Program-made: the position numbers and the translations under genes
Assembly (NCBI GenBank): GCA_963819655.1
Contig: CAWFXA010000003.1
Span: 32,001-96,000 of the forward strand
Direction of reading: 5' to 3'
Origin: an uncultured Chloroflexia bacterium
GTDB taxonomy: Bacteria; Chloroflexota; Limnocylindria; Limnocylindrales; CSP1-4
DNA: 64,000 nucleotides
Notes under the pieces: model-generated
Told to the model about the DNA's origin: nothing
The model's database searches: none
Seen by the model: only the letters and a program-made list of their open reading frames with translations
In this document: piece by piece, positions 1-64,000 of the stretch
How the letters are laid out: each line of letters begins with the position of its first letter
How positions within the stretch are numbered: the first letter of the stretch is position 1

Positions 1-608
1 CGGTCGGGATCGCCCTGGCCGCGAAGATCCGCAAGACCGGCCAGGTCGCGATGACGTCGATGGGGGAGGGGAGCAGCAACCAGGGAGACGTGCACGAGGG
101 CCTGAACTTCGCGGCGATCCACAAGCTGCCGTTCGTCTTCGTCGTCGAGAACAACGGCTACGCGATCAGTGTGCCGATGGCCCGCCAGGTGTCGGTGCCG
201 AATGTCGCCGAGCGGGCCGCCGGGTATGGCATCCCGGGGATCGTCGTCGACGGCAACGACGTGCTGGCCTGCTACGTCGCATCGCGCGACGCGGTCGCCC
301 GCGCCCGGGCTGGGGAGGGCCCGACGCTCATCGAGGCGAAGGTCACTCGTCTGACCGGGCACTCGTCCGACGACCAGCAGACGAAGTACCGGTCCGAGGA
401 GGAGCTCGCCGAAGAGCGCAAGCGCGACCCGCTGCCGGCCTTCCGCGCTCAGCTGCGGGACGCCGGAGTCCTGACCGACGAGATCGAGACCAATCTGGCA
501 GCCGAGATCAAGGGCATCGTCGACGAGGCGACCGACTTCGCCGAATCGCAGCCCGACCCCGACCCATCGACCGCGATGCGCTACGTGTTCGTCGAGGACG
601 TCGACTGA
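1..608 (+). CDS. bkdA1: 2-oxoacid (probably branched-chain) dehydrogenase E1 alpha subunit, 5'-truncated by window edge
   Basis: TPP-binding motif GEGSSNQG...VVENNGYAIS and GHSSDD loop; adjacent to E1 beta. Confidence 0.88.
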   Translation, partial: VGIALAAKIRKTGQVAMTSMGEGSSNQGDVHEGLNFAAIHKLPFVFVVENNGYAISVPMARQVSVPNVAERAAGYGIPGIVVDGNDVLACYVASRDAVARARAGEGPTLIEAKVTRLTGHSSDDQQTKYRSEEELAEERKRDPLPAFRAQLRDAGVLTDEIETNLAAEIKGIVDEATDFAESQPDPDPSTAMRYVFVEDVD

Positions 609-1591
609 TGCCGGCGAGGACCTTCATCGACGCCATCCGCGAGACGTTGGCCGACGAGATGCGCCGCGATGAGTCGGTGATCATCCTCGGCGAGGACGTC
701 GGCAAGAAGGGTGGCGTGTTCCTGGCGACCGACGGGCTGTGGGCCGAGTTCGGCGACGACCGGGTGATCGACACCCCCCTCACCGAATCGATGATCGTCG
801 GCGCATCGATCGGCGCTGCCGTCAACGGCCTGCGCCCGATCGCCGAGATCCAGTTCGCCGATTTCATCTTCCCTGCGTTCAACCAGATCGTGTCCGAGGC
901 CGCCCGGATGCGCTACCGCTCGAACAACGGCTACGGCGTGCCGATGGTCATCCGCGCGCCGTATGGCGGAGGCGTCCACGGCGCGCTGTATCACTCGCAG
1001 AGCGTCGAGGCGTTCTTCACTCACGTCCCGGGCCTGAAGGTGGTCGTCCCATCCACGCCGTACGACGCCCGCGGGCTGCTGCGCTCGTCGATCCGCAACG
1101 ACGACCCAGTGCTGTTCTTCGAGCACAAGAAGATGTACCGCTCGGTCCGCGGCGACGTGCCCGACACCGATTACACGATCCCGCTCGGCAAGGCGGCCGT
1201 GACCCACCCGGGTACCCAGATTTCGGTGTTCGCGTACGGACTCATGGCGCACTACGCGCTCGAGGCCGCCGATCGCGTGGCCGAGGAGGACATCAGTGTC
1301 GAGGTCGTCGACCTGCGCACGCTCCGACCGCTCGACAATGAGACTGTCCTCGAGTCGGTCCGCAAGACCGGCAAGTGCCTGATCGTGTACGAGGACAACC
1401 GGTTCGGCGGGTACGGCGCCGAAGTCGCGGCGTTGGTGGCCGAGGAGGCGTTCGACTACCTCGACGGGCCGGTCACGCGCATCGCGGGGCCCGACGTGCC
1501 AGGCGTCCCGTACAACCACGTCCTGGAAGACTGGTTCATGGTCAGCCCCGAGAAGATCGCCGACGCGATCCGCAAGCTGGCGGCGTACTGA
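608..1591 (+). CDS. bkdA2: 2-oxoacid dehydrogenase E1 beta subunit
   Basis: GEDVGKKGGVF, DTPLTES, EIQFADF, ARMRYRSN, HSQSVEA, VVDLRTLRPLD; TGATG overlap with E1 alpha. Confidence 0.9.
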   Translation: MPARTFIDAIRETLADEMRRDESVIILGEDVGKKGGVFLATDGLWAEFGDDRVIDTPLTESMIVGASIGAAVNGLRPIAEIQFADFIFPAFNQIVSEAARMRYRSNNGYGVPMVIRAPYGGGVHGALYHSQSVEAFFTHVPGLKVVVPSTPYDARGLLRSSIRNDDPVLFFEHKKMYRSVRGDVPDTDYTIPLGKAAVTHPGTQISVFAYGLMAHYALEAADRVAEEDISVEVVDLRTLRPLDNETVLESVRKTGKCLIVYEDNRFGGYGAEVAALVAEEAFDYLDGPVTRIAGPDVPGVPYNHVLEDWFMVSPEKIADAIRKLAAY

Positions 1592-1602
1592 CGGAGGGTG
1601 GC

Positions 1603-2010
1603 GTGCCCGATGACGAGTTCGGTCGACTGTTCGAGCGCTTCAGGTCGATGCTGGCGCCCTACGCCGCGAAGATGTATGTCTCGGAGGACTCGCCGCAATG
1701 GTTCGGCGTCGACATGGCGCCCGAGGCGGAGCGAGATCCGTCGACCTGGTTCGGCGCGACGCGCGTCGGGAGGCGCTACGTCAGCTACTACCTGATGCCG
1801 GTCTACGTCCAGCCGTCGCTGCTCGACGACGTCTCGCCGGCGCTGAAGAAACGGATGCAGGGCAAGTCCTGCTTCAACTTCTCCAAGGTCGATGAGCCGC
1901 TGCTCGCCGAGCTCGAGGCGCTGACCCGCAAGGGCTACGAGGCCACGGCGGGTGATCCGCGATGGGGCGCCGAGCGCCGACGCGAGGAGGGGCTTCGAGT
2001 AAGGTCCTGA
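1603..2010 (+). CDS. Small conserved protein, DUF1801-like
   Basis: GGAGGG RBS then GTG at 1603; YVSYYLMPVY...LKKRMQGKSCFNF motif. Confidence 0.65.
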   Translation: MPDDEFGRLFERFRSMLAPYAAKMYVSEDSPQWFGVDMAPEAERDPSTWFGATRVGRRYVSYYLMPVYVQPSLLDDVSPALKKRMQGKSCFNFSKVDEPLLAELEALTRKGYEATAGDPRWGAERRREEGLRVRS

Positions 2011-2042
2011 TCGGGGCTCACCGAGCATCGCTCGCGAGGAGA

Positions 2043-2234
2043 TCCTGCCAAATCGTCACCTGGTGAACGCAAGGCCACATTGCCAGCCCATCTCGCGACG
2101 CACCTGCATGTCCATCCAGCTCACTGGATACATCGCTACGTGGCACACCGCTAAGACTGCATGACGATGCACCTTCGGTGCCGTTCGAGCTCACATCGCT
2201 CGCCCGAGGTTCACCACATGATGATTTGGCAGGA
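2043..2234. repeat. MITE/REP-like element with 26-bp imperfect terminal inverted repeats
   Basis: TCCTGCCAAATCGTCACCTGGTGAAC (2043-2068) vs reverse complement of 2209-2234, 23/26 match; between convergent genes. Confidence 0.7.
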
Positions 2235-2252
2235 AACAGTTCCGGGCGGCGC

Positions 2253-2771
2253 CTAGGAGCGGTAGCGCCAGCTCGGTTCGCCGGGCTCGGGATCCGCACG
2301 GTAGATCCGGATCATCCAGGCAAGCCCGAGGGCCATGCCGCCGAAGCCGACGACGAGGTTGGCTTCGTCGAGCGTCAGGCCGAAGTACCGAGGTTCGAAC
2401 ATCGGCCCGCCCATCCAGCCCGGTCGAGCGACGAGGTCGAAGAGGACCAGCGGGATCAGCGCCCCTGCGAGCACGATCATGGCTCGCGCGATCTCTCGGC
2501 CGCGGCGACCCACCGACCAGGAGTTGACGCGCACCGGGACCGGCAGCTCGCGGTACCGCCAATACCTCGCGTCGGGTTCTGGGTCTGCCCGCCGGATCGT
2601 CAGCATGAAGACCAGTCCCACGAACATCCCGGTCAATCCCAGCACCGTCGGCCACGGGATCGGGTCTGTCCATGCAAACACGACAAACAAGATCGTGGCC
2701 AGGGTCACGACGACGCCGGCGGCGAGCACCAGCCTAGCCGCGCGCCGCGACTCTCGAACCTTGTCATGCAC
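2253..2771 (-). CDS. Hypothetical 4-TM membrane protein with internal duplication
   Basis: Hydrophobic segments; both halves end in RADPEP...WRYR. Confidence 0.65.
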   Translation of the reverse strand: MHDKVRESRRAARLVLAAGVVVTLATILFVVFAWTDPIPWPTVLGLTGMFVGLVFMLTIRRADPEPDARYWRYRELPVPVRVNSWSVGRRGREIARAMIVLAGALIPLVLFDLVARPGWMGGPMFEPRYFGLTLDEANLVVGFGGMALGLAWMIRIYRADPEPGEPSWRYRS

Positions 2772-2878
2772 GGTCGGTCGAGGATACGCCTGCCACGGCG
2801 CAAGATGGAACCTTTCCGGGGTCCCTGACGGACATACACGTCGAACGCGGAAGATGTCCGCGCCAGTCAGGCGGCACG

Positions 2879-3433
2879 ATGGATCGAGAGCTCGTGGTCT
2901 TGGCGAGGGAAGGCGATCATGACGCCTTCGCGCGCCTCGTCGCGGTCTCGGTGGGCCGACTCAATGCGATCGCGCGGCTGATCCTTCGTGACTACGGCCT
3001 GGCCGAGGACGCGGTCCAGGACGCCTTCGTCGACGCGTGGCGAAGTCTTCCCGGATTGCGTGAACCCGATCGATTCGATGCGTGGATGACCAGGCTGCTC
3101 GTTCGCTCCTGCCAGGACACGCGCCGTCGGGCCCGTCGGCGGGCCGTCGAGCTCCCGCTCCTGGCCCACGACGATCCAGACATCGCCGACCACCAAGCTG
3201 CATTCGCGGTGACCGACCAGCTCGAACGTGGCCTTCAGGGCCTGACCGTCGATCAACGGACGGTGATCGTGCTGTCGTTCTATCTCGATCTGCCCATCGC
3301 CGAGGCGGCTGCCGCGCTCGGTGTCCCAGCCGGGACCATGAAGTCCCGCCTCCATCGGGCGATCGCGGCCCTCCGCGCCACTGTCGATGCGGACGACCGA
3401 CCGATCGCTCGGACCGCGGAGCGAACGATATGA
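2879..3433 (+). CDS. ECF-type RNA polymerase sigma factor
   Basis: Region 2 AEDAVQDAFVDAW...FDAW; region 4 LPIAEAAAALGVPAGTMKSRLHRA. Confidence 0.92.
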   Translation: MDRELVVLAREGDHDAFARLVAVSVGRLNAIARLILRDYGLAEDAVQDAFVDAWRSLPGLREPDRFDAWMTRLLVRSCQDTRRRARRRAVELPLLAHDDPDIADHQAAFAVTDQLERGLQGLTVDQRTVIVLSFYLDLPIAEAAAALGVPAGTMKSRLHRAIAALRATVDADDRPIARTAERTI

Positions 3434-4533
3434 CAGCCCAACGCGACGTCGAACTGTTTCTCCGCGCCCACCTCGAGGCGACCGCCGATCGCACCGTCGC
3501 TGACGGTCAGGTCGACGCGATCCTCGCCACGACCGTCGGCCGCCGGCAGCAACCGGCCTGGCTGGCGTCCTTGAGGAGCCACCCGATGTCCACCACAGCC
3601 CGCACGCTCGGACGCCCGATGTCGGCGCCCGGATGGGCGCTGTTACTCATCCTCGCTTTGCTCATCGCAACCGCAGCCGTCGGTCTCACCGTCGGTGGCT
3701 GGCGGCTCGCTCCTGCACCGGTCCTCAATGGGCCGATCGTGTTCGGCCGTTTCGACCCCGCGGTGAGCGACACCGTGATCCACTCCATCCGCCCAGACGG
3801 CTCGGCACTCCGGGTCGTCCTCGCCGGACCGAACGAATGCCCACAGTTCTCGCCGGATGGCCGCCAGCTGGCGATCGCCATGAAGGTCGTCGACGTCGGC
3901 GGGACGAACGTGAGGTCCCTTCCGAACCACGCCGGCCCCGCGACGCTGGGCTGCTCGACGTGGTCGCCGGACGGCACCCGGCTGGCCGTCGAAGGTTTCG
4001 CCGACAACGACCCATCGGCCAGCGGGATCTTCCTCGTCAACTCCTCCGATGGCAGCGACGTCGTCCAACTCACGGCCAACGGCCAGGGTAGCAACGATGT
4101 GCCCGGTGACTTCTCGCCGGATGGCAGCCAGCTGTCCTACATCCGCGGTACCCCGGGAACGGAGTCCGGCAAGCTATGGATCGTGGATCTCGCCACCGGC
4201 GAATCCCGCGAAGTGAGTTCGCGCGAGCTGGCGCTTGGGACCACGTGGTCGCCCGATGGGCAATGGATCGTCGGTTCGAGTGCCGATCGCTTCGTGGTCG
4301 TCCGCCCGAACGGCGCGGACTTGTACGAGCTCAGAGTGCCGGCGAACGCCGGCGGGGTCGGCAGCCCGTCCTTCTCGCCGGACGGGACTCGTCTCGTCTT
4401 TTCCATGGGGCTCGCCGGCGCATCGAACAACGACATCTACACCATGAAGCTGGACGGCACGGATCTTGTCCAGCTGACGAACACGCCCGACGACAATGAG
4501 TACTTCACCGATTGGGGGATCGATCCGCGGTAG
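3430..4533 (+). CDS. Putative anti-sigma factor: TM helix plus TolB/PD40-like beta-propeller
   Basis: ATGA overlap with the sigma gene; one TM; repeated FSPDG/WSPDG motifs. Confidence 0.78.
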   Translation: MTAQRDVELFLRAHLEATADRTVADGQVDAILATTVGRRQQPAWLASLRSHPMSTTARTLGRPMSAPGWALLLILALLIATAAVGLTVGGWRLAPAPVLNGPIVFGRFDPAVSDTVIHSIRPDGSALRVVLAGPNECPQFSPDGRQLAIAMKVVDVGGTNVRSLPNHAGPATLGCSTWSPDGTRLAVEGFADNDPSASGIFLVNSSDGSDVVQLTANGQGSNDVPGDFSPDGSQLSYIRGTPGTESGKLWIVDLATGESREVSSRELALGTTWSPDGQWIVGSSADRFVVVRPNGADLYELRVPANAGGVGSPSFSPDGTRLVFSMGLAGASNNDIYTMKLDGTDLVQLTNTPDDNEYFTDWGIDPR

Positions 4534-4553
4534 GCGACCCTCCGACGGATCGC

Positions 4554-4584
4554 AACGCGACGCCCTCACCGAGGGCGTCGCGTT
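4554..4584. terminator. Hairpin between convergent genes
   Basis: AACGCGACGCCCTC-ACC-GAGGGCGTCGCGTT, perfect 14-bp stem. Confidence 0.65.
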
Positions 4585-4588
4585 CGTG

Positions 4589-7237
4589 TCAGCCGGTTCG
4601 ATCGTGGGCAGGGTCGCCCGGCCCCCAGGTCTCGTCCTGGATGCGGACGATGAGCGCGACCGCCTGATCGATCGTCATCTGGCGTCCTTTCGCGAATGCG
4701 GCTTCGTAGCCATCCTTGCCGAGCGCCTCCATCACATGCCCGTGTGGATCGCTCACTCCGAGCAACTCGCGTAGACCGAGGGGCGCCTTCACGCCGTACA
4801 GCTCACCCAGATGGTCCGACGCGCCGAGCAGGATCCCAGCGTCTTCCGGGCGCCCCGCCTGGAGAGCCAGCAGTGCTGCCACCGGGATCCCGATGGTCGT
4901 CCCAGTCACATCCCGGAGCGAGCCGGAGCCGACCATGGCGCGGATGTACCAGCGGCTGGCTGTCGCAACATCCCCAGCCATGTAGTGCACCCACGCGATG
5001 CTCATGTACGTCTGGGACGTGTACCAAGGGTCCCCCTCCCGCTCGAACTTCTCGGCCAACGCCTCCAGGGTCGCCAGCCCGATCATCGAAGGATGGTCTC
5101 CTCCCAGCACCGTCACCTCTGACCACTCGACCCTGGCCGCGCCGCGCGCGTCGCCGATCTGCTCGTAGAGGCGACGGGCCGTTTGCAGCATCTCGGTCGT
5201 GCCGGCGGGGTCCTCGGCGATGTACCGCTCGAACGACAAGTTCCAGGTCGCGTCGGCCTCGTACGCGATGTCCCCTAACTGGCGAGCCAACTCCAGTTCC
5301 TCCCCGTAGTGGCGGAAGGAGTCATCGCGCCGTCCGTGCCAGTAGGCGATGCCCCCGGCAGCAGACAGCGCGGCGAGCCGTGCCGATGTCGGCGCGTCCG
5401 CACCCGGCATCGCGAGGACACTCTCGGCAAGCTCGGTCGCTTCGACGAGCCGGCCGTCCTGCTGCCAGTACCGCCACAACGCGGCCACGAATCGGAGCGC
5501 GAGCTCGGCCTCGCCCGTGTCGATCGACCAGCGGATCGCGGCGCGAAGATTGGGATAGTCGATGGTCAGGCGATCGAGCCAGCGCGGCTGGTCCGGCCCC
5601 GTCAGGTTGGGTGCGGCCGTCTCGGCGAGGGCCAGATACGCATCTGCGTGCCGCTGCCTAACAGGCTCCTCCCGGCCGTCGTCCCGGAGTCGCTCGAGCG
5701 CGAAGGCTCGGATCGTCTCGAGCATCTCGAACCGGATGCCCGTCCCACTCGCGTCGCGTTTGATCAGGCTCTGATCGACCAGTGTCGCCAGCTGATCCAG
5801 CACATCGCCACCGTCGGTTGGCGACTCGACGACCTGGACGGCCTGCTCGTAGTCGAAGCCGCCGTCGAAGACCGCGAGGTCGTGCAGGACACCTTGGAGC
5901 TCGGGTCCGAGGAGGTCGTGGCTCCAGGCGATCGCGCCCGCCAGGGTCCGCTGTCGATCGGGCACGTTCCGCGGACCGGAGCCCGGCAGCGGCAGATGTG
6001 CGAGGAGGCGGTCGCGGATAGCCGCCAGCGGCAGGTGCGCGACGCGCGCTGCTGCGAGTTCCACTCCGAGCGGCAGCCGGTCGAGGAGCGCGCAGACCTC
6101 GTCGACGACGACGCTGTCAGCACCCGCATCCCAGCCCGGTCGGACCGAGCGCGCGCGTTCCGCGAACAGCCGTGGACAGTCCGCACCCAGGCTCTGGACC
6201 GGGTACTCCTGCTCACCACCGATCCGCAACGGTGCGCGGCTGGTCACGAGGATCCGCGAGGCCGGCGAAGCGTCGAGGAGATCAGCGACGTAACCGGACG
6301 CGTCGAGGAGTCGCTCGAAGTTGTCGAGCACGAGCAACATCGACCGATCGGCAAGATACGGTCGAAGGCCCTCCGTGGCGGGGCGTCCCGGACCGTCGTG
6401 CAGACCGATCGTTCGGGCGATGGTCGCTCCGACGTCCGCGGGGTCCTCGAGATCGGCCAGCGGCACGAACCACGCCCCGTCGCCGAAGCGGTCCGCCGCC
6501 CGGCGTGCGGTCTCCACGGCGAGGCTGGTCTTGCCGATGCCGCCCGGCCCCGTGAGCGTGACGAGTCGTCGTTCAGCCACGAGGTCGGCGAGCTCGTCGA
6601 GCTCCGCGTCGCGCCCGATGAAGCTCGTCACTCTCGACGGCAGGTCACCGACCGTCGCGGCTCCCGACCGAAGGGCGGGGAACTCCGTTTGGAGGCCCGC
6701 CATGTCGAGCTGGAACAAGTGCTCGGGACGCGGCACGTCACGGAGAGCGTGCCGGCCGAGGTCGCGCACGGCCACGCCCTCCGGCAGCGCGTCCGCGATG
6801 AGCGCTCGGGTCGGCTCGGACAGCACGATCTGGCCGCCGTGGCCCGCCGCGGCGATGCGCGCCGCCCGGTTCACCTCGAACCCGCCGTAATCGTCGCCCG
6901 CCAGGTAGGCCTCGCCGGAGTGCAGTCCCATCCGGACGCGCAGATCGGCCCCCTCGGGCCACGGATGGGCGACGAGAGCTCGTTGCGCGGCGATGGCAGC
7001 GAAGACGGCGGCGCGCGCCTCGGGGAAGACCGCGAAGACGGCGTCGCCCTCGGTGCGCACGGAGATGCCGCCGTGCTCGTCGATCTCGCGCCGGATGATG
7101 CCCATGTGCGACGCGCTCACGGCGTCCCACGCACGGCCGAGCTCCTGGACGAGCCCCATCGACCCCTCGATATCGGTCCGCAGGAACGTGACGGTCCCGG
7201 TCGGGAGCGCGCGCCGGCCAGGCTCGGTGTCGACCAC
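4589..7237 (-). CDS. Class III adenylate/guanylate cyclase - STAND (NB-ARC-like) ATPase - TPR protein
   Basis: TFLRTDIEGS, TEGDA, RMGLHSGEA, VNRAARI; Walker A GPGGIGKTS; Walker B LLVLDNFE. Confidence 0.9.
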   Translation of the reverse strand: MVDTEPGRRALPTGTVTFLRTDIEGSMGLVQELGRAWDAVSASHMGIIRREIDEHGGISVRTEGDAVFAVFPEARAAVFAAIAAQRALVAHPWPEGADLRVRMGLHSGEAYLAGDDYGGFEVNRAARIAAAGHGGQIVLSEPTRALIADALPEGVAVRDLGRHALRDVPRPEHLFQLDMAGLQTEFPALRSGAATVGDLPSRVTSFIGRDAELDELADLVAERRLVTLTGPGGIGKTSLAVETARRAADRFGDGAWFVPLADLEDPADVGATIARTIGLHDGPGRPATEGLRPYLADRSMLLVLDNFERLLDASGYVADLLDASPASRILVTSRAPLRIGGEQEYPVQSLGADCPRLFAERARSVRPGWDAGADSVVVDEVCALLDRLPLGVELAAARVAHLPLAAIRDRLLAHLPLPGSGPRNVPDRQRTLAGAIAWSHDLLGPELQGVLHDLAVFDGGFDYEQAVQVVESPTDGGDVLDQLATLVDQSLIKRDASGTGIRFEMLETIRAFALERLRDDGREEPVRQRHADAYLALAETAAPNLTGPDQPRWLDRLTIDYPNLRAAIRWSIDTGEAELALRFVAALWRYWQQDGRLVEATELAESVLAMPGADAPTSARLAALSAAGGIAYWHGRRDDSFRHYGEELELARQLGDIAYEADATWNLSFERYIAEDPAGTTEMLQTARRLYEQIGDARGAARVEWSEVTVLGGDHPSMIGLATLEALAEKFEREGDPWYTSQTYMSIAWVHYMAGDVATASRWYIRAMVGSGSLRDVTGTTIGIPVAALLALQAGRPEDAGILLGASDHLGELYGVKAPLGLRELLGVSDPHGHVMEALGKDGYEAAFAKGRQMTIDQAVALIVRIQDETWGPGDPAHDRTG

Positions 7238-7246
7238 GTGCCGACT

Positions 7247-10036
7247 CTACTGGGTGGAGATGCGCTCCGCGAGCGTCGCCAGCATGGCCATCGCCGCGCC
7301 GGGGCGCTCGCGCAGGATCGCCCGGAGGCCGTCGCCGCCGACCACGAGTCCATGCACATCGCCGACGGCGATCACCGTCGCGGCGCGTGGGCGGTCGCGC
7401 AGGACGGCGAGCTCGCCGATATGCTCGCCCGCTTGATAGCTCCGGACGAAACGTTCTCCGCCGTCGGCGGTCGCGTGGACGACGCGAACCGAGCCCTCGA
7501 CGATCACCACGAGCTCATCGCCGACGTCTCCCTCGCGCATGAGCGCGCTGTCCGCCGGATAGTCCCGCTCCGTCGCGACCAGCGCGATCCGTTGCAGGTC
7601 CTCCGGCTCGAGGCCGGCGAACAGCGGGATCTTGCGCAGGAGCAGCATCCTGTCGAACTCGGTCGACACCCGGTCGTCTGTCGTCATCGTCGCCTCGTGC
7701 GCGCCGGTCGTGAGCGATGCATGGACGGTCCTGCTCAGCCTGGCGATCCAGCTGTCGTCATCTTGCGTCAGCCGTTCGAGCGCCGCCATCGGATCCGGAC
7801 TGGTTTCCTCCGACACGGCCTCGAGACAGGCGGTCAGCGCGTGCCCGAGGCTTCGGTCGCCGAGCGAGTCGAGCGCCTCGATCGCCTGCGCTCGGGCGTC
7901 CTGGTCGGGCGACCGCAGCGAGCGCCGCATCAGGCCGCCGGCCGTCGGTGCACCGACCGCGACGAGTGCGGCGATCGCACGGTCCTCGGCACGTCGCGCA
8001 CGCTGAGAGACGACCGTCTCGAGGAAGCCAATCTCCTCGCCGCGGGCCGGCAAGGCGGCGACCGCGCCGTGTGCCCGGTGGAGGTCCTCTGCGCGGCCGA
8101 TCTGGTCCCTGGCCCATGACAGGAGATCCGCGTGGACCTCGTCCGCGTGGCTCGCGACGGCGACTAGCGCCGCGTCCTGCGCTCGCGGCGAGCCCGAGCG
8201 GATGACGGTCACGAGACCGGGGCCGGCCCCCGATCGATCGGCCAGTGCGATGGCGGCCGCCGACCGGACCGCGTGGGCGTCGTCGTCGAGCGAGCTGAGA
8301 AGCACGGCCGTCGGGGCGGCTTCCTCCCGGTCGTTCCGAGCCGATAAGGCCCGGATCGCCCCCGCCCGGACCGCTGGGTTCGCATCGCCGAGGAATGGCG
8401 TCACGAGGTCCGACGGCACGCGACCCGGGACGCGAGACGCTGCTCCGAGACCTGCCACCTGGTCATCGGGGTCTCGTGACGCCAGCAGGGACGCGATCAT
8501 CGTCCCGGGACGAACGTCAGCCGGATCGCCTGCGAGCGCGGCCGCGACTTCCGCGCGGACACCGGGCGACGGATCGTCAACCAGCCCGCCAAGCCGCTCT
8601 CGCTCGTCCGGACGGAGAGGGCCGGCGCGCCCCATCAATGCCGCGGCCAATCGCCTCGTGTCTGGATCAGGGTCGGCGAGGGCGGTCACCAGCGCGAGCC
8701 GGACGTCGGGTCGGTCGAGGGCGGCAGGCAGACCCGGACCTCCCTCGAGCACCTGCTCGGCGAGCCCGGATCGGAGGGCGGTGAGCAGGCTGTTGGCATA
8801 CAGCCGCCGGATGCCCAGCACGATGATCGTGGCGATGACCGCCGTGACCAGTCCGAGCCAGAAGACCGGGTCGAGCCCGCTGAGGTTCGCCGCGAGCAGG
8901 AGCAGCACGCCGGAGAGCACCGTCCCGACCTGGCCGGGCACGCCGTCGTTGAACGCGAGGACCTGTGCCCGCCGGTTCGATGGGACGACGTTGTAGAACG
9001 CGCTCCAGGCGGCATTCGAGATGCCGCGCTGCGTCACCTGCTGGGCGAACCGGAACGCGGCCGCGGTCGCGAAGGAGAACTGGAGGAGCCAGGCCGCGAA
9101 CCCGACGACGTACACGAGCGGCAGGGCGAGGGCCCCTGCCGAGATGCCGAAGCGCGCGTACAGGCGGTTCGCGACTGTCAACGACACGATGAACGATATG
9201 GCGGTCACGGCGGTCGACAACAGACCGAGCGCGGTCGCGAGCTGGACCTTGTCCGGGAACTCGCTCGAGGCGGCGATCATGAACGGGAACGACACCGAGA
9301 ACAGCAGGACCGCGAGCAGGACGTACGCGAGCGCAACCAGCCGCATCAGCGGTGACCTGAGCACGGTGTCGAAGCCGGTCCGCAGGTCGGTGACCACCGA
9401 CGATCGACCGGCCGGCAGCACCGCTCGCGCACGCGGCCGCGGAAGCCGGGCGAGCAGGCCGGCCGCGAGCACGAGCAGGACCGCCTGCACGACGATGAGC
9501 GACTCGACGCTCACGATCCCGGCCACGGGACCGGCAAACAGCGTCCCGAGGAAGCTCCCGGCGATCGCCGCGCTGGTCAGGAGCGGAAAGAGGCGCTTTG
9601 CCTGGCGGGCATCGAACGTGGCGCCGCTGACGGTCCACGCGATCGTGAAGTTGATCGTGCTCGAGGCGAAGACGGTAAGCCAGACCAACGGCACGAGCTC
9701 GGTCGCGCCCATGGCGAGCCCGATCCGTAGGGCCACGAGTAGGGCGCCCACGGAGACGAGGACACCGATGTACAGCGGGACTCTCGGCAGCCGACCAAGG
9801 GCGACCGCATAGCCGAGTGACACGACGAACCCGACGATCCCGAGCGCGATGTACAGGTAGGGTAGGGTCGTCGGCAACGTCTCGGGCCCGAACCGCGCGA
9901 GCACGAGCGCGTCCGCCCCGACCTCGCCGATCCCACGGGCGCCTTCGAGGGTGGCGAACAGCGCCGCCACACCGCCGACGAGCCGGCCCTCGCCGGGCCG
10001 GACCGCGAGGACGCGCGCGAAGCGGACCGGGTCCAT
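7247..10036 (-). CDS. MFS/Npt1-like membrane domain - HEAT repeats - cyclic nucleotide-binding domain protein
   Basis: About 12 hydrophobic helices with FDARQAKRLFPL; HEAT-like repeats; C-terminal REGDVGD...GELAVLRDRPRAATV; ATG at 10036 preferred over the longer ORF, which overlaps the E2 gene. Confidence 0.85.
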   Translation of the reverse strand: MDPVRFARVLAVRPGEGRLVGGVAALFATLEGARGIGEVGADALVLARFGPETLPTTLPYLYIALGIVGFVVSLGYAVALGRLPRVPLYIGVLVSVGALLVALRIGLAMGATELVPLVWLTVFASSTINFTIAWTVSGATFDARQAKRLFPLLTSAAIAGSFLGTLFAGPVAGIVSVESLIVVQAVLLVLAAGLLARLPRPRARAVLPAGRSSVVTDLRTGFDTVLRSPLMRLVALAYVLLAVLLFSVSFPFMIAASSEFPDKVQLATALGLLSTAVTAISFIVSLTVANRLYARFGISAGALALPLVYVVGFAAWLLQFSFATAAAFRFAQQVTQRGISNAAWSAFYNVVPSNRRAQVLAFNDGVPGQVGTVLSGVLLLLAANLSGLDPVFWLGLVTAVIATIIVLGIRRLYANSLLTALRSGLAEQVLEGGPGLPAALDRPDVRLALVTALADPDPDTRRLAAALMGRAGPLRPDERERLGGLVDDPSPGVRAEVAAALAGDPADVRPGTMIASLLASRDPDDQVAGLGAASRVPGRVPSDLVTPFLGDANPAVRAGAIRALSARNDREEAAPTAVLLSSLDDDAHAVRSAAAIALADRSGAGPGLVTVIRSGSPRAQDAALVAVASHADEVHADLLSWARDQIGRAEDLHRAHGAVAALPARGEEIGFLETVVSQRARRAEDRAIAALVAVGAPTAGGLMRRSLRSPDQDARAQAIEALDSLGDRSLGHALTACLEAVSEETSPDPMAALERLTQDDDSWIARLSRTVHASLTTGAHEATMTTDDRVSTEFDRMLLLRKIPLFAGLEPEDLQRIALVATERDYPADSALMREGDVGDELVVIVEGSVRVVHATADGGERFVRSYQAGEHIGELAVLRDRPRAATVIAVGDVHGLVVGGDGLRAILRERPGAAMAMLATLAERISTQ

Positions 10037-10186
10037 GCCTGCATACCCTACCCACCGTGAGGGTCGGTCATCGACCCTCGGTGCGCTCGCTCCGGCGGCG
10101 CGGCCGCAGCGACACTCGACCGCGATCGCCCGGATGGGCGACACTAGGCCAGTCGCGAGACGACGACCCGCGAAGGAGCAGCGAAC

Positions 10187-11651
10187 GTGGCGAAGGTGAC
10201 GATGCCCCAGCTCGGCGAGAGCGTCGCCGAGGGGACGATCGGCAAGTGGCTCAAGCAGCCGGGCGACCATGTCGACAAGTACGAGCCGCTGCTCGAGGTC
10301 ATCACGGACAAGGTCAACGCCGAGGTCCCGTCGCCGTTCGAGGGGGTCCTCAAGGAGATCCTCGCCGAGGAAGGCGCGACCGTCGCGAACAATGCCGAGA
10401 TCGCCGTGATCGAGACCGCCGACGAGGGTGCATCGACCGGCGGCGCCTCGACCGACGGCAACGGCAGGCCGCTCCGCCGCCGAGCGTCGCCGCACCGGCC
10501 GCGAGCGTCACCGAAGCGGCTCCGACGACCGGTCCCCGTCGAGGCGACAAGCCTCGCCGGATCCGACGAGCCGGCGGCGAAGGCACCGGCTCGCCGCCGC
10601 CGCCGCCACCGCGCCGCCACCGACGGCTACCCAGGCTCCCAGCGCGCAGGGCGATCCCGACGCCCGCATGACCCCTGCCGTTCGGCGCCTGCTGCGCGAA
10701 CACGCCCTGAGCCCCGAGCAGATCGTCGGGACCGGCGGCGGTGGTCGGATCACGCGGGATGACGTCCTGGCCGTGGTCGAAGCCATCCGCACGGGTGGCG
10801 CCGTGCCCGTCCCCGTCGTGGCCCAGGGTGCGCCCGCGACTGCCGCCGCGGCGCCGCCCGCCGACCAGGCAGCGACTCCTGCCCCGACTGCGGGCCCGCG
10901 CGCCGGCCTACCCACCGCGGCATCGATCGAGTTCCCTGAGGGCGCCGACGAAGTCCTCGTGCCGATGACCCAGATGCGCAAGGGCATCGCAGCGCAGATG
11001 ACCCGCGCGCTGCAGGCGCCGCACGCCTACGTCCAGATGGAGATCGACGCCACCCGGCTGGTCGCGATCCGGGAACGTGCCAAGAAGGCGTATCAGGCGA
11101 AGGAGGGCATCTCGTTGAGCTATGTGCCCTTCGTCGTCAAGGCGTCGGCTGAGGCGCTCAAGCGCAACCCGACGTTCAACGCGACCTGGACCGAGGGGGG
11201 CCTGCTCGCGAAGCGGCACATCAACATCGGCGTCGCGGTCGCGGTCGACGACGGCCTGATCGTGCCGGTCATCCGCGACGCGGACACGCTGTCGATCCAC
11301 GGCCTCAACGTCGCGATCACCGATGTCGCGAACCGCGCCCGTGCCAACAAGCTGCGGCTGGACGATTTCGGGGGCGGCACATTCACCGTCGACAACACCG
11401 GCTACCTCGGTACCAATCTCGTGATGCCGATCCTCAACGTTCCCGAGGTCGGGATCGTGACGATGGAGGCGATCACCAAGCGGCCGGTCGTCCAGTCGAC
11501 GCCCGACGGCGACGTGATCGCGATCCGGCCTGTGATGAACATGGTGCTCGGGGTCGACCACCGCGCCAACGACGGCGCGGGCGGGGCGGCGCTGCTCCGC
11601 GACATCAAGGCATGGCTCGAGGCGGTCGGGCCGGAGACACCGATCTACTGA
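10187..11651 (+). CDS. bkdB: Dihydrolipoamide acyltransferase E2, one apparent frameshift near 10470
   Basis: Lipoyl domain EVITDKVNAEVPSP (ORF 10187); E3-binding MTPAVRRL...GTGGGGRIT and catalytic DHRANDG (ORF 10428); span 1465 = 3n+1. Confidence 0.85.
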
Positions 11652-11690
11652 CCGCCTCCGGGCGGTCGGCCCGCACCGGCCCTGCGCCTG

Positions 11691-12664
11691 ATGCGCGTCT
11701 TCGTCACAGGCGGGGCGGGGTTCATCGGCCGGGCGGTCGCCCGCCGGCTCGCCGCGCGAGGCGATCGGCGTCACCGCCGTCGTCCGCGACCCCGATCAGG
11801 CCACCGAGCTGGCCGAGCTCGGTGTCGAGCTGCGCCGGGGCGACCTCTCACGGACCGCCGCGATCGTCGACGCGATGCGCGGCACCGATTCGGCGATCCA
11901 CCTGGCCGGCATGTACCGGGTCGGGATCCCGGCCAGCGCGCGGCCGGCGATGCATGAGGCCAACGTCGGGACGACCCACCGGGTGCTCGACGCGTTCGCG
12001 ACGGCCGGCCTCGACCGGATGGTCGCGACCTCGACGATCAACGTCGCCGGCAACACGCACGGCCGGATCGTCGACGAGCGCTATCGACGCGACCTCACGG
12101 AAGGCTTCCTCAGCTACTACGACGAGACGAAGTTCCTGTCGCATCGCGCGGTCCAGGAGCGGATCGGATCCGGGGCGAGGATCGTCATCACGATGCCCGG
12201 GACGACGTATGGCCCGAACGATCACTCGCAGATCGGCGAGCAGCTGAAGGGCGCCCACGACGGCACCCTGCGCTACCTCGCGCTCGTCGACCTCGGGATC
12301 TCGCCGCGTCTACGTCGACGACGTGGCGGCCGGCATCGTCGCAGCGCTCGATCGCGGCCGGATCGGCGAGTCGTACTTCCTGGGCGGCCAGAACATGCGT
12401 CTGCGCGACGCGATGGTGATGGCCGCGCGGCTCGGCGGGAGGACGCTGCCCCGCCTCGAGATCCCGACGTTCTTCCTGCGCCTGGGCGCGCGAGCTCCGG
12501 CGGCCGTGGCGCGCGCCGCACGCCTCCCGGACGACCTCGGCGAGGTCCTGCGGTCGACGCTGGGCGTGACCTTCTGGGGCTCGTCGGCCAAGGCTGCGAC
12601 GGAGCTCGGGTACGTGCCGCGAGACCTCGCGAGCGGTCTGCGAGCCACATTCGACGACCGATGA
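11691..12664 (+). CDS. NAD-dependent epimerase/dehydratase, two apparent frameshifts (~11765, ~12305)
   Basis: [21 protein letters not shown] (YxxxK) spread over three overlapping ORFs. Confidence 0.75.
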
Positions 12665-12734
12665 GCGGCGGCTGTCGCCGAATGCGGTCCGTCGCCACAT
12701 CGAGCGCCCGATCGGTTCGCACTACACTCCGGCC

Positions 12735-13800
12735 ATGACCCGCGAGCTGCCGATGTTCGAGCCGCCGCAGACCGCCGCGTCCTCGCCACACAACGGGCGG
12801 TCGGACCTGCCGATCTCGATCGGTGGTGGCGGCCTGGCCGGCCTGCCCGCGGCGGATGGGTCGGTCGCGCCGCGACGCCACCCGGACTGGATCCGTGCCC
12901 GGCTGCCGTCGGGCGACAACTACCACGACCTCAAGCGCCTGCTGCGCGGGCTGGACCTCAACACGGTCTGCGAGGAGGCCCACTGCCCGAACATCGGGGA
13001 GTGCTGGGACCAGCGCACGGCCACGATCATGATCCTCGGCGACACGTGCACCCGGGCCTGCGGCTTCTGCGCCGTGAAGACGGGCCGCCCGACCTGGTTC
13101 GACGACGACGAGCCGCGGCGGGTGGCCGAGGCGGTCGGCCGCGATGCAGCTCGAGCACGTCGTGGTCACCAGCGTCGCCCGTGACGACCTCCCCGACGGG
13201 GGATCGCGGATCTTCGCCGAGACGATCCTCGCCATGCGCGAGACGAGCCCGGGTATGGGCATCGAGGTGTTGATCCCGGACTTCGACGGATCGGACGACC
13301 GGCTGCAGACCGTCATGCACGCCCGACCGGACATCCTCAACCACAACCTCGAGACCGTCCGGCGCCTCCAGAAGCCGGTCCGCAAGCGTGCGCGCTGGGA
13401 TCGCAGCCTGTACGTCCTGCGCCGCGCTAAGGAGATGGCGCGTGAGATCGGCTTCCCGGTCCATACCAAGTCGAGCCTGATGGTCGGCCTGGGCGAGACA
13501 CGCGACGAGCTCCAGGAGGCGTTCGAGGCGCTGCGCGAGAACGACGTCGATATCCTGACGATCGGCCAGTACCTGCGCCCTTCGATGCGACACCTGCCAT
13601 TGGAGCGCTACTACCACCCGGACGAGTTCGCGGAGATGAAGACCGCGGCGCTGGCGCTCGGGTTCAAGCACGTCGAATCGGCGCCGCTGGTCCGCTCCAG
13701 CTATCACGCTCGTGACCAGGTGCCCGACGCGGAGCTGCGGAACCGTCGACGGCAGGCCACGATCGATGCGGAGGGCCGCATCGTCCCGCTCGCCGGCTGA
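12735..13800 (+). CDS. lipA: Lipoyl synthase, one apparent frameshift near 13140
   Basis: [55 protein letters not shown]. Confidence 0.92.
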
Positions 13801-13815
13801 GATCGCCGGCTGACC

Positions 13816-13963
13816 GCTGACGATGTCACCGTGAGTGACGCATTCGCGATGAACGAGCACGAGCCGATCGCTCAGAATGCAGCAATCCGTCGCCTGGGCG
13901 ATCGGACGTGCACGGCTGTAGCGATCGTGTCACTGACGCTGACAATGTCGCCTTGAGTGACAC
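13816..13963. repeat. REP-like intergenic repeat cluster
   Basis: GCTGACGATGTCACCGTGAGTGAC (13816-13839) ~ GCTGACAATGTCGCCTTGAGTGAC (13938-13961); GTGTCACT/AGTGACAC stem 13927-13963. Confidence 0.55.
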
Positions 13964-14012
13964 TCCTCACCCTGACTCGGAACCCTGGGCAGCAGCAAGG
14001 CGTCCGAATGCC

Positions 14013-14696
14013 ATGCCGCGAGCCCTCGCTGCCGCCGCACTCGCCGTCGTCGCGTTCCTCACGAGCGCATGCGCAGGATCCGCACCGGCACCATCGGCCA
14101 CCGCCGCGCCTTCCGCTGCTGCCGAACCGTCCCTGCCCGCCGCCATCGACATGTCTGATGCCCGGACGGCCTGCATCAACCTCGGTTTGGACGACTGCCG
14201 CAGAGTCGTCGCCCAGGTGGCGACGATCGTGCCGCCGGGTTCAGCGGTGACCTACATCCAGGTCGGGCCGTTCGGCTGCGCGGCAGGCGAGGGCTGCGCC
14301 CCGTCACTGGCCGAGCGGCCGGAGGGCGACGTCACGCTCGAAGCCGGGGTCGGCGCACTGTCCTACCACGTGACCGTGTCGAGCGGCTCCGAGCTCACCA
14401 TCGAGCGCCAGGACGCGTTCGGCGTGCTGCTCGGGCCGGAGTCGCAGCCGCCGGTCACCGCCGGGGCGCGGCCGTTCTCCCTGGGTCATTGCGGCCTGTG
14501 GAGCGGGATCGATTCGGGCGGCAGCTGGTGGGATCCCGTCGGCCCCGTCGATGGCGATCATCCGGACGCGATCAACGCGGCAGACGGCACCTTGAGCATC
14601 CAGGATCCGGACCACGCGACATTCACGTCGAAGGGTGGTCTGACGGTCCAGCTGGTCCGTCACGAGGGCGACAAGTACCTGCCGCTCTGCCAGTAG
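14013..14696 (+). CDS. Hypothetical secreted or lipoprotein, Cys-containing
   Basis: Signal peptide with lipobox-like LTSAC; HCGLWSGID...GGSWW motif. Confidence 0.65.
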   Translation: MPRALAAAALAVVAFLTSACAGSAPAPSATAAPSAAAEPSLPAAIDMSDARTACINLGLDDCRRVVAQVATIVPPGSAVTYIQVGPFGCAAGEGCAPSLAERPEGDVTLEAGVGALSYHVTVSSGSELTIERQDAFGVLLGPESQPPVTAGARPFSLGHCGLWSGIDSGGSWWDPVGPVDGDHPDAINAADGTLSIQDPDHATFTSKGGLTVQLVRHEGDKYLPLCQ

Positions 14697-14737
14697 GCCG
14701 CCTGCCGGCGGGCGCTCGCTGAGGCTATCCTTCGGGC

Positions 14738-15790
14738 ATGGCCCGGCAGCTCTCCCGCAAGATCCCCCTCGCGGAGCTGCATTGTCACCTCGGTGGGGCG
14801 GTCACCCCGGCGATCATGTGGGGCATCGCCCACGCGCAGGGCATCAAGCTCCCGACGAAGGACTACTGGCAATTCCGGGACATGATCACGGTCTCGAAGC
14901 GGACCCAGAGCTTCGACGGCTACCTGCAGCTGTTCCACTGGACCGAGCTCATCCAGAGCTCACCAATCGCGGTCGAGCGAGCCGTGTACGAGGTCGTCGG
15001 CGGCGCATACCGCAAGAACAACATCACGACGATGGAGCTGCGCTTCAACCCGATGAAGCGGAACAGGGGCGGCGAGCAGGATCTCGACCACATCATCGCG
15101 GCGGCCCTGCGCGGGATGGACAAGGCCACTCTCGAATACCCGGTCAAGCCCGGGCTGATCTTCTGCCTCGATCGGGCGTTCCCGTACGAGCTCAACGAGA
15201 TCATCGCGGAGAAGGCGATCGGCTGGCGAGACCGTGGCGTCGTGGGCATCGATATCGCCGGCCCCGAGGCATCGACCTTCCGTGTCGCCGACTACCGGCG
15301 TCTCTTCCGGCGAGTCCGCCAGTTCGGGCTCGGTATCACGGTCCACACCGGCGAGGCCGGCCCCGTCGATGAGATCTCCCGCGTCGTCGAGCTGCTCGAG
15401 CCCGATCGCATCGGGCATGGCGTGAAGGCCGCCTACGACCCGCGCGCGATGGAGATGATCCGCGAGCGCGGCATCGTCCTCGAGATCTGCCCGACCTCCA
15501 ACCTGAACACACGGGTCGTGTCGGGCTGGGACGAATTCCGCTGGATCTTCGACACGTTCCGGCGCAACGGCGTCCGGTTCACGATCAACACCGACGGACC
15601 CGAGATGCTCAAGACCTACATCCGCGACGAGATGGCGACGCTCGGCCGGCTGGGCATCCTGTCGGTCGACGACCAGGAGCAGGCCGCGGCCACGTCGCTC
15701 GCTGCCTCGTTCGTGCCGAATGTGTCGGACGTGCCGGCGCCGCGACTCGCACCCGCGTCGCGGGGAACGGTGGAGCGGGAGGAGGCCTGA
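14738..15790 (+). CDS. add: Adenosine deaminase family protein
   Basis: ELHCHLGG, VHTGE, RIGHG, EICPTSN, INTDGP. Confidence 0.85.
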   Translation: MARQLSRKIPLAELHCHLGGAVTPAIMWGIAHAQGIKLPTKDYWQFRDMITVSKRTQSFDGYLQLFHWTELIQSSPIAVERAVYEVVGGAYRKNNITTMELRFNPMKRNRGGEQDLDHIIAAALRGMDKATLEYPVKPGLIFCLDRAFPYELNEIIAEKAIGWRDRGVVGIDIAGPEASTFRVADYRRLFRRVRQFGLGITVHTGEAGPVDEISRVVELLEPDRIGHGVKAAYDPRAMEMIRERGIVLEICPTSNLNTRVVSGWDEFRWIFDTFRRNGVRFTINTDGPEMLKTYIRDEMATLGRLGILSVDDQEQAAATSLAASFVPNVSDVPAPRLAPASRGTVEREEA

Positions 15791-15818
15791 CCGAATCAGC
15801 CTCCGGTCGAGCGTCCCA

Positions 15819-16589
15819 TCAGTCGGACGCGCCCCCGATCCGGTACGTGCAGCAGCGATCGCCTGCGGCGATGTGGGTCTCGCGCTCGACGTCGACGCCG
15901 AGGACATCACGGAAGAGATCGAGCTCCGCCTGGCAGGCCGCCGCATTGTCCGCGGCGACGTGGTGGATCGCACAGTTGCGCTCGACCAGGCGGATGACGC
16001 CGTCGGCACCGATCAGGGCCTCTGCGAGATACCCCTGTTCGTCCTGGATCACCGCCAGCTCTCTCGCCCTGTCGACCAAGGGCGCGTCGGCCGGCAGGCG
16101 GTCGACCAGGCGCTGACGGACCCGGTCGCTCGTCCGCCGCCGCCGCTCGTCGAAGACATCGTCGACCAGCCCTTCGCCGCCGATGGCGCGGATGGCGGCT
16201 AGCAGGCCGTTTGCGAGGCCGTCGTAGTTGGTCGGGAACAGATCCTGGGCGGCGTCGGTGACGTCGTAGACATGGCGGGGCCGGCCGACACCGTGACGCA
16301 CGGCTCGACGGCTCACCAGGCCGGCCGCCTCCAGCGCGTGGAGCTGCTGCAGGACGCCGGTCCGACTCGCGCCGAGCCCCGCCGCCAGGTCCTCGGGTGC
16401 TGACGGTCCGTCCTGGCGGAGGAGCAGCAGCAGGTTGCGACGAAGTGCCGACGACCCGGCGATGCCGTCGAACTGGGCGAGCGACCCACGTTCCCCGCGA
16501 GGCTCGGTGACGGCGGGGCGTCGGGCGCCCTCGAAGCGCTGCGCGGCTCGGGCATGGTCCGGGAAGGCTAGCACCGGGACCCGGGTCAT
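15819..16589 (-). CDS. SufR-like winged-helix transcriptional regulator (start may be further downstream)
   Basis: HTH with GVGRPRHVY; C-terminal cysteines RNCAI...ACQAEL...RCCTY. Confidence 0.75.
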
Positions 16590-16612
16590 GCTGCGGTGAT
16601 AGGCTCGGGCCG

Positions 16613-17767
16613 ATGGACCTCGACCTCGCCCCGGAGCACGCCCTGCTGCGTGACACCATCCGGGACTTCATGCAGACCGAGGTCGCGCCGGTCGTCGAGG
16701 AACACGAGCGCGAGCGACGCTTCCCCACCGACATCGTGCGGCGGATCGGCGAGCTCGGCTGGCTGGGCATCCCGATCCCCGAGGACGAGGGCGGGGCCGG
16801 CCTCGACACGCTGGCCTACGCGATCGCGATCGAGGAGATCGGCCGCGTGTGGGGTTCGCTCGGGCTCATCGTCGCAGCCCACACGAGCCTCGGTTGCGGG
16901 CCCATCCACCTGGTCGGCACGGACGAGCAGAAGCAGCGCTACCTCGTCCCGATGGCGAGCGGCCATGTCCTGGGCGCGTACGGGCTGACCGAGCCGGGCG
17001 CGGGCTCCGACGCCGGCGGGACGAGGACGACCGCGCGGCTCGATGGCGATTCGTGGGTTCTCGATGGCGCCAAGCGCTTCATCACGAATGCCGGGCACGC
17101 CGGCACCTACGTGATCACGGCCAAGACCGGCACGACCGACAAGGGCGACGCGGAGATCAGCGCGTTCATCGTCCCGGCCGACACGCCGGGGTTCAGCGTC
17201 GGGCGTCTGGAGGACAAGCTGGGCCTGCACGCGTCGGCGACCGGCGAGCTCCGCTTCGAGGGCGCACGGATCCCTGCCTCGAACATGCTCGGTCCACAGG
17301 GCGACGGCTTCAGGACGTTCCTCAAGATCCTCGACGGCGGGCGGATCTCGATCGGCGCCCTGGCCGTCGGCCTGGCCCAGGCCGCGCTCGACGCGAGCAT
17401 CCCCTACGCGCAGTCGCGCGAGCAGTTCGGCCGGCCGATCGGCACGTTCCAGGGCGTCGCCTTCATGGTCGCCGACATGGCGACCGAGATCGACGCGGCA
17501 CGATCTCTCATCTGGAGGGCAGCCTGGCTCAAGGACCAGGGCCGGGACTACGGCCTTGTCGCCGCGGAGGGCAAGCTGTTCGCCTCGGAGGTGAGTGCCC
17601 GCGCCACGAACGCCGCCATCCAGATCCATGGCGGCTACGGGTACACGACCGATTATCCGGTCGAGCGCTTCATGCGCGATGCGAAGCTGACCGAGATCGG
17701 GGAGGGGACGAGCCAGGTGCAACGCCTGGTCATCGCGCGGAAGGTCCTCGGTCTGCGCGTCGTCTGA
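16613..17767 (+). CDS. Acyl-CoA dehydrogenase
   Basis: [47 protein letters not shown]. Confidence 0.95.
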
Positions 17768-17772
17768 CGCCC

Positions 17773-18507
17773 TCAGCCCACCTTGGCCAGCCGGACGATC
17801 AGGCGGTACTGGCTCTTCGACCCGACACACGTCTGCAGCGTGAGGCTCGGGCGCGGCTGCGCCGCGTACGCCCAGGCGCCCTTGTCCGGGGTCGTCACCT
17901 TCCACCACGAGACGGCGTAGGTGCCGACCTTGCCGTCCGCTCCGGCGTAGTACACCTTCATGCCCTTCTTGAGCCGACCCCGGACATACGCGTCGTGGAG
18001 CGGTTTGAACACGCTGTGGGCGTGCCCGAAGAGATAGATGTTGTTCGTGCCGGCGCAGCCCCAGCGGTACACGCGATTACCCGGGTAGAACGACGACGAA
18101 CACGCATACCGCGACACCGAACGGTCGATCCCGAGGGCCGGGATCCAGACATGGTTGCGCCCCTTGAACGATCCGACACTGGCCGTCCCGGCGGAGGTCT
18201 CTTGCTTGGAGACCGCCGTCGGCCGCGGATCGGGGACGTCCGGCTTGGGACGGCTGATCCAGTCGGTGAGCGCGGGCACCGCGCGCGACATGGAGGGCCG
18301 CGCGGCCACGGCGACGGAGGCGACCCGTTCGTGCCGATCCGCGGGCTGCGGGATCCGAGCCGGAACGGCGCGGATCGTCGGCCACCCAGGCGCGACGATC
18401 GCCTGGCGCTGCGTGCCGTAGACGGTCGCCGGAGCACTGGCCGCGAGGAGGTTGGCGACCAGCGCGAGGGCGAGCAGCGACCGGGCAGGTCGCGCGACGG
18501 TGGGCAT
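17773..18507 (-). CDS. Sortase family protein
   Basis: WIPALGID, LFGHA (His), LTLQTC (Cys), YRLIV (Arg). Confidence 0.8.
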   Translation of the reverse strand: MPTVARPARSLLALALVANLLAASAPATVYGTQRQAIVAPGWPTIRAVPARIPQPADRHERVASVAVAARPSMSRAVPALTDWISRPKPDVPDPRPTAVSKQETSAGTASVGSFKGRNHVWIPALGIDRSVSRYACSSSFYPGNRVYRWGCAGTNNIYLFGHAHSVFKPLHDAYVRGRLKKGMKVYYAGADGKVGTYAVSWWKVTTPDKGAWAYAAQPRPSLTLQTCVGSKSQYRLIVRLAKVG

Positions 18508-18587
18508 GACCGCAGCATCCCCACCGGGACCGCACCGGACCGTGGCTCGGACGTCCCATCACCGATGGGAAGGAGGACCCCCTGACC

Positions 18588-19046
18588 TTAGTCCCCGGTC
18601 CCGGCTGCCACCTCCACGGCATCGCGGATCGCAGACTCGAACCTCGGCGCCCACGGGCCCTGCCCGGCCAGGACGTAGGGGGACTGTTCGACGGCCTCGT
18701 ATGTGTCGGCGTCGGTGACGAACGACCGAGCGCAGAAGTCGACACTCGCCCGCAGCTTCTCGAAGGACGCGCGGTTGCGGAAGATGTACAGGTGGATGCG
18801 CACCCGCTCGGCCTGGTCGAGACCCTTCGCATCGAACCTGATCGCCGTCGGGATCAGCTCTCGATCGTCGCAGCCCGCGTCGCCCGACACGATGTCGTCG
18901 ATGACCACCGATCGCTTCACGATCTCGGCCGCGATGCCCTGGAAGTCGGCCGGCGTGGGCGCCGGGGGTGAGGTCGAGATCGAGCCGCATGCTGAGACCA
19001 GCAGCGCGACCGCCGCGGTCGCGGTGATCGATCGGATGGTCGGCAC
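18588..19046 (-). CDS. Hypothetical lipoprotein
   Basis: GTG start 7 nt after a TAGCCT -10 box; lipobox-like LVSAC. Confidence 0.65.
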   Translation of the reverse strand: MPTIRSITATAAVALLVSACGSISTSPPAPTPADFQGIAAEIVKRSVVIDDIVSGDAGCDDRELIPTAIRFDAKGLDQAERVRIHLYIFRNRASFEKLRASVDFCARSFVTDADTYEAVEQSPYVLAGQGPWAPRFESAIRDAVEVAAGTGD

Positions 19047-19116
19047 GGGCGGCAGGCTAGCACCGGGCAGGCAAACACGCGCCCCGGGGTACGATGGCCG
19101 TCCGAGTGAGGCGCAC

Positions 19117-21426
19117 GTGACGGCTGGGAACCGAGGGCGACGAAACGCATTGGGGGCTGCCGGCCTCGCGACGGCCCTCCTGGCCGGTCTGGCCACGATC
19201 GCCCCTGCGGCTGAAACGCCGCCCCTGAGCCGGCTCGACACGCCGATGGCCGACCTCGTGGTGCTAGAACCGCTGATCCCGTCCGACACGGACTCAGCGA
19301 CCCCGATGCTGCTGGTGCTCGACGCGGCCGCTCCCGCCCCGAACCTCGCACACCTTTCCATCCTCGAGCGAACGAACGAGTGGACCCCCGCCTTCGGGGT
19401 CGACGTCGACGTCGGGCGGGACGACCTTATCGCGCGCTGGTTCGTCGGACTGAGCGCCCGACATTTTGCCCTGATCGCCACGACACCGACAGACGCCCCG
19501 GGAACGGGACACGCCGTCGTCATCGGGTTCGATGTCCGGGATCAGGTCGGTTCGCCGACGATCGTCGAGACCGCTCGAACCAGCTTCGACCACGCGATCG
19601 AGACGGCCGGCCCGGCCGACGTCGACGGCTTCGGGACGGCCGAGCTGGTCGTGGGCTCACGGCCTGTCTTCGACGCGTCTGGCTCGTGCGGGACGACGTC
19701 GCTGCGCGTGCTCGACGGCTTGACCCTGGACGTCCGCCGGTCGATCGACCTGCCCGGTCGCCTCGGCCCTGGCGTCCTCGGTGATTGGGACGACGAGCGG
19801 GGCGATGACCTGCTGGTCTACGCCTCGTCCGACTGTCCGCCCGGCGGTCCGGGGGGTGCCCGCCTGGTGGCTGTCCGACTGCGCGACGGGACCGAATGGA
19901 ACGTGACCAGTGAGGTCTCTGGACAGGACCCCGCTGCCGTCCCGCCACCGCTCCGCGTCCACCTGGAAGGCATGGCCCATGACAACGCCGTGGTCTCGCT
20001 GGCCGAAGGCATCGCGATCGTCGATGCCGTGGGAAGCGACCCGGTCGAGGTCGACATCGAACCTGGTGCTCCGCTTGTGGCCGGGCCGGACCCGGATGCC
20101 CTGGGCCCGGCGACGCGGATCGCCTGGATCGATAGTTCGGGCCTGCACACGGAGCGCGTCCGCGCTGACCCCAGCGGACTGATCGTCAGATCCGGACGGA
20201 CCGACCTGATCGCGCAGGACACGATCGACGCCGGCCGGTGGCTCCTGCTGGTGCGAGCGACCCTCGATGACATCATCGCCCATGGGTCGTCGAGTGCATG
20301 GCTCGGCGATGTCGTCGACGAAGGCTGTCCGGATCTGATCCTGCCGGGTGCCATCCTGCCGTGCGGCTCGGCCGACCTGCGGCCGGGCGCAGCATGGCTC
20401 GCGACGCGTCCGATCGCGGGCATGCCCATCGAGGGACGGCGCACCCTCCTGGTCGCCGCCGGACTCGGCTGGGATCCGGACGGGGGGCTTCCGGTGTCGC
20501 CGACCCCGTGGGCGGGTGGGCCCCCTGGCTGGTGGCGGAATGGCCCCTCGACGCCGTTCGCCGTCTCGGAGGTCCGAGCCGACAACGTCACGTATTTCCA
20601 GGATTTCCCGAGCCCGGCGGCGACGATCGAGAAGATGACGGCGGCCGATGGAACGACGCTGCTTCCCGGTTTCACCGGCACGCGGATGTTCGTCACCGTG
20701 GTGCCCCTGGCCGATGAGGAATCTGGTCCGGACGTCGCACCGAGCCGACTGGAAGGGCTCACGACCGGCGCAGGCCCGAACGGGATCGCGACGGTCGTCC
20801 GCGTGCCGATCCCGCCGGGCAGCGAGTCCGGCCGGGATGGCTCGTACGCGACGCTGGCGCTGGGAGATGTGCGTCTGCCCGGTGCCGAACGGACCACGCG
20901 CTGGGCGCTTCAGGCCGTGCCGGTCAACGACTGGGGCGAAGTCGGCTTTCCGGTCGTCCGCACGATCGTGCGTGACGCGGTCGGCCCGACACTCAACATG
21001 GAGGCGCCCTTCACGAGTCCGGTCTGGCCGTTCCAGGCGCGGCTCCCCGGACGGTCCGAACCCGGTTCGTCGGTCAGCATCGAGGGCGGCGGGGAGATCC
21101 CGGTCGATGAGCGCGGGCGGTTCACGGTCGTGACCCACCTCGCTCCGTGGCCCCAGACGATCCGGCTCACCGCGACCGACTCGACAGGCAACGCCTCGAT
21201 CGCGGAGTTCTCGATCGTCGGTGGTGTCGATTACCGGCGGTTCCCCTGGGCGCTGATCGCTGCTCTGGCGCTTCTCGGGGTCGTCGCCGCGAGGGGGCTC
21301 GCGGCAGCCGGCCGGAGCCGTTCCGGCGCGGTCGAGGCGACGCCATGGTCGACGGGGACGCTTGACGAAGGGTCGATGCCGGAGATCGAGGACCTCCCGC
21401 CGGGTAGCGGACTCGCACCTCGCTGA
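19117..21426 (+). CDS. Large exported protein with FG-GAP-like motifs, Ig-like region and C-terminal TM anchor
   Basis: Signal peptide; DVDGFGTAEL and DWDDERGDDL motifs; C-terminal hydrophobic helix. Confidence 0.65.
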   Translation: MTAGNRGRRNALGAAGLATALLAGLATIAPAAETPPLSRLDTPMADLVVLEPLIPSDTDSATPMLLVLDAAAPAPNLAHLSILERTNEWTPAFGVDVDVGRDDLIARWFVGLSARHFALIATTPTDAPGTGHAVVIGFDVRDQVGSPTIVETARTSFDHAIETAGPADVDGFGTAELVVGSRPVFDASGSCGTTSLRVLDGLTLDVRRSIDLPGRLGPGVLGDWDDERGDDLLVYASSDCPPGGPGGARLVAVRLRDGTEWNVTSEVSGQDPAAVPPPLRVHLEGMAHDNAVVSLAEGIAIVDAVGSDPVEVDIEPGAPLVAGPDPDALGPATRIAWIDSSGLHTERVRADPSGLIVRSGRTDLIAQDTIDAGRWLLLVRATLDDIIAHGSSSAWLGDVVDEGCPDLILPGAILPCGSADLRPGAAWLATRPIAGMPIEGRRTLLVAAGLGWDPDGGLPVSPTPWAGGPPGWWRNGPSTPFAVSEVRADNVTYFQDFPSPAATIEKMTAADGTTLLPGFTGTRMFVTVVPLADEESGPDVAPSRLEGLTTGAGPNGIATVVRVPIPPGSESGRDGSYATLALGDVRLPGAERTTRWALQAVPVNDWGEVGFPVVRTIVRDAVGPTLNMEAPFTSPVWPFQARLPGRSEPGSSVSIEGGGEIPVDERGRFTVVTHLAPWPQTIRLTATDSTGNASIAEFSIVGGVDYRRFPWALIAALALLGVVAARGLAAAGRSRSGAVEATPWSTGTLDEGSMPEIEDLPPGSGLAPR

Positions 21427-21445
21427 CGGAGCGCTCGCGGCGGGA

Positions 21446-24424
21446 CTAGCGCTCGCGCGCGCGCCGTTTCGCGTCGCGGAGCCGCGTCATCGTGTCGGGC
21501 GCCGCTGGCTCCGCGGCAGCTGCCGGTGGCGCCGGGGTTGCGGCGGGCTTGGCGCTCGCGTTCGCCACGGCGGGCGGGGCGGCGGGAGATGCGGCCCTTG
21601 CGACTGGTGGCGGGGTTGCCGGCGCGGGTCCCGCGGATGGCGCCGTCGCGACCGGGGCCGCGGCCGCGGGCGTCGCTTCGGGCGCGCGCAACAGCGCAGC
21701 CCGGGTCTCGGCCGAGGTCGCGCGCCCGCGCGTTGCGAGCATGCTTTCGCCCGTGGCCGTCCTCGCGGCAGTCACTCGCCGGCGTCGCGGCAGCTCGCGG
21801 ACCCAGGCCCCGGCCGCGGCGAACTCCCGTCGGCCGATGGACACCCGCCGCAGCGCGATGTCGAGCGGCCAGAGCAGCAGCGCGATCACCAGCAGCAACG
21901 GCCACAGGTCCGTCGAGCGCGACGTGGTGCGCAGGTCGTGGACCCACGGGTCGAGCGGTGTGACGACCTCGGCCCCGCCGGTCGCTGTCCGCAGGGCGGT
22001 CAGGAACGGCTCGTTCGCTCCCAGCAGCCGGTACTCGGCGGCGGTCTGTGCGACCAGGCCGACCGTCCTGCCGAGAGGGGTCGAGCCCGGTCTCGTCTGG
22101 GTGATGCGCAGGCCGTACGCGCCCGACTCGATCTCGCCGAGCGGCACCTCGTATACGCCCGGTGCGATCTGCACGAGCTTGACCTCGGTCGAGCTGAAAT
22201 CGGGGCCGACCACGACCGCCGACGTCGAGTAGAAGTCGCGCGGTGAGCCGTCCGCATCGACGCTCTCGACATGGAGCGTCGTCTGCCCGCCGCGGACGTC
22301 GAAGGCGGCCTCGATGCCGCCGGTCTCCTCGCCCGGGAACGTCCACGACACGAGCTGGCTGAAGAACCGCGAGAACCCGTCCCAAGCCAGCCAGTCACGC
22401 GCCCAGCGGCCGGTCGAGTCCGACGTCCACGCAACCGAGCGGCCCAGCCCGTACTGCCATTGCGCCAGGAGGGGATCGTCGCGCGCGGTGACCAGCACGG
22501 TCTGGGCGGCCGGCTTGGCCGTCGTTCCGTTGTAGCCGCGCAGCCGCGGCAGCCCATCCTCGAGGCCGCGCAGGATCGGCGAGGACGAGGTCAGGATCGG
22601 GAAGAACGGCTCCTCGATGATCTGCTGGCCGGAGACCTGCTGGGTCTCCTTCAGGAAGATGTCGGGGATGCTTGCTGGGTTCGCGGCATCGTAGAAGCGT
22701 CCGCCGCCCTGTTGGGCCAGACCCTGCAGGAACGGGTTGGAGCCGCCGCCCGCACCGACGGTCGAGAGCGTGATCCCGGCGGCCTTCATGCGCTCGATGA
22801 TCGCGTCGTACTGGCCGCTGCTCGACCAGCCGTCGGTCAGGAGGATGATGTGGCGGCGGGTCGCCGTCGCATCCTCGAGCGACTCGACGGCCTGCTCGAG
22901 TCCCGCGAAGATGTTGGTCTGGCCGATGGGCTGGAGGCCTGCGATCTTGCCCTGCAGGTCCTCGACGCCACCGAGCGGCTGGGTCCGCACGACCCAATGG
23001 GCCTGCTCGTTGAAGGAGACGACGCCGAGCTCGTCCCGCTCCGTCAGCGCCGCCGCGGCGCGCAGGATCGCCTCCTTGCCGATGTCGACCTTGCGGACGC
23101 CGCCCATGCCGACTCCGCCGCCGCCCTGGCCGCCGTTGAACGTGTTGCAGTGGCAGGCGTCCATCGAGCCGGACTGGTCGATCACGACGACGAGCGCCAC
23201 ATCGGGTTGCTTCTGACGATCGCGGACGCCCATATCGACCGGCAGGGACTCCTCGAGAGGGGTCTTCTGGTAGCCGCCGGCGCCGTACGAATTGGGGCCG
23301 CCGATCATGACCAGACCCCGGCCTATGTCCCGCACGTAGACCTGCAATGCCGCGAGCTGGCGGTCGGACAGCCTCGTACGGGGCACATCCACCAGTACCA
23401 CGCTGTCGTACGTCGCCAGCGCGCCGAAGTCGGTCGGCAAGGCCTCGGGGACCATGATGTCGACCTTCTGGCGCTGCGTGATCAGTGCCTCCACGAGCTC
23501 GTCGGCGACGACCTCGTCGCCGGCCAGCACGAGCGTTCGCGGCTCGCCCTTGACGATCGTGATCGAGTCAGCCCGGTCGTTCTGGCTGAAGGTGTCCTGG
23601 GCGGCTTCGACGACGACGCGGAACGTGTGCAGCCGGGCCTCTTCCGGCGTCACGTCGAACGTGACGCGGGTCACCCCTTCCTCGAGAGTCACCCGTTCCG
23701 TGGCGACGTTCTCGCCGCTCGCGAAGAGCCGCACCGTGGCCGGCTGCCGCACCGACGAGCGGATGTCCGCGGCGACCTCGATGGACTCGCCCAGGTTGGC
23801 GGTCGGTGGGGTCGTGACCCGCTCGACGAAGACCTCATCCCCGCCGCCGAGCCCGATCGTGCGTGTCTCGATGCGGATGTCGCGCGATGCGGCAAGGGCC
23901 GCCTCGGCCTGACCGCCGCCCGTGGTGTCGTTGCCGTCCGACAGCAACACGATGCGCTTCTGAGCGTCGTCGGGGAACAGCGCGGTCGCCAGGCGGAGGG
24001 CGCCCCCGATGTCGGTCGCGCCGCGGACGGGCGTCGACGCGAGCCGGTCGATCTCCGCGAGCTCGGACGGCAGCCGCTCGACGAGCGCCTCCTTGCCGAA
24101 TGCGACGATGCCTGCCAGGTCGCCTTCCGGGATCTCCGCCAGCGTCTCGCGCAGGAAGGTCAGGGACTCGTCGCGTCCCTCGGTCCCGACCGAATCGGAC
24201 ATGTCGACGACGAACACCGTCGCCAGGCGATCGACCGGCAGGACGAGCCGGAACCCGGCCAGCGCGAGGACCAGCGCCGACAGCAGGATCGTGCGAACGA
24301 GCAGTGCGACGCGGCGGCGGCCGACCCCCACCCGCCGGCGCGCGCTGAGGTACAGGCCGACGGTCAGCACCATGACCGGGATCAGCAGGAGGAGCGCGAG
24401 CGGGGCGTCGAAGCTGATGCCCAT
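21446..24424 (-). CDS. Membrane protein with two VWA domains and a glutamine amidotransferase-like domain
   Basis: MIDAS motifs DMSDS and DQSGS; LLSDG, LLTDG; GGPNSYGAGGY; WQYGLGRSVAW. Confidence 0.88.
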   Translation of the reverse strand: MGISFDAPLALLLLIPVMVLTVGLYLSARRRVGVGRRRVALLVRTILLSALVLALAGFRLVLPVDRLATVFVVDMSDSVGTEGRDESLTFLRETLAEIPEGDLAGIVAFGKEALVERLPSELAEIDRLASTPVRGATDIGGALRLATALFPDDAQKRIVLLSDGNDTTGGGQAEAALAASRDIRIETRTIGLGGGDEVFVERVTTPPTANLGESIEVAADIRSSVRQPATVRLFASGENVATERVTLEEGVTRVTFDVTPEEARLHTFRVVVEAAQDTFSQNDRADSITIVKGEPRTLVLAGDEVVADELVEALITQRQKVDIMVPEALPTDFGALATYDSVVLVDVPRTRLSDRQLAALQVYVRDIGRGLVMIGGPNSYGAGGYQKTPLEESLPVDMGVRDRQKQPDVALVVVIDQSGSMDACHCNTFNGGQGGGGVGMGGVRKVDIGKEAILRAAAALTERDELGVVSFNEQAHWVVRTQPLGGVEDLQGKIAGLQPIGQTNIFAGLEQAVESLEDATATRRHIILLTDGWSSSGQYDAIIERMKAAGITLSTVGAGGGSNPFLQGLAQQGGGRFYDAANPASIPDIFLKETQQVSGQQIIEEPFFPILTSSSPILRGLEDGLPRLRGYNGTTAKPAAQTVLVTARDDPLLAQWQYGLGRSVAWTSDSTGRWARDWLAWDGFSRFFSQLVSWTFPGEETGGIEAAFDVRGGQTTLHVESVDADGSPRDFYSTSAVVVGPDFSSTEVKLVQIAPGVYEVPLGEIESGAYGLRITQTRPGSTPLGRTVGLVAQTAAEYRLLGANEPFLTALRTATGGAEVVTPLDPWVHDLRTTSRSTDLWPLLLVIALLLWPLDIALRRVSIGRREFAAAGAWVRELPRRRRVTAARTATGESMLATRGRATSAETRAALLRAPEATPAAAAPVATAPSAGPAPATPPPVARAASPAAPPAVANASAKPAATPAPPAAAAEPAAPDTMTRLRDAKRRARER

Positions 24425-26541
24425 CAGGAGGTCGTCCCGGCGCCACGACCGAGGCGCGTCGCCAGGGAGCGGCGCACCCGGACCAGGCCATCACGGTGGT
24501 AGAGCGCCCATTCGACGCACAGCACGACGAGGATCAGCAGCACGATCGGGACCCACATCTCGTCGCGGGTCGTGGGTCGCTCGGTGACAGGGGCGGCGCC
24601 CGGCTGCCCGCTCGGACCCGGGACGGGCGAGGCGACTGCGGTCGTGCCGAGCGCTTCGATGGTCGCCGCCGTGCCCGGGGCGATCGTCGATTCGTCGACG
24701 TCGAACAGATCCACCGCGAAGCGCACGGGCGCGAATGGGTCAACGATCACCGGCGGACCCGAGGCGCCCGGCGAGGTGCTGGGCCCCACGGTCGGCGATG
24801 CGGACGGTGTCGTGCTGGGGGCTGCGCTCGTGGCCGGCGTCGCCGAGGCATCGGAGTCCACGATCGGGCTGACCGTGTAGACCCCTGGCAGGTCCGTCTC
24901 GGCGTAGGTGACCGCCGAGCCGCCGGCCGCCGTGCTGCTCGGCACGAGATCGGTCTTCGCGCCGTCGGGACGCGTCACGGTCAGACCCATCGCCCCGATC
25001 GGGATGTGCAGCTCGACGGGCGTGCCCGGATCGACCGCCTCGGTCGGTGCCGTCGACGAGCCCAACAGCTCGCCGGTCAGGTTCGCGAGGAGGATCGGGA
25101 ACGCGACTTGCAGGGGGAGGTCGGACCGCCGCGGTTCGAAGGCGAGCACCGCGGCACCGATCCCGTCGCGGTTGCCCGCATAGAGGAGCGGCGCCCCACG
25201 CGGCCCCGGCACGATCGTGCGGGCCCAGGTCGGCGTGGCGAGCTTCACGGCTTCCGAGATGTGGGTCGTCGACAGGTCGACGTAGCGAAGCACAGGCTCG
25301 TCCGGATCGAGCGTCCCGATGCCCGGGTTCGTCAGCTTGCCGGCCACGTCGCCGAGAGGACTGGTGCGCGGCGGGGCGATGGCCAGGACCGGCGTCTTCG
25401 GCAGTGTTGCCGGGAGATAGCCCTCGAAGATGACGAGGTCCCACGGCCGTCCATCGGTCCGGTCCGACTTCGGCCCGTATTCGGCCGGAGTCACCCCGAA
25501 CAGCTCGACATCTGGGAGGAACGACAGGGCGGTCTCGAGGTACGGATCACCCTCCCCGACGATGAGGACCAGGCGTGTGCGGTCAGGTGGGATGACCGCC
25601 CAGGCGCGGTCGTCGACGGCGAGCTGGTCCGGCGCGGTCGTGATCGCAGGATCCGCCGCGACCAGGCGGACCTCGACCGTACGAACGTCGCGTGGCAGGT
25701 CGTCGACGATGACGTCCGAGCGAGCCTGGGCGTCGAGACGGACGTCGCGCACCTCGATGAGCCGGTCGTCGCCCCACAACTCCAGTCGGCGCGACGCGAC
25801 ATCCAGGTCGAGGTTGGCGATGCTGACGAACACGGACCGGGTGACAGCCGATGGCGACGTGCGCACGGCCAGGGCGACGATGGCCTGGTTCTTGCGCTCC
25901 CGCCCCACGGGGAGGACCTTGATCCGGGCGGACACGCGGGCGGTCGGCTTCGTGGCCAGCGCCGCGTCCGTCGCGACCAGGACCTGGGCGTCACCCGAGC
26001 GCGCGGCGAGCTTCGAAGCCAGCTCCAGGGCGTCGCCGAGGTCGCCCCGGGTCCGCGTCACCGGGATCGATTCGATGGCCTGCCGGACGCGCGCCAGATC
26101 GCCCGACTCGTTGACCACGATGCGCGCGCTCCGGTCGGCGGCGATGACGCTGACCTTGCCGCCCGTCGGGAGGTCCTTGAGCGCCTCGATGGCGACCTGC
26201 TTGGCGGCGGTCAGCCGGTCCGGTACGACGTCGGTCGCGGCCATGCTGGCCGAGGTGTCCATGACCAGGACGATGTCGCGGGCGAGGCCGGCCGGGCGCT
26301 CGAGGAAGGGCCGCGCGGCAAGCAGCGCGAGGGCGATGACCAGCAGCAGTTGGAGGAGGAGCAGCAGGCTGCGGCGCAGCTTCTGCCACGGTGCGTTGGC
26401 CTCGACATCGGCCACGAGCCGCGACCACAACAGCGTCGACGGCACGACCGCCTCGTCCCGCCGCAGCTTGAGCAGGTACATCGCGATGACCGCCGGCACG
26501 AACAGCAGGCCGAGCAGCGCGAGAGGGGTGGTGAACGGCAT
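24424..26541 (-). CDS. BatA N-terminal plus VWA domain membrane protein
   Basis: MPFTTPLALLGL...YLLK...VPSTLLW; DTSASM; C-terminal TM. Confidence 0.85.
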   Translation of the reverse strand: MPFTTPLALLGLLFVPAVIAMYLLKLRRDEAVVPSTLLWSRLVADVEANAPWQKLRRSLLLLLQLLLVIALALLAARPFLERPAGLARDIVLVMDTSASMAATDVVPDRLTAAKQVAIEALKDLPTGGKVSVIAADRSARIVVNESGDLARVRQAIESIPVTRTRGDLGDALELASKLAARSGDAQVLVATDAALATKPTARVSARIKVLPVGRERKNQAIVALAVRTSPSAVTRSVFVSIANLDLDVASRRLELWGDDRLIEVRDVRLDAQARSDVIVDDLPRDVRTVEVRLVAADPAITTAPDQLAVDDRAWAVIPPDRTRLVLIVGEGDPYLETALSFLPDVELFGVTPAEYGPKSDRTDGRPWDLVIFEGYLPATLPKTPVLAIAPPRTSPLGDVAGKLTNPGIGTLDPDEPVLRYVDLSTTHISEAVKLATPTWARTIVPGPRGAPLLYAGNRDGIGAAVLAFEPRRSDLPLQVAFPILLANLTGELLGSSTAPTEAVDPGTPVELHIPIGAMGLTVTRPDGAKTDLVPSSTAAGGSAVTYAETDLPGVYTVSPIVDSDASATPATSAAPSTTPSASPTVGPSTSPGASGPPVIVDPFAPVRFAVDLFDVDESTIAPGTAATIEALGTTAVASPVPGPSGQPGAAPVTERPTTRDEMWVPIVLLILVVLCVEWALYHRDGLVRVRRSLATRLGRGAGTTS

Positions 26542-26546
26542 CGGGC

Positions 26547-27533
26547 CTAGCCGAGGACCCGCCGCCGTCGCAGCTCGGCGAACATCAGGTCGGCGAGGTT
26601 GACGTCGGAGGCGAGGTCGACATAGCTCGCGCGTCGTCGGGCCGCGAGGTCGGCGAACGTCGCCTTCCACGCGGCCAGGCGCGCCTTGTATGCATCGATC
26701 GTGGCGAGATCCGCGGTGATGTCGACCCGCGCGTCGGTCTCCGTGTCCACGAGCCGGAGGTCGCCCTCGAGGAGCGGATCGAGCTCGTCGGGCGACAGCA
26801 CGTGGAGCACGATGAGCTCCGAACCCGTGGCGGCGAGCTCGCGGATGACCCGATCGGCCCCGGGATCGAGCAGGTCGCTGAGCAGCACGATGACGCCCCG
26901 GCCGTGGAGCTGGGCGGCGGCGTGGCGCGCCGCGGCGACCAGGTCGGTCGGACCCGTGGCGGGCTCGATCGCCGAGAGGTCCGCGAGGAGGCGGAACACG
27001 CGGCCCGAGCCGCGCAGCGACGCCCGCCGGCGGGCCATCCTGCCGGTCAACGCGCTGACGGAGACGCGATCCTCGCTGGCGAGCCCGATGTAGCCAAGCG
27101 CCGCGGCGGCTCGCTTCGCGAAGACGAGCTTGGACGGACTGCCGGTGGCCATCGACGCGGACGCATCGATGAGCAGGGTCACGGTGACGTCCTCCTCCTC
27201 GACGAAGAGCTTCACGAACAGGCGCTCGAGCCTCGCGTAGACGTTCCAATCGAGTTGGCGGAGGTCGTCACCGAGGGTGTATTCGCGGTAGTCCGCGAAT
27301 TCGACCGATTGACCGCGCTTGACGCTGCGTCGACCGCCCTTGAGACCGCCGCGGACCGGCGAGCGCATGAGGAGGAGGAGCCGCTCGAGCTGGCGCAGGA
27401 ACGCCTCGTCGAAGACGGTCGGGTCGACCTCGCTGGGCAGGAACACCTGGCGAGTCCCGGCCGTCGCCGGCGCCGATGACGACGAGCTCGCGGTCGGCGA
27501 GGCCCCGGCGTCGAGGCTCGTTCGCTCGGTCAT
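26547..27533 (-). CDS. DUF58 protein
   Basis: GQSVEFADYREYTLGDDLRQLDWNVYAR; DASASM. Confidence 0.92.
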   Translation of the reverse strand: MTERTSLDAGASPTASSSSSAPATAGTRQVFLPSEVDPTVFDEAFLRQLERLLLLMRSPVRGGLKGGRRSVKRGQSVEFADYREYTLGDDLRQLDWNVYARLERLFVKLFVEEEDVTVTLLIDASASMATGSPSKLVFAKRAAAALGYIGLASEDRVSVSALTGRMARRRASLRGSGRVFRLLADLSAIEPATGPTDLVAAARHAAAQLHGRGVIVLLSDLLDPGADRVIRELAATGSELIVLHVLSPDELDPLLEGDLRLVDTETDARVDITADLATIDAYKARLAAWKATFADLAARRRASYVDLASDVNLADLMFAELRRRRVLG

Positions 27534-27543
27534 GACCGCCCGG

Positions 27544-28557
<1,014 letters not shown>

Positions 28558-28594
28558 GAGGCCTCCGATGCGGCGTCGACGGCTGTCGACGCCT

Positions 28595-30532
28595 TTAGTT
28601 GGACGGGTCGAGCGAGCTGAAGTAGAGGCGCACGTAGTCCTTGATCGACAACGGCACGTACCCGCGGTCGAGCGAGGTCTGCGCGTAGTTGAGGAAGTCG
28701 GAGTACACCTGCTCGTAGGGCGTCAGAGCTCCGTTGTTGCTGCCGGAGCCGGTCTGGTTGCCCTGCTGGGTCTGGCCGTCGCCTCCGGTTCCGGCGACGT
28801 ACGACGGATCACCGGGCTTGCCGACGCGATCGAACGGGGCGAACACCGACGAGAGATCCTCGCCGAGCTCCGCCGGCCTGTTGGGGTTGGTCGGTCCGGC
28901 CGGCAGGCCATTGCCGCCGGTGCCCTGGCCCAGCGAGCGGGCATTCGAGCCGCCGCCACCGATGGCACCCTGACCTTGACCCTGACCTTGACCCTGACCT
29001 TGACCCTGGCCCTGACCCTGACCCTGGCCCTGACCCTGACCTTGACCTTGACCCTGACCCTGGCCCTGGCCCTGGCCCTGGCCCTGGCCCTGACCTTGAC
29101 CTTGGCCTTGGCCCTGACCCTGGCCTTGACCTTGGCCGCTCGGTCGCGGGCTGCCCTGCGCCTGGCCTTGCCCTTGCCCTTGGCCCTGGCCCTGGCCCTG
29201 CGCCTGCTGTCCCTGGCCCTGGCGCCCTGCGTCGGCCAACTGGCGACGCGCGTCCTGGAGGCGTGACGCCGCCTCACCCAGATCGCGGTTCGTGTCGATG
29301 TTCGCCTGCGCGCCAGTCATCGACTCGCCCAGGCGATCCAGCGCCGACTTCGCCCCGGCGTTGTCGCCCTGGGCGAGGCTTTGGGCGGCATCACGCAATG
29401 CCGTCGCGGCCCCGCCGTCGGCGCTCGATGCCGTCGACTGCATCTCGGCCAGGTCCTTGGCGAGCTCACGGCGCTCGGCGTCGGTCATCTCGTCGAGCTT
29501 GTCGGCGAGCTCCTTGAGGTCGTCCTTCGTCTGCTCCGGGTCGCCGTCGCGATTGGCGTCGGGCTTGCCGGTCGCCGCCCGGGAGAGCGACCTCGCCAGC
29601 GAGGTCATCGACGACGCGCGCTGCTCGGTCGCTGGGTCGATTCGGGCTCGGACGTCGCTCTCGACCGCCCCGATCTGCCGCAGATTGGCGGCGAGCTGGT
29701 CGGGCTGCGCCCGAAGCTGGCGGGCGAGCTCGCGGAGCTCCTCGGCCAGACGGGTCCGCGGATCCTCGGCGTCGCGCCCCTTGCTTTCGAGGTCGCGGGC
29801 CAGATCCTCCAGCCGGTCGGCCTGGCGATCGGCGGTCTCGCGCACGGCGCGCTGCTGGGCGATCACCGCGTCCTGCGGGTTCGGCAGCACGAGCACGGGC
29901 ACCAAGAGCGCCATCGCCGCGAGGGCGGCCAGCGCCGGGGTCCGCGAGAACCGCGGCTTGAATAGCGCCGGGGCCGTTCGGAGAGACTGCAGCGCGTCGC
30001 GCCGCTGACGCCGGACGAACCGGTCGGTCTCGGCGGCTTCGTCCACGGCCGCGGTCGGTGCGTCAAGGTCGACGTCGTCCGCCGGCGGTGTGGCCGACGC
30101 GGGGAAGCCCACGGCCAGTTCCATCGCCGACGACACCCGGTCGCCGAGCCCGCCTTCGACGTCCACGGCCAGCGCCGTCTCGCCGAGCGACGGGCGGGCG
30201 CGGATCACGACGACGAGCAGGATCAGCAACGCCACGACCGGGATCGCGACGGCGACGATCGGGGCCGCCTCGAGCGGGACGAATCGCGCGACGATCCACA
30301 GGATCGCCTCGCCGATCGCGATCGCCGCCGTGGCCAGCCAGAGGCGGCGCACGATGCGGCGCAACCACAGCCGGTGCTGGTGAGGCGTCAGCGTGGCTCG
30401 CAGCGCGTCGAGCGACGGGTCGAGCGGTCCGGTCAGGGACTGGCGCGGATCTGGCGGGATGACTGCCGCTTCGGGTCCGGGGCGTTGCGCCCGGCGGCGG
30501 AGATCGCCGAGGCGGCGGATGCGCGTGTTCAT
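28595..30532 (-). CDS. Membrane-anchored coiled-coil protein with Gly-Gln repeat tail
   Basis: ATGA overlap with the permease; three TMs; coiled coil; GQ tract; C-terminal VPLSIKDYVRLYF. Confidence 0.8.
   Translation of the reverse strand: MNTRIRRLGDLRRRAQRPGPEAAVIPPDPRQSLTGPLDPSLDALRATLTPHQHRLWLRRIVRRLWLATAAIAIGEAILWIVARFVPLEAAPIVAVAIPVVALLILLVVVIRARPSLGETALAVDVEGGLGDRVSSAMELAVGFPASATPPADDVDLDAPTAAVDEAAETDRFVRRQRRDALQSLRTAPALFKPRFSRTPALAALAAMALLVPVLVLPNPQDAVIAQQRAVRETADRQADRLEDLARDLESKGRDAEDPRTRLAEELRELARQLRAQPDQLAANLRQIGAVESDVRARIDPATEQRASSMTSLARSLSRAATGKPDANRDGDPEQTKDDLKELADKLDEMTDAERRELAKDLAEMQSTASSADGGAATALRDAAQSLAQGDNAGAKSALDRLGESMTGAQANIDTNRDLGEAASRLQDARRQLADAGRQGQGQQAQGQGQGQGQGQGQAQGSPRPSGQGQGQGQGQGQGQGQGQGQGQGQGQGQGQGQGQGQGQGQGQGQGQGQGQGQGQGQGAIGGGGSNARSLGQGTGGNGLPAGPTNPNRPAELGEDLSSVFAPFDRVGKPGDPSYVAGTGGDGQTQQGNQTGSGSNNGALTPYEQVYSDFLNYAQTSLDRGYVPLSIKDYVRLYFSSLDPSN
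28967..29222 (-). repeat. Coding hexanucleotide (Gly-Gln)n tandem repeat
   Basis: About 28 consecutive GGNCAR units plus a shorter GQ tract. Confidence 0.9.
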
Positions 30533-31698
30533 GCAGCGGGTCCGCGCGGGACGCGCGCTCCGCGGCGCAGATGCCAGCGGCGCGTCGGTGAGACGGCCTG
30601 GACAGACAGGAACAGGAAGATCACGGACAGGACGAGCCAGGAGGCGACGCTCTTGGTCCACAGCGTGTCGCGCGTCGGACCGAACGGCTGCGCAGGCTCG
30701 ACGACATCGTTGATCGGTGCCGGTCGAGCGATCACGCCGCCCTGGTCGATTGCAACGAGATCCTCCTCGACGAACCCCTTCTCGGGGACGGCCGGCATGG
30801 GGGCGGGCATCGGAACGCCGTCGTTGCCGTTGATGATGACGCCGTCGTTGCCCGGGACGAGGCCGGTCACGAAGCTGCACCAGCCGCCGCCGAAGGTGGA
30901 CTCGGTGCCGCACATCACGTCGGCCTGGGCGATGAACGGGTTGATCCACGCGAGAGGCGTCGGTGACCGGATCCCGAGCGGTCCAGGCCGCCGGTTCCCG
31001 TTGTTGTCGAAGGACCCCATCGCCTGCCAGAAGACCAGCAAGAAGACCGTCCCGATGGTGATGGCCAGGACGCCGAAGATCGTGATCGCCGTCGAGGCGG
31101 TCGTGCGCTTGACGATGCTGGAGCACAGCAGCCCGAACGAGCCCAGACCCAGCGCGGTCACGATCAGCACGATGTAGCCGCGCACGACATCCTCCGGACC
31201 GACGCCACCGAACACGAAGACGACCGCCATCAGCGGGATCGACGCGGCGATCAAAAGGAAGACGTAGATCAGCGCCGAGAGCAGCTTGCCGATGACGATC
31301 GCGAGCGAGCTGATCGGGGTCGTGACGAGCAGCTCGAGCGTCTGCTTCTCGCGCTCGAGCGAGATCGCCCCGGCGGTCGACGACGGCGCCAGGAACACGA
31401 CCTGCAATGTCATCAGCATGAGCAGCGCCGCGAAGATGCCCTGGCCGATGGCCGGGCCGGCCGCTGCGTTCGTTCCGCCGAACCCGATGTTGAAGGTGCT
31501 CTCCATCACCTTCTCGACCATCAGCGCGAAGCCGCCGAGGAGAAGGAGGTAGATCGTCAGGATGACGAATGCACGACGTCCGCGCATCCGGCCGCGCAGC
31601 TCCTTGACGCCGATCGCCACGATGCCGCCGACCGTCCGCGCGAACGCGGAGAGATGGGGGACCGGCGGCTGGATCGGTGGGGCGGTCGTCTCGGCCAT
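30529..31698 (-). CDS. ABC-2 type transporter permease
   Basis: KELRGRMRG, AGAISLEREKQTLELLVTTP, IVIGKL. Confidence 0.88.
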   Translation of the reverse strand: MAETTAPPIQPPVPHLSAFARTVGGIVAIGVKELRGRMRGRRAFVILTIYLLLLGGFALMVEKVMESTFNIGFGGTNAAAGPAIGQGIFAALLMLMTLQVVFLAPSSTAGAISLEREKQTLELLVTTPISSLAIVIGKLLSALIYVFLLIAASIPLMAVVFVFGGVGPEDVVRGYIVLIVTALGLGSFGLLCSSIVKRTTASTAITIFGVLAITIGTVFLLVFWQAMGSFDNNGNRRPGPLGIRSPTPLAWINPFIAQADVMCGTESTFGGGWCSFVTGLVPGNDGVIINGNDGVPMPAPMPAVPEKGFVEEDLVAIDQGGVIARPAPINDVVEPAQPFGPTRDTLWTKSVASWLVLSVIFLFLSVQAVSPTRRWHLRRGARVPRGPAA

Positions 31699-31709
31699 CG
31701 TCGTCCCTC

Positions 31710-32668
<959 letters not shown>

Positions 32669-32672
<4 letters not shown>

Positions 32673-35128
32673 TTGACGTCTCCCGTGATCGCCAGGTCGA
32701 GGTTGAAGTTGACGCTATCGCTGAAGTCGTTGACGAACCGGATGAGGACCGTGCCGGTCGCCGAGTCGACGAAGTCCCCAGGCCCGGTGACGGCATAGCG
32801 CGACCCACCGGCAAGGTGCGGGAGCCGGCGCCAGGTGCCAGCTGTCAGATCGTACAGCTCGACCTCGGGGAGGCCGTCGAAGACCGGTTGGACGCATCCC
32901 TCGATCGGCGGATTGCCACACGCCACGGGGATCGTCCCGAGAGGAGTGATCGCCTTCGGCTCGGCCCCGGGTAGCCCGAACTCTCCGAAGTTGAAGCCGA
33001 TCGCGAGCTGCGTCGCGTCGATCGTGCCGTCGAACGAGATCGGCCGGTACGACATCTCCGCCGAGCCGCGGCCGAAGCCGATGTTGAACGGATCCTTGTT
33101 GAAGAACGCGGCGTCGCTCGAGACGACCGTGTTGCGGAGCAGGTCCTGGCGGAACGTCGTCTTGCCGCTGACGGTGATGTCGGCCGGCAGGAACCACAGG
33201 ACGTTGCCGGTCCGCCGGGCGACCTGGCCCTCGATCTCGACCGGCAGCAGTTCGCGGTCCGACCAACCGAGGACGACGGCGCCGTCTGCCGGCAGTTGGC
33301 CGGTGAAGCCCCAGTTCGGGTCGAACGTGAGCTGGTCGATGATCGTGTGCCGTGCGTACTGCCGGGCCGTGCCTTCGCCGCCCTGGCTCGGGTCACCGAA
33401 GAAGATCTGCCCGACGATCTTGTCAGACAGCTGCTGGCCCATCTGGACGACCTGGAGCGCGACGTCGACGGAGGCCGTCTGGCCGGGAGCGAGATCGGAC
33501 AGCTTGGCCACGGTCCCGCCCAGCACGACCGCCGGCGCCTGCAACACCTCGTCCGAGTCATTGGTGACGGTTCCCTTGAGCCGTCCCTCCTCGAGGCGCA
33601 GGTCGGCCTGGATGAGCGGCACCGTCACCGCGCTCTCTGCGCGGATCGTGCGCAACGAGCCGAAGCCGACGCCGAGGTCGCGGACACGCGAGGGATCGCC
33701 CTGCAGCACGTCGAGGCTGGACTGGCTGCCGTCGACGCCCATGAAGTCACCGCTGATCGGGGAGGACAGGAGGGCGCCACCGGGCACCCGCACCTGGTAC
33801 GACCCGCGCGACGGCGAGAAGACCCCGAGATACGCCTGCGCGAGGCCCTCGGTCGCGCCTGGCGCTCCGCGAACGATCGCGACCTCGTTGACGATGATGT
33901 CGCTGCCGCGTAGCAGAGAACCGAAACCGTACGCGCCGACCGCGAATGCCACGATCAGCGCCGGCATGGTCACCCACGCCCACTCGCGCTTGTCGAGACG
34001 CCGCAGGACCAGGTAGTTCACCGGGCCGATCAGCAGGATGTAACCACCGAGCAGCGCGATCAGGCCGCCGACCGGCGGAAGCGCCAGCGTCGGCAACTGC
34101 GATGCGGCCTGGACGATCTGGCTGTCATCGCTGATGGCGGCTCCGCCTGCGGAGCGGGTCGGGATGAGCCTACGCCACAGGCCTTCCGCGGGGCGCGTGC
34201 CGGTCAGCCAGTCGGCCGTGGGATCGAAGCCGATGATCGTCACGGCGCCCGTGCCGTACGGTCGCTCGGCCGCCACGGTCTGATCCCCGACCGACGCGAG
34301 GGCCCGACCGGCCGTCAGCGTCCCGGACAGTGCCGGCAGGTCCTTGGCATCGTCCGGCACTTCGCCCAGGAGCGCCCCGAGCGAGGACGCAGCGACGTCG
34401 GTCGTCGTCGTCGGCCGATAGGGCAGGATGGCGTCGGGGAATGCAGACAGGCTCGCGGGACCGGACGTGCCGCCCGCGATGATGAGCCGACCGCCGCCGG
34501 CGACCCAGCCTCGCAGCGCCGCGATCTGCTCAGTGTTGAGCTGCGTCGAATCGATGTCCTGCCAGATCAGGCGATCGAGCGCGCCCCACGCCTCGACGCG
34601 CGTCGGCAGGTCGGCGGCATCGAGGCCGACCGTCAACGGCTTGACGTTGTTCATGTTGGGCAGCAGGTCCAGGTCGCCGATGATGTCGCCCGGTCGTTCC
34701 GCGACGATGCCGACGACCATCTGGGTCCCGTCGTGGATCGCATACGCCGCCTTGGCGGTGGCGATCGTCGTCTCGCCGGAATAGAGGCTGACCTCGAGCT
34801 CACGCCCGAAGCCCGGCGGTTGCGCGTACAGGCGATGGGTCTGATCGGACTGGGTCGGCGCCTGGATGAGGGTCCCGAAGCGCGTCCGCCCCTGCGTCCC
34901 GCCCGTGATGCGCAGCTCGCCGACGATCGGTGGGCCGTCGTTCTTGAGCCGGACGTCGATGGCCATCCACGACCCGACCCGGGCGTGCCCATCGAGCATG
35001 ACCGCGGCCTCCATCGTCAGGCCGGGGGGCGGCGTCACGGCGGTCAGCGCCCGCCGGCTCGCCGCGACCGGGGCGACGACGAGCCCGGCGGCAAGCGCGA
35101 CGGCGGCGCCGATACGCGCCAGGCGCAT
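32669..35128 (-). CDS. Large exported/membrane protein, first gene of the ABC-MoxR operon
   Basis: Signal peptide; LRGWVAGGGRL; YILLIGPVNYLVLRRLDKREWAW TM hairpin. Confidence 0.78.
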
Positions 35129-35348
35129 GACCGGTGAGACCCTCGTGAACCCTGTGTGACGCACGCGGACTCCGAAGCGATGGCCAGATGGGGATGGACG
35201 CACCAAGGACGCCTCGCCCCCGTCGAAAGTTGCGTCTGGCCGTGAGGTGTCGGCTCACCGACGCTTCGGTCGCGGTCCGGACGGGACCTATCGTACGATG
35301 GGGACGTCCCATGAGCCGCAGGCCGCGTGCCGTCATCCCGAGGGATCC

Positions 35349-36681
35349 GTGCCCGATCTCCGCCCATTTCGCGCGCTCCGCTTCGATCCGTCCAGCGTCG
35401 GGGACATCGGGGCGGTCGTCGCGCCGCCGTATGACGTCATCGATTCGACAACGCGTTCCCGGCTGATCGCCCGTCATCCCGCCAACGTCGTCCGGCTCGA
35501 CATGCCGGTCGAGGAGACCGGCGATCAGCCGGATGACCGCTATCGGCGCGCGGCCAGGACACTCGCGACCTGGCGTTCCGACGGGACCCTGCGCAAGGAT
35601 CCGCATCCGTCCGTCTACGCCTACGAGCAGTCCTATCGCGTGCCGGGCACCGCCATCGACCGGACGCAGCGCGGGTTCTTCGCGCGTCTGAAGCTCGAGT
35701 CGTTCGGCCCTGAGTCCGGCGTGTTGCCGCATGAACGGACCCTCGCCGGGCCGAAAGAGGACCGCTACAAGCTGCTCCGCGCCACCGGGGTCAACACGAG
35801 TCCGGTGGTGGGGCTGTTCGACGACCCGACCGAGGGCACCGCGGACCGGCTCGCCGCCGTCGCCGCAGGCCCGCCCGATGTCGACCTGACCGACGACGAT
35901 GGTGTCCGCCACCGGCTGTGGGCCTTGCCCGCCGCGGGCGACGGGCCGGCCAGCATCGTCGCCGGGGAGCTGCTCGCCGCGGCCGAGGCGGGCCCGATCA
36001 CGATCGCCGACGGGCATCACCGATACGAGACGGCGTTGCACTACCGGGATGAGCGGCGGATGTCGCGGTCCTGCGAGGAGGACCCGCCGTTCGACTATCT
36101 GTTGGTGCTGATGCTCGAGGTGACCCACCAGGACCTGACCGTCCTGCCGACCCACCGGCTCATCCGCGGGATCGGGTCCGAGCCGGCGGCCCGCGTCCTC
36201 GCGCGCGCGCACGACCTGTTCGACGTCGAGCCCGTCGGCTCGTCGGACGAGCTGCTCGCGAGGATGGCCGGCAACGACGGCGACGCGGGCGTTCGTGACG
36301 GTGGAGCGCTTCGGTCTGTGGACGCGTGATGGCGGCGCGCTCCTGACGGCACGACGATCCGCCTTCGAGCCGTACCTCCCGGCGGGTGGCGAGGCACTCC
36401 GGTCGCTCGACGTCACCCTCCTCGGTGTGGCCCTCGAGCAGCTCGCCGGCCTCGACGCCGAGGCCGTCGCCGGTGGTGCCGTCGACTACACGAAGTCCGC
36501 TGCCGACGCGATCGCCGCCGTCGACGCCGATGACGGCATCGATGCGGCATTCCTGCTCCAGCCGACGCCCGTCGCATCGGTCGAGGCGGTCGCCCGCGAG
36601 GGCGACGTCATGCCTCAGAAGTCGACGTATTTCTTTCCCAAGGCCCTGACCGGCCTCGTCATCAACCCGCACGAATGGTGA
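35349..36681 (+). CDS. DUF1015 family protein, one apparent frameshift near 36295
   Basis: PFRALRF, APPYDVI, PHERT, IADGHHRY; C-terminal MPQKSTYFFPK in a second frame. Confidence 0.85.
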
Positions 36682-37565
36682 ACCGGATGCCCGACCCGAT
36701 CCCCGAGCCGATCCTGTCTCGAGCGCAGGTGCCGCCATCGAACGGCAGGCCGGTCCGCAAGGACGAGATCGAGCTGCACGACCGCGGGATCTATATCGAA
36801 TCCTGGCTCCCGGAGCGGCGGTCACGACGGAAGCCGCTGCTGTTCGTCCACGGCGAGCTCGCCGGCTCGTGGGTGTGGGAGCGGTTTCTCGGCTACTTCG
36901 CGGGTCGCGGCTGGGAGGGCCACGCCCTCAACCTGCGCAACCACCACTGGTCGCTGACGGCGGATCCGGCCACCCTGTCGTTCGACACCTATGTCGAGGA
37001 CGTCGTCGCCGCGCTTGACCGGCTGGGACCCTCGACCGTCGCGATCGGGCACGGCATGGGCGGGCTCCTCGCGCTCAAGGCCGCGGAGCGGGTCGCGCTT
37101 TCCGGCCTCGTGCTCATCGCGCCGCAACTGCCCCGTGACCTTCGTCCGCCGGTCCGGCCGTATGAGCTGCGCGAGGTTCCGGAGGTCTATGGGCGCAGCG
37201 TGATCGGCTGGGAGACACTCCCCGAAAAGTTGCTCCGCGACGACCGCGACCTCACCCTGGCCGACGTGCTGCGCATCCAGCACCTGCTCGGCCAGAAGCC
37301 GCATGAAGCCGGAGCTGCGCGGCGGCAGGTCCTGGCCGGCATCCCGGTCGACCGGCGGGTCGTCGCCGAGGTCCCTCGACTCGTCATCGGCGGCGGGCTC
37401 GACCGGACGACCACGCTGGACGACGCCGAGCGCCTCGCCGAGTGGCTCGACTCGGAATTCGAGCCGTTCGGAGCGCATTCTCATTTCGGTCTGATCCACG
37501 GCGAGCACAGCTATCAGCAGGTCGCCGAGGCGGTCCGCAGCTTCCTCGAGCTGCACCGGCTCTGA
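36675..37565 (+). CDS. Alpha/beta hydrolase fold protein (nucleophile elbow reads GHGMG)
   Basis: LLFVHG, IGHGMGG, GGGLD, SH near the C-terminus. Confidence 0.8.
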   Translation: MVNRMPDPIPEPILSRAQVPPSNGRPVRKDEIELHDRGIYIESWLPERRSRRKPLLFVHGELAGSWVWERFLGYFAGRGWEGHALNLRNHHWSLTADPATLSFDTYVEDVVAALDRLGPSTVAIGHGMGGLLALKAAERVALSGLVLIAPQLPRDLRPPVRPYELREVPEVYGRSVIGWETLPEKLLRDDRDLTLADVLRIQHLLGQKPHEAGAARRQVLAGIPVDRRVVAEVPRLVIGGGLDRTTTLDDAERLAEWLDSEFEPFGAHSHFGLIHGEHSYQQVAEAVRSFLELHRL

Positions 37566-37850
37566 CCGATTGGCGGTGCGCGGACGCACCGGCCGACTGG
37601 AACGTGCGTGTGATGCCCGTGGTGCGCCCTGTCACCTCTCTGCCATGTCTGAGACAATGACCCCAGCAGGGAGTCCCCCCGGCGTCCGTTCGCCGCCGCA
37701 TCGCCGCTGACCGAGCGGTCGCCGACCCCCAAGCCCCGCGCTCACTGCGGGTTCCCCCCAGCTCCCTGTCACATCCCGGACCGTGCATCGGCGCGTCCCG
37801 GACAGCCTTCGTTCGCCGCCCCCAGCGGCGTCCAGGTAGAGAGGAGCGTC

Positions 37851-39920
37851 ATGTCGTCGCTCTCGAACGGCGCCCAGTGGGCGTCTCGTCGAGTCATCCC
37901 AGCGTTGATCGTGCACGTCGTAGCCTTCCTGCTGGCCTTTGGCACGATCCTGATCGTCGCCCGCATGAGTCCGACCTCGGCGGCCACCGACACCATCCTC
38001 ATGTCGCGATCCGAGCTTCTCTCGCGACCGACCAGCGGGACCGCATGGACCGCCCTCAAGGCCCGCGCCGACTCGTCGATCGGCACGCCTGACATCTCGA
38101 ATCAGGACGAGTCCGCGGACGTCACAACACTCGCCAAGGGCCTGGTCTATGCGCGCATCGGCGGTGCCGGCTACCGGGGCGACGTCATCTCCGCCCTGAA
38201 GAGCGCCGTCGGTTCCGAGACCGGCGGGCGGACTCTCGCCCTCGGGCGCAACCTTCCGGGCTACGTCATCGCGGCGGACCTCGTCGACCTTCCGTCGGCC
38301 GATCCATCGTTCGACCAGAACACGTTCCGTCCGTGGCTGCGGTCGCTGCTGACCAAGACCCTCGACGGGCGGACGCTCGTCAGCACGCACGAGGATCGTC
38401 CGAACAACTGGGGCACCCATGCCGGGGCCGCGCGCGCCGCGGTCGCCGGGTACCTTGGCGACAGCGCCCAGATCGCTCGGACCGCACAGGTGTTCCGGGG
38501 CTACCTCGGCGATCGCACCGCCTACGCCGGGTTCAGCTACGGCGAGCTCAGCTGGCAGTGCGACCCGCTCCGACCTGTCGGGATCAACCCGCCGTGTTCG
38601 CGTGCGGGCATCAACCTCGATGGCGTCCTGCCGGACGACCTGCGTCGTGGCGGCGCGCTGCAGTGGCCGCCCGCCTCCACGGGCTATCCGTGGGAGGGGA
38701 TGCAGGGCGCGGTCCTGCAGGCCGAGCTCCTGCGGATGCAAGGCTACGACGCCTGGTCCTGGTCGAATCGCGCACTGCTGCGAGCGACGACGTTCCTCTA
38801 CAACCGCGCCGGCTGGCCGGCGACGGGCGACGACGAATGGCAGCCGTGGCTGATCGACAAGCGGTACGGCACGTCGTTCCGCGCGCCCGCCCCCGCACGG
38901 ACAGGCAAGAACTTCGGCTTCACCGACTGGTTGTACGGGGCGGCCGGCACCACGTCCGGACCGCCGCCGGCGCCGGCGACCCCACCCCCGACAGCGACGC
39001 CGAGGCCGACCGCGACGCCAGGGCCGACACCGGTCCCGACGCCCGTGGGGACTCCGGCTCCGACGCCGGGTAGTACACCCGCTCCAACGCCAGGTCCGAC
39101 GCCGACCGGCGCGACCGTGCCCACGGCACAGCCGACGCCGACGCCGGATGGCACGCCGGGACCGGCCGCCACGCCGACGCCGACACCCGCGCCGACCACT
39201 GCCCCCACGCCTGAGCCGACACCGACCTCGTCTCCGTCGAGGCCCCAGTCGGCGAAGCCGCCCAAGGTGAGCCGTCCACTGGTCACGCTGTCCGACACCT
39301 CGGCGGTCCCGAGCGTTGGCGTGCCGGTCATCGTCGACTGGGCGCTGACCGACACGCAGGCGGGCATCCGGAACTACCAGCTCCAGGTCCGCATCGGCGA
39401 TGGCAGCTGGGCTCCGCTCAGCCTCACGTCCCCCGCCTCGAGCGTCTCGAGGCGCACGGTACCGGTCGGGACGACGTTCCGCTTCCGGGTCCGTGCGATC
39501 GACCGTGCGGGCACGGTCGGCGACTGGGTCAGCTCCGCCACGTACCGCGCGAGCGCGGTGTCGGACTCGTCCAGTGCCGTCCGCTGGTCGGGTTCATGGG
39601 TCTTCGCCTCGCACAGCGGCTATCTCGGTCGTCGGGCGCACTCGACGACCCGCCGTGGCGACATCGCCACGATCGATTTCAATGGCACATCCATCGCGTG
39701 GGCCGGCCCCGTCGGCCCGACGCGCGGCAAGGCAATCGTGCTGATCGACGGCAAGGCGGTGGCCACCATCGACCTCGGACACGCGACGTTCCGGGCGAGG
39801 GACATGGTGTTCGCTCGCAACCTGCCCGAAGGTCCACACACCCTCCGGGTGCAGGCGCAGGGCACGAGCGGGCGACCGACGGTCGCCATCGACCACATCT
39901 ACATCCTGAGCCCGCAGTGA
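37851..39920 (+). CDS. Secreted alginate-lyase-like protein with Pro/Thr linker and C-terminal beta-rich modules
   Basis: N-terminal TM/signal; RPNNWGTH motif; long PT linker; FRFRVRAIDRAG FN3-like segment. Confidence 0.65.
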   Translation: MSSLSNGAQWASRRVIPALIVHVVAFLLAFGTILIVARMSPTSAATDTILMSRSELLSRPTSGTAWTALKARADSSIGTPDISNQDESADVTTLAKGLVYARIGGAGYRGDVISALKSAVGSETGGRTLALGRNLPGYVIAADLVDLPSADPSFDQNTFRPWLRSLLTKTLDGRTLVSTHEDRPNNWGTHAGAARAAVAGYLGDSAQIARTAQVFRGYLGDRTAYAGFSYGELSWQCDPLRPVGINPPCSRAGINLDGVLPDDLRRGGALQWPPASTGYPWEGMQGAVLQAELLRMQGYDAWSWSNRALLRATTFLYNRAGWPATGDDEWQPWLIDKRYGTSFRAPAPARTGKNFGFTDWLYGAAGTTSGPPPAPATPPPTATPRPTATPGPTPVPTPVGTPAPTPGSTPAPTPGPTPTGATVPTAQPTPTPDGTPGPAATPTPTPAPTTAPTPEPTPTSSPSRPQSAKPPKVSRPLVTLSDTSAVPSVGVPVIVDWALTDTQAGIRNYQLQVRIGDGSWAPLSLTSPASSVSRRTVPVGTTFRFRVRAIDRAGTVGDWVSSATYRASAVSDSSSAVRWSGSWVFASHSGYLGRRAHSTTRRGDIATIDFNGTSIAWAGPVGPTRGKAIVLIDGKAVATIDLGHATFRARDMVFARNLPEGPHTLRVQAQGTSGRPTVAIDHIYILSPQ

Positions 39921-39997
39921 ACGGGAGCCCGGGCGACCGGGCTCCAGTCCTCTGGTATCCTGTCGGCCGTCGCGGCGGTCCCCGCCCGACGGCCGGC

Positions 39998-40074
39998 GCC
40001 GCATTCGTCTAGAGGCCCAGGACACCGCCCTCTCAAGGCGGAGATCACCGGTTCGAATCCGGTATGCGGTACCA
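39998..40074 (+). tRNA. tRNA-Glu (anticodon CTC)
   Basis: Acceptor stem GCCGCAT/ATGCGGT; anticodon arm CCGCC-CTCTCAA-GGCGG; T arm CCGGTTCGAATCCGG; encoded CCA; TATCCT -10 box at 39956. Confidence 0.96.
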
Positions 40075-40089
40075 AAATCGCCAGTTTCG

Positions 40090-40113
40090 GCCCGATCCAC
40101 GCTCGGATCGGGC
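40090..40113. terminator. Hairpin after tRNA-Glu
   Basis: GCCCGATCC-ACGCTC-GGATCGGGC. Confidence 0.6.
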
Positions 40114-40197
40114 TCGATTGCGATCGGCCTGCGGAAGGTCATCGCCTGGACGGACATCACCCGCGACCCGACTCGCTTCCGCTTCGACGGCCGATGA

Positions 40198-40623
40198 TCA
40201 GAGGGCAGTGACCTCGTCGCCGACGGAGATCACCCCATCGGTCAGGATGTCGGCGTTGATGCCGCCGCGGTGCACGAGGTCCCGGATGATCCCCGGGCGG
40301 GTCCGCTGCTCGAGTGATAGACAGGGCTCGCAGATCTCGACCCCGTAGCACTCGACCTCGCCGACCCGGAAGCGCCGGCCGATCAGCTCGTTGAGCCGCA
40401 CCCCGCGCACGGTCACCTGCCGGCGGGTGGCCCCCGGCGGCAGGCCGACCTCGTCGACGACCTCCTCCTCGACCAGCGTGAGGGCCTCGCCAGGATCGGC
40501 GCCGCCCTGGGCGTGGAAGTGGCGGTCGCCCTCGAGGCCCATGCCCGCCCGTGCCCGGACCGACGGCACCGGCGCGACCGGGCCGCCGTGGTCAGCGCCG
40601 AGGTGGATCGCGACGACCTGCAC
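40198..40623 (-). CDS. MOSC domain protein
   Basis: GLEGDRH, TRRQVTVRG, FRVGEV, ICEPC, RGGINADILTDGVISVGD. Confidence 0.88.
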   Translation of the reverse strand: MQVVAIHLGADHGGPVAPVPSVRARAGMGLEGDRHFHAQGGADPGEALTLVEEEVVDEVGLPPGATRRQVTVRGVRLNELIGRRFRVGEVECYGVEICEPCLSLEQRTRPGIIRDLVHRGGINADILTDGVISVGDEVTAL

Positions 40624-41045
40624 TCTGGGACCTCCTGCTGAGCCCGCGACCGCCCTTGGCGGGCATTCGTCAGGTCAAGGCTAACGCTGCGGCCCATCTT
40701 CCGTTAGTACCGTCAGCCGCTGGGAAATCAACGAGTACCTGACGCTGTTCTGAGCGATCACAAGGATGGGTGACCACCCAACACGCGGCCGGCTCGGTCA
40801 GCGCCAAGCCGGATACCTTCCCCTTGTTGGGCTACGTGTCACGGTCGGTCGGGACTCGTAGCCGCTCGAATCCGGCGGAGCGCCTAGGTTACTGGTCAGG
40901 CGAATTGCGTGGCGCTTCGGGTTTGTCGCGCAAGCACCCCTGTCCGGACAGGTCGCACGTCCGACTAGTGATTCGAGCGCGCCCGACAGGAACCCCGACG
41001 GCACCGGCGCCCCGGACTCGTCCGGGCCATCTCTCGGCGCCGGAC

Positions 41046-41189
41046 CTGAACCCCTATCTGAACCCTTATGGATCCTGTGTCTTGTGTCTCATGTGTCTCT
41101 TGGATGTACTCGTTGAACGCGGCTGAGACACATGAGACGGTTCACTAGGCATCCGGTATGCGGTACCACTACACCACGACATGTAGTGG
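41046..41189. other. att junction 1: arm-like repeats, 14-bp inverted repeat, att core and NrdR-box-like palindrome
   Basis: CTGAACCCCTAT-CTGAACCCTTAT 41046-41069; IR 41086-41099/41125-41138; core 41151-41168; CCACGACATGTAGTGG 41174-41189. Confidence 0.7.
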
Positions 41190-41248
41190 TTTGTTGCGGT
41201 TTGATGGTCGCGCCAACCTGTCCTCTCCGACCCCGAGGGCGCGGTCAG

Positions 41249-41624
41249 CTACAGGTCGACCTGGACCTCGCCGTTGGCGACGTGGAGGGGGTAGCTGCGC
41301 ACGGGGTCCTCAGCCGGACCGCGCACGACCGCACCGCTCGTGACGTCGAAGCGGCTTCCGTGGCAGGCACACTGCACCGTGGACCCGTCGAGCTTCCCAT
41401 CACCCAGAGAGCAACCCCTGTGGGTGCACGTGTCGTCGATGGCAAAGAGCGTCCCGGCCACGTTCGCGAGGGTGATCCGCGTTCCCTTGGAGCGACCGGC
41501 CCCGATCGTCCTTAGGAGCGGGATCCGGCTCCGACCGACCGCTTCGGCGCCGTGCTCAACGGACCTCGAACGCCCGCACATGCCCCGGCTCGACGTCGGT
41601 CGTGCGCGCAATGGTTCTCAGCAT
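41249..41624 (-). pseudogene. Rieske [2Fe-2S] ferredoxin interrupted by a 73-bp insertion (41489-41561)
   Basis: GAGGAGG RBS, MLRTIARTTDVEPGHVRAFEV, then insertion with a stop, then KGTRITLANV...CTH...CACHGSRFD; removing 73 bp gives a 303-bp ORF. Confidence 0.75.
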
Positions 41625-41684
41625 CTCTGAACCTCCTCGAAGGACCACTTTGATCTCTCGTCAGGTGTCGTGTCCGCATGGGCC

Positions 41685-42092
41685 TCAGTTCCCGACAAGG
41701 CCCGCGCGAGCGGATGGCGTCGAGTCCTGCGCAGTACTGTCGGGGCCCGCGAAGACGTAGACGATCATCGCGACCCAGCCAAGGCTGACGAGCCCCAGGA
41801 CGAGCAGCACGACGAACCAGGTCTTGTCATCGAGTCGGGACGTGTTGAGCAGCGCACCGACCCACGAGGCGATCGCGGCCAGCGTGCCCGCCGCCAGGAC
41901 GAGCGAGGCGACGATGAGAGCGGCGATGGCCCAGGCGAACGGTCCGCCGCTCAGGGTCACGACCTCGGAGCCACGGATGACGACCGCGCCATTTGCGAGC
42001 GCCGCCACGACGCCAGCGATCCCGATGGTCAACCCCACGACGACCGTGGCGATGGCACCGGCGAACAGCCGGGTAATGGTTGACTTCGACAT
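41685..42092 (-). CDS. Small membrane protein
   Basis: Several hydrophobic helices; DKTWFVVLLVLG...MIVYVFAGPD. Confidence 0.72.
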   Translation of the reverse strand: MSKSTITRLFAGAIATVVVGLTIGIAGVVAALANGAVVIRGSEVVTLSGGPFAWAIAALIVASLVLAAGTLAAIASWVGALLNTSRLDDKTWFVVLLVLGLVSLGWVAMIVYVFAGPDSTAQDSTPSARAGLVGN

Positions 42093-42125
42093 TTCGACTA
42101 CCTCGCTGTTGGAGTCCGATGACCC

Positions 42126-42521
42126 TTACTCCCCGATGACCTCGATCACCATGCCGGGATGCCATGTGCAGACGAACTGCGTAGTTCCCTTTGGCACCGT
42201 GGCGGTCACCGTCACAATGCCCCCGGACTCCATCGGGCCGGTGCTGACATTCAGGTCAGTACTGGTGAAGTTGTGGTTCGACTGCCCCGCGTTGCGCAGC
42301 TCGAACGTTGCCGGGACTCCCGCGTCAACCTGCACGCTCGCGGGCTGGAACGTGTCGTCCTGCATGACGATCTGCGTGGCGTCCTGTCCGCCCGGGCCCG
42401 GCCGAACATCACCGGCCGCGTTCTCGCCCAGCGCATTTCCATAGATGGCCGCGGCACCTGCACCGATCACGACGACCAGCAGCAGCGCCGCGACCCCGGC
42501 GACAATCATCCATCGACGCAT
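42126..42521 (-). CDS. Exported cupredoxin-domain protein
   Basis: Signal/TM; HNF...FVCTWHPGM type-1 copper ligands. Confidence 0.82.
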   Translation of the reverse strand: MRRWMIVAGVAALLLVVVIGAGAAAIYGNALGENAAGDVRPGPGGQDATQIVMQDDTFQPASVQVDAGVPATFELRNAGQSNHNFTSTDLNVSTGPMESGGIVTVTATVPKGTTQFVCTWHPGMVIEVIGE

Positions 42522-42605
42522 CTCGAATCCTCCTAGCCCGATAGGGCACTTATGGATCCGGCCGTTGGCGACGCCAGCGCAGTCCGGACCCGTAGTCCGG
42601 CCACG

Positions 42606-42663
42606 ACCGTATGTCTCAGAGAGTCGCGAGTCGTCACTCGGAAGTGCAGTAGCGGGGTGGAAT
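42606..42663 (-). promoter_or_regulatory. Island-2 operator copy 1 plus -10 box
   Basis: ATTCCACCCCGCTACTGCACTTCCGAGTGA, 22 bp, TACGGT. Confidence 0.72.
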
Positions 42664-42716
42664 TCCGACGAGGAACGAGCACCGTCCCGAGGTTGGCAAG
42701 CCCTGGTCGGCGGGCC

Positions 42717-43841
42717 CTACGAGCGGAGCCGCAGCCCGAGTACTCGTATCGTTCGAAGGAGCGCATCCACCACTGGACCCGGGGCACGGTCACCGATGTT
42801 GATCATGACGCCCAGCTGTCGACGGCCATCCGGCGTGCTGAGGATCATGGTCAGGAAGCCGGGGATCCCACCGGCGGCGCCGACCAGTGGCCCGCCGGGT
42901 GTGTCGGTCTCGATGATCCCCAAGCCGTTTCGGTCAAACAGGGGCAACGGGAGGGAGGCCCGTGGGACTGCGACGCTGGTGAGCATCTCTGATAACAGCT
43001 GGGACGGCAGTAGCTCGCCACCGAGTAGGGCCCGAAAGAAGAGCTGGAGATCCTGGAGATTCGAGATGAGCGCGCCCGCTGCCCAGGCATATGAGGGGTT
43101 CTGGGCAGTGAAATCGATCAGCGGGCCGTCCACCACGTCCAGCTGCGGAGTCAGTGGCAGGCTGTATCCGCGCGACATCGGGCTCGGGATGCCAGTGCCT
43201 GCGACAGGGAAGGACGTGTCGCGGAGTCCGAGCGGCCTGAGGATCCGCCGTGACAGCTGCGTGCCGAGCCTCGTGCCAGTCGCCGCCTCGATGATGAGCC
43301 CGAGCAGGGTGTACCCGACGTTGGTATAGGCCCACGCGGTGCCCGCCGGAAAGAGCTGCGGGCGATCGGCAACGAGTGCGACCTGCGCTCGCGGGGTCCA
43401 GGTGCGAAATCGTCCGTCTGGGGACCCATACAGCGAGCGCCAGAGCATTGGCGCGTTGTGGGGCACGCCACTCGTGTGGTTGAGGAGCTGCCTGATGTTG
43501 ATCTGGTCGCCATAGGACAGGACGCCCGGCAACCACCGCTCCACCGAGTCCGAGAGCGACAGCATGCCGTCCGCGACCAGCTGGAGCACGACCGCTGCGA
43601 CGAACGGCTTCGTCACGCTGCCCGCCCGAAAGTGCAGGTGAGGCTGCATGGCACGGCCGGTTCGAAGGTCGGCGACGCCGCTCGCGACCTGTGCGACGAC
43701 GCGCTCATCCACGATCCGCGCCGCGGCCCCGGGCGCACCGGCCGCCACTAGCTTCCTGACCAGCTGCAGCAGCTCACCGGGATCATCAACGATCCGATCG
43801 ACAACGGTGGTGGCCGAAGGGGCACGCGACATCTCGCTCAC
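42717..43841 (-). CDS. Serine hydrolase, beta-lactamase/D-Ala-D-Ala peptidase family
   Basis: FRAGSVTK (SxxK), LLNHTSG, WAYTNVGY (YxN). Confidence 0.88.
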   Translation of the reverse strand: MSEMSRAPSATTVVDRIVDDPGELLQLVRKLVAAGAPGAAARIVDERVVAQVASGVADLRTGRAMQPHLHFRAGSVTKPFVAAVVLQLVADGMLSLSDSVERWLPGVLSYGDQINIRQLLNHTSGVPHNAPMLWRSLYGSPDGRFRTWTPRAQVALVADRPQLFPAGTAWAYTNVGYTLLGLIIEAATGTRLGTQLSRRILRPLGLRDTSFPVAGTGIPSPMSRGYSLPLTPQLDVVDGPLIDFTAQNPSYAWAAGALISNLQDLQLFFRALLGGELLPSQLLSEMLTSVAVPRASLPLPLFDRNGLGIIETDTPGGPLVGAAGGIPGFLTMILSTPDGRRQLGVMINIGDRAPGPVVDALLRTIRVLGLRLRS

Positions 43842-44275
43842 CGTCCGCCCCCCTCGAGGAGTCCCTTGAGAACGCCCAAGTTCTCGGCCACAGACGAGCG
43901 GATACGGCCGCCAACGAGGTCGGTGAGGGGTCCAAGCGGCACCTGCGGATCAAGCTCAACGAGGTTCTTGAGCCGCGTTCCCTGGGCGGTCGGTTCGAGC
44001 TCGTATCTCACCCGGGCTCTGAATGCCCCGATCGATCCTTCGACCTCGACCGTTCGATCGGGGACGAGGCGGGTGAGCTCGAGGAGCTCGACGGCAGGCC
44101 GCGGTACCTCTCGAGTCTGTCGGTAGCGAGTCCCCACGCCGACCGGGCCCGGAGTCACCTTGCGGGTGCTCGTGATCGCCCAGTTCCATTCCGGGGTGTG
44201 CTCGAGGTCAGCGAGGTAGGTGTAGACGACTCGTGGATCCCGCGCGATCTCGAGGGTGTTCTCGAAGTGCATCAT
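43838..44275 (-). CDS. SRPBCC (polyketide cyclase-like) protein
   Basis: IARDPRVVYTYLADLEHTPEWN...GPVGVGTRY. Confidence 0.82.
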   Translation of the reverse strand: MMHFENTLEIARDPRVVYTYLADLEHTPEWNWAITSTRKVTPGPVGVGTRYRQTREVPRPAVELLELTRLVPDRTVEVEGSIGAFRARVRYELEPTAQGTRLKNLVELDPQVPLGPLTDLVGGRIRSSVAENLGVLKGLLEGGGR

Positions 44276-44317
44276 GATCTCCGTCCTCCGATCGATACGT
44301 AGGCCGCCGGCGCGTGA

Positions 44318-44893
44318 TCACGGGTCCCGCTCGTCTACCGGTGGCCGCGTCCGCAGATCGATCAGCTCGGCGACCCAGGCTCGGAGTCGACCGAGGTGCT
44401 CGCCGTAATGCTCCGCGCCGGCCTTGCGAACCCAGCGGTCGGCCGCGTCGTCTGGCTCGCGAAGTGCGAACCACGCCTGGAGCATCCAGATCCGGGCGCC
44501 GTTGGCCTGCGTCCACACGACGTCCCAGGGCTCGTCCTTGAGGGCCGCCAGCGTCGCGGTGCTCCGGCGGTCGGCATCGAACTCGTGCGGCTCGTACGAG
44601 TTGGCCGCGATGTTGATCAACTGCGTTTCCGCTTCAGTGAGCCACATCCCAAGGTGAGCGATGAGGTCCTTCGCACTCCAGTCGGGATCCACGAAGTAAC
44701 CGGGGGCGAGTCGCTCGCCGGGTGTCAACAGATTGGTGAGTGCCGTGATCTCCGCCCAGCGAGCACGCTCGATCTCGATCTCGGCGATCAGCGACTGGTC
44801 GAATGCCGGCCACGCCGGAGGGCCGGTGACCGGTAGGCGTAGACGACCGTTGAGCGCATCGGGGCTGCGACCGTCCTGCAATTCGTGCGCCAT
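44318..44893 (-). CDS. DinB/MDMPI-like protein
   Basis: DWSAKDLIAHLGMW...EHYGEH. Confidence 0.72.
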   Translation of the reverse strand: MAHELQDGRSPDALNGRLRLPVTGPPAWPAFDQSLIAEIEIERARWAEITALTNLLTPGERLAPGYFVDPDWSAKDLIAHLGMWLTEAETQLINIAANSYEPHEFDADRRSTATLAALKDEPWDVVWTQANGARIWMLQAWFALREPDDAADRWVRKAGAEHYGEHLGRLRAWVAELIDLRTRPPVDERDP

Positions 44894-44910
44894 GGCAAGC
44901 GCCTCCTTCG

Positions 44911-45345
44911 TTACTGTGGGGTTTGGCTACGGCTTGTGGTGCGGCCCGTCGCGGTCGACCGCTTCGATGCGTTTGTGCGCACGCCCTCCCAATACCAGCG
45001 AGCGCCTTCCCACGCGGGCTGCCCTTCGGGCGGCCGAGCCACGTAGGTCCAAGTCGGGTTGGGATGAGCGCGGTGGACGGGTCGAGCCATCGGGGCGGAG
45101 GCGGCGGGCCGGTGGCGAACGAGCGGCGTCGCCGACGGAACTCGATTGAGAAGAGCCTCATAGGCCGCCTGGATGGACAGAAACGTGGCCAGGCCTTCGC
45201 CACCCGCGCGGTCGGGATGGAATCGCTTCGCGAGCCGTCGGTAGGCGACCTTGATCTCCGCGGGCGAAGCGCCCGGCCGCAGGCCGAGCCGTGCATATGC
45301 ACCCGATCGGAGGCCGGATCGGTGTGTTCGATTGATCGTGGTCAT
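44911..45345 (-). CDS. Short J-domain (DnaJ-like) protein
   Basis: YARLGL...EIKVAYRRLAKRFHPD...IQAAYEAL. Confidence 0.78.
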   Translation of the reverse strand: MTTINRTHRSGLRSGAYARLGLRPGASPAEIKVAYRRLAKRFHPDRAGGEGLATFLSIQAAYEALLNRVPSATPLVRHRPAASAPMARPVHRAHPNPTWTYVARPPEGQPAWEGARWYWEGVRTNASKRSTATGRTTSRSQTPQ

Positions 45346-45364
45346 CGTCTCGTCCGATCTGCCG

Positions 45365-45742
45365 CTACCCGACGGTCAGGCTGCCGCTCATGTCCGGATG
45401 GACGTCGCAGCGGAAGAAGTAGGTGCCCGATCCCAAGGCCGGCACGTCATAGACGACGACAGCGGGGCCGCTGAACGGCTCCTCGACGAGGACCTTCTCG
45501 GCCGCCGACGCGTCCCGGTAGATCGCGACGTTGTGGAGGGCGGCTTCCTGGTTGTCGAAGACGATCTGGAAGGGCTTGTCGGCCGGGGCAGTCAACGAGG
45601 TCGTCGAGAATGCGAGGCCATTGGCCTCGATCGACAGGGCGTCCGGACCGACCGACGGCTGAGTGGTCGGGTTGGCCGAGCCTCCTGCACAGGCGGTCAG
45701 CGCAGCAATCGGGATGAGTAGGGAGGCGAGCAGCCTCATCAT
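45365..45742 (-). CDS. Cupredoxin-domain lipoprotein
   Basis: Lipobox-like LTAC; HNVAI...YFFRCDVHPDM. Confidence 0.85.
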   Translation of the reverse strand: MMRLLASLLIPIAALTACAGGSANPTTQPSVGPDALSIEANGLAFSTTSLTAPADKPFQIVFDNQEAALHNVAIYRDASAAEKVLVEEPFSGPAVVVYDVPALGSGTYFFRCDVHPDMSGSLTVG

Positions 45743-45781
45743 CGGAAGGCTCCTATCGGGGTGATCTGAACTTGCTTCCTG

Positions 45782-45839
45782 AGGCTAGGAGCCGGCCCCG
45801 CGGCGGTCGTCACCCGAAGGTGGATAGGGCAGGTGGAAT
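45782..45839 (-). promoter_or_regulatory. Island-2 operator copy 2 plus -10 box
   Basis: ATTCCACCTGCCCTATCCACCTTCGGGTGA, 22 bp, TAGCCT. Confidence 0.75.
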
Positions 45840-45980
45840 CCTGCATAGGCGAACTCGGGGGATCGAGTGGCGTCGCGCCACCGGGTGGCGGCGGGGCTCG
45901 GGTCAAGGCCGTCTTGCTGGCGCGACGGCCGGGACGCGGGCGGGTGCCGCTCGACGCTCAGGGCCCGGCGGGCTCCGACC

Positions 45981-46199
45981 TCACGAAGCTCGGGCGCGGT
46001 CGTCCTCGATTCGGCGTACCGAGATCAGCACCAGGCCGAGGTCATTTACTCTCGACAGCAGTCCGTGCAGCGCAGCCTGGTCCGCGACCTGACCCACGAT
46101 GAGCGTCTCGTTCTCGCCAATGGTCCGGACTTCGAGCCCGTCGAACCAGGATGACCAGCGCTCGTCGAGGAGTCCCTCGACCCGGATCTCGTAGCCCAT
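45981..46199 (-). CDS. Small ACT-like protein, copy A
   Basis: MGYEIRVEGLLDERWSSWFDGL...DQAALHGLLSRVNDLGLVLISVRR; homologous to 60855-61067. Confidence 0.78.
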   Translation of the reverse strand: MGYEIRVEGLLDERWSSWFDGLEVRTIGENETLIVGQVADQAALHGLLSRVNDLGLVLISVRRIEDDRARAS

Positions 46200-46242
46200 C
46201 AGACGCGGATGCCCATGTCGAGCCCAACCACATCGTCCCGCC

Positions 46243-47994
46243 TCATTTGGTCGATGACGCCGCGGAGCGGTATCGCTGAACCTGCTGGCTCGCCGCGGCA
46301 CCCTCGCCCACGGCAGCGGCAACACGTTTCATCGAGTCATGGCGGACGTCGCCCGCCGCGAAGACGCCGGGCATCGTCGTTTCGAAAGGCAGCCGGGTGT
46401 GCCCGTCAGCTGACGGCACGTCGTCGCCCGTCAGGACGAAGCCTCGCTCGTCGCGGGCAATCGCTGACGGCAGCCATGCTGTTTGTGGCTCGGCGCCGAT
46501 CAGCAGGAATAGGCCCGTCGCGTCGCGTTCATCGATCGTCCCAGCGGCGTTGTCGCGGATCACGAGCGAGCGCAATCGCCGGTGGTCCCTCGCCTCGGCG
46601 ATCTCGCTGCTGAGACGCACCTCGACGTTGGGCAGGTCGTTCAGCTGCTCGAGCAGGTACTCCGACACGGTCCCGGCAAGCGAGTGGCCACGCACGATGA
46701 CGGTGACCGTTCGGGCGTAGCGGGCGAGGTGGATGGCCGATTGGGCGGCCGAATTTCCGCCGCCCACGACCGCGACTGGCTCACCGGCCATCGCGCGGGC
46801 CTCCGTCGCCCCCGAGCCGTAGAACACGCCACGGCCGACGAGGCCTTCGACGCTCGGGATCCCGATCCGCCGATACGACGCGCCCATCGCCAGTACGATC
46901 GCCCGCGCCCGCGCCTCGGAGCCGTCATCGAGCAGGACGATGCGCTCATCACCGTCAGCCCGAATCCCGTTCGCACCTCGGCCTATTCGCGCCTGGACGC
47001 CGAACATCCACGCCTGCTGCCAGGCTCGCCGCAGGAGCTCCGCGCCGCTCAGGCCGCTGGGGAATCCGAGGAAGTTTCGGATCATTGGACTCGAGCCCGC
47101 CTGACCGATGCTCGGCTCGACCAGCAACACGCGCAAGCCTTCTGAACCGAGATTCACCGCGGCCGACAGGCCCGCAGGCCCCGATCCGAGGATGGCCACG
47201 TCGAACGGTGTCGAAAGGGGCTCGGCGTTCGCGCCGAACGCTTCGGCAACCTCGGATAGCGACGGACGCGCCAGGATCCGGCCGTCGGGCAAGACGGCAA
47301 CCGGCATCCGATCGCCCGGATCGAGCCCGGCGACAAGGCGGAGGCCTTCGGCCGTTTCGGCAACGACGAACCCCACGCGGGCTCCCCCCCAGCGTTCGAG
47401 GACATCGGCGAGAGCCTGCCCCTGGACATCGGACCGCTCGCTGACGATCGTGATTCCAGAGGTGAAGCGGCCGTGCTCACGTGCCCAGTCGGCCAGGATG
47501 TCGCCGACCAGCGCCAGGAACTGCTCGTCGGTCTCGTTCCAGGGCAGGCTCGCTTGATGGTCGATCTCGCCGAGCGTCGCTGCGCGGGCGATCGTCGGCA
47601 GTGCCGACAGGTCGGACCATCGCGTCACGACGAGTCGTCGTGCGGTCGGAAAGGCGTCCCGGGTGCGGGCCAGGAAGGCGGTTCCGGTCTCTGGTTTCAT
47701 CCATTGACCTGCGACGATGAGGGCGACATCGGCCGCCTTGTCCCGAAGACGCAACAGCTCATTGAACGCGGCGACGGGTCCCGGCAAGGACATGACGTCG
47801 TAGTCGGTCCCGTACCGCCTGTTGAGGCATTCCTCCAGGACGTCACGGGCGCTCCGATCGTCCTCGACGACGAGGATCGTGGGCCGGTTCTGCGTCGGGT
47901 TCGCTGCAAATGTGCTGGTTGGGACGTCCGGCGGCAATCGCCAGCCGGCTGCCCAGCGACTCCGTCCATCGTTCCCGAGGGTGCTCTCGCTCAC
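46243..47994 (-). CDS. Receiver-like domain fused to a thioredoxin-reductase-like FAD oxidoreductase
   Basis: ILVVEDD; ILGSGPAGLSAA; VVGGGNSA; PGVFAAGDVRH...RVAAAVGEG. Confidence 0.85.
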   Translation of the reverse strand: MSESTLGNDGRSRWAAGWRLPPDVPTSTFAANPTQNRPTILVVEDDRSARDVLEECLNRRYGTDYDVMSLPGPVAAFNELLRLRDKAADVALIVAGQWMKPETGTAFLARTRDAFPTARRLVVTRWSDLSALPTIARAATLGEIDHQASLPWNETDEQFLALVGDILADWAREHGRFTSGITIVSERSDVQGQALADVLERWGGARVGFVVAETAEGLRLVAGLDPGDRMPVAVLPDGRILARPSLSEVAEAFGANAEPLSTPFDVAILGSGPAGLSAAVNLGSEGLRVLLVEPSIGQAGSSPMIRNFLGFPSGLSGAELLRRAWQQAWMFGVQARIGRGANGIRADGDERIVLLDDGSEARARAIVLAMGASYRRIGIPSVEGLVGRGVFYGSGATEARAMAGEPVAVVGGGNSAAQSAIHLARYARTVTVIVRGHSLAGTVSEYLLEQLNDLPNVEVRLSSEIAEARDHRRLRSLVIRDNAAGTIDERDATGLFLLIGAEPQTAWLPSAIARDERGFVLTGDDVPSADGHTRLPFETTMPGVFAAGDVRHDSMKRVAAAVGEGAAASQQVQRYRSAASSTK

Positions 47995-48039
47995 GTGGTC
48001 TCCTCGATCAAGGCGGCGGCTGCCGCGCGGTTCTCGAAG

Positions 48040-48098
48040 ACGCTACGAGCCGGAGCTGATCGCGGTCATCACCCGAAGGTGGACGAGAGCGGTGGAAA
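48040..48098 (-). promoter_or_regulatory. Island-2 operator copy 3 plus -10 box
   Basis: TTTCCACCGCTCTCGTCCACCTTCGGGTGA, 23 bp, TAGCGT. Confidence 0.75.
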
Positions 48099-48115
48099 TG
48101 TCGCGATGGGTTCGG

Positions 48116-50914
48116 CTACGGAATCAATCCAAGCTCGCGAGCGTGGGCGGCCGCCTCGGTGCGGTTCGTAGCGCCGAGCTTGCCCAGGATGTGGGTGGCG
48201 TGCTTCTTGACCGTATCGAGCGTGACGAACAGCTCATCGGCGATCTCGCGATTCGACTTGCCGGCCGCAAGGAGCTGGAGCACCTCAAGTTCACGCTCGC
48301 TCAGCGCCTCGATGAGGCCCGGGATCGTCGTGGAGCGTGAATCGACGAGCCGGTCCCCGGGCGAGGCGCCCCGCGCTGACGCCGGCTCCAATGCGGCGCC
48401 CAGACGGCTGAGGTAGCCCAGCGACACACCCGCGCTCGTCAAGTCCCGACCGCGTTTGGCGACAAGCCGGGCGAGCAGGGTGGCCATCGTTTGCCCCTCG
48501 TCGACGAAGACCCGCACCCATCCCTGTGGGGCGGCGAAGGTTACTGCCTCGGCCAGGGCGTCGAGCGCGCCGTCCTCCTCGCCGCGCGCCGCGCGCGCCA
48601 GCGCCCGAAGGCTATGGATCTCGATCGCACTCCCGAAGCGGCCCTGCTCGGTCGCTGTCCGCAACAGCCGATCCAATAGCCTCGAGGCCTGTTCGGGGCG
48701 GTCCTGCGCGATCAGCACGCGGGCCAGGAGAAGATGTGCCGGCTCGCGGGGGTATGTCGGCTCATCGTCAGCGTCGAGGCCCCGCTCCACCGTCCAAGCA
48801 GCGGCCGCGTCGACGTCACCCAGGACGAGCAGCAACCGTGCCCGCGATGCGGGCACGGGGTTAAGCAGGTCGACCACGTCGGAGCCGGGTGCAACCTCGA
48901 TGGCCTCGGACATCGCCTCCAGCGCCCCGGCTGGATCGCCCTGCGCCTGCCGGATCCAGGCCATGTCGGCCAGACCCGTCGCCAGTGGCTGGGTGTATGC
49001 CAGCTGGCGGCATAGCGCGATCCCATCGGTGATGTGCCGCATCGCGCTGGCGAGATCGCCCCGCTGGTAGGCCACCTCGGCGATGCCCACGTATGGGATA
49101 CCGGCGGCCGGCAGCGGCGGGCGGCCCGGGACCGCCGTGATCTCCAATGCCCGGTGGTAGGTCTCGAGTTCCGCGTCCAGGTCGCCCAGCGCGCGGTGGA
49201 CCTGGCCGAGGCGATGGCACTGCGAGGCGACTTGGAAGGACAGGCCGGCCGCGTGCCACCCGTCGATGATCGACGACAGCACGCGCTCGGCATCGGGTAG
49301 CCGGCCGGACAGCCAATCCGCCACGGCCAGGTGCGCGCGGACCAGCGACGCCATCATCGACTGGCCATCGCCGAATTCGACCAGCGCCCGCGAGGCGAAC
49401 GCGATCGTCGCGTCGATGTCGCCGTGGAGCTCGGCGACGTATGCCCGGTAGTGGGCGATCCTCCCGGGGACGTTCGCGAGGCCCCCGGTTGCTCCGTCGA
49501 CAGAAGGCGCTTCCGACTCCGGCCCGACTTCCGCGTAGGCGCGCTCGGCGGCATCCAGCAGCCCATCGACTGCCTCCACCTGTCCACCCTGGATGGCCAG
49601 GACAACCTGCGCCAGTAACAGCCGCGGACGGCCTTGGATGATCTGGCCGGGCAGCGCGGCGAGCCACCGTTCGACGGTCGCTCCCTCCCCCCGCAGCAGG
49701 AGCTCGCCGGCGTGTTGCTCGATGAGTCTGGCCGCGAGATCGACATCTCCAGCCGCCCGCGCGTGACGCACAGCTTCGTCGGCCAGCGCATGCTCCTCGT
49801 ACCACGCGGCGGCGCTCCGATGCAGCTCCGTGAACCGCGCGGGCTGCTCCTGCTGCAGGCGCGCGCGCAGCAGGTCGGCAAACAGATGGTGGTAGCGCCA
49901 CCAGCGCCGCATCTCGTCCATCGGCACAAGGAACAGGTTCGCTCGCTCGATCTCCTCCAACAGCTGCTGGCTATCGCTGCGGCCTGTGACGGCGTCGCAC
50001 AGCGGCCCCGACAGCCGCTCCAGGATCGACGTCTCCAGCAGGAAGTTCCGAATCGATCCTGGCTGGCGCTCGAGTACCTCCTCGGTCAGGTAGTCCAGGA
50101 TGTATCGGTGGCTGCCCGAGAACGCCTCGAGGAAGGCAGTCACGTCAGGTCGCCCGCGAAGCGACAGGGCAGCGAGCTGTAACCCGGCCGCCCACCCTTC
50201 GGTGCGGTCCGTGAGAGTTGCCACGGTCGTATCGGGCAAGGGCAGGTCTGATCCGACCGCGTCGCGCAGGAGCGCGGCAGCCTCGTCGATCGTGAACCTC
50301 AGATCCGCGGCTCGCAGTTCGGCCAGCTGTCGGCGGCCTCGCAGCCGCGCGAGAGCCAATGGAGGGTCGGCGCGGCTCGACAGCACAAGGTGAACTCGCG
50401 GCGGCAGATGCTCCAGCAGGAACGTCACCGACTTGTGCACCGCCCACGAGTCGATAACGTGGTAGTCGTCCAGGACCAGCACCACTTCGTCGCTGCCGGG
50501 TCGGGCGGCGAGCTCATTGACCAAGGCCGCCACCGGCCCCTCGAAGGATGGCGGTGCGGGTGGACCAAACAGGGGGCCGGTCAGCTCGGCGACGCCGGGC
50601 TGGACGCGGTCAAGGGCCGCAATGGCGTGGCGCCAGAAGCGTGCCGGGTCGTTGTCGCCAGGGTCGAGCGATATCCAGGCCGGCGCCCATCGGCCGGTCT
50701 GGCTCCAGTCGGCGAGCAGGGCCGTCTTCCCGAACCCAGCCGGAGCGCAGACGAGGATGAGCGCCCGCTCCAACCCCTCGTTGAGCTGCTCCACGAGCCG
50801 GGGGCGGGGGACGAAGCCCGGCTGACGGGGTGGAACGTACAGTTTGGTGGCGAGCACCCCGTCCGAGGCGCCGGAGGCGACCGGCCGGGAGGTCGCTCCA
50901 GGCGGTTGAGACAT
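48116..50914 (-). CDS. MalT-like STAND ATPase-TPR-LuxR transcriptional activator
   Basis: ATKLYVPP, APAGFGKT, LVLDDYH, TEGWAAGLQL, RYHHLFADLL; LSERELEVL...TVKKH...KLG. Confidence 0.92.
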   Translation of the reverse strand: MSQPPGATSRPVASGASDGVLATKLYVPPRQPGFVPRPRLVEQLNEGLERALILVCAPAGFGKTALLADWSQTGRWAPAWISLDPGDNDPARFWRHAIAALDRVQPGVAELTGPLFGPPAPPSFEGPVAALVNELAARPGSDEVVLVLDDYHVIDSWAVHKSVTFLLEHLPPRVHLVLSSRADPPLALARLRGRRQLAELRAADLRFTIDEAAALLRDAVGSDLPLPDTTVATLTDRTEGWAAGLQLAALSLRGRPDVTAFLEAFSGSHRYILDYLTEEVLERQPGSIRNFLLETSILERLSGPLCDAVTGRSDSQQLLEEIERANLFLVPMDEMRRWWRYHHLFADLLRARLQQEQPARFTELHRSAAAWYEEHALADEAVRHARAAGDVDLAARLIEQHAGELLLRGEGATVERWLAALPGQIIQGRPRLLLAQVVLAIQGGQVEAVDGLLDAAERAYAEVGPESEAPSVDGATGGLANVPGRIAHYRAYVAELHGDIDATIAFASRALVEFGDGQSMMASLVRAHLAVADWLSGRLPDAERVLSSIIDGWHAAGLSFQVASQCHRLGQVHRALGDLDAELETYHRALEITAVPGRPPLPAAGIPYVGIAEVAYQRGDLASAMRHITDGIALCRQLAYTQPLATGLADMAWIRQAQGDPAGALEAMSEAIEVAPGSDVVDLLNPVPASRARLLLVLGDVDAAAAWTVERGLDADDEPTYPREPAHLLLARVLIAQDRPEQASRLLDRLLRTATEQGRFGSAIEIHSLRALARAARGEEDGALDALAEAVTFAAPQGWVRVFVDEGQTMATLLARLVAKRGRDLTSAGVSLGYLSRLGAALEPASARGASPGDRLVDSRSTTIPGLIEALSERELEVLQLLAAGKSNREIADELFVTLDTVKKHATHILGKLGATNRTEAAAHARELGLIP

Positions 50915-51077
50915 CGCGCGCGGGGCCTCACTCGTACCCGGGCTCCCGGGTGCGGCCGCGGGGCGCGGGCGGTCATTGTATGTCGCCCGCCACTGGCCCC
51001 AGTCGCGGTACCCACCGCCACCAGGCGATGCCACTCGCCGGATCCCAGCTGAATGCAGGGGCCGCCGGCGCTTGAGG

Positions 51078-51136
51078 ATTCCACCCCCAGACGCCACTTC
51101 CGAGTGACGACGTGTGGGCCCACCCCTCCGTAGCGT
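51078..51136 (+). promoter_or_regulatory. Island-2 operator copy 4 plus -10 box
   Basis: ATTCCACCCCCAGACGCCACTTCCGAGTGA, 23 bp, TAGCGT. Confidence 0.75.
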
Positions 51137-51199
51137 GCTGGCACAGCCGCGACCCGCAGCGGCCACCTGTTCGACATAGCTTGCAAGGAGTTTCACCAC

Positions 51200-51700
51200 A
51201 TGTCCGCGAACATCTTCACTTCCCGGGGCGCCGGCAGTGCGCTCCTCACGGCAGTCGTCCTCGAACTGACCGCCGCCACGGCCTACATCCACGTCAGCCT
51301 CGGCGGGACGCTCTTCCTGCTCAACGCCCTCGGTTACGTGGTCCTCGGACTCGCGTACGCGCTCGGTTCCGTCGCACCGATCCGGATCGTCCAGCGATTC
51401 AGCTGGTTGCCTCGGGTCGCGCTCGCCGCGTACGCGCTCGTCACGATCGGCGCGTACCTCGTGACCGGCCCCTACATCGTCCTTGGCTGGGTTGCCAAGG
51501 GGATCGAGGTCGCGATCGTCGGCCTGATCTGGCTTGACCTACTCAGCAAGTACGGCAGCCCGAGCGGACTCACCCGCGCCGCCGCCGATTTCGATCAGGA
51601 CGCCGTTCCCACCCCGCAATCCGCTCCGTGGGTGAGCGGGCCGTGCGCGGCCAGCCACGGAAGGGCGGGAGGATGCCCGCCAAATCAGCAGGAGATCTGA
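51200..51700 (+). CDS. Hypothetical 4-TM membrane protein
   Basis: AAGGAG RBS; TAYIH...LFLLNALGY...KGIEV. Confidence 0.72.
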   Translation: MSANIFTSRGAGSALLTAVVLELTAATAYIHVSLGGTLFLLNALGYVVLGLAYALGSVAPIRIVQRFSWLPRVALAAYALVTIGAYLVTGPYIVLGWVAKGIEVAIVGLIWLDLLSKYGSPSGLTRAAADFDQDAVPTPQSAPWVSGPCAASHGRAGGCPPNQQEI

Positions 51701-51701
51701 A

Positions 51702-51941
51702 ATGAACGCAACGATCACCACACGAGGCGGCACCGGGTCGACAGCCCGGGGCGGTGAGCCCGAACTGCCTGCGGTCACCTACCGCCTGCTCGGCTCGAGG
51801 GGTTTCCGCTCCGACGAGGCGGGGAACCTGACGGCCTATCTGCATGGCCTCCGGCCCGTCAAGGGCGGCTGGGCCGTCGGCGAGATCGAGCGCCTGCTAT
51901 TCCTGCGCCACCTCGTCGCGCGCGGCAATCTGGGCTCGTGA
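51702..51941 (+). CDS. Small hypothetical protein
   Basis: AGGAG RBS; GFRSDEAGNLTAYLHGL...WAVGEIERLLFLR. Confidence 0.65.
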   Translation: MNATITTRGGTGSTARGGEPELPAVTYRLLGSRGFRSDEAGNLTAYLHGLRPVKGGWAVGEIERLLFLRHLVARGNLGS

Positions 51942-52109
51942 GGAGAGGCGTGGCCGAACCACGCAAGGATCCGCGGAGAGGAGTTGATCGTGAACTACCG
52001 ATTTGAGGTTGCAAGCCGAAGGCCCGTTGAAGGCGTCACGAAAGTCGTCCGCTGCCGACGCCTGTCATGTGCCCAACGCAGATGCCCACCGGGCTCAGGC
52101 CTTTGAGGT

Positions 52110-52315
52110 CTGAACCCTTATCTGGATTGATCCATGCTGCCCATGGCGCTCTAGGACGTCCAATGTGAGCGCTGTGGGCCGCATGCGACAAGCCGACAAG
52201 CATCCGGTATGCGGTACCACTCCACCACAGCAAATGTAGTGTTCTGTGCGGCTCAGACCACAGCATCCTGTGGTTCTACCGAAATCGAACGTTGTTGACC
52301 CTTCTGGACCCTTAT
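52110..52315. other. att junction 2: arm-like repeat, att core, tandem NrdR-box-like sites, downstream arm-like repeats
   Basis: CTGAACCCTTAT 52110-52121; core 52202-52219; ACAGCAAATGTAGTGT 52227 and CCACAGCATCCTGTGG 52258; TGACCCTT/GGACCCTTAT 52296-52315. Confidence 0.7.
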
Positions 52316-52428
52316 CCTGCGATGGCCAGCAGTACTCGACCAGATGCAGCCGAGAGTCGACCGGATAGGGCGGAGGTCGATGATGCGTCGGCGCTCCTCG
52401 GCGACCTAGCATGTCCGGTGGTCAAGTG

Positions 52429-52503
52429 GAACACCTGTACTGGCGCGCCCGACAGGAGTTGAGCGCGCGGATGCCATATATATTCGCATCCCCGTCGAAG
52501 GGG
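52429..52503 (+). repeat. ~75-bp repeat copy A with LexA-box-like site
   Basis: GAACACCTGTAC then CGCGCCCGACAGGAGTTGAGCGCGCGGATGCCATA, identical to 61276-61310. Confidence 0.8.
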
Positions 52504-52660
52504 CAGGGAAGACCGCGGCGGCGACGGCATGACAAGGCGAGCGAAGACCTGCGGTTAACCGACCGCGTGGGGCCCCGACCGTTGTTGCCCAAGCTAGGCG
52601 CAGCTCGATCCCGATGTCATCGAGCCAGCGTCGGAGATTCCGATAGAGCGCCGGACAAGC

Positions 52661-52693
52661 CACGACCGCCGACCAGGATGGTCGGCGGTCGTG
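52661..52693 (-). terminator. Hairpin downstream of the gene ending at 52709
   Basis: CACGACCGCCGACCA-GGA-TGGTCGGCGGTCGTG. Confidence 0.65.
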
Positions 52694-52708
52694 TTCGTTG
52701 AGGGGGAT

Positions 52709-53143
52709 TTAGCGGCGAGCCGCGGCCACTGACTTCTCATCCGCTTCGCGTCGGGCGAGGATCGCGTCGAGGACGGCGTACTCGGCCCCCTCGATCGCGG
52801 AATACGCGTAGTCGATCGCGAGCTCGGCGTCGGCTTCGGCCCACGCTGCGCGGTCCTCGGCGTTGTCGGCGTTGAACTCGGCCTTCTGGTGGGCCATGTC
52901 CTTGCGGGCCTTGGCGAGGTGCGCGTTCCACGAGTTCTGGACGTCGCTCCAGTCGTCGCGGGCCCGCTGGCCGGCGGCCTGGGTCTTGGCCTGGAGCTTC
53001 TTCGCCTCGGCCTCGGCCGAATCGCGAACGTTGGTCACGCTCTGCTCGAGCTCGGCTCGAGCCTGGTTCCTGGCCGCCGCGGCGTGGTCCTCGGCGGTCT
53101 TGGCCCGATCGGAGAGCTTCCTCAGGTCATCGGATGCTGCCAT
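52709..53143 (-). CDS. Helical Ala/charged-rich hypothetical protein
   Basis: AAGGAG RBS; AEDRAAWAEADAELAIDYAYSAIEGAEYAVLDA. Confidence 0.75.
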   Translation of the reverse strand: MAASDDLRKLSDRAKTAEDHAAAARNQARAELEQSVTNVRDSAEAEAKKLQAKTQAAGQRARDDWSDVQNSWNAHLAKARKDMAHQKAEFNADNAEDRAAWAEADAELAIDYAYSAIEGAEYAVLDAILARREADEKSVAAARR

Positions 53144-53208
53144 GGTGTGGTTCTCCTTTTCTGAATGTGCGAACGTGCGCCTCGGGAGAGTGGTCGTCCT
53201 GACGGGCG

Positions 53209-53715
53209 TCAGGCCGTGACGTAGCTCGTCGGGTGACGGAAGACCACGCCGCCGTGCCGCCAGACCGCCTCGTCGACGTCCTGGGTCGAGTACTCTTCGA
53301 CCTCCGCGACGAGCGCGGCGTGGCCCGGCAGCAGACGGCCGGAGACTGCGGCGATGTAGTCCTCCTTGATGCCCGTGTCGGCGATATCGACGGTCGTGCC
53401 CATGGTGCCGCCGAGCACGCTGCCGGTCGCGGCACCCGCGGCGCCGACCTGTGCTCCCGTCAGCGTACCGGCCGGGCCGGCGAGCGTGCCGACCAGCGCC
53501 CCGAGGAGGGCGCCGGCGGTGGCGCCGCCGATGCCGCCCCACGGATTCGCGATCCCCTCGTCGTCCAGCCAGTTGATATTGCCGGCCAGGTCCTTCTCGA
53601 CGATCGCGCCACTCTTGATGTCGATCACGCTCTGGTCCAGCTTGTCGATGTCCCTCGCGGCGTCGTACGCCTGGTTGCGGTTTTCGAACGTCGCGATGAT
53701 GACGTCTCGGGCCAT
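53209..53715 (-). CDS. DUF1269-like glycine-zipper membrane protein
   Basis: GATAGALLGALVGTLAGPAG...LLPGHAALVAEVEE. Confidence 0.78.
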   Translation of the reverse strand: MARDVIIATFENRNQAYDAARDIDKLDQSVIDIKSGAIVEKDLAGNINWLDDEGIANPWGGIGGATAGALLGALVGTLAGPAGTLTGAQVGAAGAATGSVLGGTMGTTVDIADTGIKEDYIAAVSGRLLPGHAALVAEVEEYSTQDVDEAVWRHGGVVFRHPTSYVTA

Positions 53716-53759
53716 GGTTCGTTCCTCCTGTGGGTTGATGGGTCGGTTGACCTGGGCAC

Positions 53760-53807
53760 AGCGTCGCGGCGCGGAGGATGAGCGGTCGTCACCCGGATCG
53801 GTCGATT
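53760..53807 (-). promoter_or_regulatory. Island-3 operator copy 1 plus -10 box
   Basis: AATCGACCGATCCGGGTGA-N7-TCATCC-N10-GACGCT. Confidence 0.7.
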
Positions 53808-53998
53808 ACGGGCGCCTCCGCGGCGCCGCGCGGGCCGGTCCGATCGACCCCCACACCTCGTCGACCTTCTTCCATGGCCCGGTACCCCGACCATCGACGC
53901 GCTCATGGTCGGCCTGACCGGGTCCCGTGTCGAGCGTCGTACTCGCATCGCTCACCCGGCGTGCCGGCGCCTTCTCCCTCGACGATCGCCTGAGGTCG

Positions 53999-54046
53999 AA
54001 TCGCCCGGATCGGACGACGGCAGATCGTCCGGTCGGGGCGGAACCT
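53999..54046 (+). promoter_or_regulatory. Island-3 operator copy 2 plus -10 box
   Basis: AATCGCCCGGATCGGACGA-N7-TCGTCC-N10-GAACCT. Confidence 0.65.
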
Positions 54047-54084
54047 CATGGGATTGATCGCCCTTGATTGGAGGAACTCCGGCC

Positions 54085-54507
54085 ATGACAGCGCTGACGC
54101 TCCCACACCCGCCCCAACACCCGGTTGTCATCCGCTTGAACAAAGAGCGCGCCGCGGATTTCGAGCTCCGGCTCGCCGACGGCATCACTGCGTTCGCAGG
54201 CTCGATGCGATTCGTGTACTTCCATGCCGTGGCGTTCGCTCTGTGGATGCTCTTCTTCGAGAAGAATCCGTGGCCGACGTTGACGCTTGCGGTGTCCCTC
54301 GAGGCGATCTTCCTAACCTCCTTCGTGATGATCGGGCAGAACCGCCAGGCCACGTTCCAGCAGGAGAAGGCCGACCACGACTTCGTCGAGGGCGAGCAGG
54401 AGTTGAAGCTGAACACCGACCTGACACGTGAGATCCACGAGCTAACCCGCGAGCTCCATGAACGCGTCCTTGGAACCCCTGTACAAGACCGGCAGGAACA
54501 GCGCTAG
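54085..54507 (+). CDS. DUF1003 membrane protein
   Basis: ADGITAFAGSMRFVYFH...LTLAVSLEAIFLTSFVMIGQNRQ; GGAGG RBS. Confidence 0.85.
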   Translation: MTALTLPHPPQHPVVIRLNKERAADFELRLADGITAFAGSMRFVYFHAVAFALWMLFFEKNPWPTLTLAVSLEAIFLTSFVMIGQNRQATFQQEKADHDFVEGEQELKLNTDLTREIHELTRELHERVLGTPVQDRQEQR

Positions 54508-55679
54508 TGAGCATCCAAGGGCAGCGATCGATTGGTGGCGGGCCTCATGGCTCTCGCGTAATGCCGGACGCAGCACCGGATGGGACGGTCGCGGGCGCTC
54601 CGGTCGGGACGCCGGCGCAGCCGACGCCGAGCCGTCGGGCGATCGCGGGGCGCGCGGTCGTGCTCGTCGGGATCTTTCTGTTCGTGTTCGGGGTCGTGTT
54701 GCCGCGCCTGATCGACTACGACGCGGTTCGCGCCGCGCTCGCAGCGCTGACCCCCGGTCAGCTCGGGCTGCTCGGTGCCGCCAGCGTGGTCGCCTACGTC
54801 GCCAACGCCGGTCCGACCCGGGTCCTCGTGCCCGGGCTCTCATGGCCGCACGCAGTCGGGTCGGACCTGGCCGCGCGGGCGGTCGTCAGCACCGTGCCCG
54901 GGCCGACTGACGTTGCCACGCGGCTCGTCCTGTACCGCCAGTGGGCGATCCCCACCGCCATCGCGAGCGCCGGGATCGTCCTCGCGGCCCTGTTCGAGAC
55001 GTTCTCCTTGTTTGCCCTGCCGCTGACCGCCACCGCAGGTCTGCTCGTCACCGGTCACCCGGCCGAGTCGCGTGCGCTCCAGCTCGCGCTGATCGGCCTC
55101 ATCGTGCTGGTCGCCGGCGCGGTCCTGATGGTTACCATCGTGCGCTCGGAGGACCTAGCCCGGAGGCTGGGCGGCTGGCTCGACCGGATGGCCCAGCGCA
55201 TCTGGAAGTTCTTCCGGAAGACGCCGCCGACGGGCATCGTCGAGGGCATCCTGGACCTTCGAGAGCGCTCGAAGGCCATCCTCACGCAGCACGGCCTGCG
55301 CGGGTTCGTCGCAGCCGTGGTCGCCAAGCTCGCCTGGTTCGTCGTTCTCGAGATCGCCCTCTGGTGCGTCGGGGTCGGCCCAGATGTGCTCCCGCCGTCG
55401 GCCGTGCTGGCGGCGATGGCGGTCGTCGGGATGGTGTCGCTCATTCCCATCACGCCGGGCGGCGTGGGCGTCACCGAGGTCGCCTACATCGGCATCCTGT
55501 CGAGCGTGGCCGGCTCGGGGCTGACCGAGCAGCTCACGGCCGCCGTGATGCTGTTCCGGATCGCCCAATGGTTCGTCCCGATCCCGGTCGGCTGGGTGCT
55601 TCTGCTCGTGATGCGCCGGGGCCACTTGGGCGAGCTGCTCGGGGGTCCCGACAAGGTTCCGACGCCGTCTTCGAGCTGA
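54507..55679 (+). CDS. Lysylphosphatidylglycerol synthase TM (flippase-like) domain protein
   Basis: Multi-TM; IPITPGGVGVTE...AAVMLFRIAQW. Confidence 0.82.
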   Translation: MSIQGQRSIGGGPHGSRVMPDAAPDGTVAGAPVGTPAQPTPSRRAIAGRAVVLVGIFLFVFGVVLPRLIDYDAVRAALAALTPGQLGLLGAASVVAYVANAGPTRVLVPGLSWPHAVGSDLAARAVVSTVPGPTDVATRLVLYRQWAIPTAIASAGIVLAALFETFSLFALPLTATAGLLVTGHPAESRALQLALIGLIVLVAGAVLMVTIVRSEDLARRLGGWLDRMAQRIWKFFRKTPPTGIVEGILDLRERSKAILTQHGLRGFVAAVVAKLAWFVVLEIALWCVGVGPDVLPPSAVLAAMAVVGMVSLIPITPGGVGVTEVAYIGILSSVAGSGLTEQLTAAVMLFRIAQWFVPIPVGWVLLLVMRRGHLGELLGGPDKVPTPSSS

Positions 55680-55928
55680 TGGGAGCGCGCGTCGGCCGCG
55701 GTCGGCGACGCCGTCCTGGCCGCTCGGTGAGAGCGAGCTCCGAGTGCCAACGAAGTCCGTCGCTCGACACGCTGAGGTCACGACGCGAGCCGCGATGTCG
55801 CGGGGCTCCAGGATGCGCGCGGGCCGTAAAGCAGTCGCTCGAGGCCACGCGCGAGGCGCTCGTGTCCTGACGGGGCGAGCGATGCGGAGCACCGAGCGCG
55901 TGAGGCGCGGTGGCCCAGCCAATGGCCG

Positions 55929-55976
55929 AATTGGCCGAATCGTGGGACGACCGCTCATCCTCGCGGATCGGACGCT
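55929..55976 (+). promoter_or_regulatory. Island-3 operator copy 3 plus -10 box
   Basis: AATTGGCCGAATCGTGGGA-N7-TCATCC-N10-GACGCT. Confidence 0.62.
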
Positions 55977-56019
55977 TCGTCCCTATTCCACAGAGTTCAA
56001 TCGAAAGGAGAAGGTTCCA

Positions 56020-56588
56020 ATGCTTGGTTTGGTGGCGCGCGACTGGTGGGTGTTCGCGATCCGTGGCATCGCTGCGATCGTGCTCGGCATCCTCGCATTC
56101 ATCTGGCCTGAGAGGACGCTCACGGTGCTCGTCTTCCTGTTCGGCGCCTACTTCACTCGTCGACGGCGTCGCGCTGCTCGATCGCGCTCGCTCGCGGCGA
56201 CGCAGAGGCGCGGCGGGACGCCTGGGCCGTGGGGATCATGGGCGTCCTCGGCATCGTCGTCGGCGTCGCCACCTTCGTGTCGCCAGGCCTGACGGCTCTA
56301 ACGCTGCTGTACCTCGTGGCCTTCTGGGCGATAGCGACGGGCGCCTTCCAGGTTATCGCGGCCATCGCCCTCCGGCGCGAGCTCGAAGGCGAGTTCTGGA
56401 TGGCACTCGGCGGCGTGGCCTCGATCGTATTCGGCGCACTGCTCGTCGCCTCCCCCGGAGACGGGCTGATCACGCTCGTGTGGCTCGTCGGGATCTGGTC
56501 GGTCGTGTTCGGGGTCTCGAACCTCGGCCTCGCGAATCGGCTCCGTAAGGTCGACGCGGCCATGCCCGCGCCCGCCGCGCAGCACTGA
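56020..56588 (+). CDS. HdeD/DUF308 family membrane protein, frameshifted near 56150-56180
   Basis: WWVFAIRGIAAIVLGILAFIWP...; second frame LLYLVAFWAIATG...LVWLVG. Confidence 0.8.
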
Positions 56589-56652
56589 CCCGCTCGGGTC
56601 GCGATCGTCCACGAGGGCTGCATGCGACAGACGACTGTGTGGACAAACAAGA

Positions 56653-56692
56653 GCAGCGGTGGGAGCGGCGGCAACGCCGCTCCCACCGCTGC
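56653..56692. terminator. Perfect 18-bp hairpin with GCAA loop
   Basis: GCAGCGGTGGGAGCGGCG-GCAA-CGCCGCTCCCACCGCTGC. Confidence 0.65.
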
Positions 56693-56814
56693 GTGAGTTC
56701 GGCTGAGCCGACCAACATCAGGGAGGGCCAGGATGCCCGGGAGCGACGTAGAACGTGCGGGCGGCGGTGTCGTTGGGGATCGCCCGCGACGATGAGTCGC
56801 GCGCGGACGGGCTG

Positions 56815-57873
56815 ATGCTGTCCGCCGGCCCGCTCACGGCCATCGGCGGGCTCGTGCTCGTCCTCGTCGCGGTGCTCGCCCTACGCGAGGTGGCGTCGCT
56901 CGTCGTCCCGGTGGTGTTCGGTCTCTTCATCGCCCTCACCGCCTGGCCGATGGTCGGGGCGCTCGAGCGGCGTGGCGTCCGGCACGCGTTCGCGCTTGGC
57001 GGGAACGATGGCGGTCGTCCTTGCCATCGGTCTCGTTGCGGCCTGCGTAGCCGCGCTCTCGGTGGGCGAGCTGGCGGTCAAGATTCCCACGTACGAGAGC
57101 CGCCTGAGCGCTGCCCTCGCGGCCCTGCGCGATCTCCTTGGGCAGCTCGGGATCAGCGTCGATCTCGGCGCCATCACTGCGATCATCTCGCCGGAGAGGA
57201 TCTTCGGACTCGTCAAGCCCGTGGCGTCGGCCGTCTCCGAGGCCGGTGGCGCAATGTTCGTCCTCGCCTTCACCATGATCTATGCGCTCGCAGGCGGGAC
57301 GTCGCTCCGGGCGCGGGCGGTTGCGGCGTTCGGTGAGCAGCACGCGCTCCTGCTCGGCATGGAGCGGTTCGGTACCGACCTGCGACGCTACCTCGTCGTG
57401 CGAGCCAAGCTCGGGCTATTCGCCGCCGTGCTCTCGTTCGTGCTTCTAGCTCGTGCTCGGCGTGCCGTTTCGCCGTCCTGTGGGCGATCCTCGTATTCGC
57501 CGCTAGCTTCGTCCCGAACATCGGCGTCCGTGATCGCCGTCGTACCGCCGACGATCCTCGCATATCTCGACAGCGGGCTTGGCGACGGCGGCGATTGGTG
57601 GTCATCGGATATGCCGTCATCAACTTCGCCCAGGACCAGTTCCTCCAGCCGGTGGTCATGGGGAGCGAGCTCAACCTGAGCCCGCTGGTTGTCTTCATCG
57701 CGGTCGTCGTGTGGGTGTGGATCCTCGGCCCGGCTGGCGCGCTTCTCGCGGTCCCGCTAACGGTCGGGCTGGTCATGCTCCTCGAGGTGTTCCCCTCCTC
57801 GCGGGGCGTTGCCGCCGTGCTCCGCAACAACGTCGAGGCGCAGCCCGGGATGCGCGAGACGCTCGTGCCCTGA
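56815..57873 (+). CDS. AI-2E family transporter, several apparent frameshifts
   Basis: LVVPVVFGLFIA...RRYLVVRA...QPVVMGSELNLSPLVVFIAVVVWVWILGPAGALLAVPLT across frames. Confidence 0.78.
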
Positions 57874-57994
57874 CCGGCCGGCGGTCAGTTCGCCGGCTGC
57901 CCTGACCCGACGTACGCGAGGCGACGGCGAAAATGACGCCCTCGAAGGCCGGGAATGCACGTGACGGGATGACGCCGTCGGCCGACGGCCGCGC

Positions 57995-60661
57995 CTATCC
58001 GCGCCTCCGCGTCGCCGCGGCGAGCAGCCCGAGATCGCGAGCGCGTTCGACCGCCTCGGTGCGTCGATGGACGCCGAGCTTCTCGTAGACGTGGCGCATG
58101 TGGGTCTTGACCGTGCTCGTGGAGACGAACAGCTCGCCGGCGATGTCCGGTGCCGACAGGTTGCTCGGCAGGTAGCGAAGGACGCGAAGTTCGCTCTCGC
58201 TGAGCGGCTCGGCCAGGGTCGCCAGCTCTCCCACGCCGGCTGGCGGCAAGCCGGCATAGCATGCCGCGGATGTCGGTCAGCAGGGTGGCGTGAGCCGTTC
58301 GGTGGCGAGGGTGGCGATCGAGGAGATCCGTCCACGGGCGTGATGAGGAACGGGAAGACGACGGCGTCGGCCTCGGTCAACGTCGAGCGCACGCTCGACG
58401 TCCGCTTCCGCGGCGTCCCCCTGGCCGAGCCGCTCCCGGGCGAGCGCATCGATGAAGCAGCGCCTGGACCAGCGTGAACACGCGGATCACGGACGCCTCG
58501 CCGTTGAGGACCGGGGCGAGGACCTCGATGGCCGACGACGCGTCCTCGTCGGCGAGGTGGATCGCAGCCGCCGCGCACCGGGTCTCGCCCCAGTCGCGCT
58601 GTTCCTGACCGACTCGAGCGAGCGTGGCGCGCGCGGCCTCGCGCTGGCCCATCCGCAGACTGCGGTCTGGACGAGGAAGTTCCGCACGAGGGCGGTGTTG
58701 ACATGCATCGTGACGAGGGACGCCTGCGTTCGCTCGGCGGCCGCGAATACGCCGGCCGCCTCGTCGAGTTGACCCTCACCGAAGCGCTGGATGCCGCGCA
58801 CCAGGAACAGGAACAGCGCAGTGGCGGGCTCCACTTCCGTGCGCAGCGCGCGCTCTGCTCGATCGAGCCACTCGCCACCTTCGGCTATCCGACCCTGGGC
58901 GACGTCGACCGCCGCCATGGTCGCCAGCGCCATGCACGCGATCGGTTCGGTCTCCCAGCCGTGGCGCTCGGCGATCGCGACCGCCTCGGCCGTGACCGGC
59001 CGCTGCCGGGTCAGCGGCCGAGTCGGCAGGAGTGCCATGTGAGAGAGGCAGCCGATCTCGAGGTACGGCCGTCCGGCTCGACGCGCGAGCCCAAGGGCGT
59101 GCTCGAGGTCGCGTTCGGCATCGTCCGGGCGACGCGCCCACAGCTCGAGGATGCCGAGGTTCATCAAGGCCTTAGCGCGCGCGTCGTCTCCGAGGAGCAC
59201 CCCGTCGAAGGCGTTGGCTGCCGGCTCGAGGAGCGTGCGGACCTCGGCGAGCACGGACGCGTCGTCGCCGCGACGGCGCGCAAGGGCGAGCCGGGCGATG
59301 GCGAGGTTGAGCCCGAAACGTGCCCGCCGGTCGGGCGGAACGTCCTCGTGATGCTGCTCGGCCAGCGCGATGTACGACGCTGCGGTCCCGAGCGAATGGG
59401 CCGAGAGCTCCTGGTAGGCCATGAACGCCGCGAGCTCGGGCTCGCGTCGAACTTCCGCCGGTAGGGCCGCGAGGAGGCCGTCGACCGCCGCTCCCTGCCC
59501 GTCGAGCGAGAGCGTGAGGCCGTGCTCCGCGAGGAGGCGGCCCGCGTAGTCCCACGCCTCGGCTCGCTCGGCGTGGCGGACCGCCTCGAGCACGTTGCCA
59601 TGGGCGACGTACCAATCGGCGGCGGCGAGGTGAAGCTGGGGCACGTCCTCGGGGCTCGTGCGGCGGAGCTCCAGCCGCAGGAGATCTGCCAGCAAATGGT
59701 GGTAGCGGAACGTCGTCCTCGCCGCATCGACCGCCACGACGAAGGCGTTCTCGTCCTCGAGCCAGAGGAGGATTCGTTCGGACCCCATGGACCTGAGGAG
59801 GTGGTCTGCCAGCGGCCCGGTGACGTTGTCGAGGATCGAGGTTCGAAGGAGCAGGCGACGGACGTCCGCGGGCAGGCGGGCGAGCACCTCGGCGAGCAGG
59901 TAGTCGGCCACGGTCCGCTCATTGCCCGAGAACTCGGCGACGAAGCGGCGCGGATCCGGATGACCAGCGAGCGAGAGCGCGGCCAGGCGGAGCCCGGCTG
60001 CCCAGCCCTCGGTCCTGCCATGGAGCTGCGACAGGCTGTCGTCGTCGAGCCGGACGTGCGCCGCCTCCAGAAGTCTGTGCGTCTCGGCGAGGTTGAACCG
60101 CAGATCGGCCTCGCGAATCTCCGTGAGCTGGCCGGCCAGGCGCAGTCGATGGAGCCCGAGCTGCGGGTCGTGGCGCGTCGCCAGCACGATGCAGAGATGT
60201 TCGGGACGGCCCGCGATGAGTTCGGCGAGGTCGTCGCGCGCCAAAGCGGCGCGGAGTTCATGGAGGTCGTCGATCACCAGCAGGATCGGCCGATCGAGCC
60301 CGGCGAGCTGGGCGATCAGCCTCTGTACCAGGGCAGCACCGTCGAATTGCGGTGATGGAGCGAGCGGCGCAAGGACGGCGTCCGATCCGACGGCCGCGCG
60401 GAGCTGTTCGAGCACTGAGAGCCAGAAGCGCTGGGGGTCCTGCTCGTCCCGCCGGACCGAGACCCAGGCGGCGCGGTCGGCGAGGTTCGCTTCGTTGATC
60501 CACGACCGCAGCAGCACGGTCTTCCCGCTGCCAGGCGGCGCCGAGACGAGCGTGACGCCGCCTGCCAACCCGGCGGACAGGCGCTCGAAGAGGTCCGGCC
60601 GCGCGACAACGGACGGAGGGTGCGCACCCGAGGTGATCGAGGATGTCCTCACCTTGCGCAT
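57995..60661 (-). CDS. Second MalT-like STAND-TPR-LuxR activator, frameshifts clustered at 58250-58660
   Basis: APPGSGKT, LVIDDLH, TEGWAAGLRL, RYHHLLADLL; LuxR HTH LSESELRVLRYL...TVKTHMRHVYEKLG in ORF 57995-58249. Confidence 0.85.
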
Positions 60662-60800
60662 CGTCCCACGCCGGAACTCACCGAGGAAGGCAGGCGCGTG
60701 ATGGCCAGGACCAGGGCGACGGGCATTGCGATGCGACCCTGCTCAGTCTAACCCTTCGAGATTACCGACCTGGCCGGTCGGCCGGTCTTCGGCGGACCTC

Positions 60801-60848
60801 GATCGTCCTATCGGGATGATGCGGACTCATCCGCTCGAACACGACGCT
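60801..60848 (+). promoter_or_regulatory. Island-3 operator copy 4 plus -10 box (leaderless start at 60855)
   Basis: GATCGTCCTATCGGGATGA-N7-TCATCC-N10-GACGCT, with ATG 6 nt later. Confidence 0.72.
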
Positions 60849-60854
60849 CACGGC

Positions 60855-61067
60855 ATGCGCGATCTTCGGAATGGTGCCCGGTACGAGATCCGCATCCGTG
60901 GAATCCTGAGTGGAACGGTCGCCGGTGCCTTCTCGGGCCTCCTAGCCCGGGAGGATCGCGGCGAGACGGTGCTCACCGGCCGGCTCCCGGACCAAGCCGC
61001 ACTCCACGGAGTCCTTGCCCAGATAGAAGCGCTCGGACTCGAGCTCATTGAAGTCCGGCGTCGGTAG
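60855..61067 (+). CDS. Small ACT-like protein, copy B
   Basis: RYEIRIRGIL...ETVLTGRLPDQAALHGVLAQIEALGLELIEVRR. Confidence 0.78.
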   Translation: MRDLRNGARYEIRIRGILSGTVAGAFSGLLAREDRGETVLTGRLPDQAALHGVLAQIEALGLELIEVRRR

Positions 61068-61260
61068 AGGGAAACGCTCCTGGCGGACGCGCCTAGGGAC
61101 ATCTCAGGCCTCCAGCCATGACCCTGAGGCACGCCGATCGCTGCACACGTCGTCAGGGGGCCTGCGGACCGCGAGCAAGGAGGGTTGGCTCGCGTGTCGA
61201 CTCGCGGACCGGGCAAACTTGTGCGGGCGCAAGTCGAGGATGCCGCGTCTCGCGTAATTA

Positions 61261-61333
61261 GAACATCTGTTCTGTCGCGCCCGACAGGAGTTGAGCGCGC
61301 GGATGCCATAAATATCCGAATCCCGACTGAGGG
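61261..61333 (+). repeat. ~75-bp repeat copy B with LexA-box-like site
   Basis: GAACATCTGTTC then a 35-bp core identical to 52444-52478. Confidence 0.8.
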
Positions 61334-61488
61334 AGTCAACATTGGCATAATGGCCGAAGGCGCCTGATCGCTGACAGCTCCGGGAGTGGTCGGGCAGATG
61401 CCAGAGCGCAGGCTCACCAGTTGAGGCCTCTGACCCCTCGACCGGCGGCGTGGCCGTCGGCCGCCGTGAGTAAACGAGAGGAGTCCCG

Positions 61489-61950
61489 ATGAGCGCGAGA
61501 TCGATCGACGAGCTGGGTCCCGTCGACTACCTGGTGGTCGAGTTTCCGGCGGGGCAGCAGAACTTCACCGGCGAGGCAGTCGACCAGCTCCTGCGGTTGC
61601 ATGACTCGGGGATCATCCGGGTCATGGACCTTGTCATCATCGGCAAGGGCGACGACGGGACGGTCATGGCCCAGGAGCTCGCCGACCTCGACGACATGGG
61701 CGAGTTCGCCCGGCTCGAGACCGAGCTGGCCGAGACCCTCGCCGAAGAGGACGTCCTGAAGGTTGGGGCGACGATGGAGCCCGGTAGCCTGGGCGCCGTG
61801 CTCGTCTACGAGAACCTGTGGGCCGCAGGGTTCGCCTCGGCCGTCCGCCATGCCGGCGGCCAGCTGGTTACCCAGGGCCGGATCCCGATCCAGGCCATCA
61901 TCGCCGCCGTCGAGGCGGACGAAGCGGCGCTTGTCGCCGAAGGAGTCTGA
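61489..61950 (+). CDS. DUF6325/DUF1269-like protein
   Basis: LGPVDYLVVEFP...IRVMDLV...LVYENLWA...GGQLV..GRIP; GAGGAG RBS. Confidence 0.8.
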   Translation: MSARSIDELGPVDYLVVEFPAGQQNFTGEAVDQLLRLHDSGIIRVMDLVIIGKGDDGTVMAQELADLDDMGEFARLETELAETLAEEDVLKVGATMEPGSLGAVLVYENLWAAGFASAVRHAGGQLVTQGRIPIQAIIAAVEADEAALVAEGV

Positions 61951-61951
61951 G

Positions 61952-62134
61952 ATGCCGCTCCGATCATCGCGTCTGGGCAGGGCAGCGGTCGTAACGGCCG
62001 CCGTCACGCCGGGACCGTCGCCCATCGCCAAGGCCGCCGTCGTTGGTGCCGCCGTTTCGAAGCCCGGGCCCGCCCCGATCGCCAAGACCGCTGTCGTCGC
62101 GGCGGCCATCACCCCGGGGCGCCGCCGCTTCTAG
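61952..62134 (+). CDS. 60-aa protein with three tandem AAVV.AA..PG repeats
   Basis: AAGGAG RBS; MPLRSSRLGRAAVVTAAVTPGPSPIAKAAVVGAAVSKPGPAPIAKTAVVAAAITPGRRRF. Confidence 0.6.
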   Translation: MPLRSSRLGRAAVVTAAVTPGPSPIAKAAVVGAAVSKPGPAPIAKTAVVAAAITPGRRRF

Positions 62135-62345
62135 TCGACGATCATGCCGTCCGCGGGCGTGGGACCCTCCTCGACGCGCCGGATCGCGCCGCGCGGGGAT
62201 GCTGCTGGCCGAGCCTCGCGCAAAGGTGACCCATCGAGGTCTCGATGGTCTGCGGGGTGCGGGCTGCCGGTCGGTCGCGGTGGCAAGTAGTTTGGGGCGC
62301 ACAGGTGCGAGCCGCCCTTCACGACCATCCGCGGGAACCGCTCGT
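62131..62345 (-). pseudogene. C-terminal remnant of a formylglycine-generating enzyme (SUMF1/FGE family)
   Basis: PRMVVKGGSHLCAPNY and, in a shifted frame, AARTPQTIETSMGHL; cut off at the att copy. Confidence 0.7.
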
Positions 62346-62379
62346 CGGTATGCGGTACCAATCGCCCCGAGCTGTATTT

Positions 62380-63819
62380 TCAGCCGGGTCGAAGCGCGGC
62401 CGCTGGACTCGGTGTGAACGTCGACGCCTGGGCCATGAGCGAGGCCACCACGGTATTCGTTGCGTAAGCCGGCTCGCCGGCCACACCACTCGTCTGGATC
62501 GAGAGGGTGCCGCCGTCGCCGTAGTCGATGATGTACGAGTACAGCGTGGTCCCTACGGGAGTCCCGCTGTCCACGGTGGTCGATGTCGCCTCGACGAGGG
62601 TCGCCGGTAGATCGGACACGGTCGTCTCCAGTTTCTGGACGACGGTCCAGTTCGCCGGATCCGTCGCGGCCGCGACGGCATCGCTGTACGACGAGACGTC
62701 GGGTCTGACGGTGATCGCCGCGTCGAGCGTGCCCGGGTCCGTTGGCACGGTGATGGGGTTCGGGTCGAAGTAGCGACAGGCAGCCTCCGGCGGCTCGGTC
62801 AGGGTGAACCACGACTGGGGATAGACGATCGAGGCGAGCTGGGCGCCGCTTGGGCTGGTCAGCGTGCACGCCGCCGTGGGCGGCGCCGAGGGCGGCGGCG
62901 GCAACGTCGGTGCCGCGGTCGGCTCAGGGGTCGGCGTCGGTGTCGGCTCCGGGGCCGGGGTCGGACTCGGCCGCTCGGTGGCAGTCGGGGATGGCGTGGG
63001 CGACGGCGCCGGCTCCTCGGTCGGGATCGGGGAAGCGGAGGCTTCTGCCTCGGCTCGGGGCCTTGACATCGCGACGACCACGTCGTCGTTCCTGTCGCGG
63101 AGCACGAGCGTCTCGCCGCGGCGTTCGACGAGCGCGGCACCTTGGAGCGCCGCGAGGAAGGCGCTCTCCTGGTTCATCACGTCGTCCGCGCAGGCCATGC
63201 GCGTCGTCGCGAGCCGGCCGACCCTTACGACGGTGCCATTGGTCCCGTAGGTGCCGTCGTACCTGTTGCAGCCACTCGACCCGCCGACGTTCGTGATCCC
63301 GAACACCGCTGTCAGCTCGGTCCCGCTGATCGGGACCGTCTGGGATCCGGGCCCTGTGGCATACGAATCGACGATCCACGACCCGAGCATCGGGTTCTTC
63401 GGTGCAGCGTCGAAGACCAGGATCGCCTGCCCGCCCGGACCGAAGATCTTGAGCGTATCGGCGCGGATCCCATAGAACCGGCTGTCATGAAGGACCGTGA
63501 GATAGGTCGACTCGAAGGTCATGAGGACGTCGCTGCAGGCCTTCTGGGTGGCATGGGCCTGCGAGATCAGGAGGGTCCGGCCATCGGCACGGGCCAATGC
63601 GCCGTAGTCATTGCAGCCGGCGAACCCGTCCACGCGAGCTCCGCGGAACCGTGCGTCGGCGTAAAGCCCGTCCGGGACGATCTCGAGCGTCCCGCCGTTG
63701 GCGTACGAGCGCAGGACCCAGGTCGTGCCGTCCAGCTCACCGCCAGAGCCGTCGCCCGAAGAGCAAGCGACGAGGCCAAGCGCCAGGGCCAGCAGGACGG
63801 CGAGCCGCACGAGTCGCAT
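62380..63819 (-). CDS. Lipoprotein with two META domains, Pro/Thr linker and C-terminal domain
   Basis: Lipobox LVAC; GFAGCNDY...TQKAC; GSSGCNRY...TTRMAC. Confidence 0.85.
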   Translation of the reverse strand: MRLVRLAVLLALALGLVACSSGDGSGGELDGTTWVLRSYANGGTLEIVPDGLYADARFRGARVDGFAGCNDYGALARADGRTLLISQAHATQKACSDVLMTFESTYLTVLHDSRFYGIRADTLKIFGPGGQAILVFDAAPKNPMLGSWIVDSYATGPGSQTVPISGTELTAVFGITNVGGSSGCNRYDGTYGTNGTVVRVGRLATTRMACADDVMNQESAFLAALQGAALVERRGETLVLRDRNDDVVVAMSRPRAEAEASASPIPTEEPAPSPTPSPTATERPSPTPAPEPTPTPTPEPTAAPTLPPPPSAPPTAACTLTSPSGAQLASIVYPQSWFTLTEPPEAACRYFDPNPITVPTDPGTLDAAITVRPDVSSYSDAVAAATDPANWTVVQKLETTVSDLPATLVEATSTTVDSGTPVGTTLYSYIIDYGDGGTLSIQTSGVAGEPAYATNTVVASLMAQASTFTPSPAAALRPG

Positions 63820-63820
63820 G

Positions 63821-64000
63821 TCAGGCGGACTTGCTGCCGATGTACAGGGCAAACAGTCGGAGGGCGTATCCGAAGCCGGCGACGACGAAGGCGAGGAAGA
63901 TCGGCACGCCGATCGAGCCGGCCGAGATCGCGAACGCCTCGAACACGTTGAATGCCGGTCTTTGGGCGAGATCGATCCACCAGGCGATGCCGGCGAGCAG
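63821..64000 (-). CDS. 3' end of a membrane protein (partial)
   Basis: Open hydrophobic frame ending ...GYALRLFALYIGSKSA-stop just before the META gene. Confidence 0.5.
   Translation of the reverse strand: MLAGIAWWIDLAQRPAFNVFEAFAISAGSIGVPIFLAFVVAGFGYALRLFALYIGSKSA

Follow-up and report, generated by a model that had tools for sequence, protein, structure and literature searches.

The tRNA-Glu locus and its cargo

The window, the whole 64-kb stretch of DNA analyzed here, contains a single tRNA gene, a forward-strand tRNA-Glu(CTC) with an encoded CCA at positions 39998 to 40074 (ARAGORN; Rfam, 61.6 bits), which is the predicted integration target. Its 3' end, an 18-mer (ATCCGGTATGCGGTACCA; core copy 1, 40057 to 40074) spanning the last two T-loop bases, the 3' T-stem, the 3' acceptor stem, and ACCA, recurs exactly at 41151 to 41168 (copy 2) and 52202 to 52219 (copy 3), and copy 4 (62343 to 62360) matches at 15/18 positions with three mismatches, including an exact 15-mer at 62346 to 62360. 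All four copies are on the forward strand in direct orientation, with core-to-core spacings of 1094, 11051, and 10141 nt. The initial annotation had listed the same three 18-mers and 15-mer, and at up to three mismatches on both strands there are no matches beyond these four; across 100 dinucleotide shuffles the average was 0.03 matches, and no shuffle reached four. Three cores remain 18/18, though obvious selection acts on the tRNA copy only. A terminator-like hairpin (40075 to 40114, forward strand; -27.9 kcal/mol, z -2.56) lies directly 3' of the tRNA, and copy 4 is 20 nt past the stop codon of a META-domain gene (62380 to 63852, reverse strand).

The first of the units delimited by these cores (40075 to 41150) is a 1.1-kb remnant with one reverse-strand MOSC-domain open reading frame (ORF) at 40198 to 40623 (Pfam MOSC, 4.5e-9), followed by ∼500 nt of noncoding DNA ending in the P arm described below; no other family was found in its six frames. 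Unit 2 (41169 to 52201, 11.0 kb; Pfam and NCBIfam) codes on the reverse strand for a Rieske protein (41249 to 41611), a cupredoxin (42126 to 42521), a beta-lactamase-fold serine hydrolase (42717 to 43841), an SRPBCC protein (43838 to 44275), a DnaJ-domain protein (44911 to 45345), a second cupredoxin (45365 to 45742), a thioredoxin-reductase-like protein that weakly matches a receiver domain at its N terminus (46243 to 47994), a MalT-like LuxR regulator (48116 to 51292), and two further ORFs (41685 to 42092 and 44318 to 44893), with two more on the forward strand (51200 to 51700 and 51702 to 51941). The serine hydrolase scores far under every beta-lactamase cutoff and is therefore not annotated as a resistance gene.

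Unit 3 (52220 to 62345, 10.1 kb) codes on the forward strand for DUF1003 (54064 to 54507), a flippase-like LPG_synthase_TM protein (54507 to 55679), a DUF308/HdeD-like protein in two frames (55612 to 56289 and 56112 to 56585), an AI-2E transporter in two frames (56752 to 57333 and 57337 to 57870), an ORF at 60726 to 61067, DUF6325 (61489 to 61950), and a Pro/Ala-rich ORF (61954 to 62133). DUF1269 (53209 to 53715) and a MalT-like regulator in two pieces (58487 to 60661 and 57998 to 58276) are on the reverse strand. The frame breaks in the regulator and the two membrane-protein genes could be assembly errors, because the lipoyl synthase gene at 12570 to 13797 is also split. The two MalT-like regulators are about 47% identical, and units 2 and 3 have upstream motifs in common, but given the broken genes of unit 3 the two complete regulons of the initial annotation are at most putative. 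The units are slightly lower in GC content (0.673 to 0.689, with unit 1 at 0.673) than the upstream DNA (0.701). A 69-nt noncoding repeat (52424 to 52492, forward strand) is 88% identical to 61256 to 61324, and its core GCGCGCCCGACAGGA is also present in unit 1 (40977 to 40991).

The same locus in related genomes

We compared the locus in 16 syntenic relatives, all of them Candidatus Limnocylindrales/Chloroflexia MAGs and referred to here by L numbers. All 16 have the tRNA-Glu(CTC) (76 to 77 of 77 nt identical) and align to the window at 72 to 94% up to the last base of its CCA, then diverge; none carries the 22-kb block, whose invariant presence in relatives would have spoken against the initial annotation. 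L007 and L013 share 40 nt more, and these are the hairpin, 40/40 identical in L007 and 39/40 in L013; homology to the window ends at +40. The hairpin also significantly resembles the post-tRNA flank of L015 and the flank after the closing core of L002 (0/2000 shuffles each). Pieces related to the 69-nt repeat occur in the variable DNA 3' of the tRNA in L001, L002, L007, and L013.

A conserved downstream block opening with a DUF1611 gene follows the hot spot in 11/16 relatives. It begins 10 to 50 nt after the tRNA in L004 and L016, the two relatives with an empty site, and 2.0 to 8.2 kb after it in the other nine. Since this block is absent from the window and the META gene is absent from all 80 fetched loci, the array comprises at least three units, and the META gene is not established as its native right flank. 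The initial annotation had counted three cargo islands: the att-bounded units hold, but three is a minimum, and unit 1 is a remnant with one small gene rather than a cargo island.

The cargo of the window is missing from all 16 relatives at E <= 1e-5, two domain-level matches apart. Three relatives have a unit of their own closed by a second core copy (L001, 18/18; L011, 17/18; L002, 15/18); the cargo differs among these, with that of L001 including a Phd/YefM-PIN toxin-antitoxin pair, and no unit was found twice across different genomes.

Recombination arms and an integrase remnant

The repeats are, on sequence grounds, att sites, because the conserved arms of copies 2 and 3 are found again next to this core in related genomes, as expected of att sites belonging to a single element family; the earlier reading of the tRNA 3' repeats as footprints of integrative elements is thereby upheld. 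To the left of the core, window copies 2 and 3 share a conserved P arm with L001, L002, and L011, its hairpin preserved by compensatory change (pairs kept, both sides altered); to the right, these two copies share a conserved P' arm with L001 (twice), L002, L008, L010, and L011. Paired GARCCCTTAT sites, 12 nt apart, lie with hairpins beside the core at copies 2 and 3 and in the relatives, such combinations recurring in five genomes, and we regard them as putative binding sites for an integrase or accessory proteins. The exact motif GAACCCTTAT (at most one mismatch) has four matches in 64 kb, compared with 0.41 expected, all of them within 110 nt of core copy 2 or 3.

At the internal P-core-P' junction of copy 2, the P arm (41034 to 41150, forward strand) is homologous to those of L001 (78% identity), L002 (85%), and L011 (82%) and matches the arm profile; it has paired arm-type sites GAACCCCTAT (41048 to 41057) and GAACCCTTAT (41060 to 41069) and a 14-bp hairpin (arms 41086 to 41099 and 41125 to 41138). 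The P' arm that follows in unit 2 (41169 to 41215, forward strand) is truncated: only its first palindromic site (CACTACA..TGTAGTG) is left, it lacks arm-type sites and folds no better than shuffles (z +0.72), and the Rieske stop codon is already reached at 41249. At the internal P-core-P' junction of copy 3, the P arm (52087 to 52201, forward strand) has an arm-type site (52112 to 52121) and a hairpin (arms 52139 to 52151 and 52167 to 52179) unlike that of junction 2 in sequence but at the same position; its profile match (E 1.2e-28) is to a profile trained on a set including this sequence. The P' arm of unit 3 (52220 to 52333, forward strand) has a hairpin (z -2.53) and then paired arm-type sites at ∼52297 to 52315 (TGACCCTTCT and GGACCCTTAT), a layout matching the P' arms of L008, L010, and L011. 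The arms of copy 2 match those of copy 3 at only about 76%, and arm homology has fairly sharp outer limits against unrelated cargo. Copy 4 has no recognizable P arm on its left, where the flank is not tRNA-like, and its right flank has no significant likeness to any other flank.

No integrase, transposase, or relaxase was found in the window units, consistent with the initial annotation, and phage matches are to generic domains only. These scans covered 38 start-to-stop ORFs and 225 stop-to-stop ORFs out of the 239 with 60 or more amino acids that overlap 39900 to 62500, the other 14 lying over genes already covered by the start-to-stop scan; PHROGs and NCBIfam scans of 36 ORFs likewise gave only generic domain matches, and no conjugation or relaxase remnants were seen in the units. 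An intact integrase of the hot-spot element family is absent from all three window units and from all three closed units of L001, L002, and L011, which were checked for integrase alone. The variable-segment ORFs of 12 of the 14 nonempty relatives (all except L005 and L012) also include no intact integrase within the ∼3 to 10 kb of DNA visible 3' of each tRNA, a span that an integrase lying deeper or at another place in those genomes would escape.

There is, however, a remnant in L007, the closest relative (93.8% identity in upstream DNA). In L007 and L013 the hairpin is followed by paired arm sites at about +65, and beyond these L007 has a 57-residue match to the C-terminal part of Phage_integrase (E 3.3e-9), ∼240 to 410 nt past the tRNA and reading toward it; in L013 only the last 24 codons are left. 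The L007 remnant reads HALPHTF at the motif where a catalytic Arg normally sits. A parent element bearing an integrase is predicted from this single remnant. Partial cores occur within a few hundred nucleotides of the tRNA in L001, L007, L010, L011, and L014, the one in L007 having an indel. The initial annotation left the choice between units mobilized in trans and relics of larger elements; the relics are better supported, because of the integrase remnant in the closest relative and the frequency of truncated arms and partial cores, and the trans option is less so.

Origin of the array and known systems

We consider it probable that the locus is a tRNA-Glu(CTC) hot spot with a tandem array of decayed, CIME-like islands, the att-bounded accessory blocks being most likely the leftovers of integrating mobile elements whose integrase has been lost. 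In this Limnocylindria-like Chloroflexota lineage, the tRNA 3' end would serve a single family of tyrosine-integrase elements. A circular element arriving there would recombine via the 18-bp core, from the T-loop to CCA; its P' arm, with a hairpin, would then adjoin the tRNA as a new 3' flank, and a core copy would remain at the far end of the element behind the P arm. Repeated integration into any resident core would stack elements in tandem (accretion) and give rise to chimeric P-core-P' junctions, as at copies 2 and 3. Later deletions would have removed the modules that carried the integrase, along with portions of the arms, leaving cargo between att remnants: the 1.1-kb stub, the 11-kb block of redox and copper proteins with its own MalT-like regulator, and the 10-kb block of membrane and stress proteins with a paralogous regulator. 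We infer that events took this order and that the units can no longer move, although the cognate integrase of a newly arriving element could still recombine intact cores. The absence of an intact integrase from the units and segments scanned, the exactness of three cores, and the sharp outer limits of the arms count against this reading.

It is conceivable, although rather unlikely, that the units are functional integrase-less cassettes, a family of att-bounded cargo modules that an integrase regularly takes up, excises, and reshuffles at tRNA-Glu. The enzyme would act in trans or in cis and be encoded by a helper element or by a gene at another chromosomal site, and the units would be active CIMEs, or an integron-like platform anchored at a tRNA, instead of dead relics. 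Such cis-mobilization is documented elsewhere (PMC6323972, PMC5704250), and all six units closed by two cores (window units 1 to 3 and those of L001, L002, and L011) lack an integrase, but survivorship bias alone accounts for this predominance, because elements still able to excise get lost. The exactness of three window cores also fits mobile cassettes, as does the Phd/YefM-PIN pair of L001, of a kind that these often have, yet core remnants are degenerate in relatives, no unit recurs in different genomes, and no helper integrase was found in the 64-kb window or the fetched loci. Arms with paired arm-type sites persist beside wholly unrelated cargo across species, with sharp outer limits that would also suit trans-moved cassettes; however, the P' arm of copy 2 is truncated, the P arm of copy 4 is missing, and P-arm identity between genomes (78 to 85%) is not above that of orthologous upstream DNA in the same pairs (79 to 85%), and so indicates neither recent spread nor extra constraint on the arms.

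Far less credible is an origin unrelated to mobile elements, with duplicated tRNA-Glu fragments or chance GC-rich matches in 22 kb of ordinary lineage-specific chromosome. It would suit the lack of mobility genes and of arm features at copy 4, but chance is excluded by the core statistics (4 versus 0.03), and tRNA pseudogenes are ruled out as the source because the left flanks have no tRNA similarity past the core (out of 2000 shuffles, 437, 1261, and 443 do equally well). The arm-type pairs and hairpins in five genomes, the empty and differently filled sites, and the L007 integrase remnant, which sits at the homologous position, also argue against it. We give equally little credence to a contig chimera joined at short repeats, through misassembly or misbinning: the genome is probably a MAG, and frame breaks in the lipoyl synthase and three unit 3 genes suggest indel errors, but a repeat of 18 nt is much shorter than what would mislead an assembler, the arms of copies 2 and 3 are too dissimilar, composition is even across the junctions, and independent assemblies of other species have the same architecture at the same tRNA.

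Decayed islands arrayed at a tRNA 3' end are a known type of structure. Williams reportedly set out in 2002 a sublocation scheme for tRNA-borne islands and prophages that is said to include tyrosine integrases using a T-loop-to-CCA identity block. As in these classical elements, the identity block here extends from the T-loop to CCA, element DNA restores the tRNA, arm-type direct repeats flank the core, and the integrase gene of L007 adjoins an intact tRNA; in contrast, the window units lack integrase and excisionase, and the array is a stack of several eroded elements. Integron cassette arrays similarly have integrase-less cargo units at one recombination site and a short conserved end site with a hairpin, but no intI/attI/Pc platform lies in the 40 kb upstream or the 24 kb downstream, the units are multigenic, on both strands, and have their own regulators, and the repeat, unlike attC, is a core derived from the tRNA and flanked by lambda-like arms.

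The cis-mobilizable elements (CIMEs) and tandem accretions related to ICESt1/ICESt3 of Streptococcus thermophilus (PMC5704250, PMC6323972) are, like the window units, att-bounded units without integration or transfer genes, in tandem with chimeric internal att junctions by the 3' end of a target gene, with the same proposed history of integration, decay, and integration into a resident att; formation through decay and then accretion is described in PMC5704250. ICE or IME descent is not implied here, as the window units show no conjugation or relaxase remnants. A CIME by definition keeps functional attL and attR, whereas some window arms are truncated, and the host is an uncultured Chloroflexota lineage in which a helper element and mobilization have not been observed. 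The tandem ssrA islands of Dehalococcoides, from a different class of the same phylum, share the architecture (PMC3146451): multiple islands 3' of a small stable-RNA gene, short direct repeats of the target 3' end (20 bp there), and insertion in the T-loop region. There the target is tmRNA rather than tRNA-Glu(CTC), the module is that of the serine recombinase DsiB, whereas the sole recombinase trace here is a tyrosine-integrase remnant, and the cargo is reductive dehalogenases rather than redox, copper, and membrane-stress genes. A further shared trait is that an integration module, if there is one, sits on the reverse strand beside attL; several islands are without one, and for Dehalococcoides the authors suggest that these are either cis-mobilizable or fixed (PMC3146451).

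Core repeats and attachment arms at the tRNA-Glu gene

The sole tRNA gene of the window, tRNA-Glu(CTC) at 39998-40074, ends in an 18-mer, ATCCGGTATGCGGTACCA, which spans the last two T-loop bases, the 3' T-stem, the acceptor strand, and the encoded CCA. In the whole window this core sequence is present exactly at 40057 (copy 1, the tRNA 3' end itself), 41151 (copy 2), and 52202 (copy 3); a fourth copy at 62343 has three mismatches (15/18), with an exact 15-mer remaining at 62346-62360. All four are directly oriented on the plus strand, with spacings of 1094, 11051, and 10141 nt, and they are the only matches in the window at three or fewer mismatches, compared with 0.03 expected from shuffled sequences. 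The direct repetition of the tRNA 3' end described in the initial annotation, three times at 18/18 and once at 15/18, is therefore not a chance occurrence. We considered whether the left flanks of copies 2 to 4 are decayed tRNA sequence, and rejected this as they score no better than shuffles.

The DNA flanking copies 2 and 3 has the anatomy of attachment sites. On the left is a P arm with direct repeats of the GAACCCTTAT type (at 41048 and 41060 for copy 2, and at 52112 for copy 3), followed by a 13-14 bp hairpin, which at copy 3 is preserved through changes on both sides. Allowing one mismatch, GAACCCTTAT has four matches in 64 kb, each within 110 nt of copy 2 or copy 3, where 0.41 are expected. 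The P' arms to the right of these cores start with palindromic CCAC..GTGG sites, and that of copy 3 has a second arm-type repeat pair at ∼52297-52315; the P' arm of unit 2, at copy 2, stops after ∼45 nt, and copy 4 closes unit 3 with its P arm absent. Paired arm-type sites, GARCCCTTAT, lie 12 nt apart on the plus strand in all seven pairs that we find (in the window and in the related loci L001, L002, L007, L011 [two pairs], and L013), and only beside cores. Judged from sequence, these pairs qualify as attP-type arms flanking the core, and are putative binding sites. Searches by nhmmer with alignments of the P and P' arms yielded no additional full-length arm from the window or from 80 related loci, the strong matches being the training sequences and the new ones partial (the L007 arm sites, a hairpin fragment in L014, and a piece in L011). 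Hairpins also lie directly 3' of the CCA in most P' arms and in empty sites, and these would presumably act as terminators for the restored tRNA. As similarity would have marked the native attB side, the right flank of copy 4 was compared with the copy 1 terminator (963/2000 shuffles) and with the flanks in relatives (best in L015, 106/2000 shuffles), and neither match is significant.

The initial annotation saw no intact integrase in the units, and this holds: six-frame Pfam scans of 39900-62500, covering 225 of 239 stop-to-stop open reading frames (ORFs) of at least 60 aa (the other 14 being genes scanned beforehand), gave no integrase match, nor any other recombinase, transposase, relaxase, or phage-specific family. 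The Pfam ORF and six-frame scans together revealed no integrase in 39900-64000, and a distant-mode comparison of the junction regions 40640-41260 and 51950-52710 with a phage collection gave no match. The upstream 40 kb is housekeeping in character (2-oxoacid dehydrogenase, lipoyl synthase, adenosine deaminase, acyl-CoA dehydrogenase, and BatA/VWA/MoxR proteins), and there too no recombinase (integrases included), transposase, relaxase, or phage-specific family turned up. The scan of 1-39900 took in 44 of the 49 ORFs that passed the composition filter at 110 aa or more; three of the remaining five were covered by another scan, and 37772-38101 and 38801-39373 were left out.

The same site in related Chloroflexota

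Related loci were collected by a scan of genome contigs with the lyase-like gene whose end lies 78 nt upstream of the tRNA, retaining the best 80 of 182 confirmed matches, all in Chloroflexota metagenome-assembled genomes that bear the names Candidatus Limnocylindrales or uncultured Chloroflexia. An actinobacterial host, which the 70% GC might suggest, was rejected on the strength of these relatives. Of the 80 loci, 16 (L001-L016) show synteny, with an alpha/beta-hydrolase gene, the lyase-like gene, and a tRNA-Glu(CTC) identical to that of the window at 76-77 of 77 nt. The 3.4 kb upstream aligns at 72-94% in all 16, up to the final tRNA base, and past the CCA every one of them differs from the window, and mostly from one another too. 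In two relatives (L004 and L016) a conserved downstream block, with a DUF1611 gene first, begins 10-50 nt after the tRNA, and these are empty sites; in nine others it begins 2.0-8.2 kb after the tRNA, and it is not reached in L001, L002, L005, L007, and L008, with only ∼3-10 kb visible downstream of each relative's tRNA. None of the 27 island proteins of the window, nor the product of the META gene just beyond copy 4 (62380-63852, minus strand), is found in the 16 relatives (E ≤ 1e-5), save for two domain-level matches, GerE in L008 and a beta-lactamase-fold protein in L011. Since the cargo is absent from all 16 relatives and all 16 alignments end at the CCA, with the site empty in two, the 22-kb block is not invariant and its break coincides with the repeat. 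The initial annotation had framed this interval as running from tRNA-Glu to the META gene, and its left break stands, at the CCA; the META gene is at most a candidate for the native right flank, being absent from the 16 relatives, and the relatives' DUF1611 block is itself absent from the window.

Element-type DNA lies directly 3' of the tRNA in seven of the 16 relatives, as a palindromic P' arm in L001, L002, L008, L010, and L011, and as a terminator hairpin followed by paired arm-type sites in L007 and L013. In three of these seven another copy of the core closes off a unit, and the P arm before this second core is 78-90% identical to that of copy 2: a 3.0-kb unit in L001 (core 18/18) carrying a Phd/YefM-PIN pair, a 5.1-kb unit in L011 (17/18) carrying an extracytoplasmic function (ECF) sigma factor and other genes, and a 7.6-kb unit in L002 (15/18) with GH1, GH16, an ABC transporter, and LacI. 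L001 holds an array too, because another P' arm adjoins its second core, and the closing core of L002 is followed by a terminator resembling the post-tRNA one in L015 and the window (0/2000 shuffles). We note that the L001 genes (6140-6806, minus strand), which code for a Phd/YefM antitoxin (E 1.9e-11) and a PIN-domain toxin (E 6.4e-13), adjoin the P arm, and that this toxin-antitoxin pair sits on a minimal, integrase-less, att-bounded unit of 3 kb.

Further partial cores lie within a few hundred nucleotides of the tRNA in L001, L010, L011, and L014, and matches to the last 10 core bases number 34 on the plus strand and 5 on the minus strand. Exact inverted copies of these 10 bases, TGCGGTACCA, are present within the P' arms of L008 (11126, minus strand) and L011 (12349, minus strand), ∼80 nt after the tRNA and just before the paired arm-type sites; the inverted copy may be an additional, putative integrase-binding site.

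A single Phage_integrase match was found among 148 of the 166 ORFs of at least 130 aa in the variable segments of 12 of the 14 nonempty relatives (with L006 and L003 standing for their near-duplicates L005 and L012). It is in L007, the closest relative (93.8% upstream DNA identity), and is a C-terminal remnant of 57 matching residues (profile positions 113-169 of 172) that reads toward the tRNA from the minus strand, ∼240-410 nt beyond it. Its translation contains HALPHTF...LGH...RYSH, which we take to be box II-type tyrosine recombinase motifs with Pro where Arg is expected. A tblastn search with this remnant against the window and the 80 loci identified L013 alone (E 5e-8), in which only the last 24 codons are kept, and nothing in the window better than E 6; another 142 ORFs, of 70 aa or more and from all six frames, were scanned in the units of L001, L002, L011, and L010 and in proximal L008, and none matched an integrase. 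L007, L011, and L008 represent nested deletion states, sharing a 280-nt segment that starts with a degenerate core (GCATGCGGGGTACCA in L007); in L007 the tRNA and this segment are 627 nt apart, with the integrase remnant between them, and in L011 and L008 the distance is ∼141 nt and the segment comes immediately after the arm sites. Neither the window units nor the scanned segments of the relatives yielded a relaxase or conjugation remnant. The remnant's frame in L007 (12363-12692, minus strand) is stop-free across the paired arm-type sites (read as DKGSDKGS), the terminator hairpin, and the tRNA; in the intact element attP and the 3' end of the integrase gene may have overlapped, unless this is no more than an open frame in GC-rich DNA.

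Gene content of the units

The window is ∼70% GC, and ORFs were chosen by codon-position GC and then scanned against Pfam, NCBIfam, and PHROGs. Unit 1 (40075-41150) has one small MOSC-domain ORF and ∼500 nt of noncoding DNA, and units 2 and 3 have ∼9-12 genes each, on both strands and with their own MalT-like regulators. Unit 2 (41169-52201) codes for a Rieske protein, two cupredoxins, a beta-lactamase-fold serine hydrolase that is far under every NCBIfam beta-lactamase cutoff, SRPBCC and DnaJ-domain proteins, a thioredoxin-reductase-like protein, and a MalT-like LuxR regulator of 1058 aa. Unit 3 (52220-62345) codes for DUF1269 and DUF1003 proteins, a flippase-like membrane protein, an HdeD-like DUF308 protein, an AI-2E transporter, a DUF6325 protein, and a second MalT-like regulator, ∼47% identical to that of unit 2. 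The DUF308, AI-2E, and MalT-like genes of unit 3 are split and are not callable as pseudogenes, because the housekeeping lipoyl synthase gene is split too, over two frames at 12570-13181 and 13078-13797 (matching LIAS_N and Radical_SAM, one each), which suggests indel errors in the assembly.

Several further features of these units are of note. The thioredoxin-reductase-like flavoprotein of unit 2 (46243-47994, minus strand; TIGR01292, E 8.7e-59, below cutoff) has a ∼260-aa N-terminal extension with a weak match to a response-regulator receiver domain (Pfam E 7.6e-4, below cutoff), and is possibly a redox enzyme fused to a signaling domain. Directly 3' of the DUF6325 gene in unit 3, a 59-aa ORF (61954-62133, plus strand) that is Pro/Ala/Val-rich and matches no family has internal repeats (…TPGPSPIAKAAVV… and …KPGPAPIAKTAVV…). 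A ∼34-nt motif, GTCGTCACCCGAAGGTGG...GGTGGAAT, is located upstream of four unit 2 transcription units, at 42630-42663, 45806-45842, 48065-48097, and 51078-51111 (inverted), in constant orientation relative to the downstream gene, and a related motif with GGTCGTCACCCG is upstream of two unit 3 genes (53774-53807 and 55929-55962 [inverted]). Together with the one MalT-like LuxR regulator in each unit, this pattern fits putative unit-specific regulons.

A 69-nt noncoding repeat containing GCGCGCCCGACAGGAGTTGAGCGCGCGGATGCCATAAATATCCG is present in two copies that are 88% identical, at 52424-52492 (∼205 nt right of core copy 3) and 61256-61324 (∼165 nt upstream of the DUF6325 gene), and its core is also found at 40977-40991. 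Within the second copy, the stretch at 61263-61276 has at its start a palindrome, AGAACATCTGTTCT, which we take to resemble the GAAC-N4-GTTC LexA box. Short related pieces are scattered in the variable DNA 3' of the tRNA in L001 (4136-4152 and 5732-5752), L002 (∼12446-12500), L007 (13260-13281), and L013 (15584-15610). The repeat was considered as a possible RNA or operator: no Rfam family other than tRNA reaches its gathering threshold in the window, and it may be an element-derived promoter or operator that is shared.

Origin of the array and comparison with known systems

The tRNA-Glu(CTC) locus is most probably a hot spot at which elements of a single tyrosine-integrase family insert; repeated integration into resident core copies would have given rise to the tandem array in the window, with integrase modules then lost and some arms eroded. 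The units are thus probably relics formed by decay and accretion, similar to cis-mobilizable elements (CIME-like). A different reading is that they form an active cassette system mobilized in trans or in cis, and it is kept in consideration by all six closed units (the three in the window and those of L001, L002, and L011) being without an integrase and by three cores still being exact. We consider it unlikely, as P-arm identity between genomes (78-85%) is not above that of orthologous upstream DNA for the same pairs (79-85%), several arms are cut short, and no unit is found in two genomes; moreover, integrase-less units should accumulate in any case, because they are unable to leave.

More speculatively, the locus would be a working cassette platform in this Limnocylindria-like lineage, in which integrase-less multigene modules with standardized P/P' arms, made up of paired GARCCCTTAT sites, a hairpin, and the 18-bp core derived from the tRNA, would be captured, stacked, and exchanged by a tyrosine integrase whose gene lies at another place in the genome or on a transient helper. 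We think this improbable, and if true the platform would be functionally analogous to an integron, with lambda-type att sites beside a tRNA gene as its basis. Integrons have intI with an adjacent attI and Pc, and mostly single promoterless ORF cassettes ending in attC; an integron proper is rejected for the window, where scans gave no integrase and the units are multigene, on both strands, and with their own regulators.

Under the preferred reading of decay and accretion there is no new principle, as tandem accretion and integrase-less att-bounded islands are already established. The locus does offer a gene-flow hot spot with exact breakpoints and att-site anatomy in a widespread class of uncultured soil and freshwater Chloroflexota, for which a literature search on Limnocylindria integrases found nothing related, as judged by title. 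The core and arm motifs provide a practical signature for the missing integrase-bearing parent elements in metagenomes, and let island turnover between closely related populations be measured.

The array shares with tRNA-targeting islands the direct repeats of a tRNA 3' end, absence at the site in relatives, and attP-type arms, but unlike a typical tRNA-targeting tyrosine-integrase element there is no integrase inside the window units. CIME-like units arising from decay and accretion are part of the published vocabulary (PMC5704250 and PMC6323972). The window units resemble CIMEs in being without integration and transfer genes. As to intact attL and attR, units 1 and 2 have exact cores, but the unit 2 P' arm ends at ∼+45 and unit 3 closes with a 15/18 core that has no P arm. 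As to a possible descent by deletion from integrative and conjugative or mobilizable elements (ICE/IME), the relatives offer the L007 integrase remnant and the nested deletions, and the scans gave no relaxase or conjugation remnant; a helper element beside the units was not seen either. The closest described case, in the same phylum, is that of the tandem ssrA islands of Dehalococcoides, which have 20-bp repeats of the tmRNA 3' end as their borders, are in some instances without integration modules, and use a serine recombinase (the DsiB module) and a different target (PMC3146451). The window array differs in that its target is tRNA-Glu and its scans contain no serine recombinase, and the resemblance between the two is one of architecture only.

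Follow-up and report, generated by a model that had tools for sequence, protein, structure and literature searches.

Boundaries, regulator and cargo of the island

The window, i.e., the whole 64-kb stretch of DNA from an uncultured Chloroflexia bacterium that we analysed, encodes a tRNA-Glu at 39998-40074, and the 18-nt 3' end of this tRNA (40057-40074) is repeated exactly on the plus strand at 41151-41168 and at 52202-52219, where similarity to the copy at 41151 extends over 54 nt. A partial copy (15/18) lies at 62343-62360, and 0.03 repeats of the 18-mer would be expected by chance. The two exact copies form the left and right boundaries of a tRNA-adjacent, direct-repeat-bounded island, a unit of ca. 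11 kb that comprises a regulator, its candidate operators and cargo genes. Since copies of the 3' end of tRNA-Glu enclose all of these, the regulon can be transferred as one piece, and this bracketing by exact repeats supports its earlier description as self-contained. No integrase or recombinase family was found among the ORFs of the island or the 22 flanking ORFs scanned, although a small or degraded gene may have escaped detection.

The regulator (48116-50914, minus strand) is a 932-aa protein of the MalT family (LAL) with a STAND ATPase, a TPR_MalT sensor and a GerE/LuxR helix-turn-helix (HTH) domain, as assigned by Pfam, PDB and NCBIfam matches. Its translation contains a Walker A (APAGFGKT) and a Walker B motif (VLVLDD), residues 21-438 match the MalT NOD structure 8bob in the PDB (E = 1.9e-63), and AAA_16 is listed among the precomputed domains of its homologues. 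Residues 484-818 align with positions 1-334 of the 336 of TPR_MalT (PF17874, E = 5.7e-56), and residues 870-925 match GerE (PF00196, E = 4.7e-19). Against the NCBIfam MalT model NF003420, residues 22-928 cover positions 4-896 of 903 with 428.4 bits; judged by its sequence, this protein is homologous to MalT over its full length, collinear with it and equipped with every domain expected of the MalT/LAL type. It is not a MalT orthologue, however, because its score stays below the equivalog cut-off of 537 bits, and MalT proper was rejected for this reason and because the cargo lacks maltodextrin genes. Homologue lengths and an invariant M1 back the start codon, and T901, K903, K904 and H905 of the recognition helix are invariant across 28 homologues (61-94% identity).

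The cargo is arranged in four transcription units, each indeed headed by one 30-mer as the first-pass annotation had described. Site 1 (42634-42663, minus strand; matched by the pattern described below and by an HMM at E = 1.4e-6), with a predicted -10 box TACGGT at 42606-42611 (minus strand) 22 nt after it, in the spacing class of 107/110 sites, heads three minus-strand genes for a cupredoxin with N-terminal membrane anchor and copper ligands present (42126-42521; Cupredoxin_1, E = 4.1e-12), a 135-aa protein with three hydrophobic spans and no family (41685-42092) and a Rieske [2Fe-2S] protein (41249-41611; 5.5e-18). Site 2 (45810-45839, minus strand; HMM E = 6.4e-12) precedes a predicted -10 box TAGCCT by 22 nt (45782-45787, minus strand) and heads five minus-strand genes. 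The first encodes a cupredoxin with a lipoprotein-type signal and the ligands H and C-x2-H-x2-M (45365-45742; Cupredoxin_1, E = 2e-9), of which H83, C118, H121 and M124 are invariant; it is followed by a DnaJ-domain protein (44911-45345; DnaJ, 7.2e-12), a possibly DinB-like 191-aa protein without a sequence match in the PDB (44318-44893), an SRPBCC protein (43838-44275; Polyketide_cyc2, 3.9e-14) and a beta-lactamase-family serine hydrolase (42717-43841; PF00144, 1.7e-59).

Site 3 (48069-48098, minus strand; HMM E = 4.2e-8) lies 17 nt past the stop codon of the regulator and, with a predicted -10 box TAGCGT 23 nt after it (48040-48045, minus strand), heads two minus-strand genes. The first encodes a thioredoxin-reductase-like flavoprotein that carries a receiver-like part at its N-terminus (46243-47994; Pyr_redox_2, 1.9e-33) and in which TRX_reduct scores 8.7e-59, under the equivalog cut-off. 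The second encodes a 72-aa small protein of an unnamed family (45981-46199) that lacks a Pfam match and has 2216 homologues, every one annotated as hypothetical. Site 4 (51078-51107, plus strand; HMM E = 4.2e-7) and the regulator gene are arranged divergently, with 163 nt between the site and the regulator's start codon, and the site precedes another predicted TAGCGT box by 23 nt (51131-51136, plus strand); it heads the plus-strand genes of a hydrophobic 166-aa protein with four transmembrane spans (51200-51700) and of a 79-aa ORF (51702-51941), both without a family. Most earlier gene labels were borne out, i.e., the two cupredoxins, the Rieske, hydrolase, SRPBCC, DnaJ and Pyr_redox_2 proteins and TPR_MalT plus GerE in the regulator, while the receiver match is weak (Response_reg, 7.6e-4, under the cut-off), "DinB" corresponds to a sub-threshold MDMPI_N match only (E = 0.015), and "ACT" for the small protein finds no support in Pfam or NCBIfam.

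Candidate operators in the window and in other genomes

The four 30-mers were recovered at the positions and on the strands first reported: the pattern TTCCACC-N9-CACYTYCGRGTGA (up to three mismatches) has exactly four matches in the 64-kb window, compared with a mean of 0.02 in 100 shuffles of the window, among which four were reached in 0/100. The 3' half alone, CACYTYCGRGTGA (up to two mismatches), adds only two matches, both poor. A profile HMM trained solely on 106 sites from other genomes and then run on the window recovered all four sites (E = 6e-12 to 1.4e-6), the next match being partial (E = 0.21), so that pattern scan and HMM together confine the motif in the 64-kb window to these four sites, all of which fall within 8.5 kb. 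Every 30-mer is followed by CGAC or TGAC, in agreement with the YGAC described before, and 18 to 19 nt later by the expected TAnnnT box, i.e., 22 to 23 nt after GTGA. Rather than by the previously proposed CCACC/GGTGA half-sites, the element is more aptly described by GTCCAC-N5-GGTGAC, an imperfect inverted repeat with arms that are not truly symmetric, together with TTCCACC, an additional box that lies 13 bp farther upstream as a direct repeat of the distal arm. The boxes of site 2 are identical in the orthologous promoter of locus L003, and those of site 3 in locus L002.

A motif-first scan of 185,579 species genomes gave at least 132 loci with at least 129 distinct pattern sites, both counts being lower bounds. 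Part of the motif was fixed beforehand, and conservation at these imposed positions is circular; among the matches listed, conservation nonetheless exceeds them (GAAGA 5' of the motif, G.tc within N9 and CG.C after GTGA), with unconserved flanks around the sites. Together with the four of the window, 133 sites were examined, and 110 have TAnnnT 19 to 26 nt after GTGA, at a distance of exactly 22 or 23 nt in 107/110 (among the matches listed, the window's four included). At least 106 non-window sites share the extended consensus and the 22/23-nt spacing; those listed come from 65 assemblies, 62 of which are labelled actinobacterial. Two or more sites occur on 20 of 80 contigs among these matches, spanning at most 15 kb in 19 of the 20. 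Leaderless genes lend weak support to the predicted start sites, with seven candidates among the 110 listed sites, one or two of them convincing.

For linkage to the regulator, we used the window protein as tblastn query against DNA fetched around the listed sites (60 long and 41 short loci) and found homologues of 46-69% identity in 42/60 long and 16/41 short loci. Counted by site, a homologue lies within the fetched DNA for 62 of the 106 listed non-window sites, and none was found there for the other 44 (18/60 long, 25/41 short loci). The nearest regulator is upstream of the site in 59 of these 62 cases and never the gene directly driven. The geometry is tandem at 31 listed sites, with the regulator's stop codon 6-198 nt away in 28 of 30 measured, and divergent at 28, with its start codon 88-232 nt away in 21 of 25 measured; sites 3 (17 nt, tandem) and 4 (163 nt, divergent) of the window match one class each. 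The motif is widespread, yet rather than being abundant independently of the regulator it is tied to its orthologues (62/106 listed sites, in the same two geometries as sites 3 and 4), and the central proposal that this activator uses the 30-mers as operators in place of a -35 element survives this refuting condition of the first-pass annotation.

When the ORFs of the 60 long loci were clustered, the regulator was present in 39 loci and the small protein in 14, all remaining clusters occurred in ten loci or fewer, and neither a sigma factor nor any further DNA-binding protein was recurrent. Matches to the small protein were obtained by tblastn in 27 of the listed loci, making it the most frequent co-occurring target elsewhere. 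Among the 23 listed pattern matches without a -10 box, a regulator homologue was found only at L129, and none at the chance-looking matches. L129 resembles a genuine site whose -10 box is unusual, and at L052 the match is confined to the 61-aa HTH. Following the more distant plasmid homologues of Deinococcus peraridilitoris pDEIPE01 and of pDR48-2 (38-39% identity), different but related inverted repeats ending in GTGA were seen by eye, again with a 23-nt gap to TAnnnT. For all four plasmid homologues considered (38-41% identity) the HMM gave no match better than E = 0.65, and a related repeat was seen in these two only. A repeat altered alongside a distant regulator is what would be expected if operator and regulator co-evolve.

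Promoter architecture and competing explanations

At all four window sites and at 107/110 sites overall (matches listed), the distance from operator to -10 box is fixed as at a class II promoter, and the promoter-proximal arm ends at a predicted position of about -35. A simple sigma-70 consensus scan called none of the four sites as a promoter. The sequence 17 nt from the -10 box is ACGCCn or ACGACn, and no -35-like hexamer was recognised at 16 to 18 nt. Elements at -35 are weakly conserved in high-G+C bacteria anyway. We consider it likely that the four sites are class-II-type operators of the MalT-family activator encoded at 48116-50914, taking the place of a -35 element. The sequences show the motif, its constant distance to TAnnnT, its link with the regulator family, the domain layout and the att-like repeats; what we infer is that the regulator binds, that it activates and does not repress, where transcription starts, that the protein multimerises and that it responds to an inducer.

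The regulator might instead bind these sites and repress, or act dually, by keeping the -35 region occluded for as long as no inducer causes its release. LuxR-type proteins can repress, and a proximal arm that overlies the -35 region fits repression as well. This possibility appears unlikely given that no intrinsic -35-like hexamer was recognised in the promoters, and that an operator-to--10 distance fixed to 1 nt is usual for activators in contact with RNA polymerase; in addition, MalT and an Actinoplanes homologue are described as activators (PMC4381067, PMC7567727). Less probable still is that an alternative sigma factor recognises the motif as its promoter, or that some other transcription factor, with its gene elsewhere, binds there, with the MalT-like gene as a mere frequent neighbour. 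Such a reading would accommodate the 44/106 listed sites without a regulator in the fetched DNA and the CGT in many of the listed -10 boxes (TAGCGT, TACCGT, TAACGT), which is reminiscent of ECF-type -10 elements. However, the conserved block upstream of the -10 box spans ca. 38 bp and is far longer than a sigma factor's -35 element, neither a sigma factor nor a different DNA-binding family was recurrent around the sites of the 60 long loci or in the island, the regulator lies beside the sites in two set arrangements, and the related repeat changes together with the regulator in distant homologues.

It is very improbable that the element works through nucleic-acid structure, as a leader or 3' UTR hairpin of the form CACY-TTCG-RGTG, or that it is a dispersed repeat or duplicated promoter without operator role. 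A hairpin would explain the double change within the window (CACC...GGTG vs CACT...AGTG), the pairing possible at this position in 96/110 listed sites if G-U is allowed, and the location of site 3 in the 3' flank of the regulator gene. Its stem would comprise only four pairs, though, and the pair counts among the listed sites (TG 42, CG 35, TA 19, CA 6, other 8) are close to independence. The element also lies upstream of the conserved -10 box and would therefore not be transcribed from these promoters. Rfam has no matches at E <= 1 in 41000-52500 and reports only tRNA at the gathering threshold across the whole window, and the flanks are not conserved from site to site, unlike those of mobile repeats.

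Relation to known LuxR-type and MalT-family systems

Lux boxes and other class II sites are centred near -41.5/-42.5. The predicted centre of the inverted repeat in the window falls in the same place, and LuxR-type class II activators share the GerE/LuxR HTH with our regulator, but they are small ligand-binding or receiver proteins rather than STAND ATPases and normally use one symmetric site with no extra direct-repeat box. The cluster-situated LAL regulators of Streptomyces antibiotic clusters (PikD-type) are large LuxR proteins that bind ATP and act on adjacent genes; the window regulator would resemble them in this, whereas its proposed targets are not biosynthetic clusters.

E. coli MalT shares the four-part architecture of the window regulator and is collinear with it over the full length. 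Its operators combine several short boxes, of which the proximal one occupies the -35 region (as quoted in PMC7567727), and inducer plus ATP are described to cause multimerisation, cooperative box binding and RNA polymerase recruitment (PMC4381067). The systems differ in their boxes (GGGGA(T/G)GAGG at mal promoters vs GGTGAC/TCCACC in the window), in the cargo of the window being unrelated to maltodextrins and in the location of the entire window regulon on an att-bounded island. By analogy with MalT, an inducer would bind the TPR sensor, the ATP-bound ATPase domain would open and multimerise, the LuxR HTH domains would bind the operator boxes cooperatively, and the proximal protomer would recruit RNA polymerase holoenzyme to a promoter that is defective by itself.

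The earlier statement that no description of this operator is known holds for its sequence, which we found neither among the papers listed on LAL regulators nor by sequence-string search, but not for its architecture, which has a close published precedent in MalT (ACSP50_3915) of Actinoplanes sp. SE50/110 (PMC7567727). This MalT-like LuxR regulator of a high-G+C Gram-positive, likened here by its published description, activates a maltose-responsive region of 51 genes as reported from deletion and overexpression, whereas activation by the window regulator is predicted from sequence. The Actinoplanes motif, TCATCC-N5-GGATGA, is described as a 17-bp palindrome (6+5+6) that overlaps -35 and whose 3' end is separated by 34.4 +/- 1.0 nt from the start sites that were mapped (PMC7567727), compared with a predicted distance of about 34 nt for the window operators. 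It is reported from many promoters of one contiguous, poorly annotated region and as conserved beside homologues in related genera, for which horizontal transfer was proposed (PMC7567727). An upstream third box like TTCCACC in the window does not form part of that description (PMC7567727).

The copper/redox character of the cargo is true of the window and its nearest relative but not general to the operator, as targets elsewhere among the matches listed include efflux pumps, WhiB7-like genes, hydrolases and YceI. The four sites are real, but the operator is not special to this island: it appears to belong to a large regulator clade and recurs in many soil Actinomycetota next to members of this regulator family. 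The island motif thereby gives the probable DNA target for a clade of regulators that is large and uncharacterised.

Proposed operator sites and promoter geometry

The four 30-mers reported by the first-pass annotation were each confirmed at their exact coordinates in the window sequence (42634-42663, minus strand; 45810-45839, minus; 48069-48098, minus; 51078-51107, plus; sites 1 to 4, respectively), and a search with TTCCACC-N9-CACYTYCGRGTGA at up to three mismatches matched these four sites and none other in 64 kb, compared to a mean of 0.02 expected from shuffled sequence. The proposed YGAC is present as CGAC or TGAC behind all four 30-mers, and a TAnnnT hexamer follows each GTGA after 22 to 23 nt (42606-42611, 45782-45787, 48040-48045 and 51131-51136). 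We can also corroborate that the 30-mers head every cargo unit, since one stands at the start of each of the four transcription units discernible here: a cupredoxin, a three-span membrane protein and a Rieske protein behind site 1; a cupredoxin, a DnaJ-domain protein, a 191-aa protein, an SRPBCC protein and a Beta-lactamase-family hydrolase behind site 2; a fusion of receiver-like and thioredoxin-reductase-like parts with a 72-aa protein behind site 3; and a four-span membrane protein with a 79-aa ORF behind site 4.

A motif-first scan of a species-genome collection with the relaxed pattern TTCCACC-N9-CACNTYCGNGTGA returned at least 132 loci (with 2-kb flanks for the first 80 of the 132), in which we found 129 distinct sites that made up 133 examined sites together with the four of the window. 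TAnnnT lies 19 to 26 nt after GTGA in 110 of these 133 (hereafter full sites), and the gap is 22 nt in 70 and 23 nt in 37 of them (107/110), most commonly leading to TAGCGT (43), TACCGT (23) or TAACGT (13), with other hexamers being rarer. Beyond the imposed pattern, conservation extends to GAAGA 5' of the motif, G.tc within N9 and CG.C after GTGA, while sequence outside this block and the -10 box is not conserved among sites. The remaining 23 matches come mostly from unrelated phyla, often lie within genes and resemble what such a pattern would hit by chance, though three of them (L032, L075 and L129) look genuine despite odd -10 boxes. Among the loci listed, the 106 full sites outside the window stem from 65 assemblies, of which 62 are labelled as Actinomycetota, Actinomycetes or an actinobacterial family and one each as Chloroflexia, beta proteobacterium and Planctomycetota. 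Two or more sites occur on 20 of 80 contigs, spanning no more than 15 kb in 19 of these 20, and single assemblies carry up to seven sites spread over several contigs. A position-weight scan added seven more sites that are one base off the exact pattern or have an N8 spacer. A profile HMM trained on the 106 foreign sites picks out the same four sites in the window (E = 6e-12 to 1.4e-6) and no more, the next match there being at E = 0.21. Footprinting against L002 and L003, the orthologous promoters from a close relative labelled Chloroflexia, showed intergenic regions with 92-94% identity and no substitution in the boxes or the -10 hexamer, but this relative is too close to inform.

By convention, a -10 hexamer occupies positions -12 to -7, commonly reads TANNNT in high-G+C Gram-positives and precedes the transcription start by 6 to 7 nt, which would place the A of GTGA at -35/-36. 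The stretch GTCCAC-TTTCG-GGTGAC (6+5+6 = 17 bp) forms an imperfect inverted repeat with a predicted centre near -42, and its distal arm is repeated 13 bp upstream as the TTCCACC box with a predicted centre near -60. Sequence at the expected -35 position does not look like a -35 hexamer, and the predicted layout is that of an activator-dependent promoter. A scan for the sigma-70 consensus found none of the four promoters, which is uninformative because this outcome is expected for activator-dependent promoters of high G+C content. Leaderless genes as a proxy for start sites gave seven candidates among the 110 full sites, too weak a sample to count as evidence.

Linkage to the MalT-like regulator and likely mode of action

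When the island proteins were compared to the foreign loci by tblastn, only the MalT-like regulator (48116-50914, minus strand) and the 72-aa protein recurred generally. Regulator homologues are found at 72 of 132 loci at E <= 1e-5, with the best 25 listed being 50-69% identical and the weaker ones including HTH-only matches such as L052, and homologues of the 72-aa protein occur at 27 of the at least 132 loci; across the same set, L002 and L003 are the only loci with counterparts of the cupredoxin, the DnaJ-domain protein, the 191-aa protein and the flavoprotein. Of the loci with a full site, 42 of the 60 long ones and 16 of the 41 short ones hold a regulator homologue; counted per site, one is present in the fetched DNA of 62 of the 106 foreign full sites, and in 59 of these 62 the nearest one is located upstream. 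The arrangement is either tandem (31 sites; stop codon 6 to 198 nt before the motif in 28 of 30 measurable cases) or divergent (28 sites; start codon 88 to 232 nt away in 21 of 25 measured cases), and the window contains both classes with site 3 located 17 nt after the regulator's stop codon and site 4 located 163 nt from its start codon. At none of the 62 sites with a homologue is the regulator itself the gene directly driven, and it thus behaves as a regulator of its neighbours and not as a co-regulated target. Among the 23 background matches, the regulator is found only at L129, which is probably a true site; L052 matches the 61-aa HTH alone. ORF clustering of the 60 long loci brought up no further DNA-binding protein or sigma factor that recurs, nor was one found in or around the island. 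In some genomes, as at L047 and L033 (CAVUNW010000002.1 and CAVZLP010000016.1), two or more regulator paralogues are only a few kb apart and this operator flanks every one of them, which suggests cross-talk between the paralogues.

In the 932-residue regulator, Walker motifs A (GFGKT) and B (VLVLDD) accompany a MalT-type TPR region (E = 5.7e-56), a GerE HTH (E = 4.7e-19) and similarity to the structure of the MalT ATPase domain (8bob, E = 1.9e-63). The NCBI MalT model can be aligned along its full length with a score of 428 bits, short of the 537 required of an equivalog, which places the protein in the MalT family without making it MalT itself. The family is a very large one: a protein search retrieved at least 8000 homologues, all at E <= 0.001, and the best 120 of these (one 94%, one 71% and the others 61-68% identical) have automatic names only. 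An alignment of 28 homologues shows hardly any variation in the recognition helix (T901, K903, K904 and H905), which fits a shared operator. Compared to its positional orthologue at L002:1-1980, the regulator is a mosaic with ca. 80% identity at residues 272-351, 28-52% at 392-631 and 85-100% at 752-932, whereas adjacent promoters are 92-94% and cargo genes 76-94% identical between the window and this nearest relative. The sensor segment is only 28-52% identical between close relatives whose HTH is 98-100% identical, and the regulator's arm and first half of the sensor appear to have been swapped or to evolve very fast.

The best regulator homologue in a plasmid collection is 41% identical, and a profile HMM search of four plasmid regions found no operator (best E = 0.65). 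By eye, a related element can be discerned in two of the four: the Deinococcus peraridilitoris gene is followed by the perfect palindrome GTCACCACATGTGGTGAC, 23 nt and TATCGT, and the pDR48-2 gene by TCAC-N8-GTGA, 23 nt and TATCTT. The GTGAC half-site and the spacing persist in these two regions while other sequence differs, a pattern that co-evolution of regulator and operator would produce, read by eye in few cases. The homologue on an Acaryochloris plasmid is divergent to genes for a 69-aa hypothetical protein and an MFS transporter.

How these sites are read by the cell could be explained in several ways. Binding of the regulator as a repressor instead of an activator seems quite improbable to us given the apparent lack of a -35 element in the promoters and the rigid spacing between operator and -10 box. 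It is unlikely that the motif represents the promoter of an alternative sigma factor or the site of another factor, because the conserved block is too long for this, it is closely tied to the regulator and no rival candidate turns up repeatedly near the sites. A hairpin or dispersed repeat is also an unlikely explanation: the stem would comprise just four pairs, real covariation is lacking (TG 42, CG 35, TA 19, CA 6, other 8), Rfam gave no matches, and the flanks that a dispersed repeat would carry along are not conserved between sites. An RNA element was ruled out by the same lack of Rfam matches and by pair counts near independence at the putative 4-bp stem.

For activation by the regulator, the most likely mode of action is the one published for MalT, which involves an inducer, an ATP-bound multimer, cooperative box binding and recruitment of RNA polymerase (PMC4381067). 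By analogy, an inducer would bind the sensor domain of the island regulator, whose ATP-bound ATPase domain would then drive assembly into a multimer that might occupy the operator boxes cooperatively and recruit RNA polymerase to the four promoters. A close precedent comes from Actinoplanes sp. SE50/110, where a MalT-like regulator is reported to activate a 51-gene region via TCATCC-N5-GGATGA, a motif that overlaps the -35 region, shows a distance of 34.4 +/- 1.0 nt between its 3' end and 17 mapped start sites and is also kept beside homologues in related genera (PMC7567727). The predicted operator-to-start distance in the window is ca. 34 nt.

Island boundaries and cargo

The only tRNA of the window is a tRNA-Glu(CTC) at 39998-40074, and its last 18 nt recur exactly at 41151-41168 and 52202-52219, two copies that are also alike in their flanks, and as a 15/18 copy at 62343-62360 (chance expectation 0.03). 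Segment 41169-52219 holds exactly the regulator, its four predicted operators and the cargo, which supports the description of this regulon as self-contained. The repeats delimit three tandem att-bounded segments with lengths of 1.1, 11.05 and 10.1 kb, the middle one being the regulon and the third of which carries a second STAND-type ATPase ORF (58487-60661, minus strand; AAA_16 and AAA_22; 724 aa) with no recognised HTH. No integrase was found among the island ORFs and 22 flanking ORFs.

Both island cupredoxins keep the copper ligands His and Cys-x2-His-x2-Met. Of the labels initially given to other cargo, "DinB" for the 191-aa protein finds its sole backing in a below-threshold match to MDMPI_N (E = 0.015), and family searches gave no support for "ACT" in the 72-aa protein, which has no Pfam or NCBIfam family and whose homologue in the Atlas belongs to unnamed clusters only. 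The thioredoxin-reductase-like flavoprotein (46243-47994, minus strand) has an N-terminal receiver-like domain that scores below the Pfam cut-off and, as read by eye, seems to be without the usual phospho-acceptor aspartate context.

Predicted targets in other genomes and significance

We scanned 66 first downstream ORFs against Pfam, each picked by script as the longest high-GC3 ORF starting 30 to 330 nt after the motif, so that some picks are possibly wrong. They include Abhydrolase_3/BD-FAE hydrolases (9/66), WhiB proteins (8), MFS_1 transporters (6), YceI (5), ABC ATPases (4) and FAD_binding_4/BBE oxidases (2); part of the remainder falls to families seen once each, MMPL, EamA, amidohydrolase and CMD among them, and several belong to an unnamed 70-aa family outside Pfam. 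The copper/redox cargo suggested for the regulon therefore holds for the island and its nearest relative and is not a property of the regulator clade, which elsewhere is found with hydrolases, WhiB proteins, efflux and YceI.

In an alignment of seven WhiB proteins, all seven have the EPxGVWGG turn and six have a C-terminal RGRP AT-hook, features that we take to be of the WhiB7 type. Their genes start ca. 290 nt downstream of the site and were seen behind the operator in many Actinomycetes MAGs (L012:2325-2642, L033:1395-1703, L040:503-814, L047:1394-1708, L061:2458-2745 and others), divergent from the regulator gene and with a leader of ca. 290 nt in which a small upstream ORF may lie. The ca. 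70-aa family (45981-46199, minus strand, in the window; L029:2091-2300; L013:2092-2310; 25 further loci) accompanies the regulator more often than any other, has 2216 homologues without a name and is often encoded by the first gene after a divergent operator; the regulator homologue of the Acaryochloris plasmid likewise has its 69-aa divergent neighbour. More speculatively, this small target protein might serve the regulator as a dedicated partner or modulate it by feedback.

While a MalT-like regulator with operators is a known kind of system, no description of this operator was found in searches of a library of open-access papers and preprints, and 13-mers of its core were absent from the papers that these searches listed. 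As a tentative and, taken jointly, rather doubtful proposal, the regulator clade with its thousands of members in soil metagenomes might be an undescribed stress or xenobiotic sensor, in many Actinomycetes its operator might directly drive resistance regulators of the WhiB7 type along with hydrolases and drug-type efflux pumps, and the cassette might travel as a tRNA-integrating island of which the cargo (here cupredoxin, Rieske and flavoprotein redox genes) and the sensor segment are freely exchanged.

Large ATP-binding LuxR proteins of the MalT-like kind are among the most numerous orphan regulators of high-G+C soil bacteria and, to our knowledge, hardly any of them has a known DNA target. 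For one large clade, more than 100 instances now provide a precise predicted operator with fixed promoter geometry, making its regulon predictable from sequence alone. The results suggest that many uncultured Actinomycetes place a WhiB7-type resistance regulator under such a sensor and that regulator, operators and cargo are able to move together as one island. Should the tentative proposal on the clade and its exchangeable parts hold, the cassette of regulator and operator would be a portable, re-programmable regulon.
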